IMG/VR virus record: IMGVR_UViG_3300021256_000092
Source of the DNA: an uncultured virus (IMG/VR IMGVR_UViG_3300021256_000092)
Taxonomy: Duplodnaviria; Heunggongvirae; Uroviricota; Caudoviricetes
Direction: 5' to 3' (one strand)
Length of the DNA: 64,000 nucleotides
Shown here: one piece after another, positions 1 to 64,000 of the stretch
How the letters are laid out: the number at the start of each line of letters is the position of its first letter
Position numbering within the stretch: the stretch's first letter is position 1
The notes under the pieces: model-generated
What the model was told of the DNA's origin: nothing
Databases searched by the model: none
Seen by the model: the letters and a program-made list of their open reading frames with translations, nothing else
Made by a program: the position numbers and the translations under genes

Positions 1-54
1 CACCCCGGTGCGTCCTTCTCGTTTGCGGCGTTTTTGTTTGCCCTCATTGGTTGA
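1..54 (+). CDS. 3' end of DGR target gene containing the variable repeat (VR); probably a receptor-binding/tail protein
   Basis: Frame 1 reads HPGASFSFAAFLFALIG* (TGA 52-54). Nt 1-43 align to TR 685-727 with mismatches only at TR adenines. The gene starts upstream of the window. Confidence 0.85.
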   Translation, partial: HPGASFSFAAFLFALIG

Positions 55-63
55 CCCTAAACT

Positions 64-84
64 CCGACCCCTCCACGGGGTCGG
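64..84 (+). promoter_or_regulatory. DGR hairpin/cruciform downstream of VR
   Basis: CCGACCCC-TCCAC-GGGGTCGG perfect stem, plus an outer inverted pair GGTTGACC (49-56)/GGTCAACC (83-90). Typical position for a DGR target-recognition hairpin. Confidence 0.75.
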
Positions 85-125
85 TCAACCGCACCCTAAG
101 AAACATTTATAGGAGAATTATACTG

Positions 126-623
126 ATGCAACCAAAGTCAAAAAGGCCATTATCTGATGAAGAATTTTTCGACAGAGCAATAATTTTATGGAATAAAGTT
201 ACAGATGTACTTGAAGAAGGCTTTAGTGATAAGCTAAAATATAGGGTAGAAGTTGACGAAAGTGGAGTCGAGCAGTATGTAGAAAACGAAAACTTCTGGA
301 GAATAAAGCTGTTTCGTGAGAATATGGAAAATTGTATGAGTAGTATGGTTGCACACCTTACTCATGCAGATGTTATCTTTATCTCTGATAATCCCGCAAA
401 GGCGATTTATGAATATAATATCCGCCGAAAATATATGACAGATGCCATAGGGGATATAAAAACAGCTATACAGTTTATGCAACACGAAATGAAAAGAAAC
501 ATAAAATATGCTAAAAGATTTCGTGCACTCATTAAGGACTTAAAAGCAGAAATAGAGTCCATTAAAAATTGGAGACAGTATGATAACTCCATTCTAAACA
601 AAGTAATGGGGTATAATCATTAG
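126..623 (+). CDS. avd: DGR accessory variability determinant (Avd-like helical protein)
   Basis: ATG at 126 after AGGAGA; basic helical protein ending ...IKNWRQYD; lies between VR and TR/RT. Confidence 0.7.
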   Translation: MQPKSKRPLSDEEFFDRAIILWNKVTDVLEEGFSDKLKYRVEVDESGVEQYVENENFWRIKLFRENMENCMSSMVAHLTHADVIFISDNPAKAIYEYNIRRKYMTDAIGDIKTAIQFMQHEMKRNIKYAKRFRALIKDLKAEIESIKNWRQYDNSILNKVMGYNH

Positions 624-625
624 GT

Positions 626-727
626 TTACGTCTGATGCTAGCGCTACGAACTTCTCGAATTGGAACAACAATGGCAATGTCAACAACAACAGTGCGTCCA
701 ACTCGAATGCGGCGTTTTTGATTACCA
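626..727 (+). mobile_element. DGR template repeat (TR)
   Basis: AAC/AAT-rich non-coding stretch (SDASATNFSNWNNNGNVNNNSASNSNAAFL if translated) whose 3' part matches VR 1-43. The 5' boundary is approximate. Confidence 0.9.
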
Positions 728-865
728 CACACCATATTTATAAGTTACGAACTTCAATGGTCAATGAGGCAAGGAGATGTAGACCTTTCCGGAAAGGATA
801 AATTTGCGGGGTGATGGTGTCTATTACGATAGGTACACCTATAAACACCCCGCCTTTTGTTTTAG

Positions 866-2053
866 ATGTCAGAACTTGAAGAGAAAGTATTTAATGAAGA
901 ATGTTTGGCTACTTCTTATTATGAAATTCGAGGAAATATTCACTACAAGAAAAGAGTTCAGACATACGGAATAAATCTTCTTGAAAATATAGATATAGAA
1001 ATGAGCAGATTTGAAAAGAATGGCGTTGAAGGAATAGTTCTTCACCCATTCTTTGAATTTGACATTTCAGAAAGAGGTAAGAACAGACATATTATGTCTG
1101 TTGACTTTAGGGATAGAGTTCCTGTTCATGCTTTAGTTAAGAATGTACTTTCTCCCGAACTTCGGAAATTTATAATATATGATAATTGTGCTTCATTAAA
1201 AGGGCGTGGTGTTGATATGCAGAGAAACCGCCTAAAAGTTCATTTAATGAAGTACTACAGAACTTATGGAACCAATGAGGGCTACATACTCATTGGAGAT
1301 TTCAGTAAGTTCTTTGATAACCTAGACCATGAATTAATACTCGAGGAACTACATAAGCATTTTGATGATGAGACAGTAGCTTATGTGGCGAAGCTTTTAG
1401 ACCAGTTTAAGGTTGACGTTTCCTTTCTATCTGATGAAGAATATGAAGAAAACAAGGATGCTCTGTATAATTCTTTAGAGTATTATCTTAGTGTTCCTAA
1501 AGAACTTCGTACAGGAAAGAAGTTCTATCGTAAAAGTGTTGGGATAGGTAGTGAGTTATCTCAAATCTTGGGTATTTTCCACCCGACTCCCATTGATAAT
1601 TTCTGTAAAATAGTAAGACAGTGTAAATTCTATGGCAGATATATGGATGATTTTTATGCCATTCATAGGAGCAGGAAATTTTTATTAGATTTGCTTGAAG
1701 GTATAAAGAAAATCGCGGAAAAGCTGAAATTACACCTTAATTTAAAGAAAACGAGGATAGTTAAATTAACAAGGCAGTTTATCTTTTTAAAAATTCGTTA
1801 TAAACTATTTAAAAGTGGTAAAGTATTAATGAGATTAACTTCTGATACATTTCATAGAGAACATCGGAAACTGAAAAAGTTGTATAAAAAGATGAAATTA
1901 GATATAATTCCTTATAAAGATATTGAAAATCAGTTCAAGTCATGGAGAGGGAATGCATCAAAGTACCATAACCACAAAGCTGTCAGAAGCCTTGAAAGGA
2001 TTTTCAACCAAATATTTACATGCTCTCAAGAAGGAGGAGAATATGGATTTTAA
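866..2053 (+). CDS. DGR reverse transcriptase
   Basis: FRDRV, GDFSKFFD, GIGSELSQ (GxxxSQ) and YGRYMDDF motifs; 395 aa with no maturase/endonuclease tail; adjacent TR and avd. Confidence 0.95.
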   Translation: MSELEEKVFNEECLATSYYEIRGNIHYKKRVQTYGINLLENIDIEMSRFEKNGVEGIVLHPFFEFDISERGKNRHIMSVDFRDRVPVHALVKNVLSPELRKFIIYDNCASLKGRGVDMQRNRLKVHLMKYYRTYGTNEGYILIGDFSKFFDNLDHELILEELHKHFDDETVAYVAKLLDQFKVDVSFLSDEEYEENKDALYNSLEYYLSVPKELRTGKKFYRKSVGIGSELSQILGIFHPTPIDNFCKIVRQCKFYGRYMDDFYAIHRSRKFLLDLLEGIKKIAEKLKLHLNLKKTRIVKLTRQFIFLKIRYKLFKSGKVLMRLTSDTFHREHRKLKKLYKKMKLDIIPYKDIENQFKSWRGNASKYHNHKAVRSLERIFNQIFTCSQEGGEYGF

Positions 2054-2441
2054 AAGTTTCAACATAACTTTTGCTGATGGAACTTCCATTTCCGCGATTC
2101 TTAATGGCAACACTTATTTCACTACTGAAATAAAGCCCGAAGACATTACTGCGGATAAACTTTCAAAAGTAACCATTGACGGAGTTGAACAGACAAATCT
2201 TGTGTGCAGAAATGCTTGGGAAGATGATGGATTCACTAAGTTTATCCTCTCAGAAAAAACCAATAAGGAAATTCTGAGAGAGGAAGCAGACGAGAAGGAG
2301 AGGGATTCTGAGAATGCTATTGCAGAAATCACATCACTTCTTGTGGCTTCCAAGGAAGAGAATCGTGAACTAAGAAACAAACTTGCGGAAAATGATGATG
2401 CACTTGCAGAACTTTCCGAAATCATGGCTACTTTAGTGTAA
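2043..2441 (+). CDS. Hypothetical protein with C-terminal coiled coil (tail-fibre-associated type)
   Basis: ATG 2043 after GGAGGAG; sits upstream of the small XkdX-like gene. Confidence 0.55.
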   Translation: MDFKSFNITFADGTSISAILNGNTYFTTEIKPEDITADKLSKVTIDGVEQTNLVCRNAWEDDGFTKFILSEKTNKEILREEADEKERDSENAIAEITSLLVASKEENRELRNKLAENDDALAELSEIMATLV

Positions 2442-2454
2442 GGAGGAATACACA

Positions 2455-2595
2455 ATGACATTCACAGAAAATTCAGGACTTGTAAAAGTTTGGGTAAGAA
2501 GAATTGAGCGTGGTGATGCGACCCTTGAAGATGTCCCTAATCTCTTCAACCTCAGAGAAGTTGTAGAGGAAGTTCTCGGTAAGAAAAATGCGTAA
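2455..2595 (+). CDS. Small 46-aa CD1375/XkdX-like protein (not in ORF track)
   Basis: AAGGAGG RBS; MTFTENSGLVKVWVRRIERGDATLEDVPNLFNLREVVEEVLGKKNA. Confidence 0.65.
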   Translation: MTFTENSGLVKVWVRRIERGDATLEDVPNLFNLREVVEEVLGKKNA

Positions 2596-2648
2596 CCTCT
2601 ATGTAATGGGTGTAAAACATATTTATTGTAGTATTTAAGGAGGCTTAT

Positions 2649-2915
2649 ATGGAAACACCTAAAGATGTCCCATGGCTTGCACATGAGGGAATTGTTGCTA
2701 GACAGGAAAGAACCATTAGAAGACTTTGGATTCTCTGTATACTGATACTAATTTTATTTGTTGGGTCTAATATCTTGTGGATTTGTTATGAAGCTCAGTA
2801 TCAAACAAGTGTCGTTACACAGGAAGTAACCCAAGACTCTTCTAATGGTTCAAATACATTTGTTGGCGGTGATTATAATGGCGAAACAGAAAGTAAAGAC
2901 TACTCTGAAAACTAG
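2649..2915 (+). CDS. Small membrane protein
   Basis: AGGAGG RBS; one hydrophobic segment (LWILCILILILFVGSNILWI). Confidence 0.65.
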   Translation: METPKDVPWLAHEGIVARQERTIRRLWILCILILILFVGSNILWICYEAQYQTSVVTQEVTQDSSNGSNTFVGGDYNGETESKDYSEN

Positions 2916-3015
2916 AGTAAAGAAAGACGGTACTCCTAACAAAAGCGGCTATATGCTGTGCAATGTTTGTAAGGGAAGCGGAATGCAGAAAGTACCTAGC
3001 AGAAAAAAGAAATGA
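2878..3015 (+). CDS. Small basic protein with CxxCxGxG motif (45 aa, not in ORF track)
   Basis: MAKQKVKTTLKTRVKKDGTPNKSGYMLCNVCKGSGMQKVPSRKKK; stop overlaps the next start (ATGA). Confidence 0.55.
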   Translation: MAKQKVKTTLKTRVKKDGTPNKSGYMLCNVCKGSGMQKVPSRKKK

Positions 3016-3224
3016 AGCACTCATTTGATGACATACCAACATCTGAACTTTCTAGGCTGATTGATGAGTGGATACATAACAGTACCTACAGAGAAATTCT
3101 TAAATCCCGATTTTTAGAGGGAATGACCTTTGAAGAGTTGGCGCAGAAGTATGACTATTCAGTTAGACATACGAAACACATAGTCTATAAGTATGGAGAC
3201 TATATCCTGTTGAAAATCAAATAG
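3012..3224 (+). CDS. Sigma-70 region-4-like HTH protein
   Basis: REILKSRFLEGMTFEELAQKYDYSVRHTK. Confidence 0.7.
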   Translation: MKHSFDDIPTSELSRLIDEWIHNSTYREILKSRFLEGMTFEELAQKYDYSVRHTKHIVYKYGDYILLKIK

Positions 3225-3243
3225 CACTTTTTAAGCACGTTTT

Positions 3244-3277
3244 AAGCACTTCTAATTCATTTTAGAGGTGCTTTTTT
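3244..3277 (+). terminator. Rho-independent terminator-like hairpin
   Basis: AAGCACTTCTAA...TTAGAGGTGCTT followed by a T run. Confidence 0.55.
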
Positions 3278-3314
3278 GTTGCTAAAATTTCAATCAGAAA
3301 GAGGTGAGAGAGAG

Positions 3315-3713
3315 ATGTATGGTAATCAGTTTAACCCCTACAACAATATGCAGAATGCTCTAAATTTTCAGAATTTTGGTCAGCAAAATAACATGCAAAG
3401 ACAGGAAGTCGTTAGAGTAAGTGGAAGAAACGGAGCAGAAGCATATCAGATGGCCCCAAACTCAAGCGCCTTGCTATTGGATGACAGTTCTCCTATCGTG
3501 TGGCTCAAAACTACAGATGGTGCGGGGTATCCTACTCTCACCCCTTATTCTATTACTCCCTATAAACCCGAACCTGAGGTCGATGTAAAATCCCTTGAAG
3601 CGAGAATCGCAAAGTTAGAGGAGATGTTCAATGCTAAACCCAATTTTACAGAATCCGGCGCTCCAACAGAGTCTAGGAAAAATGATGCAAAACAGCAACA
3701 TAGGTCAAATTAA
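3315..3713 (+). CDS. Conserved hypothetical protein (Q/N-rich N-terminus)
   Basis: GAGGTG RBS; first gene of the 3315-5893 block. Confidence 0.6.
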   Translation: MYGNQFNPYNNMQNALNFQNFGQQNNMQRQEVVRVSGRNGAEAYQMAPNSSALLLDDSSPIVWLKTTDGAGYPTLTPYSITPYKPEPEVDVKSLEARIAKLEEMFNAKPNFTESGAPTESRKNDAKQQHRSN

Positions 3714-3906
3714 ATCTATGATGAGCATGGTGCGAAACTCGGGAAATCCACAAGCTATGATGCAGTCTTTAATGAGTCAAAATCCGCAAATGAAACAAAT
3801 TGTAGATATGGTAAATCAGAGTGGTGGAGACCCACAAAAACTTTTCTATGAAGAAGCAAGGAAGAGAGGGGTAGACCCTAATCAGATTTTGGATATGTTC
3901 AAGTAA
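3631..3906 (+). CDS. M/Q/N-rich hypothetical protein (STI1-like NPQ repeats)
   Basis: GAGGAG RBS; NPQAMMQSLMSQNPQM. Confidence 0.6.
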   Translation: MLNPILQNPALQQSLGKMMQNSNIGQIKSMMSMVRNSGNPQAMMQSLMSQNPQMKQIVDMVNQSGGDPQKLFYEEARKRGVDPNQILDMFK

Positions 3907-3954
3907 AAGCTATGCGCAAAGCTAAATATATAAATATGAAAAGGAGAAATCACT

Positions 3955-4614
3955 ATGGATGGTACTACTTCGGGATTATCCGCAACTGACATGGCTCTAC
4001 TGAGTAATAACGGTATGGGTGGCATGGGTGGAAGTTTGATGTGGATTTTCTGCTTGTTCATTCTGTTCTTCGGCTTCGGTGGAAATGGCTTCGGTGCTAA
4101 TTCTGCCGTGAATGCACAGGGCGGTTATGTAACAAATGCTCAGATGAATAATGCCTTACAGTTCGAGTCCTTGCAGACAGGGAACAAAGACATTCTCGGA
4201 GCAATTCAGCAGAACACCTATGACACTGTAAATGCCCTTAAGGATTCAGAACTGAGACTACAGAACAACCTCGCGGCTGTTCAGAATATGGAAACTTCCA
4301 TAAATGACCAAATGCAGAGTTGTTGCTGTAACATTCTGAGGGGAATTGATAGCGTAAATGCCAATACTGCACAGGGTATTGCACAGCTTGGCTATCAGAA
4401 CGCCCTCAATACCGCAAGTATCAATGAGAATACTACGGCGCAGACTCAGAAGATTCTTGATGCAATTTCGGGCAACAGGATTGCAGACATGCAGAATCAG
4501 ATAAATCAGCTCCAGTTACAGAACGCTGTTGCGGGAGTTGTAAGATACCCACAGGCTTCTACTTACTATGCGGGAATGAACCCTTTCTGCGGATGTAATT
4601 GTGGAGGCATTTAA
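3955..4614 (+). CDS. Hypothetical protein with N-terminal hydrophobic segment, CCC motif and Cys-rich C-terminus
   Basis: AAGGAG RBS; Gly-rich TM segment, SCCCN, terminal CGCNCGG. Confidence 0.65.
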   Translation: MDGTTSGLSATDMALLSNNGMGGMGGSLMWIFCLFILFFGFGGNGFGANSAVNAQGGYVTNAQMNNALQFESLQTGNKDILGAIQQNTYDTVNALKDSELRLQNNLAAVQNMETSINDQMQSCCCNILRGIDSVNANTAQGIAQLGYQNALNTASINENTTAQTQKILDAISGNRIADMQNQINQLQLQNAVAGVVRYPQASTYYAGMNPFCGCNCGGI

Positions 4615-4701
4615 ACCCGAGCGAATTTAGTTCGCCACCATTAATAATGGGAGAGCGAGGAAACTTGCTCTCCCTTATTTTTATTTAGAAAGGATAAAGA
4701 T

Positions 4702-5127
4702 ATGATTGAGTGTTATTCAAAAGAAGTTGCGGTAGCAAATGGTGTTGATATACCACTTAACAATACTGCGCTTAAGAAAGGAACTACAGTTGAGAGAACA
4801 GGCGATTCTACTATTCAGTTTAATTCCTGCGGAATATATGCTGTTACTGTGAATGTGGATGCTGTTCCTAGTGAAGCCCCTGTTTCTCCCGCCACCACTT
4901 CGGAAGTAAGTATTCAGCTTTCAAAGAATGGTGTATTACAGCCACAGGCAGCGTCTTCAATCACACTTGAAGAGAACGCCAAAGGACATTTAGCCTTTAC
5001 TACACTTGTACAGGTTCCTGTCAATAATAGTAATTGCCCTTGCTCATCTCCGACAATCTGCACTATTCAGAATACAGGAGTTGCTTCAACATTTGATATA
5101 GATGTTGTGGTTACTAAGATAGTATGA
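4702..5127 (+). CDS. Beta-rich hypothetical protein (BclA-CTD/C1q-like?)
   Basis: AAGGA RBS; GIYAVTVNV...IQLSKNG pattern, CPCS. Confidence 0.5.
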   Translation: MIECYSKEVAVANGVDIPLNNTALKKGTTVERTGDSTIQFNSCGIYAVTVNVDAVPSEAPVSPATTSEVSIQLSKNGVLQPQAASSITLEENAKGHLAFTTLVQVPVNNSNCPCSSPTICTIQNTGVASTFDIDVVVTKIV

Positions 5128-5336
5128 GTAAGTACAATGACGACATGATTGGAGCAGTTTCTTATGTTAGCTTTCTAATCGGGCTTATGAACCTAGAAGA
5201 GAATCTTACGCAGGGAGATAAGCAAGATATACTTGAGAACCTTAACAGGGTTACTAATGATGCGATTGCGCGGGTAAAAGACCATTTAGACCGACAGGAT
5301 AAGAAACTTGATTATATTATGGAGAGACTAAAATGA
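5124..5336 (+). CDS. Hypothetical protein
   Basis: ATGA overlaps with both neighbours. Confidence 0.6.
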   Translation: MSKYNDDMIGAVSYVSFLIGLMNLEENLTQGDKQDILENLNRVTNDAIARVKDHLDRQDKKLDYIMERLK

Positions 5337-5893
5337 CAGTAGATGAGATTTTTAAGGCTTTAAATTCCCATGCTTTAGTAGGAATTATGTTCCATGATGA
5401 CCAGTGTAAATATTATGACTTCTTGAATTATCAAGGGTTTAAGAGACTCTCAGAATACCGATTCTATGATGAAATGAAAGGTTTTCATGAGTTGAACAAA
5501 CACTTTATGGATAGCCATAATAGACTTATTCAGAGCGAAAAAGTTACGCCCAAAACAGTGATACCTGCATCATGGTTCAATCACAAGAGATTTGATGTTG
5601 ACACCAACACAAAGAGAAATGCTGTGAAAGAGGGAATCACTAATTGGGCTATATGGGAAAGAGACACAAAAGAACTCTATCAGCAGATGTACAAGGAACT
5701 CGTTGAGATAGGAGAGATTGATGATGCCCTGTTTGTTTCTGAAATGATTAAAGATGTTAGTGAGGAACTAAAATGCGCCGAAAGAATGCACCTAAAGTTA
5801 GAGGGTTGCAACTATGACCTAGTGTACATAGAGGAGATTCAGCCCGAGATACATGATAAGTATAAAAAGAAGATGAAAAGTGTATTTGACTAA
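5333..5893 (+). CDS. Ferritin-like four-helix protein
   Basis: Helical pattern with GFKR...DEMKGFHE, WERDTKELY and DVSEE acidic/His clusters. Confidence 0.55.
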   Translation: MTVDEIFKALNSHALVGIMFHDDQCKYYDFLNYQGFKRLSEYRFYDEMKGFHELNKHFMDSHNRLIQSEKVTPKTVIPASWFNHKRFDVDTNTKRNAVKEGITNWAIWERDTKELYQQMYKELVEIGEIDDALFVSEMIKDVSEELKCAERMHLKLEGCNYDLVYIEEIQPEIHDKYKKKMKSVFD

Positions 5894-5914
5894 ATTTGTC
5901 ACATGAGTTATTAT
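5886..5914 (+). promoter_or_regulatory. SigmaA-type promoter
   Basis: TTGACT-17 nt-TATTAT. Confidence 0.55.
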
Positions 5915-5963
5915 AAATATGTGAGCTTTGGCTGATTTGCTCATGACAATAGGTCTCTGATTT

Positions 5964-5991
5964 AAGCCCCGCTTTTAATAGCGGGGTTTTT
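5964..5991 (+). terminator. Rho-independent terminator
   Basis: AAGCCCCGCT...AGCGGGGTTTTT. Confidence 0.7.
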
Positions 5992-6068
5992 GTTGTATAT
6001 GGGTATAAGAAATTTTTAGCTTGTGTTAAAATTAGAATTGAAATTCTGATGAAGAGAGGAACAGTATA

Positions 6069-6497
6069 ATGACAGTTACTATAACATGGGCTACATTCAT
6101 TGCTTTCTGTGCGGGGATAATTACGATAAGTGGGGCTATTGCTGTGATAATCAAGGCAATAAATGCAGTAAGAGAGCCAAAAATCTCACAGGATAAGAAG
6201 ATAAATGAAATATCGGAGATGTTAGAGAAGCATACCGAATATTTAGATAATGATAATAAAAGATTTCAGAACAATGAACGCAGACTACTAACTTTAGAGA
6301 GTCAGGCTGAGAGATTTCAGAGCTTTATCATGGAAGATACTAAGCGCTCAGAGACAACGAGCGGAAGTATAAGAATTTTATTAAACTGTATATCAGCAAT
6401 GATGCTACGAGAACTCAAGGGAGAAGATGATAATAATAAGCTCCAACAGGAATACAATAAACTCATGGCATTCCTTACTGATAACAAGACAAATTAA
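6069..6497 (+). CDS. Membrane/coiled-coil lysis-module protein (XhlA-like)
   Basis: N-terminal TM helix then coiled coil; directly upstream of holin and endolysin. Confidence 0.55.
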   Translation: MTVTITWATFIAFCAGIITISGAIAVIIKAINAVREPKISQDKKINEISEMLEKHTEYLDNDNKRFQNNERRLLTLESQAERFQSFIMEDTKRSETTSGSIRILLNCISAMMLRELKGEDDNNKLQQEYNKLMAFLTDNKTN

Positions 6498-6511
6498 CAA
6501 GGAGGTTACTT

Positions 6512-6769
6512 ATGAAATCTAATGAAACTGAAAAAGAGCATCTCAAACATGTACTGAAAGCGGCTTCAATAAGAGCAATCAGAACAGTTGCTCAGACCTT
6601 TTTAGCTTCTGTGGGAACAGCTACAGTGTTACAGGATGTAAACTGGGCTTACATTGCTTCCGCTTCTGCCCTTGCGGGTCTTTGTTCCATTGCTTCATCT
6701 ATTCTTCTCGGACTTCCCGAAGTTCCCGAGTGCTGTCACAATGACATTCTTGATGGAGATAAGAAGTGA
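6512..6769 (+). CDS. Holin (r1t/Dp-1 type)
   Basis: RAIRTVAQT...VNW...SASALAG...GLPEV signature. Confidence 0.85.
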   Translation: MKSNETEKEHLKHVLKAASIRAIRTVAQTFLASVGTATVLQDVNWAYIASASALAGLCSIASSILLGLPEVPECCHNDILDGDKK

Positions 6770-7977
6770 CTACAAGTGATGCGGGCATAAAATTCATTAT
6801 CAAGCAAGAGGGATGTGTTCTGCATACCTATTATGATGCTGTCAAAGTGCCAACAATAGGTGTGGGGAACACTAGCCACGCTCTTCCATGGAGAGAAATC
6901 ACACAGGAAGAAGCTGATAATTATTTAAGAGAAGACCTTAAATGGTGCGAAAAAGTAGTAAACAGCTATGCTAACAAGTATGGCGGGTGGACTCAGAATG
7001 AATTTGATGCCTTAGTGAGCTATGTATTTAATGTAGGTCAGATGGACGGTCTGACAGCAAAAGGAACAAGAACAAGAAAAGAAATCGCAGAAGATTGGTT
7101 GAAGCATAATAAAGCAAAAGGAAAAGTTTTAGAAGTATTAACGGTGAGAAGAAAGAAAGAACTTGAACTCTTTCTCAGAAAGGAAACAGACATGAAAGAA
7201 TCCGAAATTGTTATTTGCGGTCATGGTAGTGGTACTCCGTCCTTAAAAAATATGTACACATATTTACAGAGCAGATACAATCAGAAAGCAAACAATGGAG
7301 TAAGAAAAGGGCTTGTAGCTGTTGTAAGATTCAGAAAATTCGATGATGAGGGAAGAAAGAGATTCCATGACTATTATAAGTCTATTTTAGGCAGAAATAA
7401 GTATAGTCAGAATTTGAGAGTCTTTGTGTACCATCCATACGAAAATGGAAGGTATTATTCTGACTGCTCTTCCTCGGGAATTTTTACTATCAAAGAAGAA
7501 GGCTATAAAGTTCCCGACTACAACACAGAAGCCATGTATAAAGATGCCATCAGAGAGGATGAAGACAGATATTTTGACCTTGTAGATGTAAAAATCGTCA
7601 ACGGTCATGTTATGAATCCCGAAGTCCTCAAAGTAGGAGATGCACTTCTTTTTGCGGGAAATGACCCGAAAAGAGAGAAGCAGATAGGTCATGTTGAGTA
7701 CATTTTCGAGCTTCCCACACCAAACTATGACCTCGGTTGGCATCTTGACAGTGTAGGTTGGTGGTATGCAGATACACCTACAACATACTTCAAGAACTGT
7801 TGGCAGTTGATAAACCATCATTGGTACTACTTTAAAGATAGTGGCTATATCGCTACTGAATGGAGAAAGATAAATGAGAAGTGGTACTATTTTGAGCCTA
7901 GTGGAGACCTTATGGGAGCGCTCTACCATGAGTCAGATGCTAGAGATGGTTCACTTGAGATTTGGTACGTTGACTAA
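6766..7977 (+). CDS. Modular endolysin: GH24 lysozyme + NlpC/P60-like peptidase + choline-binding-type repeats
   Basis: QEG..YYDAVKVPTIGVG; SDCSS...GHVE; WQLINHHWYYF/WRKINEKWYYF repeats. Confidence 0.85.
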   Translation: MTTSDAGIKFIIKQEGCVLHTYYDAVKVPTIGVGNTSHALPWREITQEEADNYLREDLKWCEKVVNSYANKYGGWTQNEFDALVSYVFNVGQMDGLTAKGTRTRKEIAEDWLKHNKAKGKVLEVLTVRRKKELELFLRKETDMKESEIVICGHGSGTPSLKNMYTYLQSRYNQKANNGVRKGLVAVVRFRKFDDEGRKRFHDYYKSILGRNKYSQNLRVFVYHPYENGRYYSDCSSSGIFTIKEEGYKVPDYNTEAMYKDAIREDEDRYFDLVDVKIVNGHVMNPEVLKVGDALLFAGNDPKREKQIGHVEYIFELPTPNYDLGWHLDSVGWWYADTPTTYFKNCWQLINHHWYYFKDSGYIATEWRKINEKWYYFEPSGDLMGALYHESDARDGSLEIWYVD

Positions 7978-8034
7978 TTTTTAGCGCCGAATTAAAATAA
8001 TCATAGTTTTAAATTTTATAAGGAGGAAAAAGTT

Positions 8035-8202
8035 ATGCCCGAAGAGAACAGAATCAATGCTGATAAAGGTACACCCGATTTCATTGCACCGAAGACAAAG
8101 ACAGAAGCAGAGTTTCCCGCAGTAGGCAAAGAGCCTAAGACAGAATCAGAGCATGGTGTAGTGCCCGATGGAAAAGGCGGAGCTGTAAAAGCTGAGAAGT
8201 AA
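8035..8202 (+). CDS. 55-aa hypothetical protein (not in ORF track)
   Basis: AAGGAGG RBS, ATG 8035, TAA 8200-8202, then a terminator hairpin at 8232-8262. Confidence 0.6.
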   Translation: MPEENRINADKGTPDFIAPKTKTEAEFPAVGKEPKTESEHGVVPDGKGGAVKAEK

Positions 8203-8261
8203 GCAGTTCAATAATTTAATATTGTATGAAGAAAAGCCTCGAAGTTTAGCTTCGGGGCTTT

Positions 8262-8380
8262 CCTTATACCTTTAGGTATAAGGATATAATATATTATTAT
8301 ATATTATTTATTATATATATATTATATAAATATATTTAGTATTAGGTAGCTAATGCGCCAAGGGCAGAATTTTTGGACTG
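8262..8380. repeat. Dispersed element copy 1: palindrome + AT tract + TAGGTAGCTAA box
   Basis: CCTTATACCT-TT-AGGTATAAGG then ~55 nt of pure A/T; related copies at 34503 and 41581. Confidence 0.75.
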
Positions 8381-8449
8381 TTTTGACCTTTTTATTAATC
8401 TATGCTAAACTCCATTTTGTTGTTTAATGATACAGAAAGGAGAGCCAAA

Positions 8450-9991
8450 ATGACTTGTGAATTAACAAGCGGGTTATTTATCACAGACCTCACTAAAGAG
8501 CAATGTGATTCAATCAAACAGGATTTAACTTTTGATAATCCCGAATTTTTAAATGCGAAAAGATATTCAAGGATTGACCCTAGATATATAACTATCCCGA
8601 AAACCATAAGTTACTATCATGAAGGAACTTATGAACAGGGCGGTGAAGAGAAAAGATATATTTCCGTTCCGATGGGAGTTGATTTATATAAATATACTGA
8701 TGACATAAAATTCATTGAGTGCCGAAGAACTTTAGATGTAAAATTCCCGCAGTTTCAGCTTGATTTGAGACAGGTACAAGCCGAAGCCGAAAAAGTATAC
8801 CTTGAGAATCAAGGAAACCCTTATAAGCCAAAATCCTTGATTCAGCTACCGACAGGAAAGGGAAAGACTATTCTTGCTTTACATATAGCGAAAACTCTCG
8901 GGCAGAAAACTTTAGTCTTAGTACACAAGAATGACCTTGTGACAGGATGGCAGAAAGATATAAAACAATGCTTTGGTGATGATATAAAGTGCGGGCTGAT
9001 AAAAGCTAAGAGCAGAACAATAGGTGAGCAGATAACTATAGCCACAGTACAGACGTTGAGCAGATTGGGCGAACCTGTGAAGAGAACTTTATTTACGTCT
9101 TTCGGGCTTGTGATTGTAGATGAAGTACATCACATAGGAAGTAATGTGTTTAACATACTTAATGAATTCCAATCAAGATATAAGTTAGGGCTTTCGGCAA
9201 CACCTAAGAGAACTGACGGGAGAAATTATGTCTTTGATTTATTCTTAGGAGGGCTTGCATATAAATATGTGCCTACAAAAGATGATGAGGACATACTTCC
9301 TGTTACTGTTAGGGTGAGAAATTCCCGCGCGAAATATTTACCTTTTTTACATGAGGGAAAAGTTTATAACAGCGCAGATTTTTCGGAGAAAGAACTGCCT
9401 AAGAAAATAAACTATATAGAGGATATGCCCTATAAGAGCAGACCAAAAATTCCTTTTCTTATAATAGATAGCCATTTAGTAGAAAGTCCGAGACACTTGG
9501 TTCAAGTGTGCCATGACATTCTTACTAACTACAGATTGGGGAAGTCCTGTATCGCTTTCTTTACTCAGAAGGAGCATATCAGACAGTACTACAGATACCT
9601 TTCTAGGTATGTGCCAAAAGAAGAGATAATAACCTATTATGGTGATGCCAAAGAAAAAGATGATGCCATGCTTGAAAAAGCGGAGAGCAAGAAAGCATTG
9701 ATAACTTTAGCGACATATAGTAAAGCTACAGAGGGAACTAATGTAAAAGCATGGGAAGTGGGTTTCTTTGTTTCTTCTATTAATAACAGTAAGAATGTAG
9801 AACAGGCTGTCGGAAGAATCCGCAGAAGCAAAGAGGGCAAGAAAGAAGCTATACTCTATGACTACAGATTTAATGATAGCTATTCAGTGAGCAGACATGG
9901 AATCACAAGAGATAAAACCTATAAAGCACTGGGATTTACCATTGAGGGAAAGACTATGAAGAAGGGCTTCTTTAACAGAGGATATATTTGA
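8450..9991 (+). CDS. SF2 DEAD/DEAH-box helicase
   Basis: PTGKGKT, VDEVHH, LSATPKR, QAVGRIRR. Confidence 0.92.
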   Translation: MTCELTSGLFITDLTKEQCDSIKQDLTFDNPEFLNAKRYSRIDPRYITIPKTISYYHEGTYEQGGEEKRYISVPMGVDLYKYTDDIKFIECRRTLDVKFPQFQLDLRQVQAEAEKVYLENQGNPYKPKSLIQLPTGKGKTILALHIAKTLGQKTLVLVHKNDLVTGWQKDIKQCFGDDIKCGLIKAKSRTIGEQITIATVQTLSRLGEPVKRTLFTSFGLVIVDEVHHIGSNVFNILNEFQSRYKLGLSATPKRTDGRNYVFDLFLGGLAYKYVPTKDDEDILPVTVRVRNSRAKYLPFLHEGKVYNSADFSEKELPKKINYIEDMPYKSRPKIPFLIIDSHLVESPRHLVQVCHDILTNYRLGKSCIAFFTQKEHIRQYYRYLSRYVPKEEIITYYGDAKEKDDAMLEKAESKKALITLATYSKATEGTNVKAWEVGFFVSSINNSKNVEQAVGRIRRSKEGKKEAILYDYRFNDSYSVSRHGITRDKTYKALGFTIEGKTMKKGFFNRGYI

Positions 9992-10016
9992 CTCAGATGA
10001 CTAATCGAGTTATTAT
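9988..10016 (+). promoter_or_regulatory. SigmaA-type promoter
   Basis: TTGACT-17-TATTAT. Confidence 0.55.
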
Positions 10017-10050
10017 ATTATAGTGATTTTGTTTCAGAAAGGAGAATCAA

Positions 10051-10521
10051 ATGGCAAAATTATTGAAGAAAAAGACAGTTTATACTGTCGAAATGGCAGA
10101 ACAGATGGCAGTAGAGTATGATGAGATTTCAAGGCACATAAAGATGCTTGAGGAAAAGAAAAAGAAACTTGCCGATTCCATCAAAGAGTGTGCATCAGAG
10201 ATAGGTGTAAAGTCCTCAAATGGAAACTACTATCTTAATACTGAATCCTTTGTAGTCGGAAAAGAGTCTGCTACTTCCACAAAACTCAATCAGGATAGGG
10301 CGCTTGAGTTTGTTAAGAAGAACAAGGCGCTGAAAGATTGTGTGCAGAAGATTGAGGTAGTGAATGAAGCTACTCTTGAAGAGCATTATAAGAACGGAGA
10401 TATTTCAGATGAAGATATGAAGAATCTCTGTGACTATAAGACTACTTTCCGTGTATCTGTTAAGAAGAATGAGGAGATGCCCGAAGTTCAGCAGACTGCG
10501 GCTTCAAGAAAGAAGAGGTAA
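10051..10521 (+). CDS. Hypothetical protein (coiled coil; Gam/gp157-like?)
   Basis: AAGGAG RBS; similarity judged by eye only. Confidence 0.5.
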   Translation: MAKLLKKKTVYTVEMAEQMAVEYDEISRHIKMLEEKKKKLADSIKECASEIGVKSSNGNYYLNTESFVVGKESATSTKLNQDRALEFVKKNKALKDCVQKIEVVNEATLEEHYKNGDISDEDMKNLCDYKTTFRVSVKKNEEMPEVQQTAASRKKR

Positions 10522-10524
10522 GTC

Positions 10525-10896
10525 ATGTTAGATATACCCTACAATTCAAGAAAGCCTGTAGAGTATACAGACGCAAATACAGGATATAAGACGATGCTTT
10601 ATCCTATAGGAGCCTTAGCCATGAGTTTAGGCAGAACTCCGACTACTATCAGAAAATGGGAACTCTTAGGTGTAATACCTAAGACCCCATTCAAAGTAGA
10701 TGGTAGAAGATATTACTCAGAAGAGCAGATTACTATCTGTGAGGAAGTCGCTGAAAAAGTACATTTGAGCGCGGGAAAGACCCATATATCACATACCACT
10801 TTCAAGAGAAAAGTGAGTGATAAGTGGAAAGAACTCTTTATCAAGATATTTGGTAGAGACATTTATGAAAGTGAGGAAAATAATGAAGAAACTTAA
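10525..10896 (+). CDS. MerR-like HTH DNA-binding protein
   Basis: YPIGALAMSLGRTPTTIRKWE...GRRYYS. Confidence 0.75.
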   Translation: MLDIPYNSRKPVEYTDANTGYKTMLYPIGALAMSLGRTPTTIRKWELLGVIPKTPFKVDGRRYYSEEQITICEEVAEKVHLSAGKTHISHTTFKRKVSDKWKELFIKIFGRDIYESEENNEET

Positions 10897-11146
10897 GAAA
10901 TCCGAAGAAGTAGAAAAGGTAGAAGAGACAGTTGCAGAGGTAGTTGCAGAGGAGAATCATGAAGAGATGACCGACATTTCAACAGAATCCCTTACTAAAG
11001 CTGTGAACATCATTTCAAATACATTTGGAATCAGTCAAGGGTATGTTGTGACAGGATTTAAGTCGAACGGACTTAAAGCCACTGTGTCTTTATCTTCTGC
11101 CGATTTTGATGTTTCAGTTACTATTAATAATCTTGATGCATTTTGA
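10883..11146 (+). CDS. Hypothetical protein
   Basis: GAGG RBS before ATG 10883. Confidence 0.55.
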   Translation: MKKLKKSEEVEKVEETVAEVVAEENHEEMTDISTESLTKAVNIISNTFGISQGYVVTGFKSNGLKATVSLSSADFDVSVTINNLDAF

Positions 11147-11161
11147 TGTGAGGTGTGAAAA

Positions 11162-11464
11162 ATGATGAAAGTGAAGAAAGCAAGGGGAACTACAGTTACC
11201 AAGAAAGAGAACAGGGAAGTCACATTAAGTGAGTCAACAGGAATGCCTAATGACCACTACAGAAAACATGCAATGTCTTCTAAGTATGTAGGAGCAAGCA
11301 TCGGTGTCACACTCAACATGGAGAATTACAGTTCTCTCCGAGTTGATGTGTGGGGCACAGAAGAGATAGGTGACTCTGAGACTAGAGAGACAGCATTTTC
11401 AAGATTGTCGGAATCCCTTGATAAGCTGTTGAAAGAGACAGTAGACAAATATCAGGATGCGTAA
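11162..11464 (+). CDS. Hypothetical protein
   Basis: GAGGTG RBS; G.TLNMENYSSLRVDV motif. Confidence 0.6.
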   Translation: MMKVKKARGTTVTKKENREVTLSESTGMPNDHYRKHAMSSKYVGASIGVTLNMENYSSLRVDVWGTEEIGDSETRETAFSRLSESLDKLLKETVDKYQDA

Positions 11465-11512
11465 GTTAAGGAAGTCACTTATGTGACTTCTTTTTGAATT
11501 GGAGGATACAAG

Positions 11513-12049
11513 ATGATAAAGAAGCGCATAGAAGTTGGGAGAGATTTAGTAAAAGAGTTTAGACTACTCAGAGGACAGACTACTTCTAATGAGCCAGTGC
11601 CAAAGAAAGAAGGTAAGCCTAAGAGACAGAGAAGTACACCTTTTGAAAGGTTTCTCATTAAATACCATGATTTAGATAATTATATTGATGGGTTTACTAC
11701 TTCCGACTTTCCTTATTATTTTAGAGCAGTAGCAGAAGAGAATGGGTATAAGTATTTCATATCTTCCGCAAGAGACAATGCAATATTTAAGAAACTCATG
11801 GAGATTTTCACTAACAGAGAAATCTGCGGGATGATAACTTTCCTTTATGAGAGTGAGCAGAACTATTTAAGCAAGGACAGACTTTCTCCTACATTGCTTG
11901 CTAGCAGATGGGTGAATACCATTTATGCCGATTTTAAGTTGTGGCTGAATGGTGAGTATTCCCCGAGAAAGAGTGAGACAAAGAAGAGCAGTACTAGAGG
12001 GGAGTGGAGAGATACAGAATCCACTACAGAAGTTGGAGGAAAGTTATGA
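11513..12049 (+). CDS. Hypothetical protein, possible replication initiator/loader partner
   Basis: GGAGG RBS; translationally coupled to the DnaC-like gene. Confidence 0.45.
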   Translation: MIKKRIEVGRDLVKEFRLLRGQTTSNEPVPKKEGKPKRQRSTPFERFLIKYHDLDNYIDGFTTSDFPYYFRAVAEENGYKYFISSARDNAIFKKLMEIFTNREICGMITFLYESEQNYLSKDRLSPTLLASRWVNTIYADFKLWLNGEYSPRKSETKKSSTRGEWRDTESTTEVGGKL

Positions 12050-12648
12050 GACCAAAGAGAAATTTTATAAACCCGTCAAGTTTAGTGCTTATGGGTGTGC
12101 CTAAGAGCTTTTGTGAATATACATTAGATGATTTTGATACATTCAATGATAGCGGGCTTAAAGAAGTAAAGAAGTTTGTGAGCGACTATATTCAGAATAT
12201 CCATTCCAACCTTAAAAATGGAAGAGGAATCATGTTCATAGGGTCAAATGGTGTGGGAAAGAGTATGCTTTCATGCATCATTTTGAAAGAAGCATACACA
12301 TATAGGTATACGTGTAGAAGAATCACTTTTAGCGCGTATATCCAAGAGTACACTAGGTCATGGAATGTAGACCGAGATGAGAAAGAATCTGCGGAGATAA
12401 ATTTCAATTCTACTTACAGAAGTATTGAACTATTAGTATTAGAAGAGATTGGAAAAGAGATAGACAGTAAGATAGCAAAGCCCATATTGGAAGACCTCTT
12501 AAGATACAGGGAAGAGCATAATCTGAGTACAATCATTTGTTGTAATATAACGCCGAGTGAGTTTGTTGACTTATATGGGAAGAGTATTCAGTCATTAGTC
12601 AACGGAAGTTGCAGTTTAGTCAAGATAGTCTCTGAGGATAGAAGATAA
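12046..12648 (+). CDS. DnaC/IstB-like AAA+ helicase loader
   Basis: Walker A GSNGVGKS; LLVLEEIG; LRYR...TIICCN. Confidence 0.85.
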   Translation: MRPKRNFINPSSLVLMGVPKSFCEYTLDDFDTFNDSGLKEVKKFVSDYIQNIHSNLKNGRGIMFIGSNGVGKSMLSCIILKEAYTYRYTCRRITFSAYIQEYTRSWNVDRDEKESAEINFNSTYRSIELLVLEEIGKEIDSKIAKPILEDLLRYREEHNLSTIICCNITPSEFVDLYGKSIQSLVNGSCSLVKIVSEDRR

Positions 12649-12652
12649 CATT

Positions 12653-13093
12653 ATGATGCATGGGGATATTTCAAACTATAGGTCATTTATTATAGGTTTC
12701 AGAGTAGAAGACAGTTTGCTCCTTTATAAAGAGGGAATCAAAAATTCCCTCATTAATCTTATCAAAGGGAAGAACCATAATGCTACTCTTGATGAGAGAG
12801 TTCTTGGGATAATGAGATACATCTATGAAAGAACCTCTTATACAATAAGTCTAGTGGTGAGTGCCGAGAACTATACAAATGAGATGCAGGATTTTCTTGA
12901 TGATATGCACATACCCTTTAATCAAGTGGGAGTGTTATTGAAGAGTGAATCAGAGGTTACAATGATGCTCAACACAGGAGAATTATCTTACTATGTAGAT
13001 AATAATGAGTCTAGAAGATGTCAGATAAACAGTAAGTTTGCCATGGATATAGACCAATTTAAAAAGGAATTAGGGAATATGTCTACCTTTTGA
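12653..13093 (+). CDS. Hypothetical protein
   Basis: In operon between the loader and DnaB genes. Confidence 0.55.
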   Translation: MMHGDISNYRSFIIGFRVEDSLLLYKEGIKNSLINLIKGKNHNATLDERVLGIMRYIYERTSYTISLVVSAENYTNEMQDFLDDMHIPFNQVGVLLKSESEVTMMLNTGELSYYVDNNESRRCQINSKFAMDIDQFKKELGNMSTF

Positions 13094-13118
13094 CAGCTCC
13101 ATTAATTTAATCTATGCT
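13090..13118 (+). promoter_or_regulatory. SigmaA-type promoter
   Basis: TTGACA-17-TATGCT. Confidence 0.6.
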
Positions 13119-13146
13119 TTTATAGAAATTTTCAATTTAGGGGTGT

Positions 13147-14481
13147 GTGACAATGAATCAACAAAAAGAATACTCCGTAGAAAAAGGATTTATCTCTAAG
13201 ATAATAGAGACTAAGGATTTTAAATCACTGAAAGAACAGCAGATTAAATCCAACTTTTTTACAGGAGAGAACAGAAGAGTATTTAACTTTATTGTAGAGC
13301 AATACACTAAGACAGGAGATATTCCTACTCCAAGGGTACTGCATAAGTTTTTCCCGAACTACTCACTTGAAACCCATATAGTAGATGGTGAAGAAGTAGT
13401 CGGAAATGATGAATCCTTTATGTTTTGGTGTGAGCAGATAAGAATAAAATCCCGCCACAACAGAACTGCGGATTTAATAGAAGATGTAGCAAAGAAATTA
13501 GATGATGGAAAATCAGAAGAAGCCTTTGAAGATTTAAAGAAGGGTGTATGGAACATTCAAGATGATACCACTATAACAAGTGTAGTGGATATTACAAAGA
13601 ATGCGGAAGAAAGAAAAGAAGCATATCTTAAAAAGAAGATGAATAAGGGTATGCTCGGTATTCCAACAGGAATATCCCATTTAGATTACATACTCAAAGG
13701 ACTTGTAGATGAAACACTTACAACATTGATTGCTACTCCGGGCATTGGTAAGACATGGTTTCTTGTATTGGTTGCTAGTTATGTAATGCTTAATAATTAC
13801 AGAGCTAAGGTGTATGTAACTGAGATGAGTTCTGAAATTATGCAAGATAGGTTTGATGCCATGCTTTACTCAATGATGTATGGTGACTTTGACTATGAAG
13901 CTTTCCGAGCAGGAAGATTATCCGCAGAGAAAGAGAAGTCATACTTTAATTTCTTGGAAGAGAAAGCGAAGCTAGAGCCTTTAAAGATAGAGACAGCTAC
14001 GGATGTTTCCTCTATACTTGCAACATTTGACTCTGATAAGCCCGATATTATTTTTGTAGATGGTGCTTATCTTATGGAAGATGACCAAGGGGCTGATAGT
14101 GATTGGCTGAGAGTAACACATATTACTAGAGCCTTAAAGCGTTTAGCAAAGGATAAACATATTCCTGTGTTCATTAATTCACAGGCAGATAAGAGTACAA
14201 GTAAGAAAACAGGACCCGAACTTGAATCAATTTCTTATGCTCAGAGTATAGGACAGGATAGTGATAACATAATTGCATTATACAGAGATGAAGTCATGAG
14301 AAATGACCGAGAGATGGGTATAAAAGTGTTAAAACAGCGTGAGGGAATACTCGGAAGAGTAGTAATCTCATGGGATTTTAAATCTATGAACTTTGATAGT
14401 ATTTATAGTGAATCGCAAAGTGAGGAGAGTAGTGATGAAGAAATTGATAAGGAAACAGAAGGAAGAATCATCAAAGATTGA
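13147..14481 (+). CDS. dnaB: DnaB-like replicative helicase
   Basis: GIPTG, ATPGIGKT, EMS, IFVDGAY, LKRLAK, SIGQDSD, KQREG. Confidence 0.92.
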   Translation: MTMNQQKEYSVEKGFISKIIETKDFKSLKEQQIKSNFFTGENRRVFNFIVEQYTKTGDIPTPRVLHKFFPNYSLETHIVDGEEVVGNDESFMFWCEQIRIKSRHNRTADLIEDVAKKLDDGKSEEAFEDLKKGVWNIQDDTTITSVVDITKNAEERKEAYLKKKMNKGMLGIPTGISHLDYILKGLVDETLTTLIATPGIGKTWFLVLVASYVMLNNYRAKVYVTEMSSEIMQDRFDAMLYSMMYGDFDYEAFRAGRLSAEKEKSYFNFLEEKAKLEPLKIETATDVSSILATFDSDKPDIIFVDGAYLMEDDQGADSDWLRVTHITRALKRLAKDKHIPVFINSQADKSTSKKTGPELESISYAQSIGQDSDNIIALYRDEVMRNDREMGIKVLKQREGILGRVVISWDFKSMNFDSIYSESQSEESSDEEIDKETEGRIIKD

Positions 14482-14641
14482 TAAGTGTTGTAAGAATTGC
14501 CACCACTTTGAACATGGAGCATGTACAGGTGAATTTGCTCATGCTTATGTGCAAAGTGAAGAGGATGGGGAAGAATTTTATTATGAGGTAGACATAGAGA
14601 TAGATGACCCCAATAATGACTATTGCAGTAGGTGGTGCTAA
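14435..14641 (+). CDS. Small Cys-rich hypothetical protein
   Basis: CCKNC...C...YCSRW. Confidence 0.5.
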   Translation: MKKLIRKQKEESSKIDKCCKNCHHFEHGACTGEFAHAYVQSEEDGEEFYYEVDIEIDDPNNDYCSRWC

Positions 14642-15657
14642 TGAGTGTCGTACTTAATGAATCTCAGATAGAAGACTTATTAGTATACTGTGGCTCTTCC
14701 ATTACCCGATGGAAGAGTCACGAAATGACAGTTTGTTGTCCTGTGCATGGTGAATCTCACCCAAGTATGGGTGTTAATTCAGAACTACAATGTTTTAACT
14801 GTTTTGCTTGTGGCGCTCACGGAAATCTTGCTAAGATGCTTTATCTTTCCAAGCCCGATGAGTTTGGGTATGATTCATCAACAAAAGAGACCCAAAGCAG
14901 AACTAGGATAAGTGCTGAGATAAAAGCGTGGAACTTTCTCGCAGAAAGATATGAGTTAGAGTTTAGCAGTACAGGAAAGAAGTCACATTCAATCAGAAGA
15001 TTTGAGGAAGCTAGAAAACCTACTATTAAACTAAGAGAAGAACAGCCACTTTGGAAGATAGCAAGTTATCATTCGGGTTTAGCGACCTACAATTACTTCT
15101 TTAAACGTGGGTTCACCAAAGAAGATATGAAGAACTTTATGATTGGGTATGATGATGTAAATGAGACTATCACCATACCTGTTTTTTATGAGGATGAAGT
15201 TCTTGCGGGAGTGATAGGAAGATATATCAATCCTAACCGATTAAAAAATCAGCGCTATAAAATTTATGACAACTTTAACAGAGGAAGTACTTTGTTTCCT
15301 TTAAACAAGTATTATACAGAAGATGGGAGCATGATTCTAGTTGAAGGTCAGTTCGATGCTATCAGAATGCATTCTTTGGGGTATGACAATACTCTGTCTA
15401 TTATGTCTGATAATATTACTCGGGAGCAGAGAGATTTAATACTCAAATTATGCAACAAGATAATTTACATCGGGGATAATGATGTAAGGGGACTAGAAGC
15501 TAGAGACAAGAACAAAGAATTATTCCGTGGGCTACTTCCATTCTATTATGTTGATTTCCCTGCACATGGAAAAGATGTATGTGATTGGAGCGCAGAAGAG
15601 ATAGAAGAAACCGTAAATAGCGCTCATAGTTTGGCAAACAAGGTAAGTAGAATTTGA
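14641..15657 (+). CDS. dnaG: DNA primase (CHC2 zinc finger + TOPRIM)
   Basis: CPVH...CFAC; ILVEGQFD; GDNDVRG; KDVCD. Confidence 0.92.
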   Translation: MSVVLNESQIEDLLVYCGSSITRWKSHEMTVCCPVHGESHPSMGVNSELQCFNCFACGAHGNLAKMLYLSKPDEFGYDSSTKETQSRTRISAEIKAWNFLAERYELEFSSTGKKSHSIRRFEEARKPTIKLREEQPLWKIASYHSGLATYNYFFKRGFTKEDMKNFMIGYDDVNETITIPVFYEDEVLAGVIGRYINPNRLKNQRYKIYDNFNRGSTLFPLNKYYTEDGSMILVEGQFDAIRMHSLGYDNTLSIMSDNITREQRDLILKLCNKIIYIGDNDVRGLEARDKNKELFRGLLPFYYVDFPAHGKDVCDWSAEEIEETVNSAHSLANKVSRI

Positions 15658-15682
15658 CACCCTATTAAAGTAGTGCTAGTAT
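15654..15682 (+). promoter_or_regulatory. SigmaA-type promoter
   Basis: TTGACA-17-TAGTAT. Confidence 0.55.
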
Positions 15683-15745
15683 TGAAAATACCATAATTTA
15701 TATAGAATTTATGTAAAATCATATTTGAAAGGAGACAAGAGAATT

Positions 15746-16540
15746 ATGGGTAAGATGTTTAAAAAAGGTTTTGATGTGAGCAGAGAAGAGAAAGCAAGAC
15801 AGGAAGCAAGAAAAGAAGCTTCGGTAAAGAGACTTTTTGAGTTTTTCCTTAGTAAAGATGGTGATGAAGCCGATGTGGTATTCCTTACTTCCGAGCCGAT
15901 TAACTTTCAGAAACACACAGTACAGGAAACAGTTAATGGAAAGACGAGATACCGTAGCTATACATGTACACAGGATGATGAGTGTCCTTTCTGTGCAGAC
16001 GGTCAGAACAGTACTTATTGCGGAGCATTTCTCATTTGGGATAAAAGACCTTATGAGTATACTGATAAAGACGGAAACAAAAAGAAGAACACAAAGGGAA
16101 GTATCAGAATGTATACTCCGGGCATCAGAGTGGTGTCACAGCTTGACCGCCTTAATACCAAGTACGGAATTGCTAACAGAAACATCACCATTGTGCGCAT
16201 AGGAACAGGTACTTCCACAACCTACACTCTTGAGCGTGGTGATAAAGAGAAAATCACTACTGAGCAGATTAAGGAATTACTTCCCGAGAAGCTCAGAGAC
16301 TCTTTTGACGGAACAGAAGATTCACTCTATGACATCGTTGGAGAGCAGGTTGAGATGGGAGTGAAGAATTATAATCCCTCTGATTCAGATTCCGGTGAAG
16401 ATGAGACCGAAGACAAAGACTATGATACAGGAGTAATGGGTATGGATGAAGAAGAAGAAGAGAAGCCTAAGAAGAAAGGTCTCTTTAAGAAAACCAAACC
16501 TCAGAACAGCGCAAAGAAGAGCATATTCAGAGACAAATAA
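15746..16540 (+). CDS. Single-stranded DNA-binding protein (gp32-like, Zn-binding)
   Basis: H...C....CPFC; R.GTG..T.Y; acidic tail; position in replication module. Confidence 0.7.
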   Translation: MGKMFKKGFDVSREEKARQEARKEASVKRLFEFFLSKDGDEADVVFLTSEPINFQKHTVQETVNGKTRYRSYTCTQDDECPFCADGQNSTYCGAFLIWDKRPYEYTDKDGNKKKNTKGSIRMYTPGIRVVSQLDRLNTKYGIANRNITIVRIGTGTSTTYTLERGDKEKITTEQIKELLPEKLRDSFDGTEDSLYDIVGEQVEMGVKNYNPSDSDSGEDETEDKDYDTGVMGMDEEEEEKPKKKGLFKKTKPQNSAKKSIFRDK

Positions 16541-16556
16541 ACAGGAGGAATAATCT

Positions 16557-16832
16557 ATGATTTACTTAGAGGATTTTGCAAAAGCATATGCAAAGAAGAG
16601 AGCTGTCACAAAGGTTGAAGCCATGTCTATGATAAAGGACTTCATCAATCTTCTTGAAGAGAAAGTCGATGAAGAAGGTGGTGTATGCTTCAAGGGTGAG
16701 TTCGCAATCGAGAAGAAAAAGCGTAATAGCAGAAGAGTTGTTTGGGAAGGTAAAGAGTATCAGTCCAAGGAAAGAAATGTTGCGAAGTTCAGATGCGGAA
16801 AGAATTTTGAGAATCTGCTGAACAAGGCTTAA
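16557..16832 (+). CDS. HU/IHF-like DNA-binding protein
   Basis: 91 aa; V.FKGEFAIEKKKRNSR...AKFRCGK. Confidence 0.8.
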   Translation: MIYLEDFAKAYAKKRAVTKVEAMSMIKDFINLLEEKVDEEGGVCFKGEFAIEKKKRNSRRVVWEGKEYQSKERNVAKFRCGKNFENLLNKA

Positions 16833-16909
16833 GAGTGCTAATTTGCGGTCTTTAGAGAAGTAGTCTATACTATTTGTGTAGACTACTTTTTAATTAAGGA
16901 GAATGTGTT

Positions 16910-19237
16910 GTGAAATTTAAAACAGTAAAAATGGTGCGCAGATTTAAACCTAGAATGCTTAAGATAATTGCACCTAGATATACATTTAGGGGCAATTTTC
17001 CTTATCAGCCCGAAATGCTTGATTATGAGATAGTTGATACGGTTGAAAGTTTGAAAGAACTATCAAGAAAAATGCGGGATGTAAAAGCCTTTGCATTTGA
17101 TACCGAGACTAATTCATTGGAAGCTAGGAGTGATAATGATTCCTTTAAATGTGTCTGTGTGACTATATCATGGGGAGAGTATGATAACTACTACATACCA
17201 TTGAACCATGACAGAGATGAGGACATAGACAGAAACATACCTTTACCTTATTTCTTGAGGTATATGAAGCCTGTGTTTGAAAATCCTTATGTTCTGTTAA
17301 TAGGGCATAACCTAAAGTTTGATGAACACGTACTTACAAGATTGGGGCTTAGATTTATTACTAATAACTATTTTGACACGATGCTTGCATCATGGCTGTG
17401 TGATGAGAACTCGCCTAATGGCTTGAAAGAGAATGCGCAAGAGAGAATGGGTATCTCCGCAGAGCATTTCAAAGAGGTTGTCGATACAGTTCCCAGTGCT
17501 GTAAAGAAAGCATTCGGATTGAAAGCTAATGCGAAAGCTACATACAATCTAGTGCGTATTGACGATGGTGCTCCTTATGCCCTTGCCGATTCCTTTAATA
17601 CCTTTATGTTGTATCTAGGGTATGTTAAAGAACTTGAAGATTTGGGACTTACATCTATCTATAATAAAATGTATATTCCATTCCTAAAAGTCCTGTATGA
17701 AATGGAAGAGAGGGGTGTAGTAGTAAATCGAGATAAGCTAGAGAGTATGGGTGAGTCCATGCAGAAAGATATGGATGACCTAAAGTACAAAATTTATGCC
17801 CTGTCGGGTATTGAGTTTAATATAGGCTCTTCTCAGCAGAAAGCAGAAATACTTTTCGGGTATAGAAAGCCCGACAAGTTATTTAAAGACATGAAAGAGG
17901 GGTCTAAATCTCAGATTAAGTTCATAGAGAACTTCAAGAAAAATAATGGCGGAAGATACCCTAAACCAAATGAGGTAGTAACCAAGAGTAGCCCAAATGA
18001 AAACATCATAGCAAAATCATTCGGATTCAAGATAAATGCATATACAGATTCGGGAGCACCCGCTACTGACAGTGATGCCATTTGGAGAATATCACGCCTA
18101 ACTTATGTGAATAAGCGCAAAAAAGACGGTGTGAAGATGTGTGAGTACTTATTACAGTATGCAAAGTTGGAGAAGCTAAAGACAGCCTTTGTAGACGGAA
18201 TACTTGATAAGATAGACCAAACAGAGAGAGTGCATCCGTCATTCAATCAGATTGGTACTGATTCGGGCAGACTTTCCTGTTCATCCCCGAACCTGCAACA
18301 GCTACCAAAAGCAGGTGAAGAAGACAACTATCAGATACGAGATGTGTTCATAGGTTCTCTGTACGTGAAGTCATTAGAGACAGGAAAGTGTTATGACAAT
18401 GAAGAAAAGCTGAGAGAGGAAGAACCTGATTCAGATTTTGAGGTAAAGAGAAAGAAAATCCTTACACTTGACTACCACAATCTTGAAATGGTGTGCTTAA
18501 CCTATTTCAGCAAGGACAAGAATCTGAGTACCATGTTTGCGAATGATGATGATGCTCATGGAAGTACTGCCGTAAATATGTTTAATCTTGATTGCACACC
18601 TGTAGAGTGTAAGAAGAAATATCCTCATCTGAGACAGGCGGCTAAGACAATAAATTTTATGCTCATGTATGGTGGTGGTGCTAGAACTTTATATGAAAAC
18701 CTTAAAGCCGACCATTCCAACCCGCTTGATTTGGGCGAAGAAAAATACCTTAAAGAGTACAAGTGTAAAGATGGTGTTGAAGTCGCACAGAAGTTTATCG
18801 ACAAGTACTTTGAATCATATAGTGGAGTCGCTAAATTCATCTCCAATCAGAAGAGGTACGCCCACAAGCATAAATATGTGTACACAATACTCGGGCGCAA
18901 GAGAAGACTTCCTAACATCAATAGTTCTGATGGCGCTGAGAGAAGTTACTCTGAAAGACTTTCTGTAAATAGTGCCGTACAAGGAACTGCGGCTGATATA
19001 ACAGTAAATGCACAGTTAAGAATATCAAGAGAAGAACGGCTGAAAGAAATGCTCTGCTATATGCTCATTCAGATACATGATGAAATCTGTTTGGAAGTTC
19101 CCGAAGAGCATCTTGAGGAAGCAATAAAGATAATCAAGTATGATATGGAGCATCCATTCGGAGATTCAGAAAGTAGAAGAGTGCCTTATCTCAGAGCAGA
19201 TGAAGGGTCCGGAGACAGTTACCAAGAAGCAAAATAA
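16910..19237 (+). CDS. polA: Family A DNA polymerase with 3'-5' exonuclease
   Basis: FDTET, HNLKFD, YALAD; SGRLSCSSPNLQQ; DYHNLE; RQAAKTINF..MYG; QGTAAD; QIHDE. Confidence 0.95.
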   Translation: MKFKTVKMVRRFKPRMLKIIAPRYTFRGNFPYQPEMLDYEIVDTVESLKELSRKMRDVKAFAFDTETNSLEARSDNDSFKCVCVTISWGEYDNYYIPLNHDRDEDIDRNIPLPYFLRYMKPVFENPYVLLIGHNLKFDEHVLTRLGLRFITNNYFDTMLASWLCDENSPNGLKENAQERMGISAEHFKEVVDTVPSAVKKAFGLKANAKATYNLVRIDDGAPYALADSFNTFMLYLGYVKELEDLGLTSIYNKMYIPFLKVLYEMEERGVVVNRDKLESMGESMQKDMDDLKYKIYALSGIEFNIGSSQQKAEILFGYRKPDKLFKDMKEGSKSQIKFIENFKKNNGGRYPKPNEVVTKSSPNENIIAKSFGFKINAYTDSGAPATDSDAIWRISRLTYVNKRKKDGVKMCEYLLQYAKLEKLKTAFVDGILDKIDQTERVHPSFNQIGTDSGRLSCSSPNLQQLPKAGEEDNYQIRDVFIGSLYVKSLETGKCYDNEEKLREEEPDSDFEVKRKKILTLDYHNLEMVCLTYFSKDKNLSTMFANDDDAHGSTAVNMFNLDCTPVECKKKYPHLRQAAKTINFMLMYGGGARTLYENLKADHSNPLDLGEEKYLKEYKCKDGVEVAQKFIDKYFESYSGVAKFISNQKRYAHKHKYVYTILGRKRRLPNINSSDGAERSYSERLSVNSAVQGTAADITVNAQLRISREERLKEMLCYMLIQIHDEICLEVPEEHLEEAIKIIKYDMEHPFGDSESRRVPYLRADEGSGDSYQEAK

Positions 19238-19244
19238 TAATGAT

Positions 19245-19272
19245 TTGACAATTAAATAGTACACATTATAAT
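19245..19272 (+). promoter_or_regulatory. SigmaA-type promoter
   Basis: TTGACA-16-TATAAT. Confidence 0.6.
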
Positions 19273-19330
19273 ATAGTCATACTTTTATCGAAGTATGACT
19301 ATATTACTTTTTAGAGAGGAGAAGATTAAA

Positions 19331-19537
19331 ATGGGCAGACAGAATTTAGTTCCTCAGAAGGAGAGAACTACAATCATTCTTGATAAGACATTGATGGATA
19401 GAATGTCCCACCATGTTTTGTCTGAAGGTGATAATCAGACAAACTTCATTTCCCGAGCGATTATTAATCAGCTTGAGAAAGAGGGAGATTTAGAAATCAG
19501 AGACCTTATTGAAGCTGAAAAAGAGGAAGAAGAATGA
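19331..19537 (+). CDS. Ribbon-helix-helix-like regulator
   Basis: RTTIILDKTLMDRM...QTNFISRAI. Confidence 0.6.
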   Translation: MGRQNLVPQKERTTIILDKTLMDRMSHHVLSEGDNQTNFISRAIINQLEKEGDLEIRDLIEAEKEEEE

Positions 19538-19538
19538 G

Positions 19539-19790
19539 ATGTGTGAAACGGCGCTGAGATTTAAAGATTTAACACTTAGAAAAGACTTCAACACATGGTT
19601 AGAAGAAGTCGGTATAAATCAGTTTGAAAAGTGGCTTAAAGACAGAGACAAATATAAAGGAACTCTGTGTTATGAATGCCAATGGAAAGACGTTGATACT
19701 GTTCAATGTTTTTCAGGTCATATACAGGGAATAGCAGAAGAGAAAGGTTGTGATGATTATGCCAATAAAGAAGAAAACAAAGGAAGTTAA
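19539..19790 (+). CDS. Small Cys-containing hypothetical protein
   Basis: CYEC...C...CDDY. Confidence 0.5.
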
Positions 19791-20922
19791 AAAGTTAAGT
19801 GCTCCTGTGGAAGAGAAGAAGACCACTCCGAAGAAGGACAATGTGAGCGTAAAGAAACTCGAAGAAGCAGTAGAGAAACTTAACCATAAGTACGGCACTA
19901 ATGCAGTAATGTTAGGATTCCCTACAAAGAAAGAAGATGAAGACGATTGGTATTCAGTACAGAGATTCAGTACTTCTATTCCGTCACTCAATATTGCTTG
20001 CGGTGGGGGTTTTCCTGTAGGGAGATACATTGAAGTACAGGGAAGAGAGTCCACCTATAAGACTACTGTAGTTCTCAATGCAGTAAGGGAATTTCAGAAG
20101 AAGTTCAAGAAGACTTTCCTACTCTGTGATGCAGAGGGTACTTCTACTTCTGATGGCGGAGCATATCTTAGAAGTCTCGGGGTAGATGAGAGTTTATTCA
20201 TGTTCAATCAGAGTGCGGGCTTAGAAGAGACCACTCAGATGATACTTGATATGATGGATAACCCGCTTGTAAAGATTGCCGTGATTGATTCCATTGAGGC
20301 TTTAGTTCCTACTAAAGAGTATGCTTCTGATATGGATGATACTACTCAGTTGGGAATTAAGCCTAAACTTCTCGCTGAATTTTTCCGCAAGTTTTCCGCA
20401 AAGAATAACAAACTTGTGAGAGAAGGAGAGATGCCATTCACCGTTATAGGTATCAATCAGCTCAGAGACAAAATTGGTACTTATGGAGACCCCGAGTTTG
20501 CACCGGGTGGTGCTTCTAAAGATTTTGCACAGAGCTTGAGAATCCGCTTTAGAAGAGGAGATACAATCTTTGAGGGAAGCGGAGAGAATAAGATAGCTGT
20601 AGGACAGACTATCAAATTCAGAGTATCAAAGAATAAAACTTTCCCATCGGGTAAGATTGGAGAGTTTGATATGTACTCAGAGAGTAATTCTGCGGGAATA
20701 AAGAAAGGTTACTGTGATACTTCAATGTCTATCATTCTTGAAGCTAAGAGAATGGGTGTCATTAAGAGAGCAGGTAGCTACTTCTCCCTTGACGGACTCG
20801 ATGATAAGTTCAGAGGAATGGATGAACTCATTAACTATCTGAAAGACCATGATGAAGAAGTCAAGAGATTGGAAGATGCTGTCCTTAACTGTGTGAAAGC
20901 GGAGTACAACATAGATGAGTAA
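19750..20922 (+). CDS. recA: RecA-like recombinase
   Basis: [36 protein letters not shown]. Confidence 0.93.
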
Positions 20923-21190
20923 ACCATATTCAAGAGGGTATAAGATTGAGCGTGAGAAGATGAAGAAAGGCTCGAAATATTCAATCTCATGCTTTAACTG
21001 TGACTATTACTATAAGACTATGGAAGATGACCGAGAGGTTTGTCAGAATAATGAAGTCCAATCTTATGATATGGTCACAGATAACAACAGAGTGTATTGT
21101 ACCTATTGGAAACCTAATAAAACAAAAGAAGACAGCCTGTTTAATAAATCGGGAAGAGCAAAGCTATATAAGATAATGAATGAGGGATAA
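20915..21190 (+). CDS. Cys-rich hypothetical protein
   Basis: CFNC...C...CTYW. Confidence 0.55.
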
Positions 21191-21193
21191 ATA

Positions 21194-21424
21194 ATGAGTA
21201 TATTTAGTCGTGGATTTAAAAATATACCTAGTCCATTACCAACAGAGAAACAGAAAAGTTTAGTAAAGGATATATGTTTGATTCTAGGGAAGCAATTCCC
21301 TAGAGAAGAAACAAAGTGGGCTTATAGCAAATTTATAGATGAAAATTTAGAGGAATATATTATTGAAAAAAAGTGGGCGGGTTTGTTCGAGTTTGATGAT
21401 ATATACCCCTTTTGGAATGATTGA
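21194..21424 (+). CDS. Hypothetical protein
   Basis: PTEKQ...SKFI pattern; in operon. Confidence 0.5.
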   Translation: MSIFSRGFKNIPSPLPTEKQKSLVKDICLILGKQFPREETKWAYSKFIDENLEEYIIEKKWAGLFEFDDIYPFWND

Positions 21425-21432
21425 GGTGTGTG

Positions 21433-21924
21433 ATGAATGTGAGAAAGAAGTCTCAGTTACAGGAAAAATCTGTAGCTAAAGAGTTTGGAGCAAAGACAGT
21501 TATAGCAAGTGGTTCATTGTGGTTTGCAGATAGTGATGTAAGGAGTGATAAGTTTCTCATTGAATGTAAGACCACGGATAAAGACTTTTATAGTCTGAAA
21601 TCAAGCGTGTGGGAGAAAATCGAGCGTGAAGCGGATTTAGACCACATGAGAATACCACTTATGGTAATAGATATAAGAGACCGCAGATTCATGGTTTTTA
21701 ATCCAGAATCCTTTGATACTAGGTTAAATGAATCCTATGAGTGTAGCTGTGATGATATGAATGCCAAGTCCTTTAGGTTGACCTATAGCTTACTTGATGA
21801 AATAGAAGAAGACCTTGAAGAGAGAATTTGGGGTAAATTTTTTATGATTTGCGGAAAGAAAAGACATCTGTTAATGTTTATGAGAATTGAAGACTTTAAA
21901 GAAGTATACAAAGGAGAGTTGTGA
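21433..21924 (+). CDS. PD-(D/E)xK nuclease, Holliday junction resolvase-like
   Basis: QEKSVA...ASGS...DV....LIECKTT. Confidence 0.75.
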   Translation: MNVRKKSQLQEKSVAKEFGAKTVIASGSLWFADSDVRSDKFLIECKTTDKDFYSLKSSVWEKIEREADLDHMRIPLMVIDIRDRRFMVFNPESFDTRLNESYECSCDDMNAKSFRLTYSLLDEIEEDLEERIWGKFFMICGKKRHLLMFMRIEDFKEVYKGEL

Positions 21925-21925
21925 G

Positions 21926-22819
21926 ATGGCGTTAAAAGACATTTTTAGTAACCTTAAGAAAGAGGGATATGTAGTTCCTAAGATAGACTTATATCTCAGT
22001 AAACTTTCGGGAATTGATGCAGACAGGGCACTTGATGTTAATGCTCCTTCACAGGCGGGAAATTGTCTTAGAGCAAACTTCTATGCAAGAACCGCCTGTC
22101 AAGATGATGGAAGTATCGCCCCGAGAACACAGAGAGTATTTGACAATGGGACTCATGTACATTTGAGGTTGCAGAAATATATGTCTGATATGGGGCTTCT
22201 TATATGCGATGAAGTTCCTATTTTAAATGATGAGTACAGGATACAAGGTCATACTGATGGATTCTTAGACCTCGGAGATGAAGTAGCGATACTTGAAATC
22301 AAGTCTATCAATGACAATCAGTTCGGACAGCTTAAAGATGCTAAAGAAGAACACAAGAAACAGGGGCTTGTTTATCTCTATTGCGCCGAGGAAAGAAGAA
22401 AGTATCTGCATAAGAAATATAAGAGCAGAGAGGAGTTCTTTAATTCCGAGCAAGAGCGTAGGAATTACTTTGCCAAGTACTATCAGTACATGCAAGACGG
22501 ACATAAGTTCAAGAGAGAAGAGAAGATTCGGTATCAAGTGGACTTAAACATAATAAGCGACGATATTCTCTATGATACGGAGAAGCCCATAACAAAAGTC
22601 ATATTCTTGTATGAGGATAAGAATAATCAAGAGTTAAAGGAATTTGTTGTAGACAGAAATTCGGGTGAGTCCGAAGCAATACTCAAGGATATTTTGAACC
22701 GTTATTCTGTTATAAATGAGTGTTGTAAGACAGGAAAAGCGCCCGAGCGTGAGGGAACAAGCAAGTCATGTAATGTGTGCAGATGGTGTAACTACAAGAA
22801 CACCTGTTGGATAGTGTGA
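21926..22819 (+). CDS. Cas4-like/RecB-family PD-(D/E)xK exonuclease
   Basis: PSQAGNC, GTHVH, GHTDG, LEIKS, Q...Y, C-terminal CNVCRWC....C. Confidence 0.8.
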   Translation: MALKDIFSNLKKEGYVVPKIDLYLSKLSGIDADRALDVNAPSQAGNCLRANFYARTACQDDGSIAPRTQRVFDNGTHVHLRLQKYMSDMGLLICDEVPILNDEYRIQGHTDGFLDLGDEVAILEIKSINDNQFGQLKDAKEEHKKQGLVYLYCAEERRKYLHKKYKSREEFFNSEQERRNYFAKYYQYMQDGHKFKREEKIRYQVDLNIISDDILYDTEKPITKVIFLYEDKNNQELKEFVVDRNSGESEAILKDILNRYSVINECCKTGKAPEREGTSKSCNVCRWCNYKNTCWIV

Positions 22820-22828
22820 GGTAAGTAT

Positions 22829-23389
22829 ATGAAGATTAAAAGAAGACAAACAACAGAAAAGCGGGAGAAAGTAGACCCGATGAAAGTCCTTTTAGAGAAC
22901 AAGGACAAAGCATTAAATATAGAGTCTGAGTTAGAGAATCAAGGGCTTATATTCTTTGACCCTAACAATAAGCTGAATATCAATGAGGACTATCTTACTC
23001 TTCCCGCCGAGATTACAGAAGTTTCGACTAGAGATTTAGGTGAGTTGCTTAATGCCTTTACTCAGCAGAAAGTTTACATGAGGACTCTGTTATGTCATGC
23101 AGAACTATTGTGTGAACAGGCGAGAAGAAACTTTACCTATGTTTCAAGCCCTATATATTCGGCGCTTGCAAAGACTAAGCTATCAGAGAAAGCAAAAGAC
23201 AGGGAAGTAGCTTCTAATGAGACAGTGAAGCCTTACTATGAGGAGTTATGCTCATATCAGAAGAAGTGCCGGATGATAGAGTATAATATCTCCAATATTG
23301 AGGATATTATCTTTATGATTTCTAGGGAAGTGTCACGTAGGAGTAGTGATTTTGATAATGAGAACCGAAACTACAATGTGAACAGGTGA
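22829..23389 (+). CDS. Hypothetical helical protein (UvsY-like?)
   Basis: GAGG RBS; ends ...MISREVSRR; position near recombination genes. Confidence 0.45.
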   Translation: MKIKRRQTTEKREKVDPMKVLLENKDKALNIESELENQGLIFFDPNNKLNINEDYLTLPAEITEVSTRDLGELLNAFTQQKVYMRTLLCHAELLCEQARRNFTYVSSPIYSALAKTKLSEKAKDREVASNETVKPYYEELCSYQKKCRMIEYNISNIEDIIFMISREVSRRSSDFDNENRNYNVNR

Positions 23390-23470
23390 TGGATTCCTTG
23401 CATTTGCAAAATATGACAAATCATATATACTAAGACCATTGAAATAAGTATTGAAGAAAGGTTAATAAAG

Positions 23471-23803
23471 ATGAGTAATGAAGTAAAAGATACTATTAAA
23501 GATAATGTAAACCACCCGAATCACTATAGTGGAAAGAGTTCCCTTGAATGCATAGATGTTATGAATCTCCTCTTTGGCTCAAAGGCTGTATGTTATTTTT
23601 GCTTGTGTAATGCTTTCAAGTATCTATGGAGACACAAGTTTAAGAATGGCATGGAAGATGTTCAAAAAGCTCTTATGTATCTTAGGATGCTTAAGATTTA
23701 TAAAGTTACGGGGAATGTTGATGACGAGAATATAAGAATCTTCGGGGAGAAATTAACAGCTTTGGCAGAAGAAGTCGAAGAGAGTTATACTGATGATAAA
23801 TAA
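23471..23803 (+). CDS. DUF3310 (SaV-like) protein
   Basis: DNVNHPNHY...ECID...NAFKYLWR..KNG.ED. Confidence 0.85.
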   Translation: MSNEVKDTIKDNVNHPNHYSGKSSLECIDVMNLLFGSKAVCYFCLCNAFKYLWRHKFKNGMEDVQKALMYLRMLKIYKVTGNVDDENIRIFGEKLTALAEEVEESYTDDK

Positions 23804-24055
23804 GGCTAATGCACTTGCCATCTTTAGCTTTGTTTATAGTCCGTAGGTACATCCCACTACCTACGGACAAATAAGATAGTTAAACAATTTATTGTTTTAA
23901 CATATATGCTATTTGGATAATGTCTTCAATCCGAGTAGCAAACTCCTTTTCATACTGGGGCGTAGGTAATCCACTACGTCCCTTTTTATTGTTTCTTTTT
24001 TGAGAGTGGTGTATACTCAAATTATCACTTGTAGAATTATATAGGAGTATTAATT

Positions 24056-24505
24056 ATGGTATTCAAAAAAGCAGAAGTAAAAGATGAATCAAAAAAGGAA
24101 CTGTATTCTAAGCGCGGGAAAAGAGCGAAAAGAAAGGGAGCAAGCTATGAGAGACTTATAGCAGACCTCTTTCAGAAAGCATTCGGGGTAGAATTGAAGA
24201 GAACCCCGCAGAGCGGAGGCTTCGCTAAGAAAAGTACTTTAGCTGATGATTACAGGGGTGACATTACTATTGTCAATGACAGGCTGAAAATGAAACTCCA
24301 TATCGAGTGCAAGAATCACAAGACTTGGAATCTTAAAAAGTGGCTCATGCAGGCAAATTCAGATTGCCCCAAAGGTAGAACTCCAATCGTGGTATTTCAT
24401 GAGTTTAACACTTCAAGGGATTATGTGACTCTGAGCCTTGAGGATTTTCTTAAGCTTGTACCTAAAGACAAAGTATTTGAAAAGAGGAACTTTAACAATG
24501 ATTAA
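24056..24505 (+). CDS. Holliday junction resolvase-like PD-(D/E)xK endonuclease
   Basis: KRKGASYER, RTPQSGG, GDI, IECK. Confidence 0.8.
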   Translation: MVFKKAEVKDESKKELYSKRGKRAKRKGASYERLIADLFQKAFGVELKRTPQSGGFAKKSTLADDYRGDITIVNDRLKMKLHIECKNHKTWNLKKWLMQANSDCPKGRTPIVVFHEFNTSRDYVTLSLEDFLKLVPKDKVFEKRNFNND

Positions 24506-24890
24506 CTTTTTTATGGGTGTTTTATTTGTAGTATGTATTATCATTATTCTTCTTGAGGTTTTCCCTATTGTTCATGTAGATGGTATAAGTATGTTTCCAA
24601 CATACAATAATGATGACTTGCTTATATCTTATCGACTATGTAAAAAACGTGATATTAGAGTAGGAGATATTGTAGTAGCAGAGAGACCCGATGTAAAGAA
24701 GAGGTACGTGATTAAGCGTGTAAGTCTCATAGGTGAAGACCCTGTGACAAAGAAAAGAACTTTCTACTTACTAGGAGATAACAGCAACAACAGTTTAGAC
24801 AGCAGACATTTTGGCGGTGTTTCTGAAAAGCTGATTGTTTCAAAAATCATTTACCCATACAGAATGAAAGAGGAACTGCCGTATGAATGA
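24498..24890 (+). CDS. lepB: Signal peptidase I (S26 family)
   Basis: N-terminal TM; V.G.SM.PT (Ser), GDIVV, YVIKRV (Lys), GDNSNNSLDSRHFG. Confidence 0.92.
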   Translation: MINFFMGVLFVVCIIIILLEVFPIVHVDGISMFPTYNNDDLLISYRLCKKRDIRVGDIVVAERPDVKKRYVIKRVSLIGEDPVTKKRTFYLLGDNSNNSLDSRHFGGVSEKLIVSKIIYPYRMKEELPYE

Positions 24891-25155
24891 TGAATTAAAA
24901 GTATTAAGAATCTCGGGTAAGTCTCCCACAAAAGAAACTGCGGGGAGTATCGTGAAGACCTATGATAGTGGATTTAAGAATATTGAGTTGAGAGCAATAG
25001 GAGCATCTAGCGTAAGTCAGATGGCAAAGTCCATTGCTACCGCTTCAAGTATTTTTGCAAGTAAGGGTTTATCCCTAACCGCAAGACTCGGTTATGATAA
25101 AGTCACTCTAGATGGTGATAAGACAGTTATCATAGCAAGACTCATTATTCAGTAA
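24883..25155 (+). CDS. spoVS: Stage V sporulation protein S homologue
   Basis: LRISGKS....AGSI......IELRAIGASSVSQMAKSIA matches the SpoVS pattern. Confidence 0.85.
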   Translation: MNDELKVLRISGKSPTKETAGSIVKTYDSGFKNIELRAIGASSVSQMAKSIATASSIFASKGLSLTARLGYDKVTLDGDKTVIIARLIIQ

Positions 25156-25168
25156 GGGAGAAGCAAAG

Positions 25169-25546
25169 ATGATAACACTTACTAGAGAGTTTTCTTTTTG
25201 TTCGGCGCATAAATTACCTTACTATGAGGGAAAGTGCCATAACCTACACGGTCATAATTACAGACTTCAAGTGACAGTTAAGGGGGATTTAATAAAAGAC
25301 CCTAAGAACCCTAAATTTGGAATGATAATTGATTTCCATGATTTAGACAGTCTAGTTAAGGAGCATATCATTGAGGATTATGACCATAAATATCTTAATG
25401 ATTTTCTTCCCAACCCTACCGCAGAAATGATAGTTGAAGCAATGGCAAAAGAGATAAAGCTGCATCTTCCCCTTGGAGTGCATCTGCACAGTATGAAGCT
25501 GTGGGAAACAGATGATAGCTTTGTAGAGTATTTAAACGAGTATTAA
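25169..25546 (+). CDS. queD: 6-carboxy-5,6,7,8-tetrahydropterin synthase
   Basis: FCSAHKL..Y.GKCHNLHGHNY, GMIIDF, DHKYLN, PTAE, LWET. Confidence 0.95.
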   Translation: MITLTREFSFCSAHKLPYYEGKCHNLHGHNYRLQVTVKGDLIKDPKNPKFGMIIDFHDLDSLVKEHIIEDYDHKYLNDFLPNPTAEMIVEAMAKEIKLHLPLGVHLHSMKLWETDDSFVEYLNEY

Positions 25547-25558
25547 AAGAGGTATCAA

Positions 25559-26203
25559 ATGTTGTATTTAGATGATATTTTCTGTTCAATACAGGGAGAA
25601 TCCTCATTGTCGGGATTGCCTACTGTATTTATCCGCCTGTTTGGTTGTCCTGTTGGATGTGTATATTGCGACCAACCACAGAACAAAAATTCGCGGAAGA
25701 AGATTTCAATAGCAAATATCGTTAATGAGGTACAGAAGAATTACAGATGGTGTAAGAGAGTATGCATAACAGGTGGAGAGCCTTTGATTTATGAAGATAC
25801 ACTCCCACTTGTGTATGAACTACAATCTTATGGGTATCAAGTATCAATAGAGACTTCGGGGTGCATTCCTATTCAAAAGGATGATTACCGCAGAAGTTTT
25901 ATCTATGTGATGGATGTTAAGACTCCGTCTTCGGGAGTAGTTGAAAAGAACGTCTATGAAAATCTCATCAAGCTACACACAAAAGATGAGGTTAAATATG
26001 TCATAAAAGACCGTAAAGATTATGACTTTATGAAGGGCATAATGAAGCGTTACCCTACACAGGCAAAGATACTTGTAAGCCCCATGTTTAATATGTATAA
26101 CAAAATGCTTATCGGAAATGACCTAGTGAATTGGCTGTTAGAAGATAGGCTTTCAAATATAAGAGTCCAAGTTCAGCTCCATAAGATTTTGGGGGTGAAG
26201 TAA
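25559..26203 (+). CDS. queE: 7-carboxy-7-deazaguanine synthase (radical SAM)
   Basis: IFCSIQGE, FIRLFGCPVGCVYCD, ITGGEP, IETSG, QLHK. Confidence 0.95.
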   Translation: MLYLDDIFCSIQGESSLSGLPTVFIRLFGCPVGCVYCDQPQNKNSRKKISIANIVNEVQKNYRWCKRVCITGGEPLIYEDTLPLVYELQSYGYQVSIETSGCIPIQKDDYRRSFIYVMDVKTPSSGVVEKNVYENLIKLHTKDEVKYVIKDRKDYDFMKGIMKRYPTQAKILVSPMFNMYNKMLIGNDLVNWLLEDRLSNIRVQVQLHKILGVK

Positions 26204-26514
26204 TGGCAGAGAAGTATATTATAAGAAAAATAGGAAAGCCCGCTTGCTATGAGCAACTAGCAGAAGAGTGTTTGGAGTTAGCAAAAGAAGCACTCAAAAT
26301 GGCTAGAATCATGCGGAAAGAAAATCCTACACCTAGAACTCTTGATGAGACTCGGGATAAAGTGATAGAGGAATATGCTGATGTAGTGAACTGCATAGTG
26401 ACTTTGGATATTCCTCTTGATGAAGAAGTCATGGAGCGCAAGATGAAAAGGTGGATAGAGAGAATAAAAGAAAAAGAGGAGGAAGACAATGAGAGCGGTT
26501 CCAATGAGTGTTGA
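26203..26514 (+). CDS. MazG-like nucleotide pyrophosphohydrolase
   Basis: EQLAEECLELAKEALK...IEEYADV. Confidence 0.7.
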   Translation: MAEKYIIRKIGKPACYEQLAEECLELAKEALKMARIMRKENPTPRTLDETRDKVIEEYADVVNCIVTLDIPLDEEVMERKMKRWIERIKEKEEEDNESGSNEC

Positions 26515-26743
26515 AGAAGAGAGATGGAGAGCAGAAGAAGATGCTAGGACTCTTGCAAGAGCAGAAGAGATTAAGGCTGATGCAAAGAGACATGCCAAAG
26601 CTGTTGCACAGGCACAGGCTATGCTCAATGAGCAGAATGACAGATTGAAGAGCCTTAAGAAGATTGCGGGAAGTGAACCCTCTAAGAAGACGAGCAGAGG
26701 GAAAGATATGAACGCAGTTTTCTATGACAGCTTTAGCAGATAA
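26489..26743 (+). CDS. Hypothetical helical protein
   Basis: GAGGAGG RBS; WRAEEDARTLARAEEIKAD. Confidence 0.6.
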   Translation: MRAVPMSVEEERWRAEEDARTLARAEEIKADAKRHAKAVAQAQAMLNEQNDRLKSLKKIAGSEPSKKTSRGKDMNAVFYDSFSR

Positions 26744-26755
26744 GGAGTAGAAGTT

Positions 26756-28144
26756 ATGGAAAAAGATGAAAAGGTCAGAGAAATTTCCAGTGTTTCTCCC
26801 GATACTTTAATACCTGTTGAAGAGAAAAAGGTAAAATTTAAGATTAGCTATGAAAACCTGTTTAGGAATATCAATCAAACAGTAGAGGAAGCTGTTTCTT
26901 CTTTACAGCAAAATTTTCGGGCTGGTGTTGATAGTATATACAATGCTGTAGTAGCTAAGGGTTCAACACCTGCTAGTAAATCCCTTAGTGATGTAGTAGC
27001 CGGGATTGAGAATATTGAAACATCAACAGGTAATGCAAGTGAAGGAGATGTTTTAGCACCTAAGACATTTTCCAATTCAAGTGGAGCTAACAAAACAGGA
27101 ACAATGCCAAATAGGGGTGCTGTCTCACAATCCCTAAATGGTTCTACGACATCCTATACTATTCCCGAGGGCTATCATAATGGTAGTGGTAAAGTATCAA
27201 TAACTACACAGGAAAAGACTGCTACACCTTCTACAAGCACACAAAATGTGACTCCCGATAGTGGTAAAGTTTTAACAAAAGTTACTGTTAATGCAATTTC
27301 AACACAGACAAAAGATGCTTATGCTACTACTTCGGCTCAAGACATAACTCCCGATAGTGGTAAGTATTTGAGTAAAGTAGCTATTGGTGCTATTTCTAAT
27401 TCAAACCTTGCCGCGGGAAATATAAAGAAGGGAACAACTGTTACTGTAAGTAATGGTGACTCTGATGTATACTCTGTAGCGGGAACTTATTCTACCCCAT
27501 CTTCGGGGCAATCTCCTGTTGTAGCAGGAGCAATGCTCAGAGGTTACAGTGGTTTTGTTAATGGAGGTAATGAAGTAAAAGGAGATATTTCATCAAAGTC
27601 AGCGGCCACATATAATACCTCTAATTCCGACCAGTCTATTGCTTCGGGTCAGTATCTTTCGGGAGTGCAGACTATTAAAGCAGTTACTACATCTAATATT
27701 AGTGCGGGGAATATCAGAAAAGGTGTAAATGTAAAAGTCGGAGATGCAAACAATGCGGGAAGAATAGCAAATGTAACAGGTACATGGTACGGAAATAAGA
27801 AAGCCATTTCTGCCTGTGCTTATGAGTTTACAGGTGATAGCTCAAGTAAGTCAGCAGAAGCATCCTTTACGATGCCCGAGAGTGGAATAGTATACTATGG
27901 CGGTTGCTCTGGTGGATGGTATTATGGTGATTCTGATTCTTATGCCACTTGTGCAATTTATAAAAATGGTACATTAATGGATGATAGAAATATAGCAAAT
28001 GGCTCACAGCAATTCCGTGGAACTATGTTCGATAAAACAATGTCTGTTTCTGCGGGAGATGTTATAAAAGTAGTAGCATCATGTAATAAAGGTAACAGAG
28101 GAGACTTTATTATGTCCTGTATGCAAGCGGTATGTATCTATTAA
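26756..28144 (+). CDS. Fibre/spike-like S/T/G-rich repeat protein
   Basis: Repeats TPDSGK.L.KV x2 and N..AGNI.KG x2; TIPEGYHNGSGKV. Confidence 0.65.
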   Translation: MEKDEKVREISSVSPDTLIPVEEKKVKFKISYENLFRNINQTVEEAVSSLQQNFRAGVDSIYNAVVAKGSTPASKSLSDVVAGIENIETSTGNASEGDVLAPKTFSNSSGANKTGTMPNRGAVSQSLNGSTTSYTIPEGYHNGSGKVSITTQEKTATPSTSTQNVTPDSGKVLTKVTVNAISTQTKDAYATTSAQDITPDSGKYLSKVAIGAISNSNLAAGNIKKGTTVTVSNGDSDVYSVAGTYSTPSSGQSPVVAGAMLRGYSGFVNGGNEVKGDISSKSAATYNTSNSDQSIASGQYLSGVQTIKAVTTSNISAGNIRKGVNVKVGDANNAGRIANVTGTWYGNKKAISACAYEFTGDSSSKSAEASFTMPESGIVYYGGCSGGWYYGDSDSYATCAIYKNGTLMDDRNIANGSQQFRGTMFDKTMSVSAGDVIKVVASCNKGNRGDFIMSCMQAVCIY

Positions 28145-28169
28145 ATTTATATTCCGCAATATTTCAAGG

Positions 28170-28357
28170 AATTAATGTGGTGGCGGAATAGACATCAAGG
28201 AAGATGGTAAAAATTGTGTGCTGTGATTACAACAGAGTCAATTAAAAGTAGTCGCTTTATCGAAAATGTATACCTACGGCAAAATGGAACATTAGTAGAG
28301 AGACAAGTAGTCCGTTAAGCTTGTTATGTAAAGTGCAAATCTTTACCCACATTAATT
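28170..28357 (+). ncRNA. tRNA-like structured RNA with expanded arms
   Basis: 11-bp closing stem 28170-28180/28347-28357; TGGCGGAATAG D-arm-like start; T-arm GTAAAG-TGCAAAT-CTTTAC. Confidence 0.55.
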
Positions 28358-28563
28358 TTAGGTGCAAAAGATAAAACGTAGGTGATTAAAATGTTAACAT
28401 TATTAGATGGAATTGTATTAGGCACAGGTGCTATTATCCTCCTTGCTCTAATAGCAATTACATTGTTAAGATGAATTATACTTTTTAGGCGCGAAAAGTT
28501 TAATTCATTTGTAAATTTGTTTGTAAAAAGAGCGCTACAGAGAATGAAGTAAAGGAGATTAGC

Positions 28564-29454
28564 ATGTTATTTATTAATGCACATGCAGATAGATGGGTAA
28601 CAATTAATGGTGTGCACGTTCTCATAGGAGGAAATGATGGACATACTGTTATCAAGGGTCCCGCTAATCTTCTTGGGAAATCCTATGAGTATGCTACAGG
28701 TGGAAAGCCTTTCAGTACTGAACACTATTACCCCGAAAATTCTTATACAAAGAAAGATGATTACAAGGAAGCAAGTGAGAATCTGAGTGAGCATTATAAG
28801 AAAAAGGATGAAGCTAGTAAAGAGTGGCGGGAGCAAAGTGAGAAAGCTGAGAAACAATCTGTACCAAAGCCAAAAGAAGAGTGGGATTTTGATGATGAAG
28901 TAAATAGTCTTTTGGGTGATAAGCCTAGAAAATACACCAAAGGGGGAAAAGAAGCCAAAGAAAAAGCTGATAAAGCCCTAAACAGAATGGTTGCAGAAGA
29001 GAAGTTAATATCTGAGTTCAAGGATGTGGTTGACTTCATTGAGAGTCAAAATGCTAGGATTCAGCGAAACAATTTCTCCCCGAAAGAACTTGTAAGCACA
29101 GACAAGAAAGACTTTGAGGGCTTTAACATAAAGACCACTGGTACTTCATTCGGAGATGAACAGCTTGCAAAGTTCCCAAACAACATCGTTTCCATGACAC
29201 CAAAGGAGTATCTTGAGAGAAGCGCCTATGAAATATTTAATTCTACGATAGAGAAAGCCACAAGAGGTGTTGTACAAGATTCATCTATAGGAAAGTATGC
29301 AGATATGATGAAAGAAGGAACGAAGTTTGACCTACCATACCTCAACTACAAAGATAAAGGGCAAGAGGGAAGACACAGAGCAATCGCCGCAGATATGTTG
29401 GGGATAGCTGAAATCCCTGTTCTCATTATTGGCAGAGAAGTGCGCAAAAAGTAA
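28564..29454 (+). CDS. Putative virion-packaged protein with INAHA leader, WVTINGVHV motif and C-terminal ParB/Srx-like motif
   Basis: AAGGAG RBS; MLFINAHADRWVTINGVHVLI; QEGRHRAIAA...IPV. Confidence 0.55.
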   Translation: MLFINAHADRWVTINGVHVLIGGNDGHTVIKGPANLLGKSYEYATGGKPFSTEHYYPENSYTKKDDYKEASENLSEHYKKKDEASKEWREQSEKAEKQSVPKPKEEWDFDDEVNSLLGDKPRKYTKGGKEAKEKADKALNRMVAEEKLISEFKDVVDFIESQNARIQRNNFSPKELVSTDKKDFEGFNIKTTGTSFGDEQLAKFPNNIVSMTPKEYLERSAYEIFNSTIEKATRGVVQDSSIGKYADMMKEGTKFDLPYLNYKDKGQEGRHRAIAADMLGIAEIPVLIIGREVRKK

Positions 29455-29521
29455 ATAAGTGTTATTATGAAGTGAGTAGTGGAAAAAAGCTACTCACTTT
29501 TATTTTATAGGAGAATCAAAT

Positions 29522-31183
29522 ATGGAAAAGATTGTAGTACTTAATAGTGGTGGTTTTGATAGCGTTGTATTACTTCATAAATTACGCATCTTTGATAGAG
29601 ATGATAGGGAGATTCATTCTCTTCATTTTCATTTCGGCGCATTAAATGAAAAGCAACAGCAGAGATGTGTAGATAAGGTTTGTGAGAAGTTAGACCTCAT
29701 TTCTAAAGTAATTGAGCTACCTAAGATAGATTGGACTAAAAGAGATTTTTACTCGGGAAAAGGTAAAGACCTCTCTAGTGGTTATTTAGAATACCGTAAT
29801 TTAATCTTTCTTTCTTATGCAATTTCTTATGCCGAAAGTATCGGAGCAAAAGAGATTTACACTGCAATCCTTAAAGGGGGAATATATACAGATACCAATC
29901 CCTTATTCTTTAAAGGGCTTAATTCTTTCCTTGAACCAAACAGTGGGATAAAGATTATAACCCCTTTTGATAATCTTACTAAAGTTGATATAACCTATAT
30001 AGCTTCTACTTGTTGTATTACTCCTGAGGATTATTTTAGTTGTGATACACCTAATGAGAATGGAGAGCCTTGTGGTGAGTGTATGCAGTGTGAGGAGCTT
30101 AAAGAAATTAATGAGCACCTTACTATTAATACACCACTTAAAGCCTTTTTTGCCTCGGGAAATGATTTCTGCGACCCTACTTTTAAGGAGTTATTGAGCA
30201 AAGAGAAAATCTATGAGGTAAGAGCTTTAATCAATAATGACTGTCAGTTAAAGTGTAAGCACTGCTTTTATGGATTCGAGAGCATGAAGTCCGAGCCTGT
30301 TTCAAAGGAGTTATACTATTCTGCACTTAAAGATTTTGTCCTTAAGCATGGAGTAGAGAATATCCATTTCAGCGGAAAAGAACCTTTATTTGACGATAAA
30401 ATTCTGTGGTATGCACATAAGATACAAGAAGATAAACTCCCATGTACATTTAATCTTGTCACTAATGGAATCAATCTCCCAAAATATGTTTCAGAATTGA
30501 AAAATTGCGGCATGAACAGAGTTTATCTAAGTGTCGATGATATACTCAACACCAATGGTGTGAGAAGTGTTCATGCTGTAACTGATAAAGCTATTAAGGC
30601 TTGTAATGAAGTAGATATTCCTGTTGAGGTATTTATTGATATTCATAATAATAACTATAATAAGCTTGAAAATATTGTAGAATATTTGGAGAGTAATTTT
30701 AAAATCGACAGATACTATGTCCGTACAATTAGAAGTATAGGAAACGCTGAGAATTTAAGTCTACCAAAAGGAAAAGAGCTTGAAGTAGCATGGAAACAAA
30801 TAAAATTTCTCGCCGATAAATACAAAGATAAGGAATTTGAATTTAGTGTAAGTATAGAATACACTGATGAGATAAGAAATACCGAGCTTGAAGAAGATAT
30901 AATTACTTGCGAGAATTGGTACACATCTAAATTTAGAGAAAACCTTTTTGTTCACCTTGAAAGGTTCTGTTACAGATACACAGATACCTATACCCTTACT
31001 CCCGATGGTTATTTACTTGGATGCGCAAGTGAAGTTTCTCTCCCTAACTATGATGAAGTGAGTGTGGGAAATATAAAAGACCACTCAATAGATGAGTTAG
31101 TAGCGAGGGGAAGAGAAGTAAGTAAGAAATGCAATGACTGTTATATGGAAAAAGAATTAGCTTGTAAATGTAAATATCTTTAA
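29522..31183 (+). CDS. queC: QueC (preQ0 synthase) fused to a radical SAM domain with SPASM/twitch-like C-terminus
   Basis: SGGFDS, YRN, Cx8CxxCxxC; then CQLKCKHC, FSGKEP, VTNG, LSVD, TLTPDG...C, VGNI, CNDC. Confidence 0.88.
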   Translation: MEKIVVLNSGGFDSVVLLHKLRIFDRDDREIHSLHFHFGALNEKQQQRCVDKVCEKLDLISKVIELPKIDWTKRDFYSGKGKDLSSGYLEYRNLIFLSYAISYAESIGAKEIYTAILKGGIYTDTNPLFFKGLNSFLEPNSGIKIITPFDNLTKVDITYIASTCCITPEDYFSCDTPNENGEPCGECMQCEELKEINEHLTINTPLKAFFASGNDFCDPTFKELLSKEKIYEVRALINNDCQLKCKHCFYGFESMKSEPVSKELYYSALKDFVLKHGVENIHFSGKEPLFDDKILWYAHKIQEDKLPCTFNLVTNGINLPKYVSELKNCGMNRVYLSVDDILNTNGVRSVHAVTDKAIKACNEVDIPVEVFIDIHNNNYNKLENIVEYLESNFKIDRYYVRTIRSIGNAENLSLPKGKELEVAWKQIKFLADKYKDKEFEFSVSIEYTDEIRNTELEEDIITCENWYTSKFRENLFVHLERFCYRYTDTYTLTPDGYLLGCASEVSLPNYDEVSVGNIKDHSIDELVARGREVSKKCNDCYMEKELACKCKYL

Positions 31184-31336
31184 TTTCCTCTAACAAAATA
31201 CAGTATCTAGGTTGTTTTTAGAAACGTATATTGGTAGAATAGCATTAGATTAAAAATTGGATTTGCAGATAGTGTTTATTAGTATTCCCTACTGCACTAC
31301 GAACTTTAATCAAATACTATATAGGAGGAAAAAGCT

Positions 31337-31603
31337 ATGATGTTCATTATCAATGCACACGCTCAGGGCGGTGGCGGTGGACGTAATGGAGGTGGAGGAT
31401 ATGCCCCTCGTAGAGAAGTTGCACAGATGGCCGCCGACAATGTAAGAGCAGCTGGTGGAAGTGCTTCTAGAGCACAGAGAGCCTTCAACAACGTTATGAA
31501 CGCAACTGGTGCCACAACCGTAATGGACCTTAGAGGTGTTGGCGGAAGACGTGTTAGCGGGAGAGGCGTATCTAGAGCTGCTAGAGCAGGCATCAATTCC
31601 TAA
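31337..31603 (+). CDS. Small Gly/Arg/Ala-rich basic protein with INAHA leader
   Basis: AGGAGG RBS, own terminator; MMFIINAHAQGGGGGR... Confidence 0.75.
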   Translation: MMFIINAHAQGGGGGRNGGGGYAPRREVAQMAADNVRAAGGSASRAQRAFNNVMNATGATTVMDLRGVGGRRVSGRGVSRAARAGINS

Positions 31604-31610
31604 GAAAAAG

Positions 31611-31634
31611 AAGCGGTCATTTGACCGCTTTTTT
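31611..31634 (+). terminator. Rho-independent terminator
   Basis: AAGCGGTCA...TGACCGCTT followed by a T run. Confidence 0.75.
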
Positions 31635-31683
31635 CTTTTAGTTTATAATAGTCTCTATCTTAGTAGAAAGGAGAGACGAAGCT

Positions 31684-31836
31684 ATGACAAGATATTATGG
31701 CGCAGAAGGTGAGAGAGTACTTATTCAGAACCTTAAGCGTGCGGACAAGAGTGATGAAGAGATTAACAAGGCAGTACTTAACTTCCGTAGCATTGAAAAT
31801 GCAAGCGTAGTTGATACTTCAACACTCAACAAGTGA
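31684..31836 (+). CDS. 50-aa hypothetical protein (not in ORF track)
   Basis: AAGGAG RBS; MTRYYGAEGERVLIQNLKRADKSDEEINKAVLNFRSIENASVVDTSTLNK. Confidence 0.55.
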   Translation: MTRYYGAEGERVLIQNLKRADKSDEEINKAVLNFRSIENASVVDTSTLNK

Positions 31837-31929
31837 TTGATTCTCTTAGGCAGACCTAGTAGATTAACTCTACTAGGTCTTTTTATGTTATAATCCCTTT
31901 AACCGAAAAATTTTATGGAGGAATTAATC

Positions 31930-32496
31930 ATGAATAAAGAAACAAAGATTAGTGAAATTGAAGAGCACTTAAAAGCTATAAGTGATATTTTGGGAATAGA
32001 AGAGACAGAAAGTAATAAGGACACCCCGAGCAGAATAGCAAGAATGTGGGTGAATGAACTTTTTGAGAACAATAAAAAGAGTTTGTGGGAACTCGATAAA
32101 GCAATGACATTATTTCCTAACAATGATACTGATTCTGAGGAAATGATAGTTATGAAAGACATAAGATTCAACTCAATGTGTGAGCATCATTGGATGCCTT
32201 TCTTCGGCACTGTCAATGTAGGATATATCCCCGACAAGACTATCATAGGGCTTTCAAAAATCCCTAGAGTTGTGCGCTTTTTCAGCAGAAAGCCACAATT
32301 ACAGGAGAACCTTACCAAAGAGATAGGAGAATATCTTGTAGATATTTTGAATCCTAAAGAACTCTATGTCATTATGGAAGCCACCCATACATGCGTTATG
32401 TGTAGGGGCGCTGAGAGTGAATGCACCACTAAGACAAAATTCTGTTTTGGCGATAATAAGGGATATAAAGAGTTTTTAGCTATGTGTAAGGAGTAA
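31930..32496 (+). CDS. folE: GTP cyclohydrolase I
   Basis: DTPSRIARM, SMCEHHWMPF.G, GLSKIPR, QLQENLT, HTCVMCRG. Confidence 0.95.
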   Translation: MNKETKISEIEEHLKAISDILGIEETESNKDTPSRIARMWVNELFENNKKSLWELDKAMTLFPNNDTDSEEMIVMKDIRFNSMCEHHWMPFFGTVNVGYIPDKTIIGLSKIPRVVRFFSRKPQLQENLTKEIGEYLVDILNPKELYVIMEATHTCVMCRGAESECTTKTKFCFGDNKGYKEFLAMCKE

Positions 32497-32499
32497 AAT

Positions 32500-34488
32500 A
32501 TGCCTAAGTTCAAAATAAAGAAAGTATCTGAAGGTAATTCTGCCCCTAAAAAAGTTGAGGAAAAGAAGTATGACAATATTCGAGATGTAATGGATTACAC
32601 TAAAGATTTTTCTATTTACTTCTCGGGAGTTGAGAACAAAGCATACTTTGATGGTTGCTATGAAATGGGTGTAAGAAATTTTCTTATGTCCTATCATTAT
32701 TTACAAGGAACTACTTTAAAGACAAAATTAAGTGGCACAGATGTAAAGCTACTGATAGATTCGGGAGCTTATACGTATCAAGTTGACCCTACTTTCAGAG
32801 AAAAAGAACCTGAATTTTGGGAGTCTCTAATAAAGAGATATTTACATTGGGCTGAGAAGAACAGAGACTATATTTTCGCTATAGCAAACCTTGACATAGA
32901 GAATATTGTCGGCGGTGAACTAGTAAAGAAGTGGAATGAGCAATACTTCGAGCCATTCATGTTAAGAACAGGAATACCTGTATGTTTTATTTGGCATGAA
33001 GAAACGACTCTTCTTTCTTGGGAGCAGTATTGTCAGAGATACCCTTATGTGGGAACTTCTTTAGTTATGGATTCAAAAGATTTCATGAAAATCAATGAAA
33101 TGCTGAAAGTCGCAGAAAAGTATAAGACTCTAGTTCATGGAATGGGTACAACTAGAACTTCCATTCTCCCAAAACTCCCATTCTACACCGTAGATTCAAC
33201 TTCATGGAAAGCGGGATTCAGATATGGTCAGATAGCTATATGGAATGGAACTAAAGTACAGTTAAAGGGAAAAGAAGACTTTGAGACTAAAGTATTCCCT
33301 GTGATTGAAACCTATAAGGATATACACCCACCTTTAGACAAAGAAAAAATCGCAAAATATGATGAACCCGAGGTACTTAGATGTAATGTCTATGCTTATT
33401 TAAAAGCCGAGGAATACATAAGAGAGAGACTAAAGCCTCTGACCTATTGGAAGAAGCAAGAAGCAAAGACTAGAAGTTCTATGGATGATGTTGTGTTCCC
33501 TAGTGCTGAGTGGTTCAGTAATCCCGAAGCGCAAGAATCTGAGTGGGAGAAGTACGCAGACGAGTTTAACATAAGCAAAGAGAACAAGGGACAATCTTTA
33601 GACCTTATCTGTGATATGACTATCTTTATGAATTGGGATAATCCCGAATATCAAGAGTATAGAGACAGTGTTTATACTCCCGAAATTCTTAAAGAGCTTC
33701 ATGATATGTTCATCAATAAGATGGTGGAGAATGATGAGCAGAGAGTCGAGGACTTGATTAAGTTCTACAAAGATAATCTGTTTGGAAAAGATACTACACT
33801 TCTTTATTTAGGCACTAATTTTGACCGTAAAGTTCGGGAAAGAGACGAGTACCTAGAAGATGATGAGTATGACTATGTGGACGCTTCTGAGAGCGAAATA
33901 GAGCAGATAAAAGCTAAATTTCTGCCGACTAATTCAGAAGCACCTGAGATAGACAGCTTGGATGATGAAATATTTGAGAGTGAAGGAATAGTTCCTGTAA
34001 GAGATGCGAGTGGAAAGTTCCTAAAAGGACAGCACAAAGTATTGAAGCCCAAATTGGTGTACTCTAAGAAGTTCCCTAAACTCGCCTGTGATACCTGTTA
34101 CATGGCGCAAAAATGCCCGCAGTATAAACAAGGATATGCCTGTGCATATAACAAGATATTTGATAAGTTCAATACAAGAGATATGGGTGATATTATTCAA
34201 GCCATGCAAGGTATCGTAGACTTCTCCATGAACCGAGTACAGAGAGCAATGATGGCTGAAATCCTTTCGGGAGGAATCCCTGATGCTAATACCTCTGCAC
34301 TTATGGACCAATCCATGAGATATTTGAATCAGTTAAAGCAGATGTATGAGTATGGAAATGCCGAAGTATTGAGACAGACCAAAACTGTTAAAGCAGATGG
34401 CACTCAAGAGATGACTACTCAGATAACCAATCCTACAGAAGGCGGAATACTCTCAAAGATTTTCGGGAATATGAATAATTCAAACTGA
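32500..34488 (+). CDS. dpdA: DpdA-like (TGT-fold) DNA deazaguanine transglycosylase with long C-terminal extension and Zn motif
   Basis: LLIDSGAY, NLD, IWH, VHGMG, VDSTSW; C-terminal CxxC-x5-C-x8-C; adjacent to folE/queC. Confidence 0.75.
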   Translation: MPKFKIKKVSEGNSAPKKVEEKKYDNIRDVMDYTKDFSIYFSGVENKAYFDGCYEMGVRNFLMSYHYLQGTTLKTKLSGTDVKLLIDSGAYTYQVDPTFREKEPEFWESLIKRYLHWAEKNRDYIFAIANLDIENIVGGELVKKWNEQYFEPFMLRTGIPVCFIWHEETTLLSWEQYCQRYPYVGTSLVMDSKDFMKINEMLKVAEKYKTLVHGMGTTRTSILPKLPFYTVDSTSWKAGFRYGQIAIWNGTKVQLKGKEDFETKVFPVIETYKDIHPPLDKEKIAKYDEPEVLRCNVYAYLKAEEYIRERLKPLTYWKKQEAKTRSSMDDVVFPSAEWFSNPEAQESEWEKYADEFNISKENKGQSLDLICDMTIFMNWDNPEYQEYRDSVYTPEILKELHDMFINKMVENDEQRVEDLIKFYKDNLFGKDTTLLYLGTNFDRKVRERDEYLEDDEYDYVDASESEIEQIKAKFLPTNSEAPEIDSLDDEIFESEGIVPVRDASGKFLKGQHKVLKPKLVYSKKFPKLACDTCYMAQKCPQYKQGYACAYNKIFDKFNTRDMGDIIQAMQGIVDFSMNRVQRAMMAEILSGGIPDANTSALMDQSMRYLNQLKQMYEYGNAEVLRQTKTVKADGTQEMTTQITNPTEGGILSKIFGNMNNSN

Positions 34489-34502
34489 TGAAGAGTATAG
34501 AA

Positions 34503-34630
34503 GAGCGTGGAACGCTCCCTTATCCTTTAGGATAAGGTAATATAATAATATAATATTTAATATATATATATAATATAAAATATATTAAGTGTTAGGTAGC
34601 TAAGCGCCGATTTTTCGGACTTTTGACAAA
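34503..34630. repeat. Dispersed element copy 2
   Basis: GAGCG-TGGAA-CGCTC, CCTTATCCT-TT-AGGATAAGG, AT tract, TAGGTAGCTAAGCGCC. Confidence 0.75.
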
Positions 34631-34698
34631 TCCCTTGCAATCGTTTATGCTGTTTGAGCAAACATTAAACAGACAAACGAAAGCGAGGGATTTTTATT

Positions 34699-35175
34699 AT
34701 GCAAATACAAAAGTGTTTTACAGGAACGGGTTATGAAATTGATGAAAGCCCAATAAAGAAAGGCGACAGAGAGTTTGAAATAGAAATCAAACACACCATG
34801 ATTACAGATGATAACATTGATTCTACCATCATTTTAAACCTTTTCCCGACGATAAATAATAAATTGCTCCAATGCACAGGAAGATACTGTGAGAGATATG
34901 CGGGAGATATTCTTTATGATTTTGAGAGCATAAAAGAATGGGTGCATGAAAAGATACACCTAAGGGAGAGATTCTCAAAGAGAGTATTCTATTTCGGATT
35001 CAGAGAAATGGGTGTAGATGGTGAACAGATGATGAAAGCTAGACTTTCTGCGGGAGAAATTCATGCATACAGAGCTGTTTATGCCGAAGAAATTAGTGTG
35101 GTTATGACTGAATGTGATTGTAATAGTTCAAGCTGTGAGGTTATGCTTACAGCTAAATTAATGAGAATGGAGTAA
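34699..35175 (+). CDS. Hypothetical protein
   Basis: GAGGG RBS; 158 aa ORF. Confidence 0.55.
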   Translation: MQIQKCFTGTGYEIDESPIKKGDREFEIEIKHTMITDDNIDSTIILNLFPTINNKLLQCTGRYCERYAGDILYDFESIKEWVHEKIHLRERFSKRVFYFGFREMGVDGEQMMKARLSAGEIHAYRAVYAEEISVVMTECDCNSSSCEVMLTAKLMRME

Positions 35176-35177
35176 CT

Positions 35178-35375
35178 ATGACTAGAAAAGATTTAGCTTT
35201 GAAAGTAAGAGACATAGTATTAAGAGATTTGGCGGGGCAAGTAAAAGAATCTCAGATATGGGAATCAATAGCTTGTACAGATGATAGTTCATTACTTAGT
35301 TTTTATGAAAGTAAGACCTATGTAGATGAGATAGAGAAAAAGATTGTAAGGGATGCAAAAGAACAGGAGAAATAA
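35178..35375 (+). CDS. Hypothetical protein
   Basis: Tightly packed + strand ORF. Confidence 0.5.
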   Translation: MTRKDLALKVRDIVLRDLAGQVKESQIWESIACTDDSSLLSFYESKTYVDEIEKKIVRDAKEQEK

Positions 35376-35377
35376 TC

Positions 35378-35725
35378 ATGACTTTATATTTTTATTCATT
35401 GGTCAAAAATCTTATATCTAAGGAGATAAGTGTTATTGAAGAAACCGCGGAAGTAAAAGAGACTCCCTTTAAGTACATATCACTAGATAAGAAAGAGCTT
35501 CCTAGGAGAAATGTAAGACAGCTTAACAAAGATGATATAGAGAATGGAAAAGTTTTTGTATATCCAAAAGACTCTATATTATTTGGAACAATATATCAAG
35601 TAGTATTCCTTAAGAATGACAGGGAAGAAGCTATAAGACTTATGAAAAATTGCGCGGAGAAAGATTTAGAAGAGCTTAAAGCTAGAGAGGAGAGACAGAA
35701 GACTATAGTAGAAGCAATAAAGTGA
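35378..35725 (+). CDS. Hypothetical protein
   Basis: AGGAG RBS. Confidence 0.55.
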   Translation: MTLYFYSLVKNLISKEISVIEETAEVKETPFKYISLDKKELPRRNVRQLNKDDIENGKVFVYPKDSILFGTIYQVVFLKNDREEAIRLMKNCAEKDLEELKAREERQKTIVEAIK

Positions 35726-36413
35726 TGTTTTAGGATTAAAATAGTGTGCAGAAAGGGTGCTATTTTTTACAGAATAGCCCCTTTTTTCATGAAAATCGCG
35801 CGGTAAAAAGTACCTTTTTGCAGAGATATAAATACAGTAATAAAGAGTATAAGGAGAAACTCCAAAAAATCGCGCGGCTAAAAGGTACGCTATTTAATAA
35901 TAGATAAGTAAACACACATTATACAATAAGCAATAGAATAGATTGAATATCTTTATCTAGGACTACATTTACCTTTACCCTATCTGTTACCAATCTGTTA
36001 CTTAGACAGGTTAGGCACAATTAGGAAAGGTGCAAACACCACTCAAGGACTGGATAAATGTGTCTTTAGGTCATGCCTAGAGAATGCATAAGGGTGGTGT
36101 CTCAGACTACTATCTACCCTATATTGACCCTCTTTAGTAGTGGTATTGGACTAAATTTATTCTTTTCTCCCGCGGATTTTGGTCTGATTTAGTGCAAATT
36201 TTACCCCTTTAACTCAGGTATATTCCTCTATTTTATCCCTCCGCAGTAATAAGGGAGAGTAAAGAAAAGTATAAGAGTCAGGCAGTGCTTTAACACCCTA
36301 GAAATGTGTCTTGGGCGACTTGCAAAGCCTTTTAGAGTGTTTTATAATAGCTTTATAACTGAATATAAGAAAAAACGGTCAAATTTTACCCCGTTAAATG
36401 AGAGGAGTTTAAT

Positions 36414-37073
36414 ATGTTAAGAGACATTATGAGTAAAGCAGACGGTGAATCCTTGAAAGATGTATTCTACATCGTGAAGGGTCAGTACAGAGACAAAGCA
36501 CCGAAAATCGTGTGCGAAAGCGGTAGAGAAGTATATGTAGGCGGATATGACCCGAGCAGTGAAGAGACTAATGAATGGTACAGGGTTTTAGATAAGAATA
36601 CCTTCTATACTGTTTACTGCGGGAGTTCTTTAGAGGGCGCGCTTAATGCAATCACTAAAGAGATAAAGAAGTTCGGGTCTCAGAGACAGTTCTACAAGCA
36701 TGTATGTAAGGTAACTAATGAAGACTACTATGAGGTACATTATCTTCATCACGCGCCCATTTCGGAAGAAGAGCGAGAGAACCGTAGAGTTGAAGGAAGG
36801 TGTCCTAGAGTCTCCCCTGTTCAGAAAGAATTGGAGAGAGCTGTGTATGAGACCTACGGAGATTACTATCAAGACCTCATAGATGAGTACGTGGAGAAAG
36901 GTGTAGAAGCACTAGAGAAGAAAGACCCGCTTAAGAAGTCGAGCGGGTTGAGAAGCAAGTTCAAATTAAAGAAGAAAACCACTACAGGAGAGGTAGTAGA
37001 GAAACCAAAAGAAGTGCGGAACGAAAGTTCCTTGAAGAAAGTCAAGGTGAGAAGAATAAAGATGCTCGGGTAA
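36414..37073 (+). CDS. Hypothetical protein with basic C-terminus
   Basis: GAGGAG RBS; terminator-like hairpin at 37088-37119. Confidence 0.65.
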   Translation: MLRDIMSKADGESLKDVFYIVKGQYRDKAPKIVCESGREVYVGGYDPSSEETNEWYRVLDKNTFYTVYCGSSLEGALNAITKEIKKFGSQRQFYKHVCKVTNEDYYEVHYLHHAPISEEERENRRVEGRCPRVSPVQKELERAVYETYGDYYQDLIDEYVEKGVEALEKKDPLKKSSGLRSKFKLKKKTTTGEVVEKPKEVRNESSLKKVKVRRIKMLG

Positions 37074-37130
37074 GAGCTTCCCTGTTTAGAGTGTAGTACA
37101 TGAAGTGCTACACTCTTTTATTTTGTCTAT

Positions 37131-37419
37131 ACCCTCTAAAAGCCCTTAGAACATGTTTTAAGCCCTCTTAAGCCCTTAAGCATAGCTTAAGACCTGTAAG
37201 ACCTGTAAGACCTGTAAGACCCTCTAAAAGCCCTTAGAACACGTTTTAAGCCCTCTTAAGCCCTTAAGCATAGCTTAAGACCTGTAAGACCTGTAAGACC
37301 CTCTAAAAGCCCTTAGAACACGTTTTAAGCCCTCTTAAGCCCTTAAGCATAGCTTAAGACCTGTAAGACCTGTAAGACCTGTAAGACCCTCTAAAAGCCC
37401 TTAGAACACGTTTTAAGCC
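37131..37419. repeat. Tandem repeat, 79-88 bp unit x ~3.4, with nested 9-bp GACCTGTAA repeats
   Basis: Units start at 37131, 37219, 37298 and 37386; they differ by 2 vs 3 copies of the 9-mer. Confidence 0.95.
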
Positions 37420-37457
37420 TATTTATTAATTTTTTATTAAAATATGCTCTGTAGTAC

Positions 37458-37486
37458 TTGACAAAATCCAAAAATGCCAATATGCT
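37458..37486 (+). promoter_or_regulatory. SigmaA-type promoter with AT-rich upstream element (putative early promoter)
   Basis: TTGACA-17-TATGCT preceded by ATTTATTAATTTTTTATTAAAA. Confidence 0.65.
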
Positions 37487-38081
37487 CGCTATGCGAGCAC
37501 GCAACATCGCTCGCACCCATAGCACCATGTAAACATCACAGAACACAGCATGAAAGACTTAAGCCCCGCTTAAGACTTTAAACTAGAAAGCACCTTGAAA
37601 AACGTATAAGCGACACTGAGTGAGACTTAACAAAAAAAGCACCTTAAGCGACTTGATACCCGCTTAAAGTGAAAACGCCGATAGAAATTGACGCTGTCAA
37701 CATGATTTGCATTTCTTACAGAGTGCGACTTGTAAACCTTTTAGTCTTACGAGATTAAAACGTCCCTGCATAACATGTCAGAACACGAACTTACTCAGAC
37801 CGTTTTCGGGTCTATCAAACCCGTTTCTCGGCACCGCATTTCCCTGTTGTAAGACATATAAAGCGTCGAGAGCTATGTACGTCATATCGAGTACACTACT
37901 CACATTCTTGGATAGTGTTAATTCCCTGCTCTGTCTTAACAGACAGAGCGGGAATGTAATCCTATGCACTCACTATATCGGTGAAAGAGTGTAATCCGTT
38001 TTCAGCATAGCGGATGTAGTGAGTGGATGGGATTACATCCATAACAATTAACTACTTCATTCAAGAAAAGGAGAAAGTACC

Positions 38082-38966
38082 ATGAAGAAGACAAACGTAG
38101 CAACTAAGGCAACTGCAAACACAGCATCTAAGGGAGCTAAGACACCTAAAGCGACTTCCAAGCCAAAGGCTGAGAATTCTGTAAAGAAGACCGAAGCCCC
38201 AAAGGAAGAGCCAAAGAAAGAGTCTAAGATAACCAAGGCTGACATGGTTGAGATGCTTGAGAAGTGCCTGACTATCGCAGGTCTCAGCAAGAACCTCAAA
38301 GAGCGGATTGAGTACACTTTAGCTAATAAAGCTAAAGCTACCATGAATGACTTGAGAGAGCTGGTATCTGACGCAGGTAATGAAGCCAAAGCACTCCATG
38401 AAGCACAGGAAGCTAATAAGTCCAAGGCTGAGAACAGCATCAAGAAGCCGCTCAAGAAGAGCGGAAAGAAAGCTGATGAGCCTAAGGAAGAAGCTCCAAA
38501 GACACCTTCTAAGAGCACTAAGAAGCCCGCAAAGGAAGAAGCACCCAAGGAGAAGAAGCCTAGTCTTAAGCAGCTGACAATGCTTGCGGAGTTCCCCGAA
38601 GAGCTTTCAGTGAAAGACGGGGAAGATACAATCGAGCTTGAAAAAGTGAAGATTAAGTCCTACAAAGATGTTGTCAAGATGCTTGAGGAAGACGAGGATG
38701 TTGAAATCTACATCGCAGTCTACTGGAATAAGAGACAGATTCAGCAGTTCAACTATGAGAAAGACGGAAGATTCAAAGTTCCTAATGGAAAGTTTGAAAA
38801 TGACGTTGACATAGTGAACCTCATCTACCCCGGAACAGTGATTGCAGTAGGTATCAGTGCCATAACTGAGATTCCTTACAATTTCCTTCCCGAAGACTTC
38901 ACTCCCGATGAAGACGGAATGAAGTACACCGACGGAGCAGAGTTTGAAGTCTACAAAGTCAAGTAA
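38082..38966 (+). CDS. Lys/Ala/Pro-rich (histone H1-like N-terminus) protein, putative early gene
   Basis: AAGGAG RBS; KAENS repeats; low-complexity basic N-half with acidic globular C-half. Confidence 0.65.
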   Translation: MKKTNVATKATANTASKGAKTPKATSKPKAENSVKKTEAPKEEPKKESKITKADMVEMLEKCLTIAGLSKNLKERIEYTLANKAKATMNDLRELVSDAGNEAKALHEAQEANKSKAENSIKKPLKKSGKKADEPKEEAPKTPSKSTKKPAKEEAPKEKKPSLKQLTMLAEFPEELSVKDGEDTIELEKVKIKSYKDVVKMLEEDEDVEIYIAVYWNKRQIQQFNYEKDGRFKVPNGKFENDVDIVNLIYPGTVIAVGISAITEIPYNFLPEDFTPDEDGMKYTDGAEFEVYKVK

Positions 38967-39074
38967 GCACACGATTTTAGTACTGATTGTACTCAAGGGC
39001 GTAAAGCCCTTGGGTATGAATGAGTACTGAAAGTACTCAGCGCAAATAAACAAGAATGTGAAAGAGGTAAGAAC

Positions 39075-39503
39075 ATGAAAGAAAAAAACTATGAAGTGTA
39101 CAAGTTTGAGAACGAAGATGGAGCTGTAAGATACGTTTATGGCAGACCCGAACAGCGCGAGGCATCTAAAAAGCATCGTGAAAAGAGAATAGCCTATTTC
39201 AAAGAAATGGGTTATGAGTTGGTTCTCTATTTCAAGTGTGATGCAGAAACATATTACAACTACCGTCTGAACAGGATAATGACAGACATCATTTCAGCAA
39301 GTGAAGACATAGACAAGGCAGAGACTTTATACAACAAAGAACTGCTGTCACTTAGGAACTTCTACAAATTAAAAACTGACAATGTGAAGAGAATCCGCAG
39401 AAAAGAGGAGCAGTTCAAGTTCATGGTGAGCCTTATGATAGATAAAGACATAGAGCTTTCAGAACAGGTAACAATCTTCTACAACCATTCCATAAGAAAG
39501 TAA
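39075..39503 (+). CDS. Hypothetical early protein
   Basis: GAGGT RBS. Confidence 0.6.
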   Translation: MKEKNYEVYKFENEDGAVRYVYGRPEQREASKKHREKRIAYFKEMGYELVLYFKCDAETYYNYRLNRIMTDIISASEDIDKAETLYNKELLSLRNFYKLKTDNVKRIRRKEEQFKFMVSLMIDKDIELSEQVTIFYNHSIRK

Positions 39504-39617
39504 CTTCTTCAAGGTAGTTCACTGACCATACTCCCGAGCTGAAAAGCTCGGAGGTATGAATGAGTGAATAACTCAGAATATCAAGAGTGTGTAGGTACTA
39601 AGAAAGTGAGGTAGAAA

Positions 39618-39854
39618 ATGAGTAGATTAAGACCATTCTATTTTGAAGCAGATGTTGATGGATATTCAAAAGAAGTCGCCGCAGGCCCAAAAGCCAAAGA
39701 CGGAAGAATGAACATTGAAATCTATCAGAGAAGCGACGGAGAGAAAGTAAAAGCCTTTTCAATCCGATGTTTTACAGAACTTGATGGAACACTTAAGACC
39801 ATCGTATGTGACACCAAAGGACAGACGGTAGCAAGTTTTGTTACCAACTATTGA
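39618..39854 (+). CDS. Hypothetical early protein
   Basis: GAGGT RBS. Confidence 0.6.
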   Translation: MSRLRPFYFEADVDGYSKEVAAGPKAKDGRMNIEIYQRSDGEKVKAFSIRCFTELDGTLKTIVCDTKGQTVASFVTNY

Positions 39855-39963
39855 TACACACTCTTTCACTTCAATCGGTAGATTGACGATGTACAGGAGC
39901 AATCCTGTACATCGATGAGTCCACCAATAGAGGTGACTCACTTTCAAGAAAGAGGTGTGAGTA

Positions 39964-40224
39964 ATGAACTACTATGAAAATGAGCGTATCGACGGTCAGA
40001 AAGTTTTGCGACTTTCCAAAATGAAGGCGAGAAAGCTATTCGATGAAGGAAGGATAATATTTATCATCCCGAGTAAATGCAGACTCGACAATATGTGGGT
40101 AAGACCTATGCGCATACAGAAGAGCGAGGAAGTGAGCTTTGACACTTTAGTCAATTCGGCTATCTTCTATAACTGCTGTAGCGAACTTGGTTACTATCTC
40201 AGATACTATGTTTTGGAAGCGTAA
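39964..40224 (+). CDS. Hypothetical early protein
   Basis: GAGGTG RBS; YNCCSELGYY motif. Confidence 0.6.
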   Translation: MNYYENERIDGQKVLRLSKMKARKLFDEGRIIFIIPSKCRLDNMWVRPMRIQKSEEVSFDTLVNSAIFYNCCSELGYYLRYYVLEA

Positions 40225-40334
40225 AATGTGAGTCATGAGTTGACTACTCCCGCATGAAGAGTGCGGGAGAAGTGAATCCATGAGGGTTCAAGTTTGTTAC
40301 TTATTACAAGAGTGTGAATGAAAGGAGAACTATT

Positions 40335-40727
40335 ATGAAGTTCAAAAAAGTACTTAAGGTGAAGAAGATTGCGACCGCAGAGGAGAAGCCTGTAAAGAAG
40401 AGCGCTCCAAAGGAGAAAGCACCAAGTCAGCTTGCATCGGATGAGTACAAGCCAATGTTTGAGCCGATAAGGATTTTCGTAAGAGAATATCCTAGCTACA
40501 AAAATCCCGAGAAGAAAATCAAGGATTATGTAGAGTTCAGCATAAAGAGGTTTGATGATGATGAAGCAATGGCAATGTGCTTCTGCACAATGTACAGAGA
40601 ATCAGAGCTGTACACAGGGTATCTGAAAGGAAAAACAATCCACTTCCCGATAGGAAAACTCGCTGATGTAGAAGAAGTACTTTCTCAGTTAGAGGAAAAG
40701 TGCGCAGAAGAGGGAATTGAGTACTGA
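40335..40727 (+). CDS. Hypothetical early protein
   Basis: AAGGAG RBS. Confidence 0.6.
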   Translation: MKFKKVLKVKKIATAEEKPVKKSAPKEKAPSQLASDEYKPMFEPIRIFVREYPSYKNPEKKIKDYVEFSIKRFDDDEAMAMCFCTMYRESELYTGYLKGKTIHFPIGKLADVEEVLSQLEEKCAEEGIEY

Positions 40728-40760
40728 TTCAGACCTAGTGAGTAGTGTACGAGTGCATTA

Positions 40761-40787
40761 GGAAGTCCGAAAGGGCTTCCTTTTTTT
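40761..40787 (+). terminator. Rho-independent terminator ending the putative early operon
   Basis: GGAAGTCC-GAAA-GGGCTTCC-T7. Confidence 0.8.
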
Positions 40788-40989
40788 ATGCCCTCATATC
40801 CCGCCCCAAAGGAAAGCCCTAGAAATGTGTGTTTGGGAGTGTTGAAATGAGCGAAATTTGGCGAGGTTAATATACCCATATAAGTATATATAGGGTCGAG
40901 GAAAGCCCCTATCCCCACCAAAAAAGTCGGTGCAGAAGCCTTTGGCATAGGAGAGGGAAAATGACCTGCCCCTCATATACGCCCCTATA

Positions 40990-41120
40990 TATGAGTGAGT
41001 GAGAGTATATAAAAGCCGTGAGTGTATAAAAGAGTGTATAAAAATATAAAAGTGTATAAATATATAAGTGTATATAAGAGTTATTATATATGAGTGTATA
41101 AAGTGAGTGTTTATAACACA
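40990..41120. repeat. Degenerate AGTGTATA repeats in an AT-rich non-coding region
   Basis: At least five AGTGTATA copies plus variants. Confidence 0.65.
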
Positions 41121-41580
41121 TTTTATGAGATGTAAAAAGAAAAATATTTCTTTATGTATAAAAATGCAGAAAAGAAGAAAAGATTTTAAAAATAAAGTTT
41201 TTTTCTGTGTAAGAGTGTAAGAACAATTAGAGCATTAAAGCGAGTGTGTGAGTTTGGAGAGTGTGTATGAGAAAAGACCCCACCCTTAAGTGAGTGGAGT
41301 TGCTGTGTGAGTGTCGCCTAGCAACATATTTTTTGGAAGTTTTAGTCATGGTGTGCCTAGTGTCTAAAAGAGTGAGTGACATATTTTTTGGAAAATATAG
41401 CAAAGGTATTTGTTGCCCCCCCCCCCTTAGTGTATATGTGGAAGTCACTAAAAAGTTGCCTTAAAAATTCTGCGGTAATAAAACTTAAGAGTAAAGACAG
41501 GTAAAACTCAAATAAAAATAAAATAACTCAAAAATAAGGTGAGTAAGTGAAATTGAGATTTTAGTTATTATTTGAGTTAA

Positions 41581-41690
41581 GAGCGTGGAGCGCTCCCTAA
41601 TACCTTTAGGTATTAGGATATAAGAATAGTTATATATAAATATTTAATATATTTATTTAATATATAAAAAATATACGCACACGCACGTAA
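41581..41690. repeat. Dispersed element copy 3
   Basis: GAGCG-TGGAG-CGCTC, CCTAATACCT-TT-AGGTATTAGG, AT tract; promoter TTGACA-17-TAACAT at 41716. Confidence 0.7.
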
Positions 41691-43073
41691 TATGGCTAGT
41701 CATAAAAAGGGCTATTTGACAGTATTTTTGAGATGTAGTAACATATTTTATGTTTCAGAAGACCCAATTAAGAAAGTGAGGTATAAAAATGACAGTAACC
41801 GAAGCAATTAATTTACTTGCTTATGGAACAGCATATGAAATCAAAGGCGCATATAGTGGAAAGATATACCATAAGTCTTACATTAACAGCAGTAAGAATT
41901 TGGATAAATATGCCAATATGGAAGTTACAGACGTGCCATTTTATGCAGATATGAGAATAAAAGGTTCAGAAAGTAATCATTGGTGCACTCCTGTAATAGT
42001 AATATTGATGAATGACTATGATTTATGCAGAAAGTGAGGTATAAGATGTTAGAAGACATAATTTCTGTGGTAGTGTTTTACTTTCTACTGAGAGAGTTAG
42101 GAAGTAGATATGCTATCTTGTTTGAAAGTGAAAACGTATGACATTTAGTGATTTAAAGAAAAATTTGGAGGGATTAAATGATTAATATATTTTCATCAAA
42201 AAGACCTCATGGGTCTGCATGGTGTATATGCTGTATGAGTGATGAAGATACAAAGCAGTTGCAGTTTTCAAATGATGGAAGATGCGGGACAAGCATAATT
42301 CTGTGTAGGAAGTGCAGAAAGGAACTTATGGAGAAATTAAGCTCACTTGATTCACCTAAAATTTCAGTAGGTGATGAAGTATACATTCTCGATGATACAG
42401 ACAGAAAAGTAGTAACAGCCCTTGATGGAGATAGTTGCACAGTAATGACGTGTCGGGGAAAATTTAGTGTCATTAAGCAGAGTAATCTGAATAAGACAGG
42501 AAGACATTTTCAGTTAGAAGAGTTCTTGAGAGAACTTGAAGGAGTTATGTGATGACAAGAAAAGAAATCATTGATGGGTTGCAGTTTACAATAGATATGT
42601 TTCTGTTTGACCCGAGTACAGGAAGAACTAAGTCTGATTGTGAGTTAAATAGTGAAGATAGGGCTACAGTAGATGCTTGCAGGGGAGCTATTGAATTATT
42701 GAGTGCTGTTAATTCAGAAAATATGAGTGATAAAGGGTCTTATCTTCCATTAACTACACAGGTTAATGTGCTTTCTGACGATATTAAGAAAACGGGACAG
42801 AGACTTAATAAACAGTTATACTTCTCAAAGAAGAACCTCGTAAATAGAATTCGGGCAGAGAGTTTGAATCTTGAAAAATATGCAGAACATTTGGATAAGT
42901 ACCGTAATGTCCTCATACCATTAGAGGCTTGTGATTCCAATAATTCAATTTTTGAAGAACTTGTGAAAATCAAGTGGGATATAGAAACTGCTCAGAATAT
43001 GCTTGCACATCATAAATATAAGGAAGCGGATGAGCTTCTCCAAAATATTAAAAAAAGAATATAAGGTGATGAA

Positions 43074-43283
43074 ATGACAGTAGGAGAAAGATTAAAGAAA
43101 GTACTTGATGAAAAAGGTATTATGCAGAAAGAATTAGCTGAAAAAATCGGTGTTAATGAGATGACAGTCAGCCGTTATGTTCATGGAGGAAGAATAGTTT
43201 CCGTACCAGTTTTGATTGAGATATGTAGGGTGCTTAATGTAAGCGCTGATTATCTGTTAGGATTAAGTGAGGTGACGGAATGA
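43074..43283 (+). CDS. XRE-family HTH regulator
   Basis: GERLK...QKELAEKIGV...VSRY..G...L..ICRVLNVSADYLLG. Confidence 0.92.
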   Translation: MTVGERLKKVLDEKGIMQKELAEKIGVNEMTVSRYVHGGRIVSVPVLIEICRVLNVSADYLLGLSEVTE

Positions 43284-43800
43284 CGAAAGAAGAAGCCGTA
43301 GAACATTTGGATACAATCGGTCAATATTATTCGCAAGACCATTCAGACCCGTATGATGAATGTGAGAGATTAACCAAAGATGAACTTGACGCAATTTATC
43401 TGGCAATCAAAGCACTAGAGCAAGAGCCTTGTTATAATCCCGATGAATGGTGTCACGATTGCAAAGAGTATGACCATGATAAGCATTGTTGCCCAAGGTA
43501 TAACAAAGTCATTAGAAATACTGTTGAAGAAATGAAACGGCGAAAGACAGGGTATATATCTATCGATGATGTGATGTCAGTGTTTGATGATTTTATGTGT
43601 GGTGAGGTCGATGAAGATGAAACAAATACATTTTTAGAAATGTTAAAAGATAAAGTAAAAAGTGAAGAGCAAGAGTCTTGTAATAATGTGGCGGTTACTC
43701 ATAAAAATCTATGTGATTCTTGCACAACCCAAGGCTGTGTATTTCAATCGGGCATAATTAGAAACCATTGTGATTTTTATAAGGAAGAAAGTGAGGAAAC

Positions 43801-44082
43801 ATGACAAGAGAAGAATTAAGAAATTACGTGGACGAGCAAAGAACATTAAATAATATTCCATATCATGTATATTCAGCACTTATTGACGGGATAGACACTT
43901 TGGAGCAAGAGCCAAAAATAGGGCATTGGATAGATATTATGGTTGGAGATATGCCAGCACAAGCGTGTGACCAATGTAATACATTCTATCCACTGTCATA
44001 TACAGGTGGAGGGCACAACTATTGTCCGTCATGCGGTGCAAAGATGGTTGAGCCACAGGAAAGTGAGGAAACACGGAGATGA
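43801..44082 (+). CDS. Zinc-ribbon protein
   Basis: GHWI...CDQC...NYCPSCGAKM. Confidence 0.7.
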   Translation: MTREELRNYVDEQRTLNNIPYHVYSALIDGIDTLEQEPKIGHWIDIMVGDMPAQACDQCNTFYPLSYTGGGHNYCPSCGAKMVEPQESEETRR

Positions 44083-47000
44083 ATAAGAAATTGGCAGAAT
44101 TAACTATAAAAAAGTCGGAAGATTATTTCAACAAGGTGGTTAAAGCACTCGAAGAAGCAGGATTTGTAATAGTGCTTGATTGTGAAACTTCCACGGAGAG
44201 ATATTATATTGTCGCAGAAAGTGAGGAACACTATGACTAATGGTAGAAAGATATTAAATGCATTTCCAAATGCATTCACAAGAGTATTTAAGAATAGAGG
44301 CTTTACTTATATTGAAGTAGAGCAGAATGATAAATGGATAGCAGACTTTAGTATAGAGTGGTGGAACTCAGAATGTGAAGAGTCAACCACTAAGAATGAG
44401 AGGTAAGGTAATGAAAGTATATGTAATGACAATAGCAAAACCTTTTGAGGAAGAAACATTTAAAGGTGTTGCATCCACGAAAAAAAGAGCCGAAAAAGAA
44501 TTGAGAAAGATGTACCCACACATGAAGCCAAGCGGACATGATTCTTATGTTGCCGACAATACTAATACGTTGTTGCTATTTATCAGAGAAGTAGAAGTAA
44601 TAGAATAAAGCAGACGATGTAGAAAGTGAGGAAACAGATGCAGATAGTGATTAACATAGATGATGAAGATTATGATAACATCACACTAACAGGAGAAAAT
44701 ACAATTAATCTCGGTGTGTTACTTGATTTACGAGAAGCAGTCAGAAAAGGAAAGCCACTCCCAAAAAATCATGGACGTCTGATTGATGCCGATGCAATTA
44801 ACTTAAAGGATATTAGCCCAGTTGAGGATTTTAGTGTTTACGGAGCAACAGCGGAAGATATTGATTTAACTTCAACAATAATAGAAGCTGATACACCAAA
44901 AAGTGAGGAATAAAATGAGCCTATATATTACAGGTAGGGAAGTAGATAACCGTAAAAAGCAGCTAGGATATGAAGGATGTAAAAATTGCCAACATCAAAT
45001 AGCACCATTAAGAATGTGTAAATGGGCTGAACAGGGCGGTGATGGGAGAATACATTTAATTTGTCCTAAATGGGATAAGAAAGTGAGGGAATAAGAAATG
45101 AGGTGGGTAACATTTCATTACAATGCGTTAACTAATAGTGTATCAGCGATAAAGGTGCATGAAGATAAAGAAACGGCACTAACATATTTTAACAGCAGTA
45201 TGAAAAAATTCTTTGAAATCAACACTGATTTCAAGGCAAAAAGACTTCCCGCTACTTATGGGTATTGCTTAAGAAAGTATTGTGGAATATCCGCAAGAGC
45301 GTTCATGAAAGAGTTTGGTATTAGTGTTGATGAAGCTTTGAAGATAGCACAAAGCGGAAAGTGAGATGTAAGAAATGATAGCAAGAGTGACAATAATTGA
45401 TGATAAGGGCAATCATAAAGGTGTTTATGAATTACAACCATCAAGAATAGATGAGTATGAGCTAAGCACTAAATATGTTTTTGAATTTGAATATAACAAA
45501 TTGAAAGATAAATATCTTAGAGGATTGCTTAATCCAAAAGATAGCAAGAATGAATCTGAAAAGATTACTGCCACTGAATTAAGAGAAGTTGCACAGGAGT
45601 TGCACAAAAGTTGCGTAAGTACAGAATCACAGGAAAGTGAGTGATAAGAATGACAAACGGTGAGAAGTTTAAAGAGACATTTGAAGTATCACAAGTTGAT
45701 GAAGGCGATTATTTTGCTTTCGTGTGGTTTAATCATAATGCAGCAGAAATAAGTATTGATTGGTGGAACGCAGAATATGAAGAGCCAAAAACAGTTAAGT
45801 CGAACATGTTAGAAATCCCGACAGATTCAGTAAGTGAGGATAAGAAATGAATGATGATATGAAGTGCCCTAAATGTGGAAGAGACATCTATGCAGAGTAT
45901 GAGGATTATCATTCTTGTGGTGAAAGCAAATACATTAAAATCGAGAACTATCACTCTTTCTTTGATGGAGAATATTCGGGGCATAGTTGGGATGTTAAAT
46001 GTATATGTCCACGATGCAAGAAAAGATTTTGGTTCAGTGATTCTGATGTATAGAAAGTGAGGAGTAAATATGGAGTTTTTATGCAAACCGATAAATCCGA
46101 TAAATCTTTTTCAAAACGATGGGTTATCAAGTAAGGACAAAGCAATGATTGATGGAATGAGGAATACAGCTTATGTTTGTGGTTATAGAGGTGGGGATGT
46201 CGAATTTATTGTACATAAAGCATTAAAAAGAATGGGTAGATATGACTTATTACCGCCTTGTGAGCGAGAAAGCGAAGAAACAGATGAAAGAGGATAGATT
46301 AAGTAAGGCTATATCTGATGTTGCATACATCCTTGATAGTTTGCGTTCTTTACGGCAGATATATCAGACAGGTGATTGTAATATCTGCAAAAATAAAGAC
46401 TGCGGATATAAGCCGAAAGCAGGACAATTAGTGCGATATAATTGTCCTTTCTATAAGTCAGAAAGTGAGGAATAATTATGGCTTTTATTCCATGTGAATG
46501 GTATTACGAGAATGTTTTAGGTGATAGTTGTAATAATAAATGTGATGAGTGCTTTGGCGACAAAGATATTCGTGTGTGTAAAGAAGATTTTGAAGTTTGC
46601 GGAGAAACGATACTAGACAAAGTTACTATTAAAAAGGGTTCATGGTGGTCACTACTTTTTATAAATAATGACCATGTGTTATTAGATGGATTAGACGGAC
46701 ATCAATTAACACTAAAAAGAAGTTTGTTTGACTCATATTTTGAAAACTTTGTTTATAGAACAAAACTAGAAAGCGAGGAATAAATATGGGAACAATACGA
46801 AATGAAATGACAATAGTACATCATTGGAATAAGGATAAATTGAAGAAAGTAAGAGAAGATGCTATAAAAGTGTTTAGCCAAGTTGCTAGACAAGATTCAG
46901 GAGTTGAGAACTATGCCCTAAATAGTATTAAAAATATGATAAGTCCTATAATGGACTCCTATATAAATGGAGAATATACTTTCGTTATAAATGGAGATTG

Positions 47001-48730
47001 TTCCAAAAGTGGGTGGGAAACGTCTGAGCGATTCCATGAAGCAAGAATGAAGTGGTGTGAAAAGTATAAGGACGATGTACAGAATATTATAGTAATAAAT
47101 TTTGGTGAGGATGGGCCTTGTCGCTTAGTATATGATACATAAGCAGAAAGTGAGAAAGTATGAAACTACATGATTTTCAATTACAGATTTTTGCTAAATG
47201 GATAACTATTATTCCAACGGTTGAAATACATATAGATAATCCTATGTATAGGGAGAGAAATATAGCCATAATAGTAAATATATTTATTTGGCATTTTAGG
47301 TGGTTATTTATTAGAGAAAGTTAGGTACAGAATGCAGATAGTAGTTAACATAGAAGATGAATTTTATGATTATATAAAAGAACAAGTAAAAGATGGAATT
47401 ACAAATCCTTTGAAAGTAGCAATAGTCAATGGCAAAATACTTCCAAAAGGTCATGGTAAATTGATTGATGCAGATGAATTGTTTTTGGATATTCAAACAG
47501 ACGAGCAGATGAGATTAGGTGAACATCTTGCATGGGTTAGGAAGAGAATTGAAGATGCACCAACAATCATAGAGGCTGATGCACCAAAGAGACGAAAAGG
47601 TATGCCACTTGAAGAAAATGACAGCTGTTATAATTGTGAAAATTGGATTCCATAATAATAATAGAAATTGATGGGGTGAAAGAATGACAATAACTATATT
47701 ATTCAGAAATGGTAAAGAGCTATCTGTAAAATGCAGTAGCGTAGATGTTAAAAGAAATACAATAACAGGAAGGGTTTTAAATCTCCATTTTGAAGGGATT
47801 AAAGAAAATAAAATTATAGATTTAGATTTTGATGAGGTAATAGCAATTTATCGTAAAGTCAGTGATGAGGCGGAAAAATGAATTTATTAGAGCATCATAT
47901 TGTTAATATTCTTAGTGAAGAAAAATTTTTGAACATGAAAAATGGTAAAGAATATTATCATGTAATAGCTGTTGTAGACTGTTATGGCGGTAAAGAACAA
48001 ATTAATCGTTTATTTACTGTCGATGCATGGGAACAGGCAAAAGAAAAAGGCTATTTTTGGGCTTGATAGAAAGCGAGGTATTATGAGTTTAATAATCATA
48101 GATATTCTGTTTTCAACAATCCTTATTTCTTGTATAATATTTGTAGTACTTGGTACTGTTTGGGCGGCATTTAAAATTTTATATGAGATAAAGAGATTGT
48201 TGAGGGAATTTTGATGTATAAGTATATGAATTTGCATAAGTTGTTACACCCTGTTTGTTGTGAAGAAATGAGATATTATCTATATTCTCATTACTTCCCG
48301 ATTAAGTGGAGTGGAGAGATAGATGAACTTCTCGATTTTGTTTTTATTATTTTAGTCATAATCATGGTAGTTATTATAGGAGCATATATAGTATGGGAAA
48401 ACAAAAAGTAGTAAATTACGATAATGTAGTGAATGGTGCAATCGAGTGGGGAAATAAGTATCAAGAGCATTTGAGGATAGAGCCGAAAGGGAAGGCAGTA
48501 GAACAGCCTGTATTAAAACAGGCAACATGTATGTACTGTGACGGTGTATTGCTTAAGTGTTCAGACCTCAAGAATGAGGGAATGAGTATCTGTTCTCATC
48601 AGCTACTAAGGGAACTTGTCCTAAATATCCCTAAAGATGTACACTTGGGTTTTGACAGTGACTTTGCAAGAGAGCAATGTTTAGTGGGCGGAAGTTTCTG
48701 CCCGATTAAATTTTTAGAGCACTTAGGGAT

Positions 48731-48758
48731 TTGACAGTTAGAAAGTTCATGTTATAAT
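48731..48758 (+). promoter_or_regulatory. SigmaA-type promoter
   Basis: TTGACA-16-TATAAT with TG at the extended -10. Confidence 0.65.
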
Positions 48759-48945
48759 GAGGGAGAGTTTAACAGAGTTTAATACTCATGTTTCACTTCA
48801 TCACACATCTTGTATTCGCGATGTTTGTCTTCGTCCATGACTAAGAAGTCGGTTCGGTTCCTACCGATGCGAGCATAAAGGAATCCCCTCACAGCCTTGA
48901 GTATCTTTCAGATACCCGAGGCTTTTTACATTAAGGAGAAGAAGT

Positions 48946-49182
48946 ATGAAATTAGTAAAAGTGGCTTATGTCGTAGTAGTTATAATATTATTCATGCTGT
49001 GGAGTAGTTCAGACAGCAGTTATAAAGAAGTTTTGAGAAAGTACAATGATTTGGAAGAGACCTATGATATTTTCCAAAAGCTGAGTGCAAATGAAGCGGA
49101 TAAATACAGAAAAGAAATCCTTGATAAAGAGACAAGGATAATAGAGTTAGAGACTTTCATAAAAGAGCATTATAAGGGGTAA
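48946..49182 (+). CDS. Membrane-anchored coiled-coil protein
   Basis: AAGGAG RBS; N-terminal TM. Confidence 0.6.
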   Translation: MKLVKVAYVVVVIILFMLWSSSDSSYKEVLRKYNDLEETYDIFQKLSANEADKYRKEILDKETRIIELETFIKEHYKG

Positions 49183-49183
49183 T

Positions 49184-49699
49184 ATGAAGAGATTTGAATT
49201 ATACAGACACTATACAGGGACTATCTATATGCTCCGAACCATTATGTATGAGTATGAGAGTAGGAAGAAAATGTATCTTCTTATGAATACTCTTAGCGGC
49301 GCAGAAATAGCAGTTTCCGAGGATGACTTTAATAGTGATGCAGATATTGATGATGTAAAAAACATAATGAAACAGGACAGAGTGTTTGAACCCTTTGAAC
49401 TGATTGCACCATCGGTAGAGAATTTCACTACTAAAGAATTAGAAAGGGAACTCGCCAAAAGAGCAGATTCAGTATTTAACAGACTGAACATTAAAGGGCT
49501 TAATGACAGAGTATTTGTTACTGAGTATGCAGTAGGGTATAAGCATGAGCCTAGAATAACTCGTGGGAAGGAGTACCCTAGACAAGTAGAAGTGGAGTTA
49601 GTGACAGACACACTTGAAGAAGCACAGGATTATTTAAAGAGAGGAAATCTGCGTAAAGAAGCCACCATTTTTAAGAGGACTTACATTGAAGAAGGCTGA
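49184..49699 (+). CDS. DUF1653-like protein
   Basis: YRHYTGTIY N-terminal motif; Q.R.FE. Confidence 0.5.
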   Translation: MKRFELYRHYTGTIYMLRTIMYEYESRKKMYLLMNTLSGAEIAVSEDDFNSDADIDDVKNIMKQDRVFEPFELIAPSVENFTTKELERELAKRADSVFNRLNIKGLNDRVFVTEYAVGYKHEPRITRGKEYPRQVEVELVTDTLEEAQDYLKRGNLRKEATIFKRTYIEEG

Positions 49700-49774
49700 T
49701 TTTACAGACTTTCCACCTTTTTATATAATATAGTTGTTGTAGCAAGAATCATTGTTTTTAAAGGAGAATTTATT

Positions 49775-50788
49775 ATGAAACAAAACAGCGAGACTAAGGA
49801 ACTACTTGATTTATCAAGAGTACATTTTTCTGACATAATAAGGAAGTCTGATGATATTCAGAATCTTTGTGAAGACTTCATGGTAAAGAATGTGACCTCT
49901 GATAATTTCCGCTTTAATGAAGAAGCAGGTATATCCTATGTATCAGAGAGTGGTGTGAGAAGACCACAGATTTCAAGATTTGCGCTCGGACAGTTGTGTG
50001 CAAAGATTGGAGTTCCCGCAAATTACATTGATAGCTGTGTAGCAAGCGGGAGAATTGATTTAGCACAGGATAACATAAACTCGTGGCTTGATGATTACAA
50101 GAAGAGCCTGTTCATAAGAGAGTACAACGGGGAGATAAGAGGAGTACTCACAGAGAGATACTCAGTATGTGATACACCTTATATTCTTAAAGGTATTGAA
50201 GATGTACTTCCTGTAGATGACTACATTATTGAGGGGCATTATTTAGACCCATCCTTTACTCATGTAAGAATGGTATCTAAGAAGATGTTACCCATTGACA
50301 ATGAAGATTTATATGCGGGAATTTCTGTAGATACCTCAGATGTCGGCAGAAGCAATCTGCAAGTGAATTTTTTTATCTATAAGAAAGTATGCACCAACGG
50401 ACTTGTAGTTCCTAAGAGATTAGGACAGCTTTTCAAGCAGAAGCACATAGGAATAAGCTCAGAAGATTTCCGCATGGGATTGAAAGAGTCTTTGATACTA
50501 ATTCCTAAGATACAGGAGAATGTAATCGAGGCAATAAACAATACTGTGGACAGTTCTTTAGAGCGTATGTTCAAGTCAAGTGAGAACTTAGAGACTCTTA
50601 TCAATGACATAAGACAGAGAACTAAGCTTTCCGAGGACAGCGCAAATAAGGTAATCGACCTCATGCAGACTACCTACGCAAAGAACAGATGGGGATTGAT
50701 TAATTCAATAACTCAAGTTGCACAGGACTTCACACTTGCCCGAAGATTAGAGCTTGAGAGAATAGCGGGAGATATGCTTGTTGCATAA
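49775..50788 (+). CDS. DUF932-family protein
   Basis: ALGQLC..IGVPA.Y, RGVLTERY, SDVG, VCTNGL, H.G, WGLINSITQVAQ. Confidence 0.75.
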   Translation: MKQNSETKELLDLSRVHFSDIIRKSDDIQNLCEDFMVKNVTSDNFRFNEEAGISYVSESGVRRPQISRFALGQLCAKIGVPANYIDSCVASGRIDLAQDNINSWLDDYKKSLFIREYNGEIRGVLTERYSVCDTPYILKGIEDVLPVDDYIIEGHYLDPSFTHVRMVSKKMLPIDNEDLYAGISVDTSDVGRSNLQVNFFIYKKVCTNGLVVPKRLGQLFKQKHIGISSEDFRMGLKESLILIPKIQENVIEAINNTVDSSLERMFKSSENLETLINDIRQRTKLSEDSANKVIDLMQTTYAKNRWGLINSITQVAQDFTLARRLELERIAGDMLVA

Positions 50789-50827
50789 AATCACGAGATG
50801 GTTTAATCTCTGCATATCGGAGGTATC

Positions 50828-51241
50828 TTGTTAATGTGTTCTGATATTGCAGAGATTAAAGACCATCTTATAACAGCTTTGAGGACACTTTCTCTTCCTG
50901 TTGATGATGTAAACGTGGTAGTGAAAAAGCGCAGTAAATGTTTTTGGGGAAGATACTATGATTATGGAACTCCCAAAGATAAGAGACCTAGAATTATAAT
51001 TTATGCGCTGAAATTAGGGTGCGATGAACCATATTCAAACAGTATTCTTTTATACAATTCAATACATGAAATGGTACATTATATTCAGTACCATGACCCT
51101 AAGTTTATTAGGAAAAAGGGAGTGATGCATGATGCTGATTTTTATTCCCTATTAAATAAGTATAGTAAGAGAGCCGAGAAAATCGGCTTGATTGATATGA
51201 AAGAGGTAAGAGATGTATTTGCTAAAGAGAGTGTGGGTTAG
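50828..51241 (+). CDS. SprT-like Zn metallopeptidase
   Basis: WGRY, IHEMVHY (HExxH), HDADF. Confidence 0.7.
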   Translation: MLMCSDIAEIKDHLITALRTLSLPVDDVNVVVKKRSKCFWGRYYDYGTPKDKRPRIIIYALKLGCDEPYSNSILLYNSIHEMVHYIQYHDPKFIRKKGVMHDADFYSLLNKYSKRAEKIGLIDMKEVRDVFAKESVG

Positions 51242-51416
51242 AATTATAAACCTTATCAGCAAGGTTACTTTGCTCATCTCATTTTTTATCATTATTTTGG
51301 GCGTGATTTTTACTGCCTATTACATGTTTGTGTCCTTTGATTTTTACAGAGTGATTGCAGGGAGTGTGGGAGTACTCACTTCTGTAAAAGTAAATAAAGC
51401 ATTACAAGGGGGTTAA
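51213..51416 (+). CDS. Small two-TM membrane protein
   Basis: GAGGT RBS; hydrophobic segments. Confidence 0.55.
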   Translation: MYLLKRVWVRIINLISKVTLLISFFIIILGVIFTAYYMFVSFDFYRVIAGSVGVLTSVKVNKALQGG

Positions 51417-51418
51417 GA

Positions 51419-51703
51419 GTGAACAGCTATAAAACACTTGGGGCTGTAATAGATTCTAAGTATGAAGATTTTGTAGAAGAGTGCAAGAAGCTGAGTGCAG
51501 GAGAAGTTCAGAACCTTATCTTTGTGCTATCACACACTTATGCGGATTTAGCTCTGCGTAAAGATGTGATTCTTGCGGGTACAGATATATCTTTAGAAGA
51601 GAAGCAGAATACTGTACTTAAGATATATGCAGAGATGCAGAAAATAGAGGATAAAGTAATCCATTTAAGAAAGCGTGCCAAAGAACTTACTCCAAAGAGG
51701 TAA
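51419..51703 (+). CDS. Hypothetical protein
   Basis: Helical; GGGGG RBS. Confidence 0.55.
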   Translation: MNSYKTLGAVIDSKYEDFVEECKKLSAGEVQNLIFVLSHTYADLALRKDVILAGTDISLEEKQNTVLKIYAEMQKIEDKVIHLRKRAKELTPKR

Positions 51704-51709
51704 GTGCGT

Positions 51710-51738
51710 TTGACACTGATTTTATCAGATGTTAGACT
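51710..51738 (+). promoter_or_regulatory. SigmaA-type promoter
   Basis: TTGACA-17-TAGACT. Confidence 0.55.
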
Positions 51739-51794
51739 ATGTACTGTAGTAAGAGCAATCTTACAGATTATAAAATTTATGGAGGAATTTAAAG

Positions 51795-52865
51795 ATGAAG
51801 CGAAACGAACTTATCAGAGGTATTGAAGCAATCAGCGAGGGTCTTGAGATTATCAAGAATGCATTAATGAGTGAAGATGCACCAGCAGTAGAAAGGATTG
51901 TTGATGAGCCGAAGACAGAACCGAAGACAGAGGCAGTTTCAGAGAGCAAGTATTCAAGAGAGGAACTTACTTCAATGAAGTATAATGAACTCAAGAAACT
52001 TGCCAACAACGCAGGTGTTTCAGCTACAGGAACAAGAGCAGAGATTATCGAGCGCCTTTTAAATGCTCCCGCAGAAGCAGAAGAGAGTGAGGGAGTTGAG
52101 GGCAAGATTAATCCACCTGTAGAGCCTAAAGAGAAGGTAGTTCCTATTTCAAAGGGCAAGAAGAAGCTCTCCAAGAAGTCCAATGACATTGCGGAAGAAA
52201 CTATCGACAAGAAATATCTCGATATGGCAAATTCAGCCCTTGAGGATATGACCGAGGACGATATGAAAGAGATGCTTGAAGAGTCCGAAGTCGAGATTGA
52301 AGATGATGAGACAGTAGTTCATGCCTTTGCAAGAGCGCTTTCAGAGGGCAAGATTGAACCCGCAGACGATGAAGAAGAGGAAGAAGAAAATGAAGAAGTT
52401 GAGTCCGAAGAGGAAGAAGATGATTCAGAAGTTTCTGAAAATGACGAGGAAGAAGATAGCGATGAAGTAACAGGAGAAGACTACTTCTCAGACTATGATG
52501 AAGATGGCGTCAATGATTACTCCGGCGACTACATGACAAAGAAGAGAAAGAAAGCCATGATTGCTTGGCAGACAAAGTTCCTTGAAGATTACGATAAGGA
52601 CAAGATTACACTTGATGAAGTGACCGAAGCCGTTCAGACTCTTTGTACACAGGATGAACTTGACAACCTTGATGCCGACAAGGAAGAAGATATTGTATGC
52701 ACCTACATGGAAGTCATGAAGAGATGCATCGACTCCGATGGTGAGTTACATGAGGGCGGTGACGCTTATGAAATCAACGATGAGTATTTCTGCTGTGGTC
52801 ATAAGCTGAAAGAAGTAGACGGTAAGTTTGTATGTGAAGTTTGCGGTGCTGAGTACGAGCAGTAA
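51795..52865 (+). CDS. Highly acidic protein with SAP/Rho-N-like motif and C-terminal Zn finger
   Basis: MKYNELKKLA...GVSATGTRAEIIERL; D/E tract; FCCGH...CEVCG. Confidence 0.65.
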   Translation: MKRNELIRGIEAISEGLEIIKNALMSEDAPAVERIVDEPKTEPKTEAVSESKYSREELTSMKYNELKKLANNAGVSATGTRAEIIERLLNAPAEAEESEGVEGKINPPVEPKEKVVPISKGKKKLSKKSNDIAEETIDKKYLDMANSALEDMTEDDMKEMLEESEVEIEDDETVVHAFARALSEGKIEPADDEEEEEENEEVESEEEEDDSEVSENDEEEDSDEVTGEDYFSDYDEDGVNDYSGDYMTKKRKKAMIAWQTKFLEDYDKDKITLDEVTEAVQTLCTQDELDNLDADKEEDIVCTYMEVMKRCIDSDGELHEGGDAYEINDEYFCCGHKLKEVDGKFVCEVCGAEYEQ

Positions 52866-52929
52866 TTTCAATACTACAAAAACAGCGGGGTGACTAAAAG
52901 TTATCCCGCTTTAATTTTAGGAGTTTAAT

Positions 52930-53529
52930 ATGAAAAAAGACATATTTTGTGTGCCGAAAGATTCAGCCCCAAAGAGCGTGGAAGTGACAGATTATAATGT
53001 CTATAGCCTGTTTAGCAAGGGGAAGTTCTACAAGTTTGAAACAGATGCGAGAAAAGAGGAATATGTACCTTTAAACTGTGTGTGCATAATAAGAAGTGCC
53101 ACTTCAAATAAAGTGCTCGGGTATGATTATCTTGAAGCGCAGAAGTATTACAAAGGGTATCATATAACAAATGCGATGCCTATATTTTCCTTTGATGAGA
53201 AAAGTTCTGAGGACATTATCATCTATTGCGCTTCACTCATGCTCAACTCATTGGTGCATACTGAGAAGCTAACAAGTGATGAGAGATTGAGGACAGCTAT
53301 CCTTAATGCTCAGTTTCAGACATTAGGGTTATTTAATCCCGACTCCGACTTAGTTGATATTTCAATAATCTCTAATCTGATTTTCACGGATGAAGATTTT
53401 GAAGTGATATGTAAGTATCTGAAAGAGGGAGTATCTGCGGTTCCTATTGGTGAGATGAACCCTATATATTCTTTAAAGGCAATTCTTTCTAAGATTGTTG
53501 AGGTGAAAAATGGCGATAACAACAACTAA
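52930..53529 (+). CDS. Hypothetical protein
   Basis: AGGAG RBS. Confidence 0.6.
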   Translation: MKKDIFCVPKDSAPKSVEVTDYNVYSLFSKGKFYKFETDARKEEYVPLNCVCIIRSATSNKVLGYDYLEAQKYYKGYHITNAMPIFSFDEKSSEDIIIYCASLMLNSLVHTEKLTSDERLRTAILNAQFQTLGLFNPDSDLVDISIISNLIFTDEDFEVICKYLKEGVSAVPIGEMNPIYSLKAILSKIVEVKNGDNNN

Positions 53530-53845
53530 GAGTATTTTTGGAAACATACAAGACTGCACCTTTAAGGGTGCAAGAATGCAGAGTGCAATAAGAGAAGAGA
53601 TAGCAAAAGAAGAGGGAGTAAATACAAACTATATCCCGCATTCAACTACACCCGAACAGCTTATAAAATTCTATCGTGGGAAGTGTGAGTCAGCTTCTAC
53701 ACCTGAGGAAGAGATTAAACTGTATAAAGCGACGATTAAACTCATTGAGGACAGAGAAGCCCTTAGAAAAGAAATCCGAGCATACAGAGATGCCGAGGAA
53801 AGAAAGAAAGATGAGTACAACATGGAAGTAGAGGAAGATAAATGA
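53510..53845 (+). CDS. Hypothetical protein
   Basis: GAGGTG RBS; coupled to ligase. Confidence 0.6.
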   Translation: MAITTTKSIFGNIQDCTFKGARMQSAIREEIAKEEGVNTNYIPHSTTPEQLIKFYRGKCESASTPEEEIKLYKATIKLIEDREALRKEIRAYRDAEERKKDEYNMEVEEDK

Positions 53846-55404
53846 GTGAGTACTTAAATGATTCAAGAAACTATGCTTCCATGTATCAGAAAGATGGAAA
53901 GCTGTTTGCTAAAGATTCTGATGGTGAGACAAAAGAAGTGCGGCAGAATGTTTTTCCGAGTGATGAGTGGGATTGCGTAGAAGCATTCAACTTTGCCAAG
54001 ATTAAAGGGTATGACCCCATGCTTGCAAAAGAGATTCCCGAGCAAGAGAAACAAGATGAGTTGATGAATGATTCAAACTATATCCTAGAAGAGAAGTTTG
54101 ATGGTACAAGAGCTATAGTTCAGTTTTTCTCACAGACAGATGTTGAGGGAAAGAAGAACGGATATTGTCGAGTGTTCTCCCGCCGAATAAGTGCAAAGAC
54201 AGGATTCTTTGTTGAGAATAGTGATTTGCTCCCGCAGATTAGAGATATAAATATCCCCGAGTTAGAGGGAACTGTAATTGATGGAGAGATGTTCATTAAT
54301 GGCAGACCCTTTAAAGATGTTTCAAGTACCCTTAACTGTGTGAGTGAAAAAGCGATAGCCCGACAGTTAGAGATAGGATTCATCACCTTACACACCTTTG
54401 ATATTTTGCGCTATAAGGGTGTTGATATAAGAAAGATGCCTCTATATAAGAGGAAACAGTATCTTGAAAAAGTGATTAAGATTCTGAACGACAACAAGTA
54501 TAAGTGGATTGAACTTGTACCTTATTATACTTGCGGGAAAGAATTACTACGCAATAATGAAGCGCTGAATGTGATAGCTGTTATAAAATTCAGATTAAAA
54601 GCCACAAACTACAAGGGTATATTTAACCCCGACAGTTTTCCTAGTTTAGTAGAGAGTATCGAGTCGGAATGTCTGACTCCGAGAGCATTTTATGAATTGA
54701 TAGTAGCCACGAATGGTGAGGGTGTAATACTCAAGCCTAGAGATGGGATTTATAAATGCGGGAAGAGACAGAATGAGTATTTGAAAATAAAGAAGTTCTT
54801 TACCCGAGAAGTGATAATCACAGGTTTTACCGAGCCTACCAAAGAGTATGAGGGTAAGTTCGTAAAGAACAGATGGAGTTATTGGCTCAGTAATGACGGA
54901 AAAGAGGAAAGAGTGAGTGTTGATACCTACTCACAGCTTCCCGCCGATGAATTATTGAGAAGAGGGTTTATCCCTGTTACCCGATTCTATTACTATCAGA
55001 TGATAGGCAACATAAAGTATGGCGTAGTGATTACGGATTCCGAGATAGAAAAACTTCCGAAGAATAAGAAGTTTGACATACATGAGATAACTCTTCCAAG
55101 TGGTGATAATGTCAAAGTTATTGAAGTAGGTGATTGTGGCGGTATTGATGACAATATGAAAAATTATTTCTCATATACAAGAGTCACAAAAGAGGGAGAA
55201 GAATTTTCAATAGCACCATGGGAAGAAGAAGCTAATGCCTATCTTGTAAAACATTCGCGGAAGAAATCTTTTATTGGAACAGTAGTAGAAGTAAAGTGTA
55301 ATGAGCTATTCAAAGATACAGGAAAGATGAGACACCCGAGATTTATGAGAATAAGGGATGATAAGTCACCTTTAGCTTGTACATGGAGTGAGCACATTTT
55401 GTGA
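53842..55404 (+). CDS. ATP-dependent DNA ligase
   Basis: PMLAK, EKFDGTR, IDGE, FDIL, EGVILK, LKIKK, RHPRF..IRDDK. Confidence 0.92.
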   Translation: MSEYLNDSRNYASMYQKDGKLFAKDSDGETKEVRQNVFPSDEWDCVEAFNFAKIKGYDPMLAKEIPEQEKQDELMNDSNYILEEKFDGTRAIVQFFSQTDVEGKKNGYCRVFSRRISAKTGFFVENSDLLPQIRDINIPELEGTVIDGEMFINGRPFKDVSSTLNCVSEKAIARQLEIGFITLHTFDILRYKGVDIRKMPLYKRKQYLEKVIKILNDNKYKWIELVPYYTCGKELLRNNEALNVIAVIKFRLKATNYKGIFNPDSFPSLVESIESECLTPRAFYELIVATNGEGVILKPRDGIYKCGKRQNEYLKIKKFFTREVIITGFTEPTKEYEGKFVKNRWSYWLSNDGKEERVSVDTYSQLPADELLRRGFIPVTRFYYYQMIGNIKYGVVITDSEIEKLPKNKKFDIHEITLPSGDNVKVIEVGDCGGIDDNMKNYFSYTRVTKEGEEFSIAPWEEEANAYLVKHSRKKSFIGTVVEVKCNELFKDTGKMRHPRFMRIRDDKSPLACTWSEHIL

Positions 55405-55489
55405 TTCATAGACAAGATTCTTCAAATATCTTATACTTTAGGCAAGGTTTTCCTTGCCTATTTTTTATGTATGTAAACGAGGTATCATA

Positions 55490-57217
55490 TTGAAGAAACT
55501 AATATCACTATCTAGGCAGACAAGGAGATTATGCCTTAGATTTTCAAAAAGAATTTCAAAACTTGCCATAAGACGTGCAGAAGCGGGCGGTATAAGTACT
55601 ACAGATTTAGTAAATAAAATTTATACTTTCTGTGAAGTGTATTCGGGAATAACCCTATATAAATACCAAACGCAGTTTTCCAAGCGTATCATTAGGTCTG
55701 TGCTAGAGAATGATGGCGCTGAATTAACAGCCCTGTTTGCAAGACAGAGTGGTAAGACCGAGACAATATCTGTAACAGTAGGCGGGCTTATGATTATTCT
55801 CCCACAGCTTGCAAATATGCCAATGTTCGCAGATGATAAGAGACTCATAGCCTACAAAGTGGGCTTTTGGGTAGGAATATTTGCGCCAAACTTAAGGCAG
55901 AGTCAGATTACTTTCCGCAGAATGAAATCAAGAATGCAGAGTAAAGAAGCATTGGCGGTACTGAATGACCCCGAGTTTAGATTAGCATATTCAACCTCTA
56001 ATGGTCAGACAGTAGCTTTGTCTAATGGTTCTTATGTTACTGCTATTTCAGCATCAGACGGAAGTTCAATCGAGGGTGAAACCTTTATGTTCATTATCAT
56101 AGAGGAGTGTCAAGATGTTTCTAACTACAAAATTAGAAAATCAATTCACCCGATGGGTGCGGCTTACAATGCCACTATCTGTAAAATTGGAACACCTACC
56201 ACTTTCAAGGGCGATTTCTATGAAACAATCGAGCGTAATAAGAAAGCTTTTAAAGAGGGTAAGTTAAGAATAAGAAATCACTTTGAGTATGATTATGAAG
56301 TGGTCGAGAAATATAATCCTAAATATGCAAAGTATGTAGAACGTGAGAAGAGAAGTTTAGGAGAGAATTCAGATGAGTTCCAGATGTCTTATAAGTTGAA
56401 GTGGGTAATCTCCCGAGGAATGTTCGTTGATATTCTCAAGTTTGAAAGAGATTGCGGAGATGAATTACTCGATTTAGTATCAAGTGATTTGTTTTCAGAC
56501 CATGTAGCAGGTATAGACATAGGTGGTGGCTCTTCAAATAACTCACAAGAAGCGGATAGTACTGTGATAACAATAGTCGAAGTCGATTGGGATTCTCCCG
56601 CTATCTTAGAGCATACAACAGATGAAGAGACAGGTGAGGATATTGTGTATGAAGCCTACAACACTTATGTGAAGGCATGGATAGAGATAAGCCCCGAAGT
56701 TGCCCGAGATTATAATGAGCAATATGTGATGATTATGGATGTTCTATCCCGCTTCAAGATAAGAAAGGCGTTCATTGATGCCACTAGAGAAGCTAGTTTG
56801 GCTCAGAGAGTTGCGGCGAATGTAAAGTTCCCTGTAGTACCTTTTGTATTCTCAACTAAATCAAAGTCGGAGATGTATAAGAACCTAGACAGGGAGATAA
56901 ATTCCGCAAGATTACATTTCCCTGCAAGTAAGGAAGCAAAAGATACAAAAGAGTATGATAAGTTTATTTTCCAATTTGCTAACTTACAAAAAGGCTACAG
57001 TGGAAGTAATATGATAGTAAGTCATCCCGCAGAAAGAGGAGCGCATGATGATTACTGTGATTCTTTGGCACTTGCAATATTAGCATCAAGAGAGCGCGGG
57101 CAGATAGATGAGACAGAAACACAATCAAGAAATGATGTGTTTAGAGTAAAGACACAATCGAGCAGATATGGAATGAGAAATAGCAGAAACCTTTTAACTG
57201 CAAGAAGGAGGGCGTAA
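55490..57217 (+). CDS. Terminase large subunit
   Basis: ARQSGKT, IIEECQD, GTP, GIDIG, HDDYCDSLALA; TTG start after GAGGT (track start 55454). Confidence 0.92.
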   Translation: MKKLISLSRQTRRLCLRFSKRISKLAIRRAEAGGISTTDLVNKIYTFCEVYSGITLYKYQTQFSKRIIRSVLENDGAELTALFARQSGKTETISVTVGGLMIILPQLANMPMFADDKRLIAYKVGFWVGIFAPNLRQSQITFRRMKSRMQSKEALAVLNDPEFRLAYSTSNGQTVALSNGSYVTAISASDGSSIEGETFMFIIIEECQDVSNYKIRKSIHPMGAAYNATICKIGTPTTFKGDFYETIERNKKAFKEGKLRIRNHFEYDYEVVEKYNPKYAKYVEREKRSLGENSDEFQMSYKLKWVISRGMFVDILKFERDCGDELLDLVSSDLFSDHVAGIDIGGGSSNNSQEADSTVITIVEVDWDSPAILEHTTDEETGEDIVYEAYNTYVKAWIEISPEVARDYNEQYVMIMDVLSRFKIRKAFIDATREASLAQRVAANVKFPVVPFVFSTKSKSEMYKNLDREINSARLHFPASKEAKDTKEYDKFIFQFANLQKGYSGSNMIVSHPAERGAHDDYCDSLALAILASRERGQIDETETQSRNDVFRVKTQSSRYGMRNSRNLLTARRRA

Positions 57218-57220
57218 GAG

Positions 57221-58834
57221 ATGATTCCTAATTTTAAGAGAAGAGCAGGTACAGATTCTATTCTTGGGAGAGGACTCAGTACTGCTTACAGTAGTGGAGA
57301 TTTGACCGCAGAAGAACAGCAGAGACTTGAAAGAATACAGCAAGCGTGGAACTTCTATGAGGGTTATCATTGGGAAGGTGTCGATGATTTAGGGAGTCCA
57401 CAGGTTACTTTCAACTATTGTAAGCCTTTTATCAACAAGTTTGTTTCTTTTGAGTTCGGTAGTGGCTTTACAATCAATTCTCCGAGACTTCCCGAAAATG
57501 TGTTAGATGAAGATACTAACCATGATGGTGTAGTAGAGGGAGAAGAAGTAAAAAATATCTCGCCCGAAGACATAGAGTTCAAAACTGTAAAAGAACAGGT
57601 GGGAAATTTCCTCAATAGAGTATGGGATGAAAACTCAAAAGAAGAGCTGTGTGTAGAAATCGGGCAGAATAAATCCATAACAGGAGATGCATGGATAAAA
57701 GTCATGTATGAATCTCCCGAAGAGATGGAAGATATATTTGATGAGAATCCCGAGGGTAAGATAAGACTCGAGGTATTCCCTACTCAATATATGTTCCCCG
57801 AGTTTGATGAGCATGATAAGAAGAGGATGATTAATCTTCTTATCATGTATCCTATTTCAGTAGAGAGAGAAACAGGAATACTCCGCAGAAAGAATAAGTT
57901 ACAGACTATTCTTTATAAAGAACTTTGGACTAAAGAGAAAATCACCATTTATCACGGCGCTGATGTTATCTCAGAAGAGGACAACCCGTATGGATTCATT
58001 CCTTTCGTACATATCAAGAATTTCATTATCTCGGGAAAGAATTTCGGCGCGAGTGATATTGATGATATTATCCCTCTGAATGTGGAAGTAAACACAAAGA
58101 GAAGTGATGTGTCGGAAATCATAGATTACCATTCAGCCCCAATAACGTGTGTTTATGGCGCTAAGATAGGAAATCTTGAAAAGGGCGCTAACAAAGTATG
58201 GGGTGGTCTTCCTAAAGATTCAAGAGTAGAGAACCTACAGTTACAGGGTGACTTACAGGCATCAACACAGTATATCAAAGACCTTAAAACAGCTATGTGT
58301 GAGATAGGTGGAGTTCCTGAGACAGTACTTGGTGGTGCTAGTGCCATAAGTAATACAAGTGGTGTTGCTTTGCAGTACATGAACTTGCCTTTGGTAGAGA
58401 AAACAAAAATAAAAAGAGCGTGCTCAGAATCGGGCTTAGTGATAGTAAACAAGATGATACTCAAAATAGCATTACAGATGGGATTTATCGAAAAACCCGA
58501 AAATATGTCTATGAAAGAGTTTCTATATAACAAGGTTACTCTTCCCGATACACTTCCAAAGGATGAACTTATTGAGTTACAGAAGATTCAGCAAGAGATG
58601 CTTATGGGTCTTGAATGCAGACATGGTGCAATGGAGAGACTTGGAAAAGAAAACATCACTTCTAAGCTGAATGAGATAGATGTGGAGAGAGAAGCGCACC
58701 CCGAAATTTTCAATAGTGCTTTGCAACAGTTAATCTATCAGAACAAGCTCAATAGTGGCATGACTAATGGTGAGACTCCTGTAGAGCAAGTCCGTAAAGA
58801 AGTAACTGGTCAAAATGGTGGCGGAGATATATAA
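57221..58834 (+). CDS. Portal protein (SPP1 gp6-like)
   Basis: FYEGYHW, NPYGFIPFVH, G.SDI, SNTSGVAL; follows terminase. Confidence 0.88.
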   Translation: MIPNFKRRAGTDSILGRGLSTAYSSGDLTAEEQQRLERIQQAWNFYEGYHWEGVDDLGSPQVTFNYCKPFINKFVSFEFGSGFTINSPRLPENVLDEDTNHDGVVEGEEVKNISPEDIEFKTVKEQVGNFLNRVWDENSKEELCVEIGQNKSITGDAWIKVMYESPEEMEDIFDENPEGKIRLEVFPTQYMFPEFDEHDKKRMINLLIMYPISVERETGILRRKNKLQTILYKELWTKEKITIYHGADVISEEDNPYGFIPFVHIKNFIISGKNFGASDIDDIIPLNVEVNTKRSDVSEIIDYHSAPITCVYGAKIGNLEKGANKVWGGLPKDSRVENLQLQGDLQASTQYIKDLKTAMCEIGGVPETVLGGASAISNTSGVALQYMNLPLVEKTKIKRACSESGLVIVNKMILKIALQMGFIEKPENMSMKEFLYNKVTLPDTLPKDELIELQKIQQEMLMGLECRHGAMERLGKENITSKLNEIDVEREAHPEIFNSALQQLIYQNKLNSGMTNGETPVEQVRKEVTGQNGGGDI

Positions 58835-58907
58835 TCATAAAAGTTCACAGGAAGCCCTAACTACTAGATTTTGGGATTTTTGTGTGTTAGTATAAATTTA
58901 AAGTCAA

Positions 58908-59741
58908 ATGGAGGAAAAATTAATGAAGTATTCTAATCGTGGCATTTTCGTAGGAATGAGTAGTGAATTTGCAAAGGCAATGTTTGGCAAGATGATGCTC
59001 AATGCTAGAGCAGAGGAAAATCCTAATCCCAATTCTAATCCCGACCCCAACAATCCAAATGGTGGCAATCCGACACCCGCACCCACAATCAATTATGAAG
59101 ACCTTATTTCTAAAGCGCGGGCAGAAGAAAAAGCGAAACAGTACAAAGAGATTGAGAGGTTAAAGACTCAGATTCAGACCCTTACTGAACAGCATAACAA
59201 GGATTTGCTTGTTGTAGCTGAACTGAATGAGAAGAGTAAGGCGCTTGAGACTAAACTTACAGAAGCGGGCAAGGGAGATACCGAACAGGTTAAGACTCTT
59301 AAGAGTGAGATTGAGAACCTTAAGACACAGGTTTCAACTCTTACTGCTGAAAACGAGGAACTTAAGAAGAACACCGTTGAAGAGTCCGAGGTAGAAGCTA
59401 GAGTAAGAGCACAGTTAGAGGCAGAGTACACAGTAAAGAACCACAAGGTTGAAATCCTTGCACAGCATAAGGATGATTTGCTTGTCCCCGAGCTTGTTAT
59501 GGGTGATACAGTTGAAGCACTTGATGCATCACTTGAACAGGCTCTTAAGAGAAGTGAAGAAATCCGTGCTAAGATTGGCGGTACTAAGGAGAAGAAGACA
59601 ACGACCCCTACAACACGTACTGCAAAGAGTCCGAGTGCAGGTGGTGATTCTATAGGAAACTATTCTGCTGAGTATATCGCTTCTTTAGACCCACGTTCTG
59701 AGGAATATAAAGAGTTCCGCAAGAAATTGGGTTTAAGATAA
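58908..59741 (+). CDS. Capsid scaffold protein
   Basis: Long coiled coil between portal and capsid; ends EYKEFRKKLG. Confidence 0.75.
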   Translation: MEEKLMKYSNRGIFVGMSSEFAKAMFGKMMLNARAEENPNPNSNPDPNNPNGGNPTPAPTINYEDLISKARAEEKAKQYKEIERLKTQIQTLTEQHNKDLLVVAELNEKSKALETKLTEAGKGDTEQVKTLKSEIENLKTQVSTLTAENEELKKNTVEESEVEARVRAQLEAEYTVKNHKVEILAQHKDDLLVPELVMGDTVEALDASLEQALKRSEEIRAKIGGTKEKKTTTPTTRTAKSPSAGGDSIGNYSAEYIASLDPRSEEYKEFRKKLGLR

Positions 59742-59805
59742 ATAAGAAGAACTGCAACCAAAACCATTAAATAAAAAGCTACAATTTCCTAGGAGGTTAG
59801 TGTAA

Positions 59806-60858
59806 ATGAAAAAGTACACACTTTTGGCATTAATTCGTGCTTTAGCACTTAATGCTTCTTTAGCAATTAATGCTTATGCTGATGTTACAACTGCGGTCTC
59901 AACTGAGAATCAGGGTGTTCCACTTTCAGCGGCAATTCGTGCAGTATATTCAAATGAAATCGAGTTCAAGGCTCTTCCACTCATGCGTTTCGCTCAGTTC
60001 GCTACTGAGAAAACAGAGTTAGGAACACAGCCGGGTCTTTCCATCTCAATGCTGTCATATGACAACCTTAAGCTTGGTGGCAAGCTTGTTGAGAATGTGC
60101 CTATGCAGTCACAGGCTCTTGCAGGTTCTCTCAAGCAGATTACCGTTACTGAGCATGGTAACGCAGTATCAAATTCTGAACTTCTCATTGAGTCTTCTTT
60201 CGATGATGTTATGGCTACAACCACAACTCTTCTTGGCAGAGACTACGCTATGGTTCTTGATACAGAGCTTCGTGATACAGCTCTTTCGGGAACAAATGTA
60301 ATCTACGCAAGAAAAGCGAACGGAACAGTAGTTACAAGCAGAGCAGGTCTTATCGACGAGTGTACCTTTAAGGTATCTACTGTTAAGGATGCTCTTGAGA
60401 TTCTTTCAACAAACAATGCTCCAAAGCGTGAGGGCTATTGGATTTGCTTTGTTCACCCACATCAGAGCAGAGGTCTCAGAGATGATTCTACTTGGATAAA
60501 TGCCTCAAACTACGGCGCTCCCGAACAGCTTTTCAATGGTGAGATTGGAAGAATTGATGATACTCGTTTCATTGAGACTTCTATCATGTCAAACGGCGCA
60601 GCTTCCGCAACAAATCCGGCTTATGATGAGACTCTTGTTCACGGCTATGAAGATGCAGACCACAATGTAAACGCAGTTGATGTTTACAAGGCTTGTATCT
60701 TTGGTGACAGATACTACGGTATCGCTTGGGCGCTTCCTGTAGAGCTGAGAGATAATGGCATACAGGACTACGGACGTACACGTTCCCTTGCTTGGTACGC
60801 TATCTATGGTACAGGCATTCTGAACAATGATTACGGTGTAGTTATCGAGACAGCCTAA
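59806..60858 (+). CDS. Major capsid protein (N4 gp56-like HK97 fold)
   Basis: RFAQFA...ELG..PG, EHGNAV, FVHPHQ, GEIGRIDDTRFIET, DYGR...LAWY. Confidence 0.9.
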   Translation: MKKYTLLALIRALALNASLAINAYADVTTAVSTENQGVPLSAAIRAVYSNEIEFKALPLMRFAQFATEKTELGTQPGLSISMLSYDNLKLGGKLVENVPMQSQALAGSLKQITVTEHGNAVSNSELLIESSFDDVMATTTTLLGRDYAMVLDTELRDTALSGTNVIYARKANGTVVTSRAGLIDECTFKVSTVKDALEILSTNNAPKREGYWICFVHPHQSRGLRDDSTWINASNYGAPEQLFNGEIGRIDDTRFIETSIMSNGAASATNPAYDETLVHGYEDADHNVNAVDVYKACIFGDRYYGIAWALPVELRDNGIQDYGRTRSLAWYAIYGTGILNNDYGVVIETA

Positions 60859-60880
60859 GTCTTAGAAAGCGAGGGTGCTT

Positions 60881-61258
60881 ATGTCTAAGAAATATAACTA
60901 TATCAAACAGGCTATTTTCTATGCTAACGAAAAGCCCGATATGCTTGCAAAGCTCCTTGAGGGAGTTGTTTCCGATGTAGTTGCAAAGACAGAACTTTTC
61001 GGGGCAGATTCAATCGAGATTCCCACAGGTGAAACACCTAATACTTCAACCTACACAGCAAAGACTTTCAGCCAGTTCGGTGATGAGATGACTACTCCGC
61101 CTACAATTACTCTGAAAGCAGAAGTAACAGGTGTTACTTTAAGTGAGGGTGTTGTAAGCGTTGCTAGTACAGCGACAGCTGAGTCCTTTACTCTTGTAGC
61201 AACAAGCGGTTCTGTTACATCAGAAAAGGTAGTAGCATTGAAAGTTGCTAATGCGTAA
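60881..61258 (+). CDS. Ig-like head decoration protein
   Basis: T/S/V-rich beta pattern directly after MCP. Confidence 0.55.
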   Translation: MSKKYNYIKQAIFYANEKPDMLAKLLEGVVSDVVAKTELFGADSIEIPTGETPNTSTYTAKTFSQFGDEMTTPPTITLKAEVTGVTLSEGVVSVASTATAESFTLVATSGSVTSEKVVALKVANA

Positions 61259-61325
61259 ATGTAAATTTTAGGGGAGAGGGAGACTATAATCTTCCCTCTC
61301 CTTATTTTTTAGGAGGAATTTTATC

Positions 61326-61670
61326 ATGGCATTTAAGAAGAATAAGAAAACTGAGGAAGCTGTTGAGACTAACAACATCGAGATTAATGATGCAGTAGAG
61401 AATGCAGAAGAGACACCACAGGAGAGCGCAGAAGAGACTCCAAACGTGGAGAATGTAGATGCCAAGCCTGTTGTTGAGGTAAATCTTTCAGCGCCGAAAG
61501 AAGATGAGAGGACAGAAGTAAAAGAAAAGACCACCCGCATTAAGATGAAAGTAGACCACAAGTGCTTTATCGGCGGTCAGTGGTATTATCTCGATAAGGG
61601 AGAGATTTACAATGTGCCTTTCAATGTTAAAGCTATTCTTTGCAGAGCGGGAGTTTTAGACCCACTTTGA
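61326..61670 (+). CDS. Hypothetical virion-associated protein
   Basis: AGGAGG RBS; G..Y.VP...A..L...G motif. Confidence 0.55.
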   Translation: MAFKKNKKTEEAVETNNIEINDAVENAEETPQESAEETPNVENVDAKPVVEVNLSAPKEDERTEVKEKTTRIKMKVDHKCFIGGQWYYLDKGEIYNVPFNVKAILCRAGVLDPL

Positions 61671-61691
61671 TTTTAATGCGGAGGTAAGTCG

Positions 61692-62522
61692 ATGATTTTT
61701 ACGCAACAGGAGTTGATACAAGCATTAAGACTTGCAGTTAATGTTGATAATCAAGAACAGGGAGTAGATGGAAGACTTAATATGACAGATGATGAGTTGA
61801 TGCTCTTCATTAAATTAGGTCTTTCAGAAGTGTACCCATCTTGTGAGACCCTTGATGATTTATCTATTGGTGCAGATTACCCTATTATCCTTGTATCTAA
61901 AAAGGAACTCTATCTCAAACTCGCTGTTACTTATGCTCCTTGGTATAATATTGCCGCTGAGGGTGGAAATACCCTTTCCCGCTCACAGAGATTTGAGCAT
62001 TTTATGAAGCTTGCAGAGAATGCGCAAGATGAGTATGAGAATTGGCAGAAGACAGACGGAGATATAGACCCCGAGACAGGAATTTCGGGAGTGAGAACTT
62101 ATGATGTAAGACTCAATAAGAATCACTATACTGAGAGAAACTACATTTTGGCTAAAGCTCCTGTAGTGAGAATAAAGATTGCAGAGGTTACAAATGACAG
62201 TGTTTCTTTCTCTTGGAGTTCTGCGGGAAATGACCATTTCGGAAAATACCTCGTTTATCTTAGTGAAAGTCCTGTAGTAGATATGTACCTTGACGGTTCA
62301 AAAGCAGAGAATAAGATAGCCGAGGGTGCTACACTTGTTCTGTCTACAATGGACTTCCACAATAACTACAAGAGAGTTTCGGGATTGAAAGCTGATACTA
62401 CTTATTATCTCGCTGTTTTCTCAATAGAGCGCAATCAGAGATTCGGCTATAAAGAAAAAGAATTCAGAACTGCCGAAGAGTTTGTGGCAGAAGAAACCTC
62501 AGTTGATAGTATCGGGGGTTAA
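61692..62522 (+). CDS. Head-tail adaptor with C-terminal fibronectin-III-like domain
   Basis: LRLAV...TDDEL N-terminus; SVSFSW...VSGLKADTTYYLAV. Confidence 0.65.
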   Translation: MIFTQQELIQALRLAVNVDNQEQGVDGRLNMTDDELMLFIKLGLSEVYPSCETLDDLSIGADYPIILVSKKELYLKLAVTYAPWYNIAAEGGNTLSRSQRFEHFMKLAENAQDEYENWQKTDGDIDPETGISGVRTYDVRLNKNHYTERNYILAKAPVVRIKIAEVTNDSVSFSWSSAGNDHFGKYLVYLSESPVVDMYLDGSKAENKIAEGATLVLSTMDFHNNYKRVSGLKADTTYYLAVFSIERNQRFGYKEKEFRTAEEFVAEETSVDSIGG

Positions 62523-62524
62523 AG

Positions 62525-63055
62525 ATGGATAAAGATATTAGAGACGCTTTCCTTGATGGTACACAAGAAGTCTTTTCTATCCTGTTCACAGATGGATTGA
62601 ATGATGGAATAAATCTCTACCTTATGGACTTAGAACACACAATTCCGAGTCCATACGGAGAGACTAAAGTTAAGTACTATCATAAGCCTGTAAGACTTGT
62701 ATCAAAAATGCGGTCTTCAATGACAGAAAGAACCGTAGCAATAGCAGACTTGGATATACATGAAGAGCCAAATTTTGTTGTTACGGCGAAAGATTGTATT
62801 CTGAAAAATATCCCGCATGAGACAGAGGAAGATTTTGAATACCTCAGAAAGTCATACATAGAGTATAAGGGGTCTTTCTATAAAGTAGATAATGTGAGAC
62901 TCAGAGGATATGTTGAAGATACATTTCTATTCATAGTTTTTGTCTGTGAAATAGATTTAGACGTTCATTCCTTAATGGTGTGTGAAGAACCACAAGAAGA
63001 GACAGCAGAAGTTTCTGTAGAAGAGAGTACTCAAGATGAGCCACAAGAGGAATAA
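62525..63055 (+). CDS. Putative head-closure protein
   Basis: Position in neck module; YGE..., IEYKGSFYKV. Confidence 0.5.
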   Translation: MDKDIRDAFLDGTQEVFSILFTDGLNDGINLYLMDLEHTIPSPYGETKVKYYHKPVRLVSKMRSSMTERTVAIADLDIHEEPNFVVTAKDCILKNIPHETEEDFEYLRKSYIEYKGSFYKVDNVRLRGYVEDTFLFIVFVCEIDLDVHSLMVCEEPQEETAEVSVEESTQDEPQEE

Positions 63056-63057
63056 TC

Positions 63058-63534
63058 ATGGGCTTTAAATTAGAAATGCGCGGGGATTGGAACAGAGCAG
63101 GTATCTTTATGAAGAACCTTGCAGTAAAACTATTCCCCGCTTATGAAGCAAAATTTTATGAAGATGGAAATATGATACTTGAGAAGATACGTGGTCACAT
63201 ATCTTCTCAAGATTTGGATTGGGCTGAATTATCACCACATACAATAGAATTAAAAGGTGGTGATGATACTATCTACGTTGAGACAGGGAAGCTCAGAGAT
63301 GGGCTTGAAGTAAGAAGAGTAAAGTCTGTAGCTAGAGGAGTAAGCATCTTTGTAGGAGCATCACCATGGAAGAAGCATGACGGAGTCCCCTTTGACAGTC
63401 TTATGATTTGGCTAGAGTATGGTACTGATAGAATGCCCGCAAGACCTTTGATAAGACCCACGTATGAAGAGGTTAAAGATTTAATCACTAAAGAGTGGGA
63501 AGCTGAGTTGAAAGATATAATACATAAGTGTTAA
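63058..63534 (+). CDS. HK97 gp10-like/neck protein
   Basis: W..LS..T...KG, ETG.L, LEYGT.RMPARPLIRP. Confidence 0.75.
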   Translation: MGFKLEMRGDWNRAGIFMKNLAVKLFPAYEAKFYEDGNMILEKIRGHISSQDLDWAELSPHTIELKGGDDTIYVETGKLRDGLEVRRVKSVARGVSIFVGASPWKKHDGVPFDSLMIWLEYGTDRMPARPLIRPTYEEVKDLITKEWEAELKDIIHKC

Positions 63535-63546
63535 GGAGTAAGTACT

Positions 63547-64000
63547 ATGTCTTCAAATGTTTGGTATCAAGAAGTTGATATGGGGCTTGTGAATGAAATC
63601 CGTTCAAGTGTGAAATACATAAATGAGAGCGGAGAAGAAGTTGCAATCAAGCCTAAAGCTGTTTGGGTGAGAGACCCCGAAGAAGAATTTAAGGAAGAGA
63701 ATTATCCGTGTGTGACAGTATCTTCTTTGTATGATAGATTTGACCCAAAGAGATGGAGTATAAATCCGTCTTTCATAGGAATTGATAAGCCTAACAATCA
63801 GATTATCCTACAAGACCCATCAGTTCCTTATAATCTGTTTTATCAGATTGATTTTTGGGCGCGATATAAAGAAGACATTAACTGTATGACAAGAACATGG
63901 TTACAGAATCATAATAGAGCATTCAATCTTACAGTTACAGATGATGGCGGTGAAGTAAGAAGTTGTAATGCAATCAAGAATGAGGATATGAAGACAAGTA
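63547..64000 (+). CDS. Putative tail terminator (truncated by window end)
   Basis: AAGGAG RBS, ATG 63547, open to the end; YP.VTV...PYNL.YQIDFWA. Confidence 0.55.
   Translation, partial: MSSNVWYQEVDMGLVNEIRSSVKYINESGEEVAIKPKAVWVRDPEEEFKEENYPCVTVSSLYDRFDPKRWSINPSFIGIDKPNNQIILQDPSVPYNLFYQIDFWARYKEDINCMTRTWLQNHNRAFNLTVTDDGGEVRSCNAIKNEDMKTS

Follow-up and report, generated by a model that had tools for sequence, protein, structure and literature searches.

Phage assembly has a classic checkpoint in the trimming of head proteins by proteolysis. In the systems known, this is the work of a dedicated prohead protease or, in phage 80alpha, of a ribosomal protease borrowed from the host. Phage T4 has the prohead protease gp21 and carries capsid-targeting leaders on its internal proteins. 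Signal peptidase I obeys a rule of its own, with small residues at -3 and -1 and a variable -2 position, and the canonical enzyme holds its catalytic domain outward, away from the cytoplasm in which capsids assemble. Enzymes of the S26 family may also be dedicated to a few clients, as is TraF of plasmid RP4 for pilin. Likewise, SipW is described as serving TasA in Bacillus subtilis (PMC10269814).

Here, we analysed a window of viral DNA (the whole stretch, 64,000 nucleotides long) that is from a BCD7-like myophage (Bacillus phage BCD7). A sequence-only reading had claimed that four of its proteins, the major capsid protein, the scaffold, and the products of ORF 28564 and ORF 31337, share an N-terminal leader ending in Asn-Ala-x-Ala.

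Leader-bearing proteins of the window phage

The shared leader was confirmed by our six-frame scan of the window, where the pattern [IL]-N-A-x-A gave five matches, all in plus-strand coding frames. Four are the reported sites (28573, 31349, 58998, and 59866), at which the motif ends at residues 8, 9, 35, and 25 of ORF 28564, ORF 31337, the scaffold, and the major capsid protein, respectively (Table 1). The fifth match (52059) was taken as chance, since it falls some 90 residues inside ORF 51795-52865, where a SAP domain ends. Strong ribosome sites precede all four leaders, and each relevant ATG has a good one 6-9 nt upstream, this being AGGAGG for the capsid gene and ORF 31337, AAGGAG for ORF 28564, and AGAGGA for the S26 signal peptidase gene discussed below.

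Table 1. Coordinates of the window features considered in this study.
Feature	Position	Strand	Basis
PDDEXK_15 nuclease gene, conserved upstream neighbour of S26	24056..24505	+	Pfam PF24608, E 9.8e-23
Mini signal peptidase I (S26), 130 aa	24498..24890	+	Pfam PF10502, E 3.9e-17; ribosome site before ATG 24498
SpoVS homologue, conserved downstream neighbour of S26	24883..25155	+	Pfam PF04232
Accessory protein, 296 aa, 8-residue leader at 28564-28587	28564..29454	+	
Arg/Gly-rich basic protein, 88 aa, 9-residue leader at 31337-31363	31337..31603	+	
Portal protein, SPP1 gp6-like; no protease gene after	57221..58834	+	Pfam PF05133, E 1.3e-29; ORF list
Scaffolding protein, leader ends 59012 (residue 35)	58908..59741	+	Homologous to BCD7 gp101
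Major capsid protein, 25-residue leader at 59806-59880	59806..60858	+	PHROG 1357, E 2.2e-53

Counted from residue 27 on, the window capsid is 57.5% identical to that of BCD7, and its -1 residue, Ala25, is an invariant column in 25 aligned capsid proteins (MAFFT). The leader of the BCD7 scaffold ends in Thr-Val-His-Ala. Behind its leader, the ORF 28564 product has an N-terminal W-V-T-I-N-G module, a long helical hairpin, and a C-terminal domain in which a QEGRHRA motif is conserved. Its homologue P0127 bears a leader of another kind (Lys-Ala-Tyr-Ala) at exactly this junction, all the others begin directly at the W-V-T-I-N-G module, and the leader can thus be seen to be portable. For the predicted model of this protein, Foldseek returned weak ParB/sulfiredoxin/Osa-like matches (E 0.35-3), and a VIA search was swamped by the helical hairpin. 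Counterparts of ORF 31337 with leaders of 6-11 residues occur in BCD7 (gp023 and gp024), G002, G006, G008, G009, G010, G012, and G015. Neither ORF 28564 nor ORF 31337 matched a Pfam or PHROG family. By eye, the small Arg/Gly-rich proteins resemble ribosomal protein L27, but mimicry was rejected, with no L27 match for ORF 31337 at Pfam E values up to 10. The tail tube protein has the same leader in BCD7 (gp092), G002, G006, and G020. For the window phage, its gene was sought past base 64000, where the sole metagenome contig found ends about 1.1 kb beyond the window and the viral collection gave no match.

Leader sequence rule and conservation

In every leader read, the -1 residue is Ala and the -3 residue Ala or Val, with Ser and Thr once each, whereas -2 varies even inside one genome (Tyr/Arg/His in the window; Phe/His/Tyr in BCD7). 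The position-frequency table, for which sites were chosen with Ala at -1 by construction and two capsid leaders (L047 and L015) were mis-picked, was used solely for the spread at -2 and +1. Moreover, the -4/-3 flavour is particular to each genome and is kept across its unrelated substrates, and all low-GC relatives with a capsid identity of at least 58% have (Ala/Val)-x-Ala leader ends on both capsid and scaffold. As a sequence pattern, this matches the substrate rule of signal peptidase I. A position matrix of the leaders, built solely from those of capsid and scaffold proteins on other contigs, was run across 227,933 positions in ten genomes; the 16 best matches all fall in the first 52 residues of a protein, so the motif is strongly enriched at N-termini. 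Included among the top matches are non-homologous proteins, namely ORF 28564, ORF 31337, the BCD7 tail-tube paralogue, and small basic proteins. The leaders are evidently a conserved and portable feature of the whole phage clade.

One explanation is that the leaders are never removed and stay on the proteins as a shared tag for assembly, chaperoning, or membrane association. For 80alpha, assembly is described as requiring the scaffold leader, with cleavage of capsid and scaffold dispensable for viability (PMC5744158), which would suit such a tag. However, the strict -1 Ala and -3 Ala/Val are hard to account for without a protease, homology to leaderless relatives begins right after the motif, and the six-residue leaders on protamine-like proteins are unlikely as binding tags. 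We regard retention as highly improbable.

Alternatively, host Prp, the L27-processing cysteine protease, might cut between -2 and the conserved Ala, in which case S26 would serve some unconnected function in the envelope or in sporulation. The invariant Ala is most often preceded by Phe or Tyr, and Prp sites all have Ala at P1'. The capsid leader of G015 even has the canonical Asn-Leu-Gln-x-Phe'Ala motif, meaning that a Prp site can occupy the leader position, and in the staphylococcal phages described in PMC5744158 the Prp motif is on capsid, scaffold, and major tail protein, the same classes as here. Of the five MAG bins with such phage contigs, four contain both Prp and a long L27, though bin membership is no proof of host. 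Set against this, the leaders of the window, BCD7, and the clade, with the G015 capsid as sole exception, are without the Leu-Gln-(Phe/Leu)-Phe core of the MLxx(D/N)LQ(F/L)F'A motif given in PMC9405229, a review that also emphasises tight Prp-L27 co-evolution. Many leaders have Lys, Arg, or His at -2, and in L048, L049, L054, and L158 the entire substrate set has Lys, Arg, or Leu there. The binned hosts have canonical L27 extensions, which do not resemble the leaders of phages in the same bins. In bin G038, which includes an 86-kb phage contig of the clade, L27 leaves no room for an extension and PF04327 gave no match, although here too binning does not prove the host. In all, we consider cleavage by Prp improbable.

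The phage-encoded signal peptidase

The intact S26 peptidase that had been placed at 24498 stands. Its Ser31/Lys73 dyad, with Lys73 of the K-R box as general base, is invariant in 46 aligned homologues, as are Arg74 and the GDN..S.DSR box (Gly93-Asp94-Asn95, Ser99, Asp101, Ser102, and Arg103), and the nucleophile, Ser31 of the S-M-x-P-T box, is also present in BCD7 and G002. The AlphaFold2 model (pLDDT 88.6) has a helix at residues 2-21, and its best PDB matches in Foldseek were SpsB, LepB, SipA, and human SEC11, headed by 4wvi (SpsB) and 1t7d (LepB) with E values of about 1e-4 and a probability of 1.00, LexA/UmuD being weaker. A hydrophobic N-terminal stretch of 17-28 residues is found in 58 family members. 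As modelled, the window enzyme has the signal-peptidase fold with an N-terminal membrane anchor. Across the clade, these enzymes are 116-150 aa long with one N-terminal membrane helix, and public data include at least 589 proteins of the family. A tblastn search with the window enzyme gave no match in 50,697 phage records, and the BCD7 homologue, gp032, surfaced only via the Pfam model; when the BCD7 and G002 enzymes were the queries, BCD7 was the sole cultured phage retrieved. When S26 was modelled in complex with residues 1-60 of the capsid protein, the prediction scored 0.01 and counts neither for nor against. A comparison of S26 residues with Ala versus Val at -3 in 12 genomes, in which a few columns split the classes, was dropped because phylogeny confounds it.

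Gene neighbourhood and co-occurrence with leaders

The S26 gene is located among DNA-metabolism genes beside SpoVS, outside the late operon. The PDDEXK_15-S26 order is the same in G002 and in three partial contigs (L213, L226, and L205). SpoVS directly adjoins S26 in BCD7, G008, G009, G010, G012, and G015, with an NrdD gene separating the two in G002 and G006. Motif and peptidase go together in the related phages examined, as PF10502 was found in all 12 of the leader-bearing genomes with a completeness of at least 90% (BCD7, G002, G006, G008, G009, G010, G012, G013, G015, G016, G020, and G045) and absent from all four complete leaderless relatives, as well as from BRock and BS162P1. The nearest leaderless relative, G021, whose capsid is 52% identical, keeps the PDDEXK-SpoVS-QueD-QueE order with the S26 slot between PDDEXK and SpoVS empty, and its capsid, scaffold, and small basic protein have no small-x-Ala ending. 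By its gene order, G021 is a natural deletion of S26, the gene having gone from its slot where the leaders are gone, and the clade for which S26 is a core gene is evidently the very one that bears the leaders. All genomes with leaders and S26 are in one monophyletic clade, and their co-occurrence is to be read as a single evolutionary event. Mini-S26 genes outside the clade were sought as an independent replicate, but every small-type match belongs to it. Other S26 matches were in jumbo-phage contigs, a different setting, in which a longer S26 with a canonical tail is flanked by two further protease genes.

The claim that no prohead protease gene lies between portal and capsid was also upheld, the gap from portal to scaffold being 73 nt and geneless. 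S26 is the sole protease family recognised by Pfam among the 95 window ORFs scanned and the 108 ORFs of the 98%-complete G002, with no match to a canonical prohead protease (S78/HK97, S77/T4, or ClpP/S49 types) in either set. The Prp family (PF04327) was found in none of 11 phage genomes.

Enzyme topology and proposed mechanism

Acidic residues prevail in the 15 positions that follow the helix in the 58 family members (a mean of 2.6 Asp/Glu versus 0.5 Lys/Arg), which favours an outward-facing catalytic domain for most of them. In a subset (BCD7, G009, G010, G012, G015, G016, G007, and L196), Arg/Lys stands directly behind the helix with none ahead of it, a charge pattern that leans to the reversed orientation. 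Most leaders are too short or too charged for Sec signal peptides and so cannot get to an outward-facing active site by export; some comprise just 6-8 residues, which is at or below the size that signal peptidase normally handles. As for a canonical secreted protein as an alternative S26 client, none is conserved across the ten genomes.

The expected outward topology makes a cytoplasmic enzyme attractive, that is, an unrecognised phage protein or a host enzyme that cuts the leaders while S26 merely shares the ancestry of the clade. In both the window and G002, over half of the ORFs are without a family assignment. Nevertheless, no candidate was found, there is no other obvious cytoplasmic reader of the small-x-Ala rule, and the loss of S26 from its slot coincides exactly with the loss of the leaders. 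We judge this explanation to be rather unlikely.

For the preferred explanation, that the clade's S26 removes leaders from virion-associated proteins, we see close to an even chance. Such proteins would start out with an N-terminal propeptide, short and either basic or amphipathic, that ends in (Ala/Val)-x-Ala and is carried in the window by the major capsid protein, the scaffold, the protamine-like Arg/Gly-rich protein, and the accessory W-V-T-I-N-G-module protein, and in relatives by the tail tube too. The phage's own mini S26 (130 aa, one membrane helix) would cut after the final Ala, freeing the propeptide, and so substitute for the missing prohead protease in a role like that of host Prp for 80alpha. 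Enzyme and substrates could come together through a catalytic domain that faces the cytoplasm or, alternatively, through hydrophobic leaders that bring the proteins to the membrane. More broadly, and with somewhat less than an even chance, a large, mostly uncultured clade of Firmicute myophages may have recruited a mini signal peptidase I for virion maturation, with pseudo-signal peptides tagging capsid, scaffold, tail tube, protamine-like core proteins, and add-on effectors, and with the enzyme facing the cytoplasm or the proteins parked at the membrane and then released by cleavage.

Of the sequence-only reading, the idea of a membrane-anchored signal peptidase as maturation protease thus gains from the motif rule, the core-gene status, the sole recognisable protease, and the slot loss in G021, and loses from leaders that are mostly not Sec-like and a charge pattern that is mostly outward. 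Its other idea, that the leader marks proteins for processing and packaging, is too narrow as regards packaging; cargo targeting is only partly supported, as tail tubes bear the leader too. Speaking against the S26 model are the outward-leaning charges, the 6-8-residue leaders, the single-clade evidence, the Prp-type capsid leader of G015, and the non-late gene location. Our literature search found no report of leader cleavage measurements, nor of signal peptidase I as the maturation protease of a tailed phage.

If the model is true, a phage-encoded signal peptidase would add a new enzyme class to head maturation, and would either tie virion assembly to the membrane or reveal a signal peptidase of inverted topology. 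A simple rule, a leader ending in small-x-Ala in a genome with a mini-S26 gene, would then predict virion, and possibly injected, proteins in a large gut and environmental phage group. BCD7 is a cultured member of the clade, and for its mature N-termini the S26 and Prp models predict positions one residue apart.

Comparison with known systems

SipW and TraF are likewise small accessory S26 peptidases for a few specific clients, though their clients are exported, whereas those of the clade should be cytoplasmic, and neither involves virus particles. With T4 gp21, the clade has in common one leader type on capsid, scaffold, and small basic proteins, the latter possibly internal proteins. In contrast, no S77 or other head-protease family was found among the window and G002 ORFs, the motif differs, and the leader is also on tail tubes, and so is not a head-interior address.

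The S26A signal peptidases (SpsB, LepB, and SipS) share with the phage enzyme the fold, the Ser/Lys dyad, boxes B, D, and E, and the N-terminal membrane helix, and their -3/-1 small-residue rule fits the leaders. However, the phage enzyme is shorter (about 120-130 aa, whereas the host enzymes of the same bins have open frames of 170-415 aa), matches the Pfam model only as two pieces, and has nearly no charged N-terminal tail. Its presumed substrates also differ, being cytoplasmic virion proteins without a Sec-competent hydrophobic core.

As to 80alpha, whose leaders are cut by host Prp (MEROPS C108), the likeness lies in the lack of a prohead protease gene, in one short leader on capsid and scaffold, and in a separate scaffold with no delta domain; for related staphylococcal phages, PMC5744158 describes the leader on a major tail protein as well. 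Here, the clade motif is small-x-Ala rather than the L27-like Leu-Gln-Phe-Phe'Ala given in PMC9405229. Moreover, the clade has extra presumed substrates, the small Arg/Gly-rich proteins and the accessory protein, and, unlike 80alpha, its phages encode their own membrane-anchored Ser/Lys protease of the S26 family.

Leaders in the window and across the clade

A six-frame scan of the window gave five occurrences of [IL]-N-A-x-A, four of which fall, just as the sequence-only reading had stated, at the N-termini of the major capsid protein, the scaffold, ORF 28564 (a 296-residue accessory protein), and ORF 31337 (an 88-residue Arg/Gly-rich basic protein). The fifth sits within a SAP domain and was taken as chance. 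The start codons of all four leader-bearing genes and the ATG of the S26 signal peptidase gene at position 24498 lie behind strong ribosome sites. The shared leader is thus confirmed, and moreover it extends to a clade-wide system. The window capsid protein and its counterpart in the cultured Bacillus phage BCD7 share 57.5% identity, with the alignment beginning directly past the leader, and BCD7 has five proteins (capsid protein, scaffold, tail-tube paralogue gp092, gp023, and gp024) whose leaders end in (Asn/Thr)-Val-x-Ala. Here, gp023 and gp024 are small Arg/Gly-rich proteins encoded between the QueC and GTP cyclohydrolase genes, and ORF 31337 is placed alike in the window.

Among 80 IMG/VR loci retrieved with a capsid profile, every low-GC locus of at least 58% capsid identity has a small-x-Ala capsid leader, as does the scaffold where readable. 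Counting back from the leader end, positions -4/-3 have a genome-specific flavour (e.g., Lys/Arg-Ala, Asn/Thr-Val, or Thr-Ala), position -2 is variable, and the -1 Ala is an invariant column when 25 capsid proteins are aligned without constraints. No small-x-Ala leader was found in the more distant low-GC loci (45-56% identity), the high-GC actinophage-like loci, BRock, or Bacteroides phage BS162P1. A matrix trained on the leaders that capsid proteins and scaffolds bear in other contigs, and run over ten genomes, added tail tubes, small basic proteins, and ORF 28564 as carriers among its best matches. Because tail tubes bear the leader too, the earlier proposal of cargo targeting is only partly right.

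While ORF 28564 has no homologue in nine other genomes, a large protein database lists 17 including itself. One of the 16 others has, at precisely this junction, a leader of the Lys-Ala-Tyr-Ala flavour, and the rest start directly with the W-V-T-I-N-G module, so the leader is a portable extension fitted to its own phage. Two homologues of the N-terminal module (P0139 and P0140) pair this W-V-T-I-N-G-x-H-V stretch of 30 residues with a C-terminal part of 320 residues that is unrelated, suggesting a shared adaptor for differing payload domains.

Genomic setting and the S26 peptidase

As had been noted, no protease gene lies between portal and capsid, and the portal-scaffold interval is without any gene. 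The S26 gene is located about 35 kb upstream, amid recombination and 7-deazaguanine genes, all genes of the region being on the + strand. ORFs 28564 and 31337 are insertions amid the 7-deazaguanine cluster genes, like the 462-residue repeat protein. No tRNA genes were found in the entire window, and three stretches lack a convincing coding-strand ORF. The reverse transcriptase gene of the window (RVT_1, E 1.2e-12) has a counterpart in the related genome G002, adjoining tail-fibre-like genes there, and thus possibly belongs to a diversity-generating retroelement.

Features of the window
Feature	Coordinates	Strand	Remarks
Reverse transcriptase	866-2053		
S26 peptidase, 130 aa	24498-24890	+	Between PDDEXK nuclease gene and SpoVS homologue
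S26 and SpoVS homologue	24498-25155		
7-Deazaguanine DNA-modification cluster	25169-34488		QueD, QueE, QueC/radical-SAM fusion, GTP cyclohydrolase I, DpdA-like transglycosylase
Repeat protein, 462 aa	26756-28144		
ORF 28564	28564-29454		
QueC fused to radical-SAM domain, 553 aa	29522-31183		
ORF 31337	31337-31603		
No convincing ORF	35900-36400, 37100-38050, 40730-41780		
Terminase	55454-57217	+	Head module
Portal	57221-58834	+	Head module
Scaffold	58908-59741	+	Head module
Major capsid protein	59806-60858	+	Head module

The S26 peptidase proved intact, as first read, with a Pfam match (PF10502), its catalytic residues kept, and a structure predicted with high confidence as a membrane helix joined to a small beta domain, nearest to SpsB, LepB, SipA, and human SEC11. 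All 46 aligned relatives retain the catalytic Ser/Lys pair as well as the GDN..S.DSR box. A profile search gave 589 relatives, and the best 120 are all 100-142 residues long, many on 75-85 kb contigs. Host signal peptidases in MAG bins with related phage contigs have open frames of 170-415 residues and match the full-length Pfam model, which the phage type covers in two pieces only. A SpoVS homologue lies directly downstream in most clade genomes (the window, BCD7 gp032/gp031, G008, G009, G010, G012, and G015), NrdD being inserted between the two in G002 and G006.

Co-occurrence of leader and peptidase had been suggested as a check in the sequence-only reading; the Pfam S26 model matches 12/12 leader-bearing genomes of at least 90% completeness (BCD7, G002, G006, G008, G009, G010, G012, G013, G015, G016, G020, and G045), and 0/4 complete and 0/10 incomplete leaderless relatives, nor BRock or BS162P1. 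As the G020 contig ends within the capsid gene, the leader can be seen there on the tail tube alone. Leader-bearing fragments include four positives (G007, G041, G042, and G043, the last three found via S26 itself) and six without a match (G001, G011, G014, G017, G018, and G019). The most telling case is leaderless G021 (capsid 52% identical), which retains the PDDEXK-SpoVS-QueD-QueE order without the S26 gene between PDDEXK and SpoVS, and whose small basic protein lacks a small-x-Ala ending; BCD7 shares the S26-SpoVS-QueD-QueE arrangement. As all positives form one clade, the co-occurrence counts as one evolutionary event. When an independent replicate was sought, the sole finds were jumbo-phage contigs whose S26 is of another, longer kind and is flanked by two further protease genes. 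These jumbo-phage-like contigs (L219-L224, IMG/VR, 103-316 kb) have three consecutive protease-like genes: a subtilisin-like gene, an S26 of 152-160 residues with a Lys/Arg-rich N-terminal tail, and a trypsin-like gene, the subtilisin-like and trypsin-like labels coming from sequence motifs alone.

Membrane topology and candidate proteases

Signal peptidases work on the outside of the membrane. Across 58 members of the S26 family studied here, the N-terminal tail is 0-5 residues long and contains no more than one Lys/Arg, and the 15-residue stretch past the helix is acidic, which favours the usual orientation; two host enzymes compared have longer, Lys-rich tails. Arg/Lys directly past the helix, with none ahead of it, is found in BCD7, G007, G009, G010, G012, G015, G016, and locus L196. 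Some capsid leaders resemble real signal peptides, but those of scaffolds, tail tubes, and small proteins are amphipathic or just 6-11 residues long, so export cannot be the route by which they meet an outward-facing active site. Ten genomes yielded no exported protein that is conserved and might serve as an alternative S26 client, and Pfam scans of 95 window ORFs and 108 ORFs of G002 (98% complete) gave no protease other than S26.

The leaders are likely cleavable propeptides. That the phage S26 would cut them off virion-associated proteins is the best single explanation, a tentative one with slightly more doubt than confidence: specificity logic, core-gene status, the empty G021 slot, and the lack of alternatives support it, and topology and the evidence from a single clade weaken it. 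Our literature search found nothing relevant on capsid maturation by a phage signal peptidase.

Comparison with L27-type processing

Host Prp (PF04327), the L27-processing cysteine protease, is a rival candidate for cutting the clade leaders; the phages themselves lack it, with no match in 11/11 genomes. Four of five MAG bins holding clade phage contigs have a canonical long L27 adjoining Prp, and those L27 are unlike the leaders of phages in the same bins, binning being weak evidence of host. In the fifth (G038, locus L181, Clostridia-labelled), the L27 open frame begins just two codons ahead of Met-Ala-His-Lys-Lys and thus leaves no room for an extension; together with no Prp match, this is uncommon among Firmicutes, provided that the bin is free of contamination. 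Rrp, an alternative L27 protease, is described in a recent preprint as an Ntn hydrolase, not S26. The published Prp site is MLxx(D/N)LQ(F/L)F'A(S/H)KK, and a close copy is found on 80alpha leaders (PMC9405229, PMC5744158). In contrast, the clade leaders do not copy this site, and at the position where Prp requires Phe or Leu, a Lys, Arg, or His stands in many of them. However, the G015 capsid protein (L047:2414-3388) bears a textbook Prp motif in a canonical L27-type leader, while the clade-type scaffold leader and S26 are both kept; hence, one leader type can take the place of the other, and Prp stays a rival to S26.
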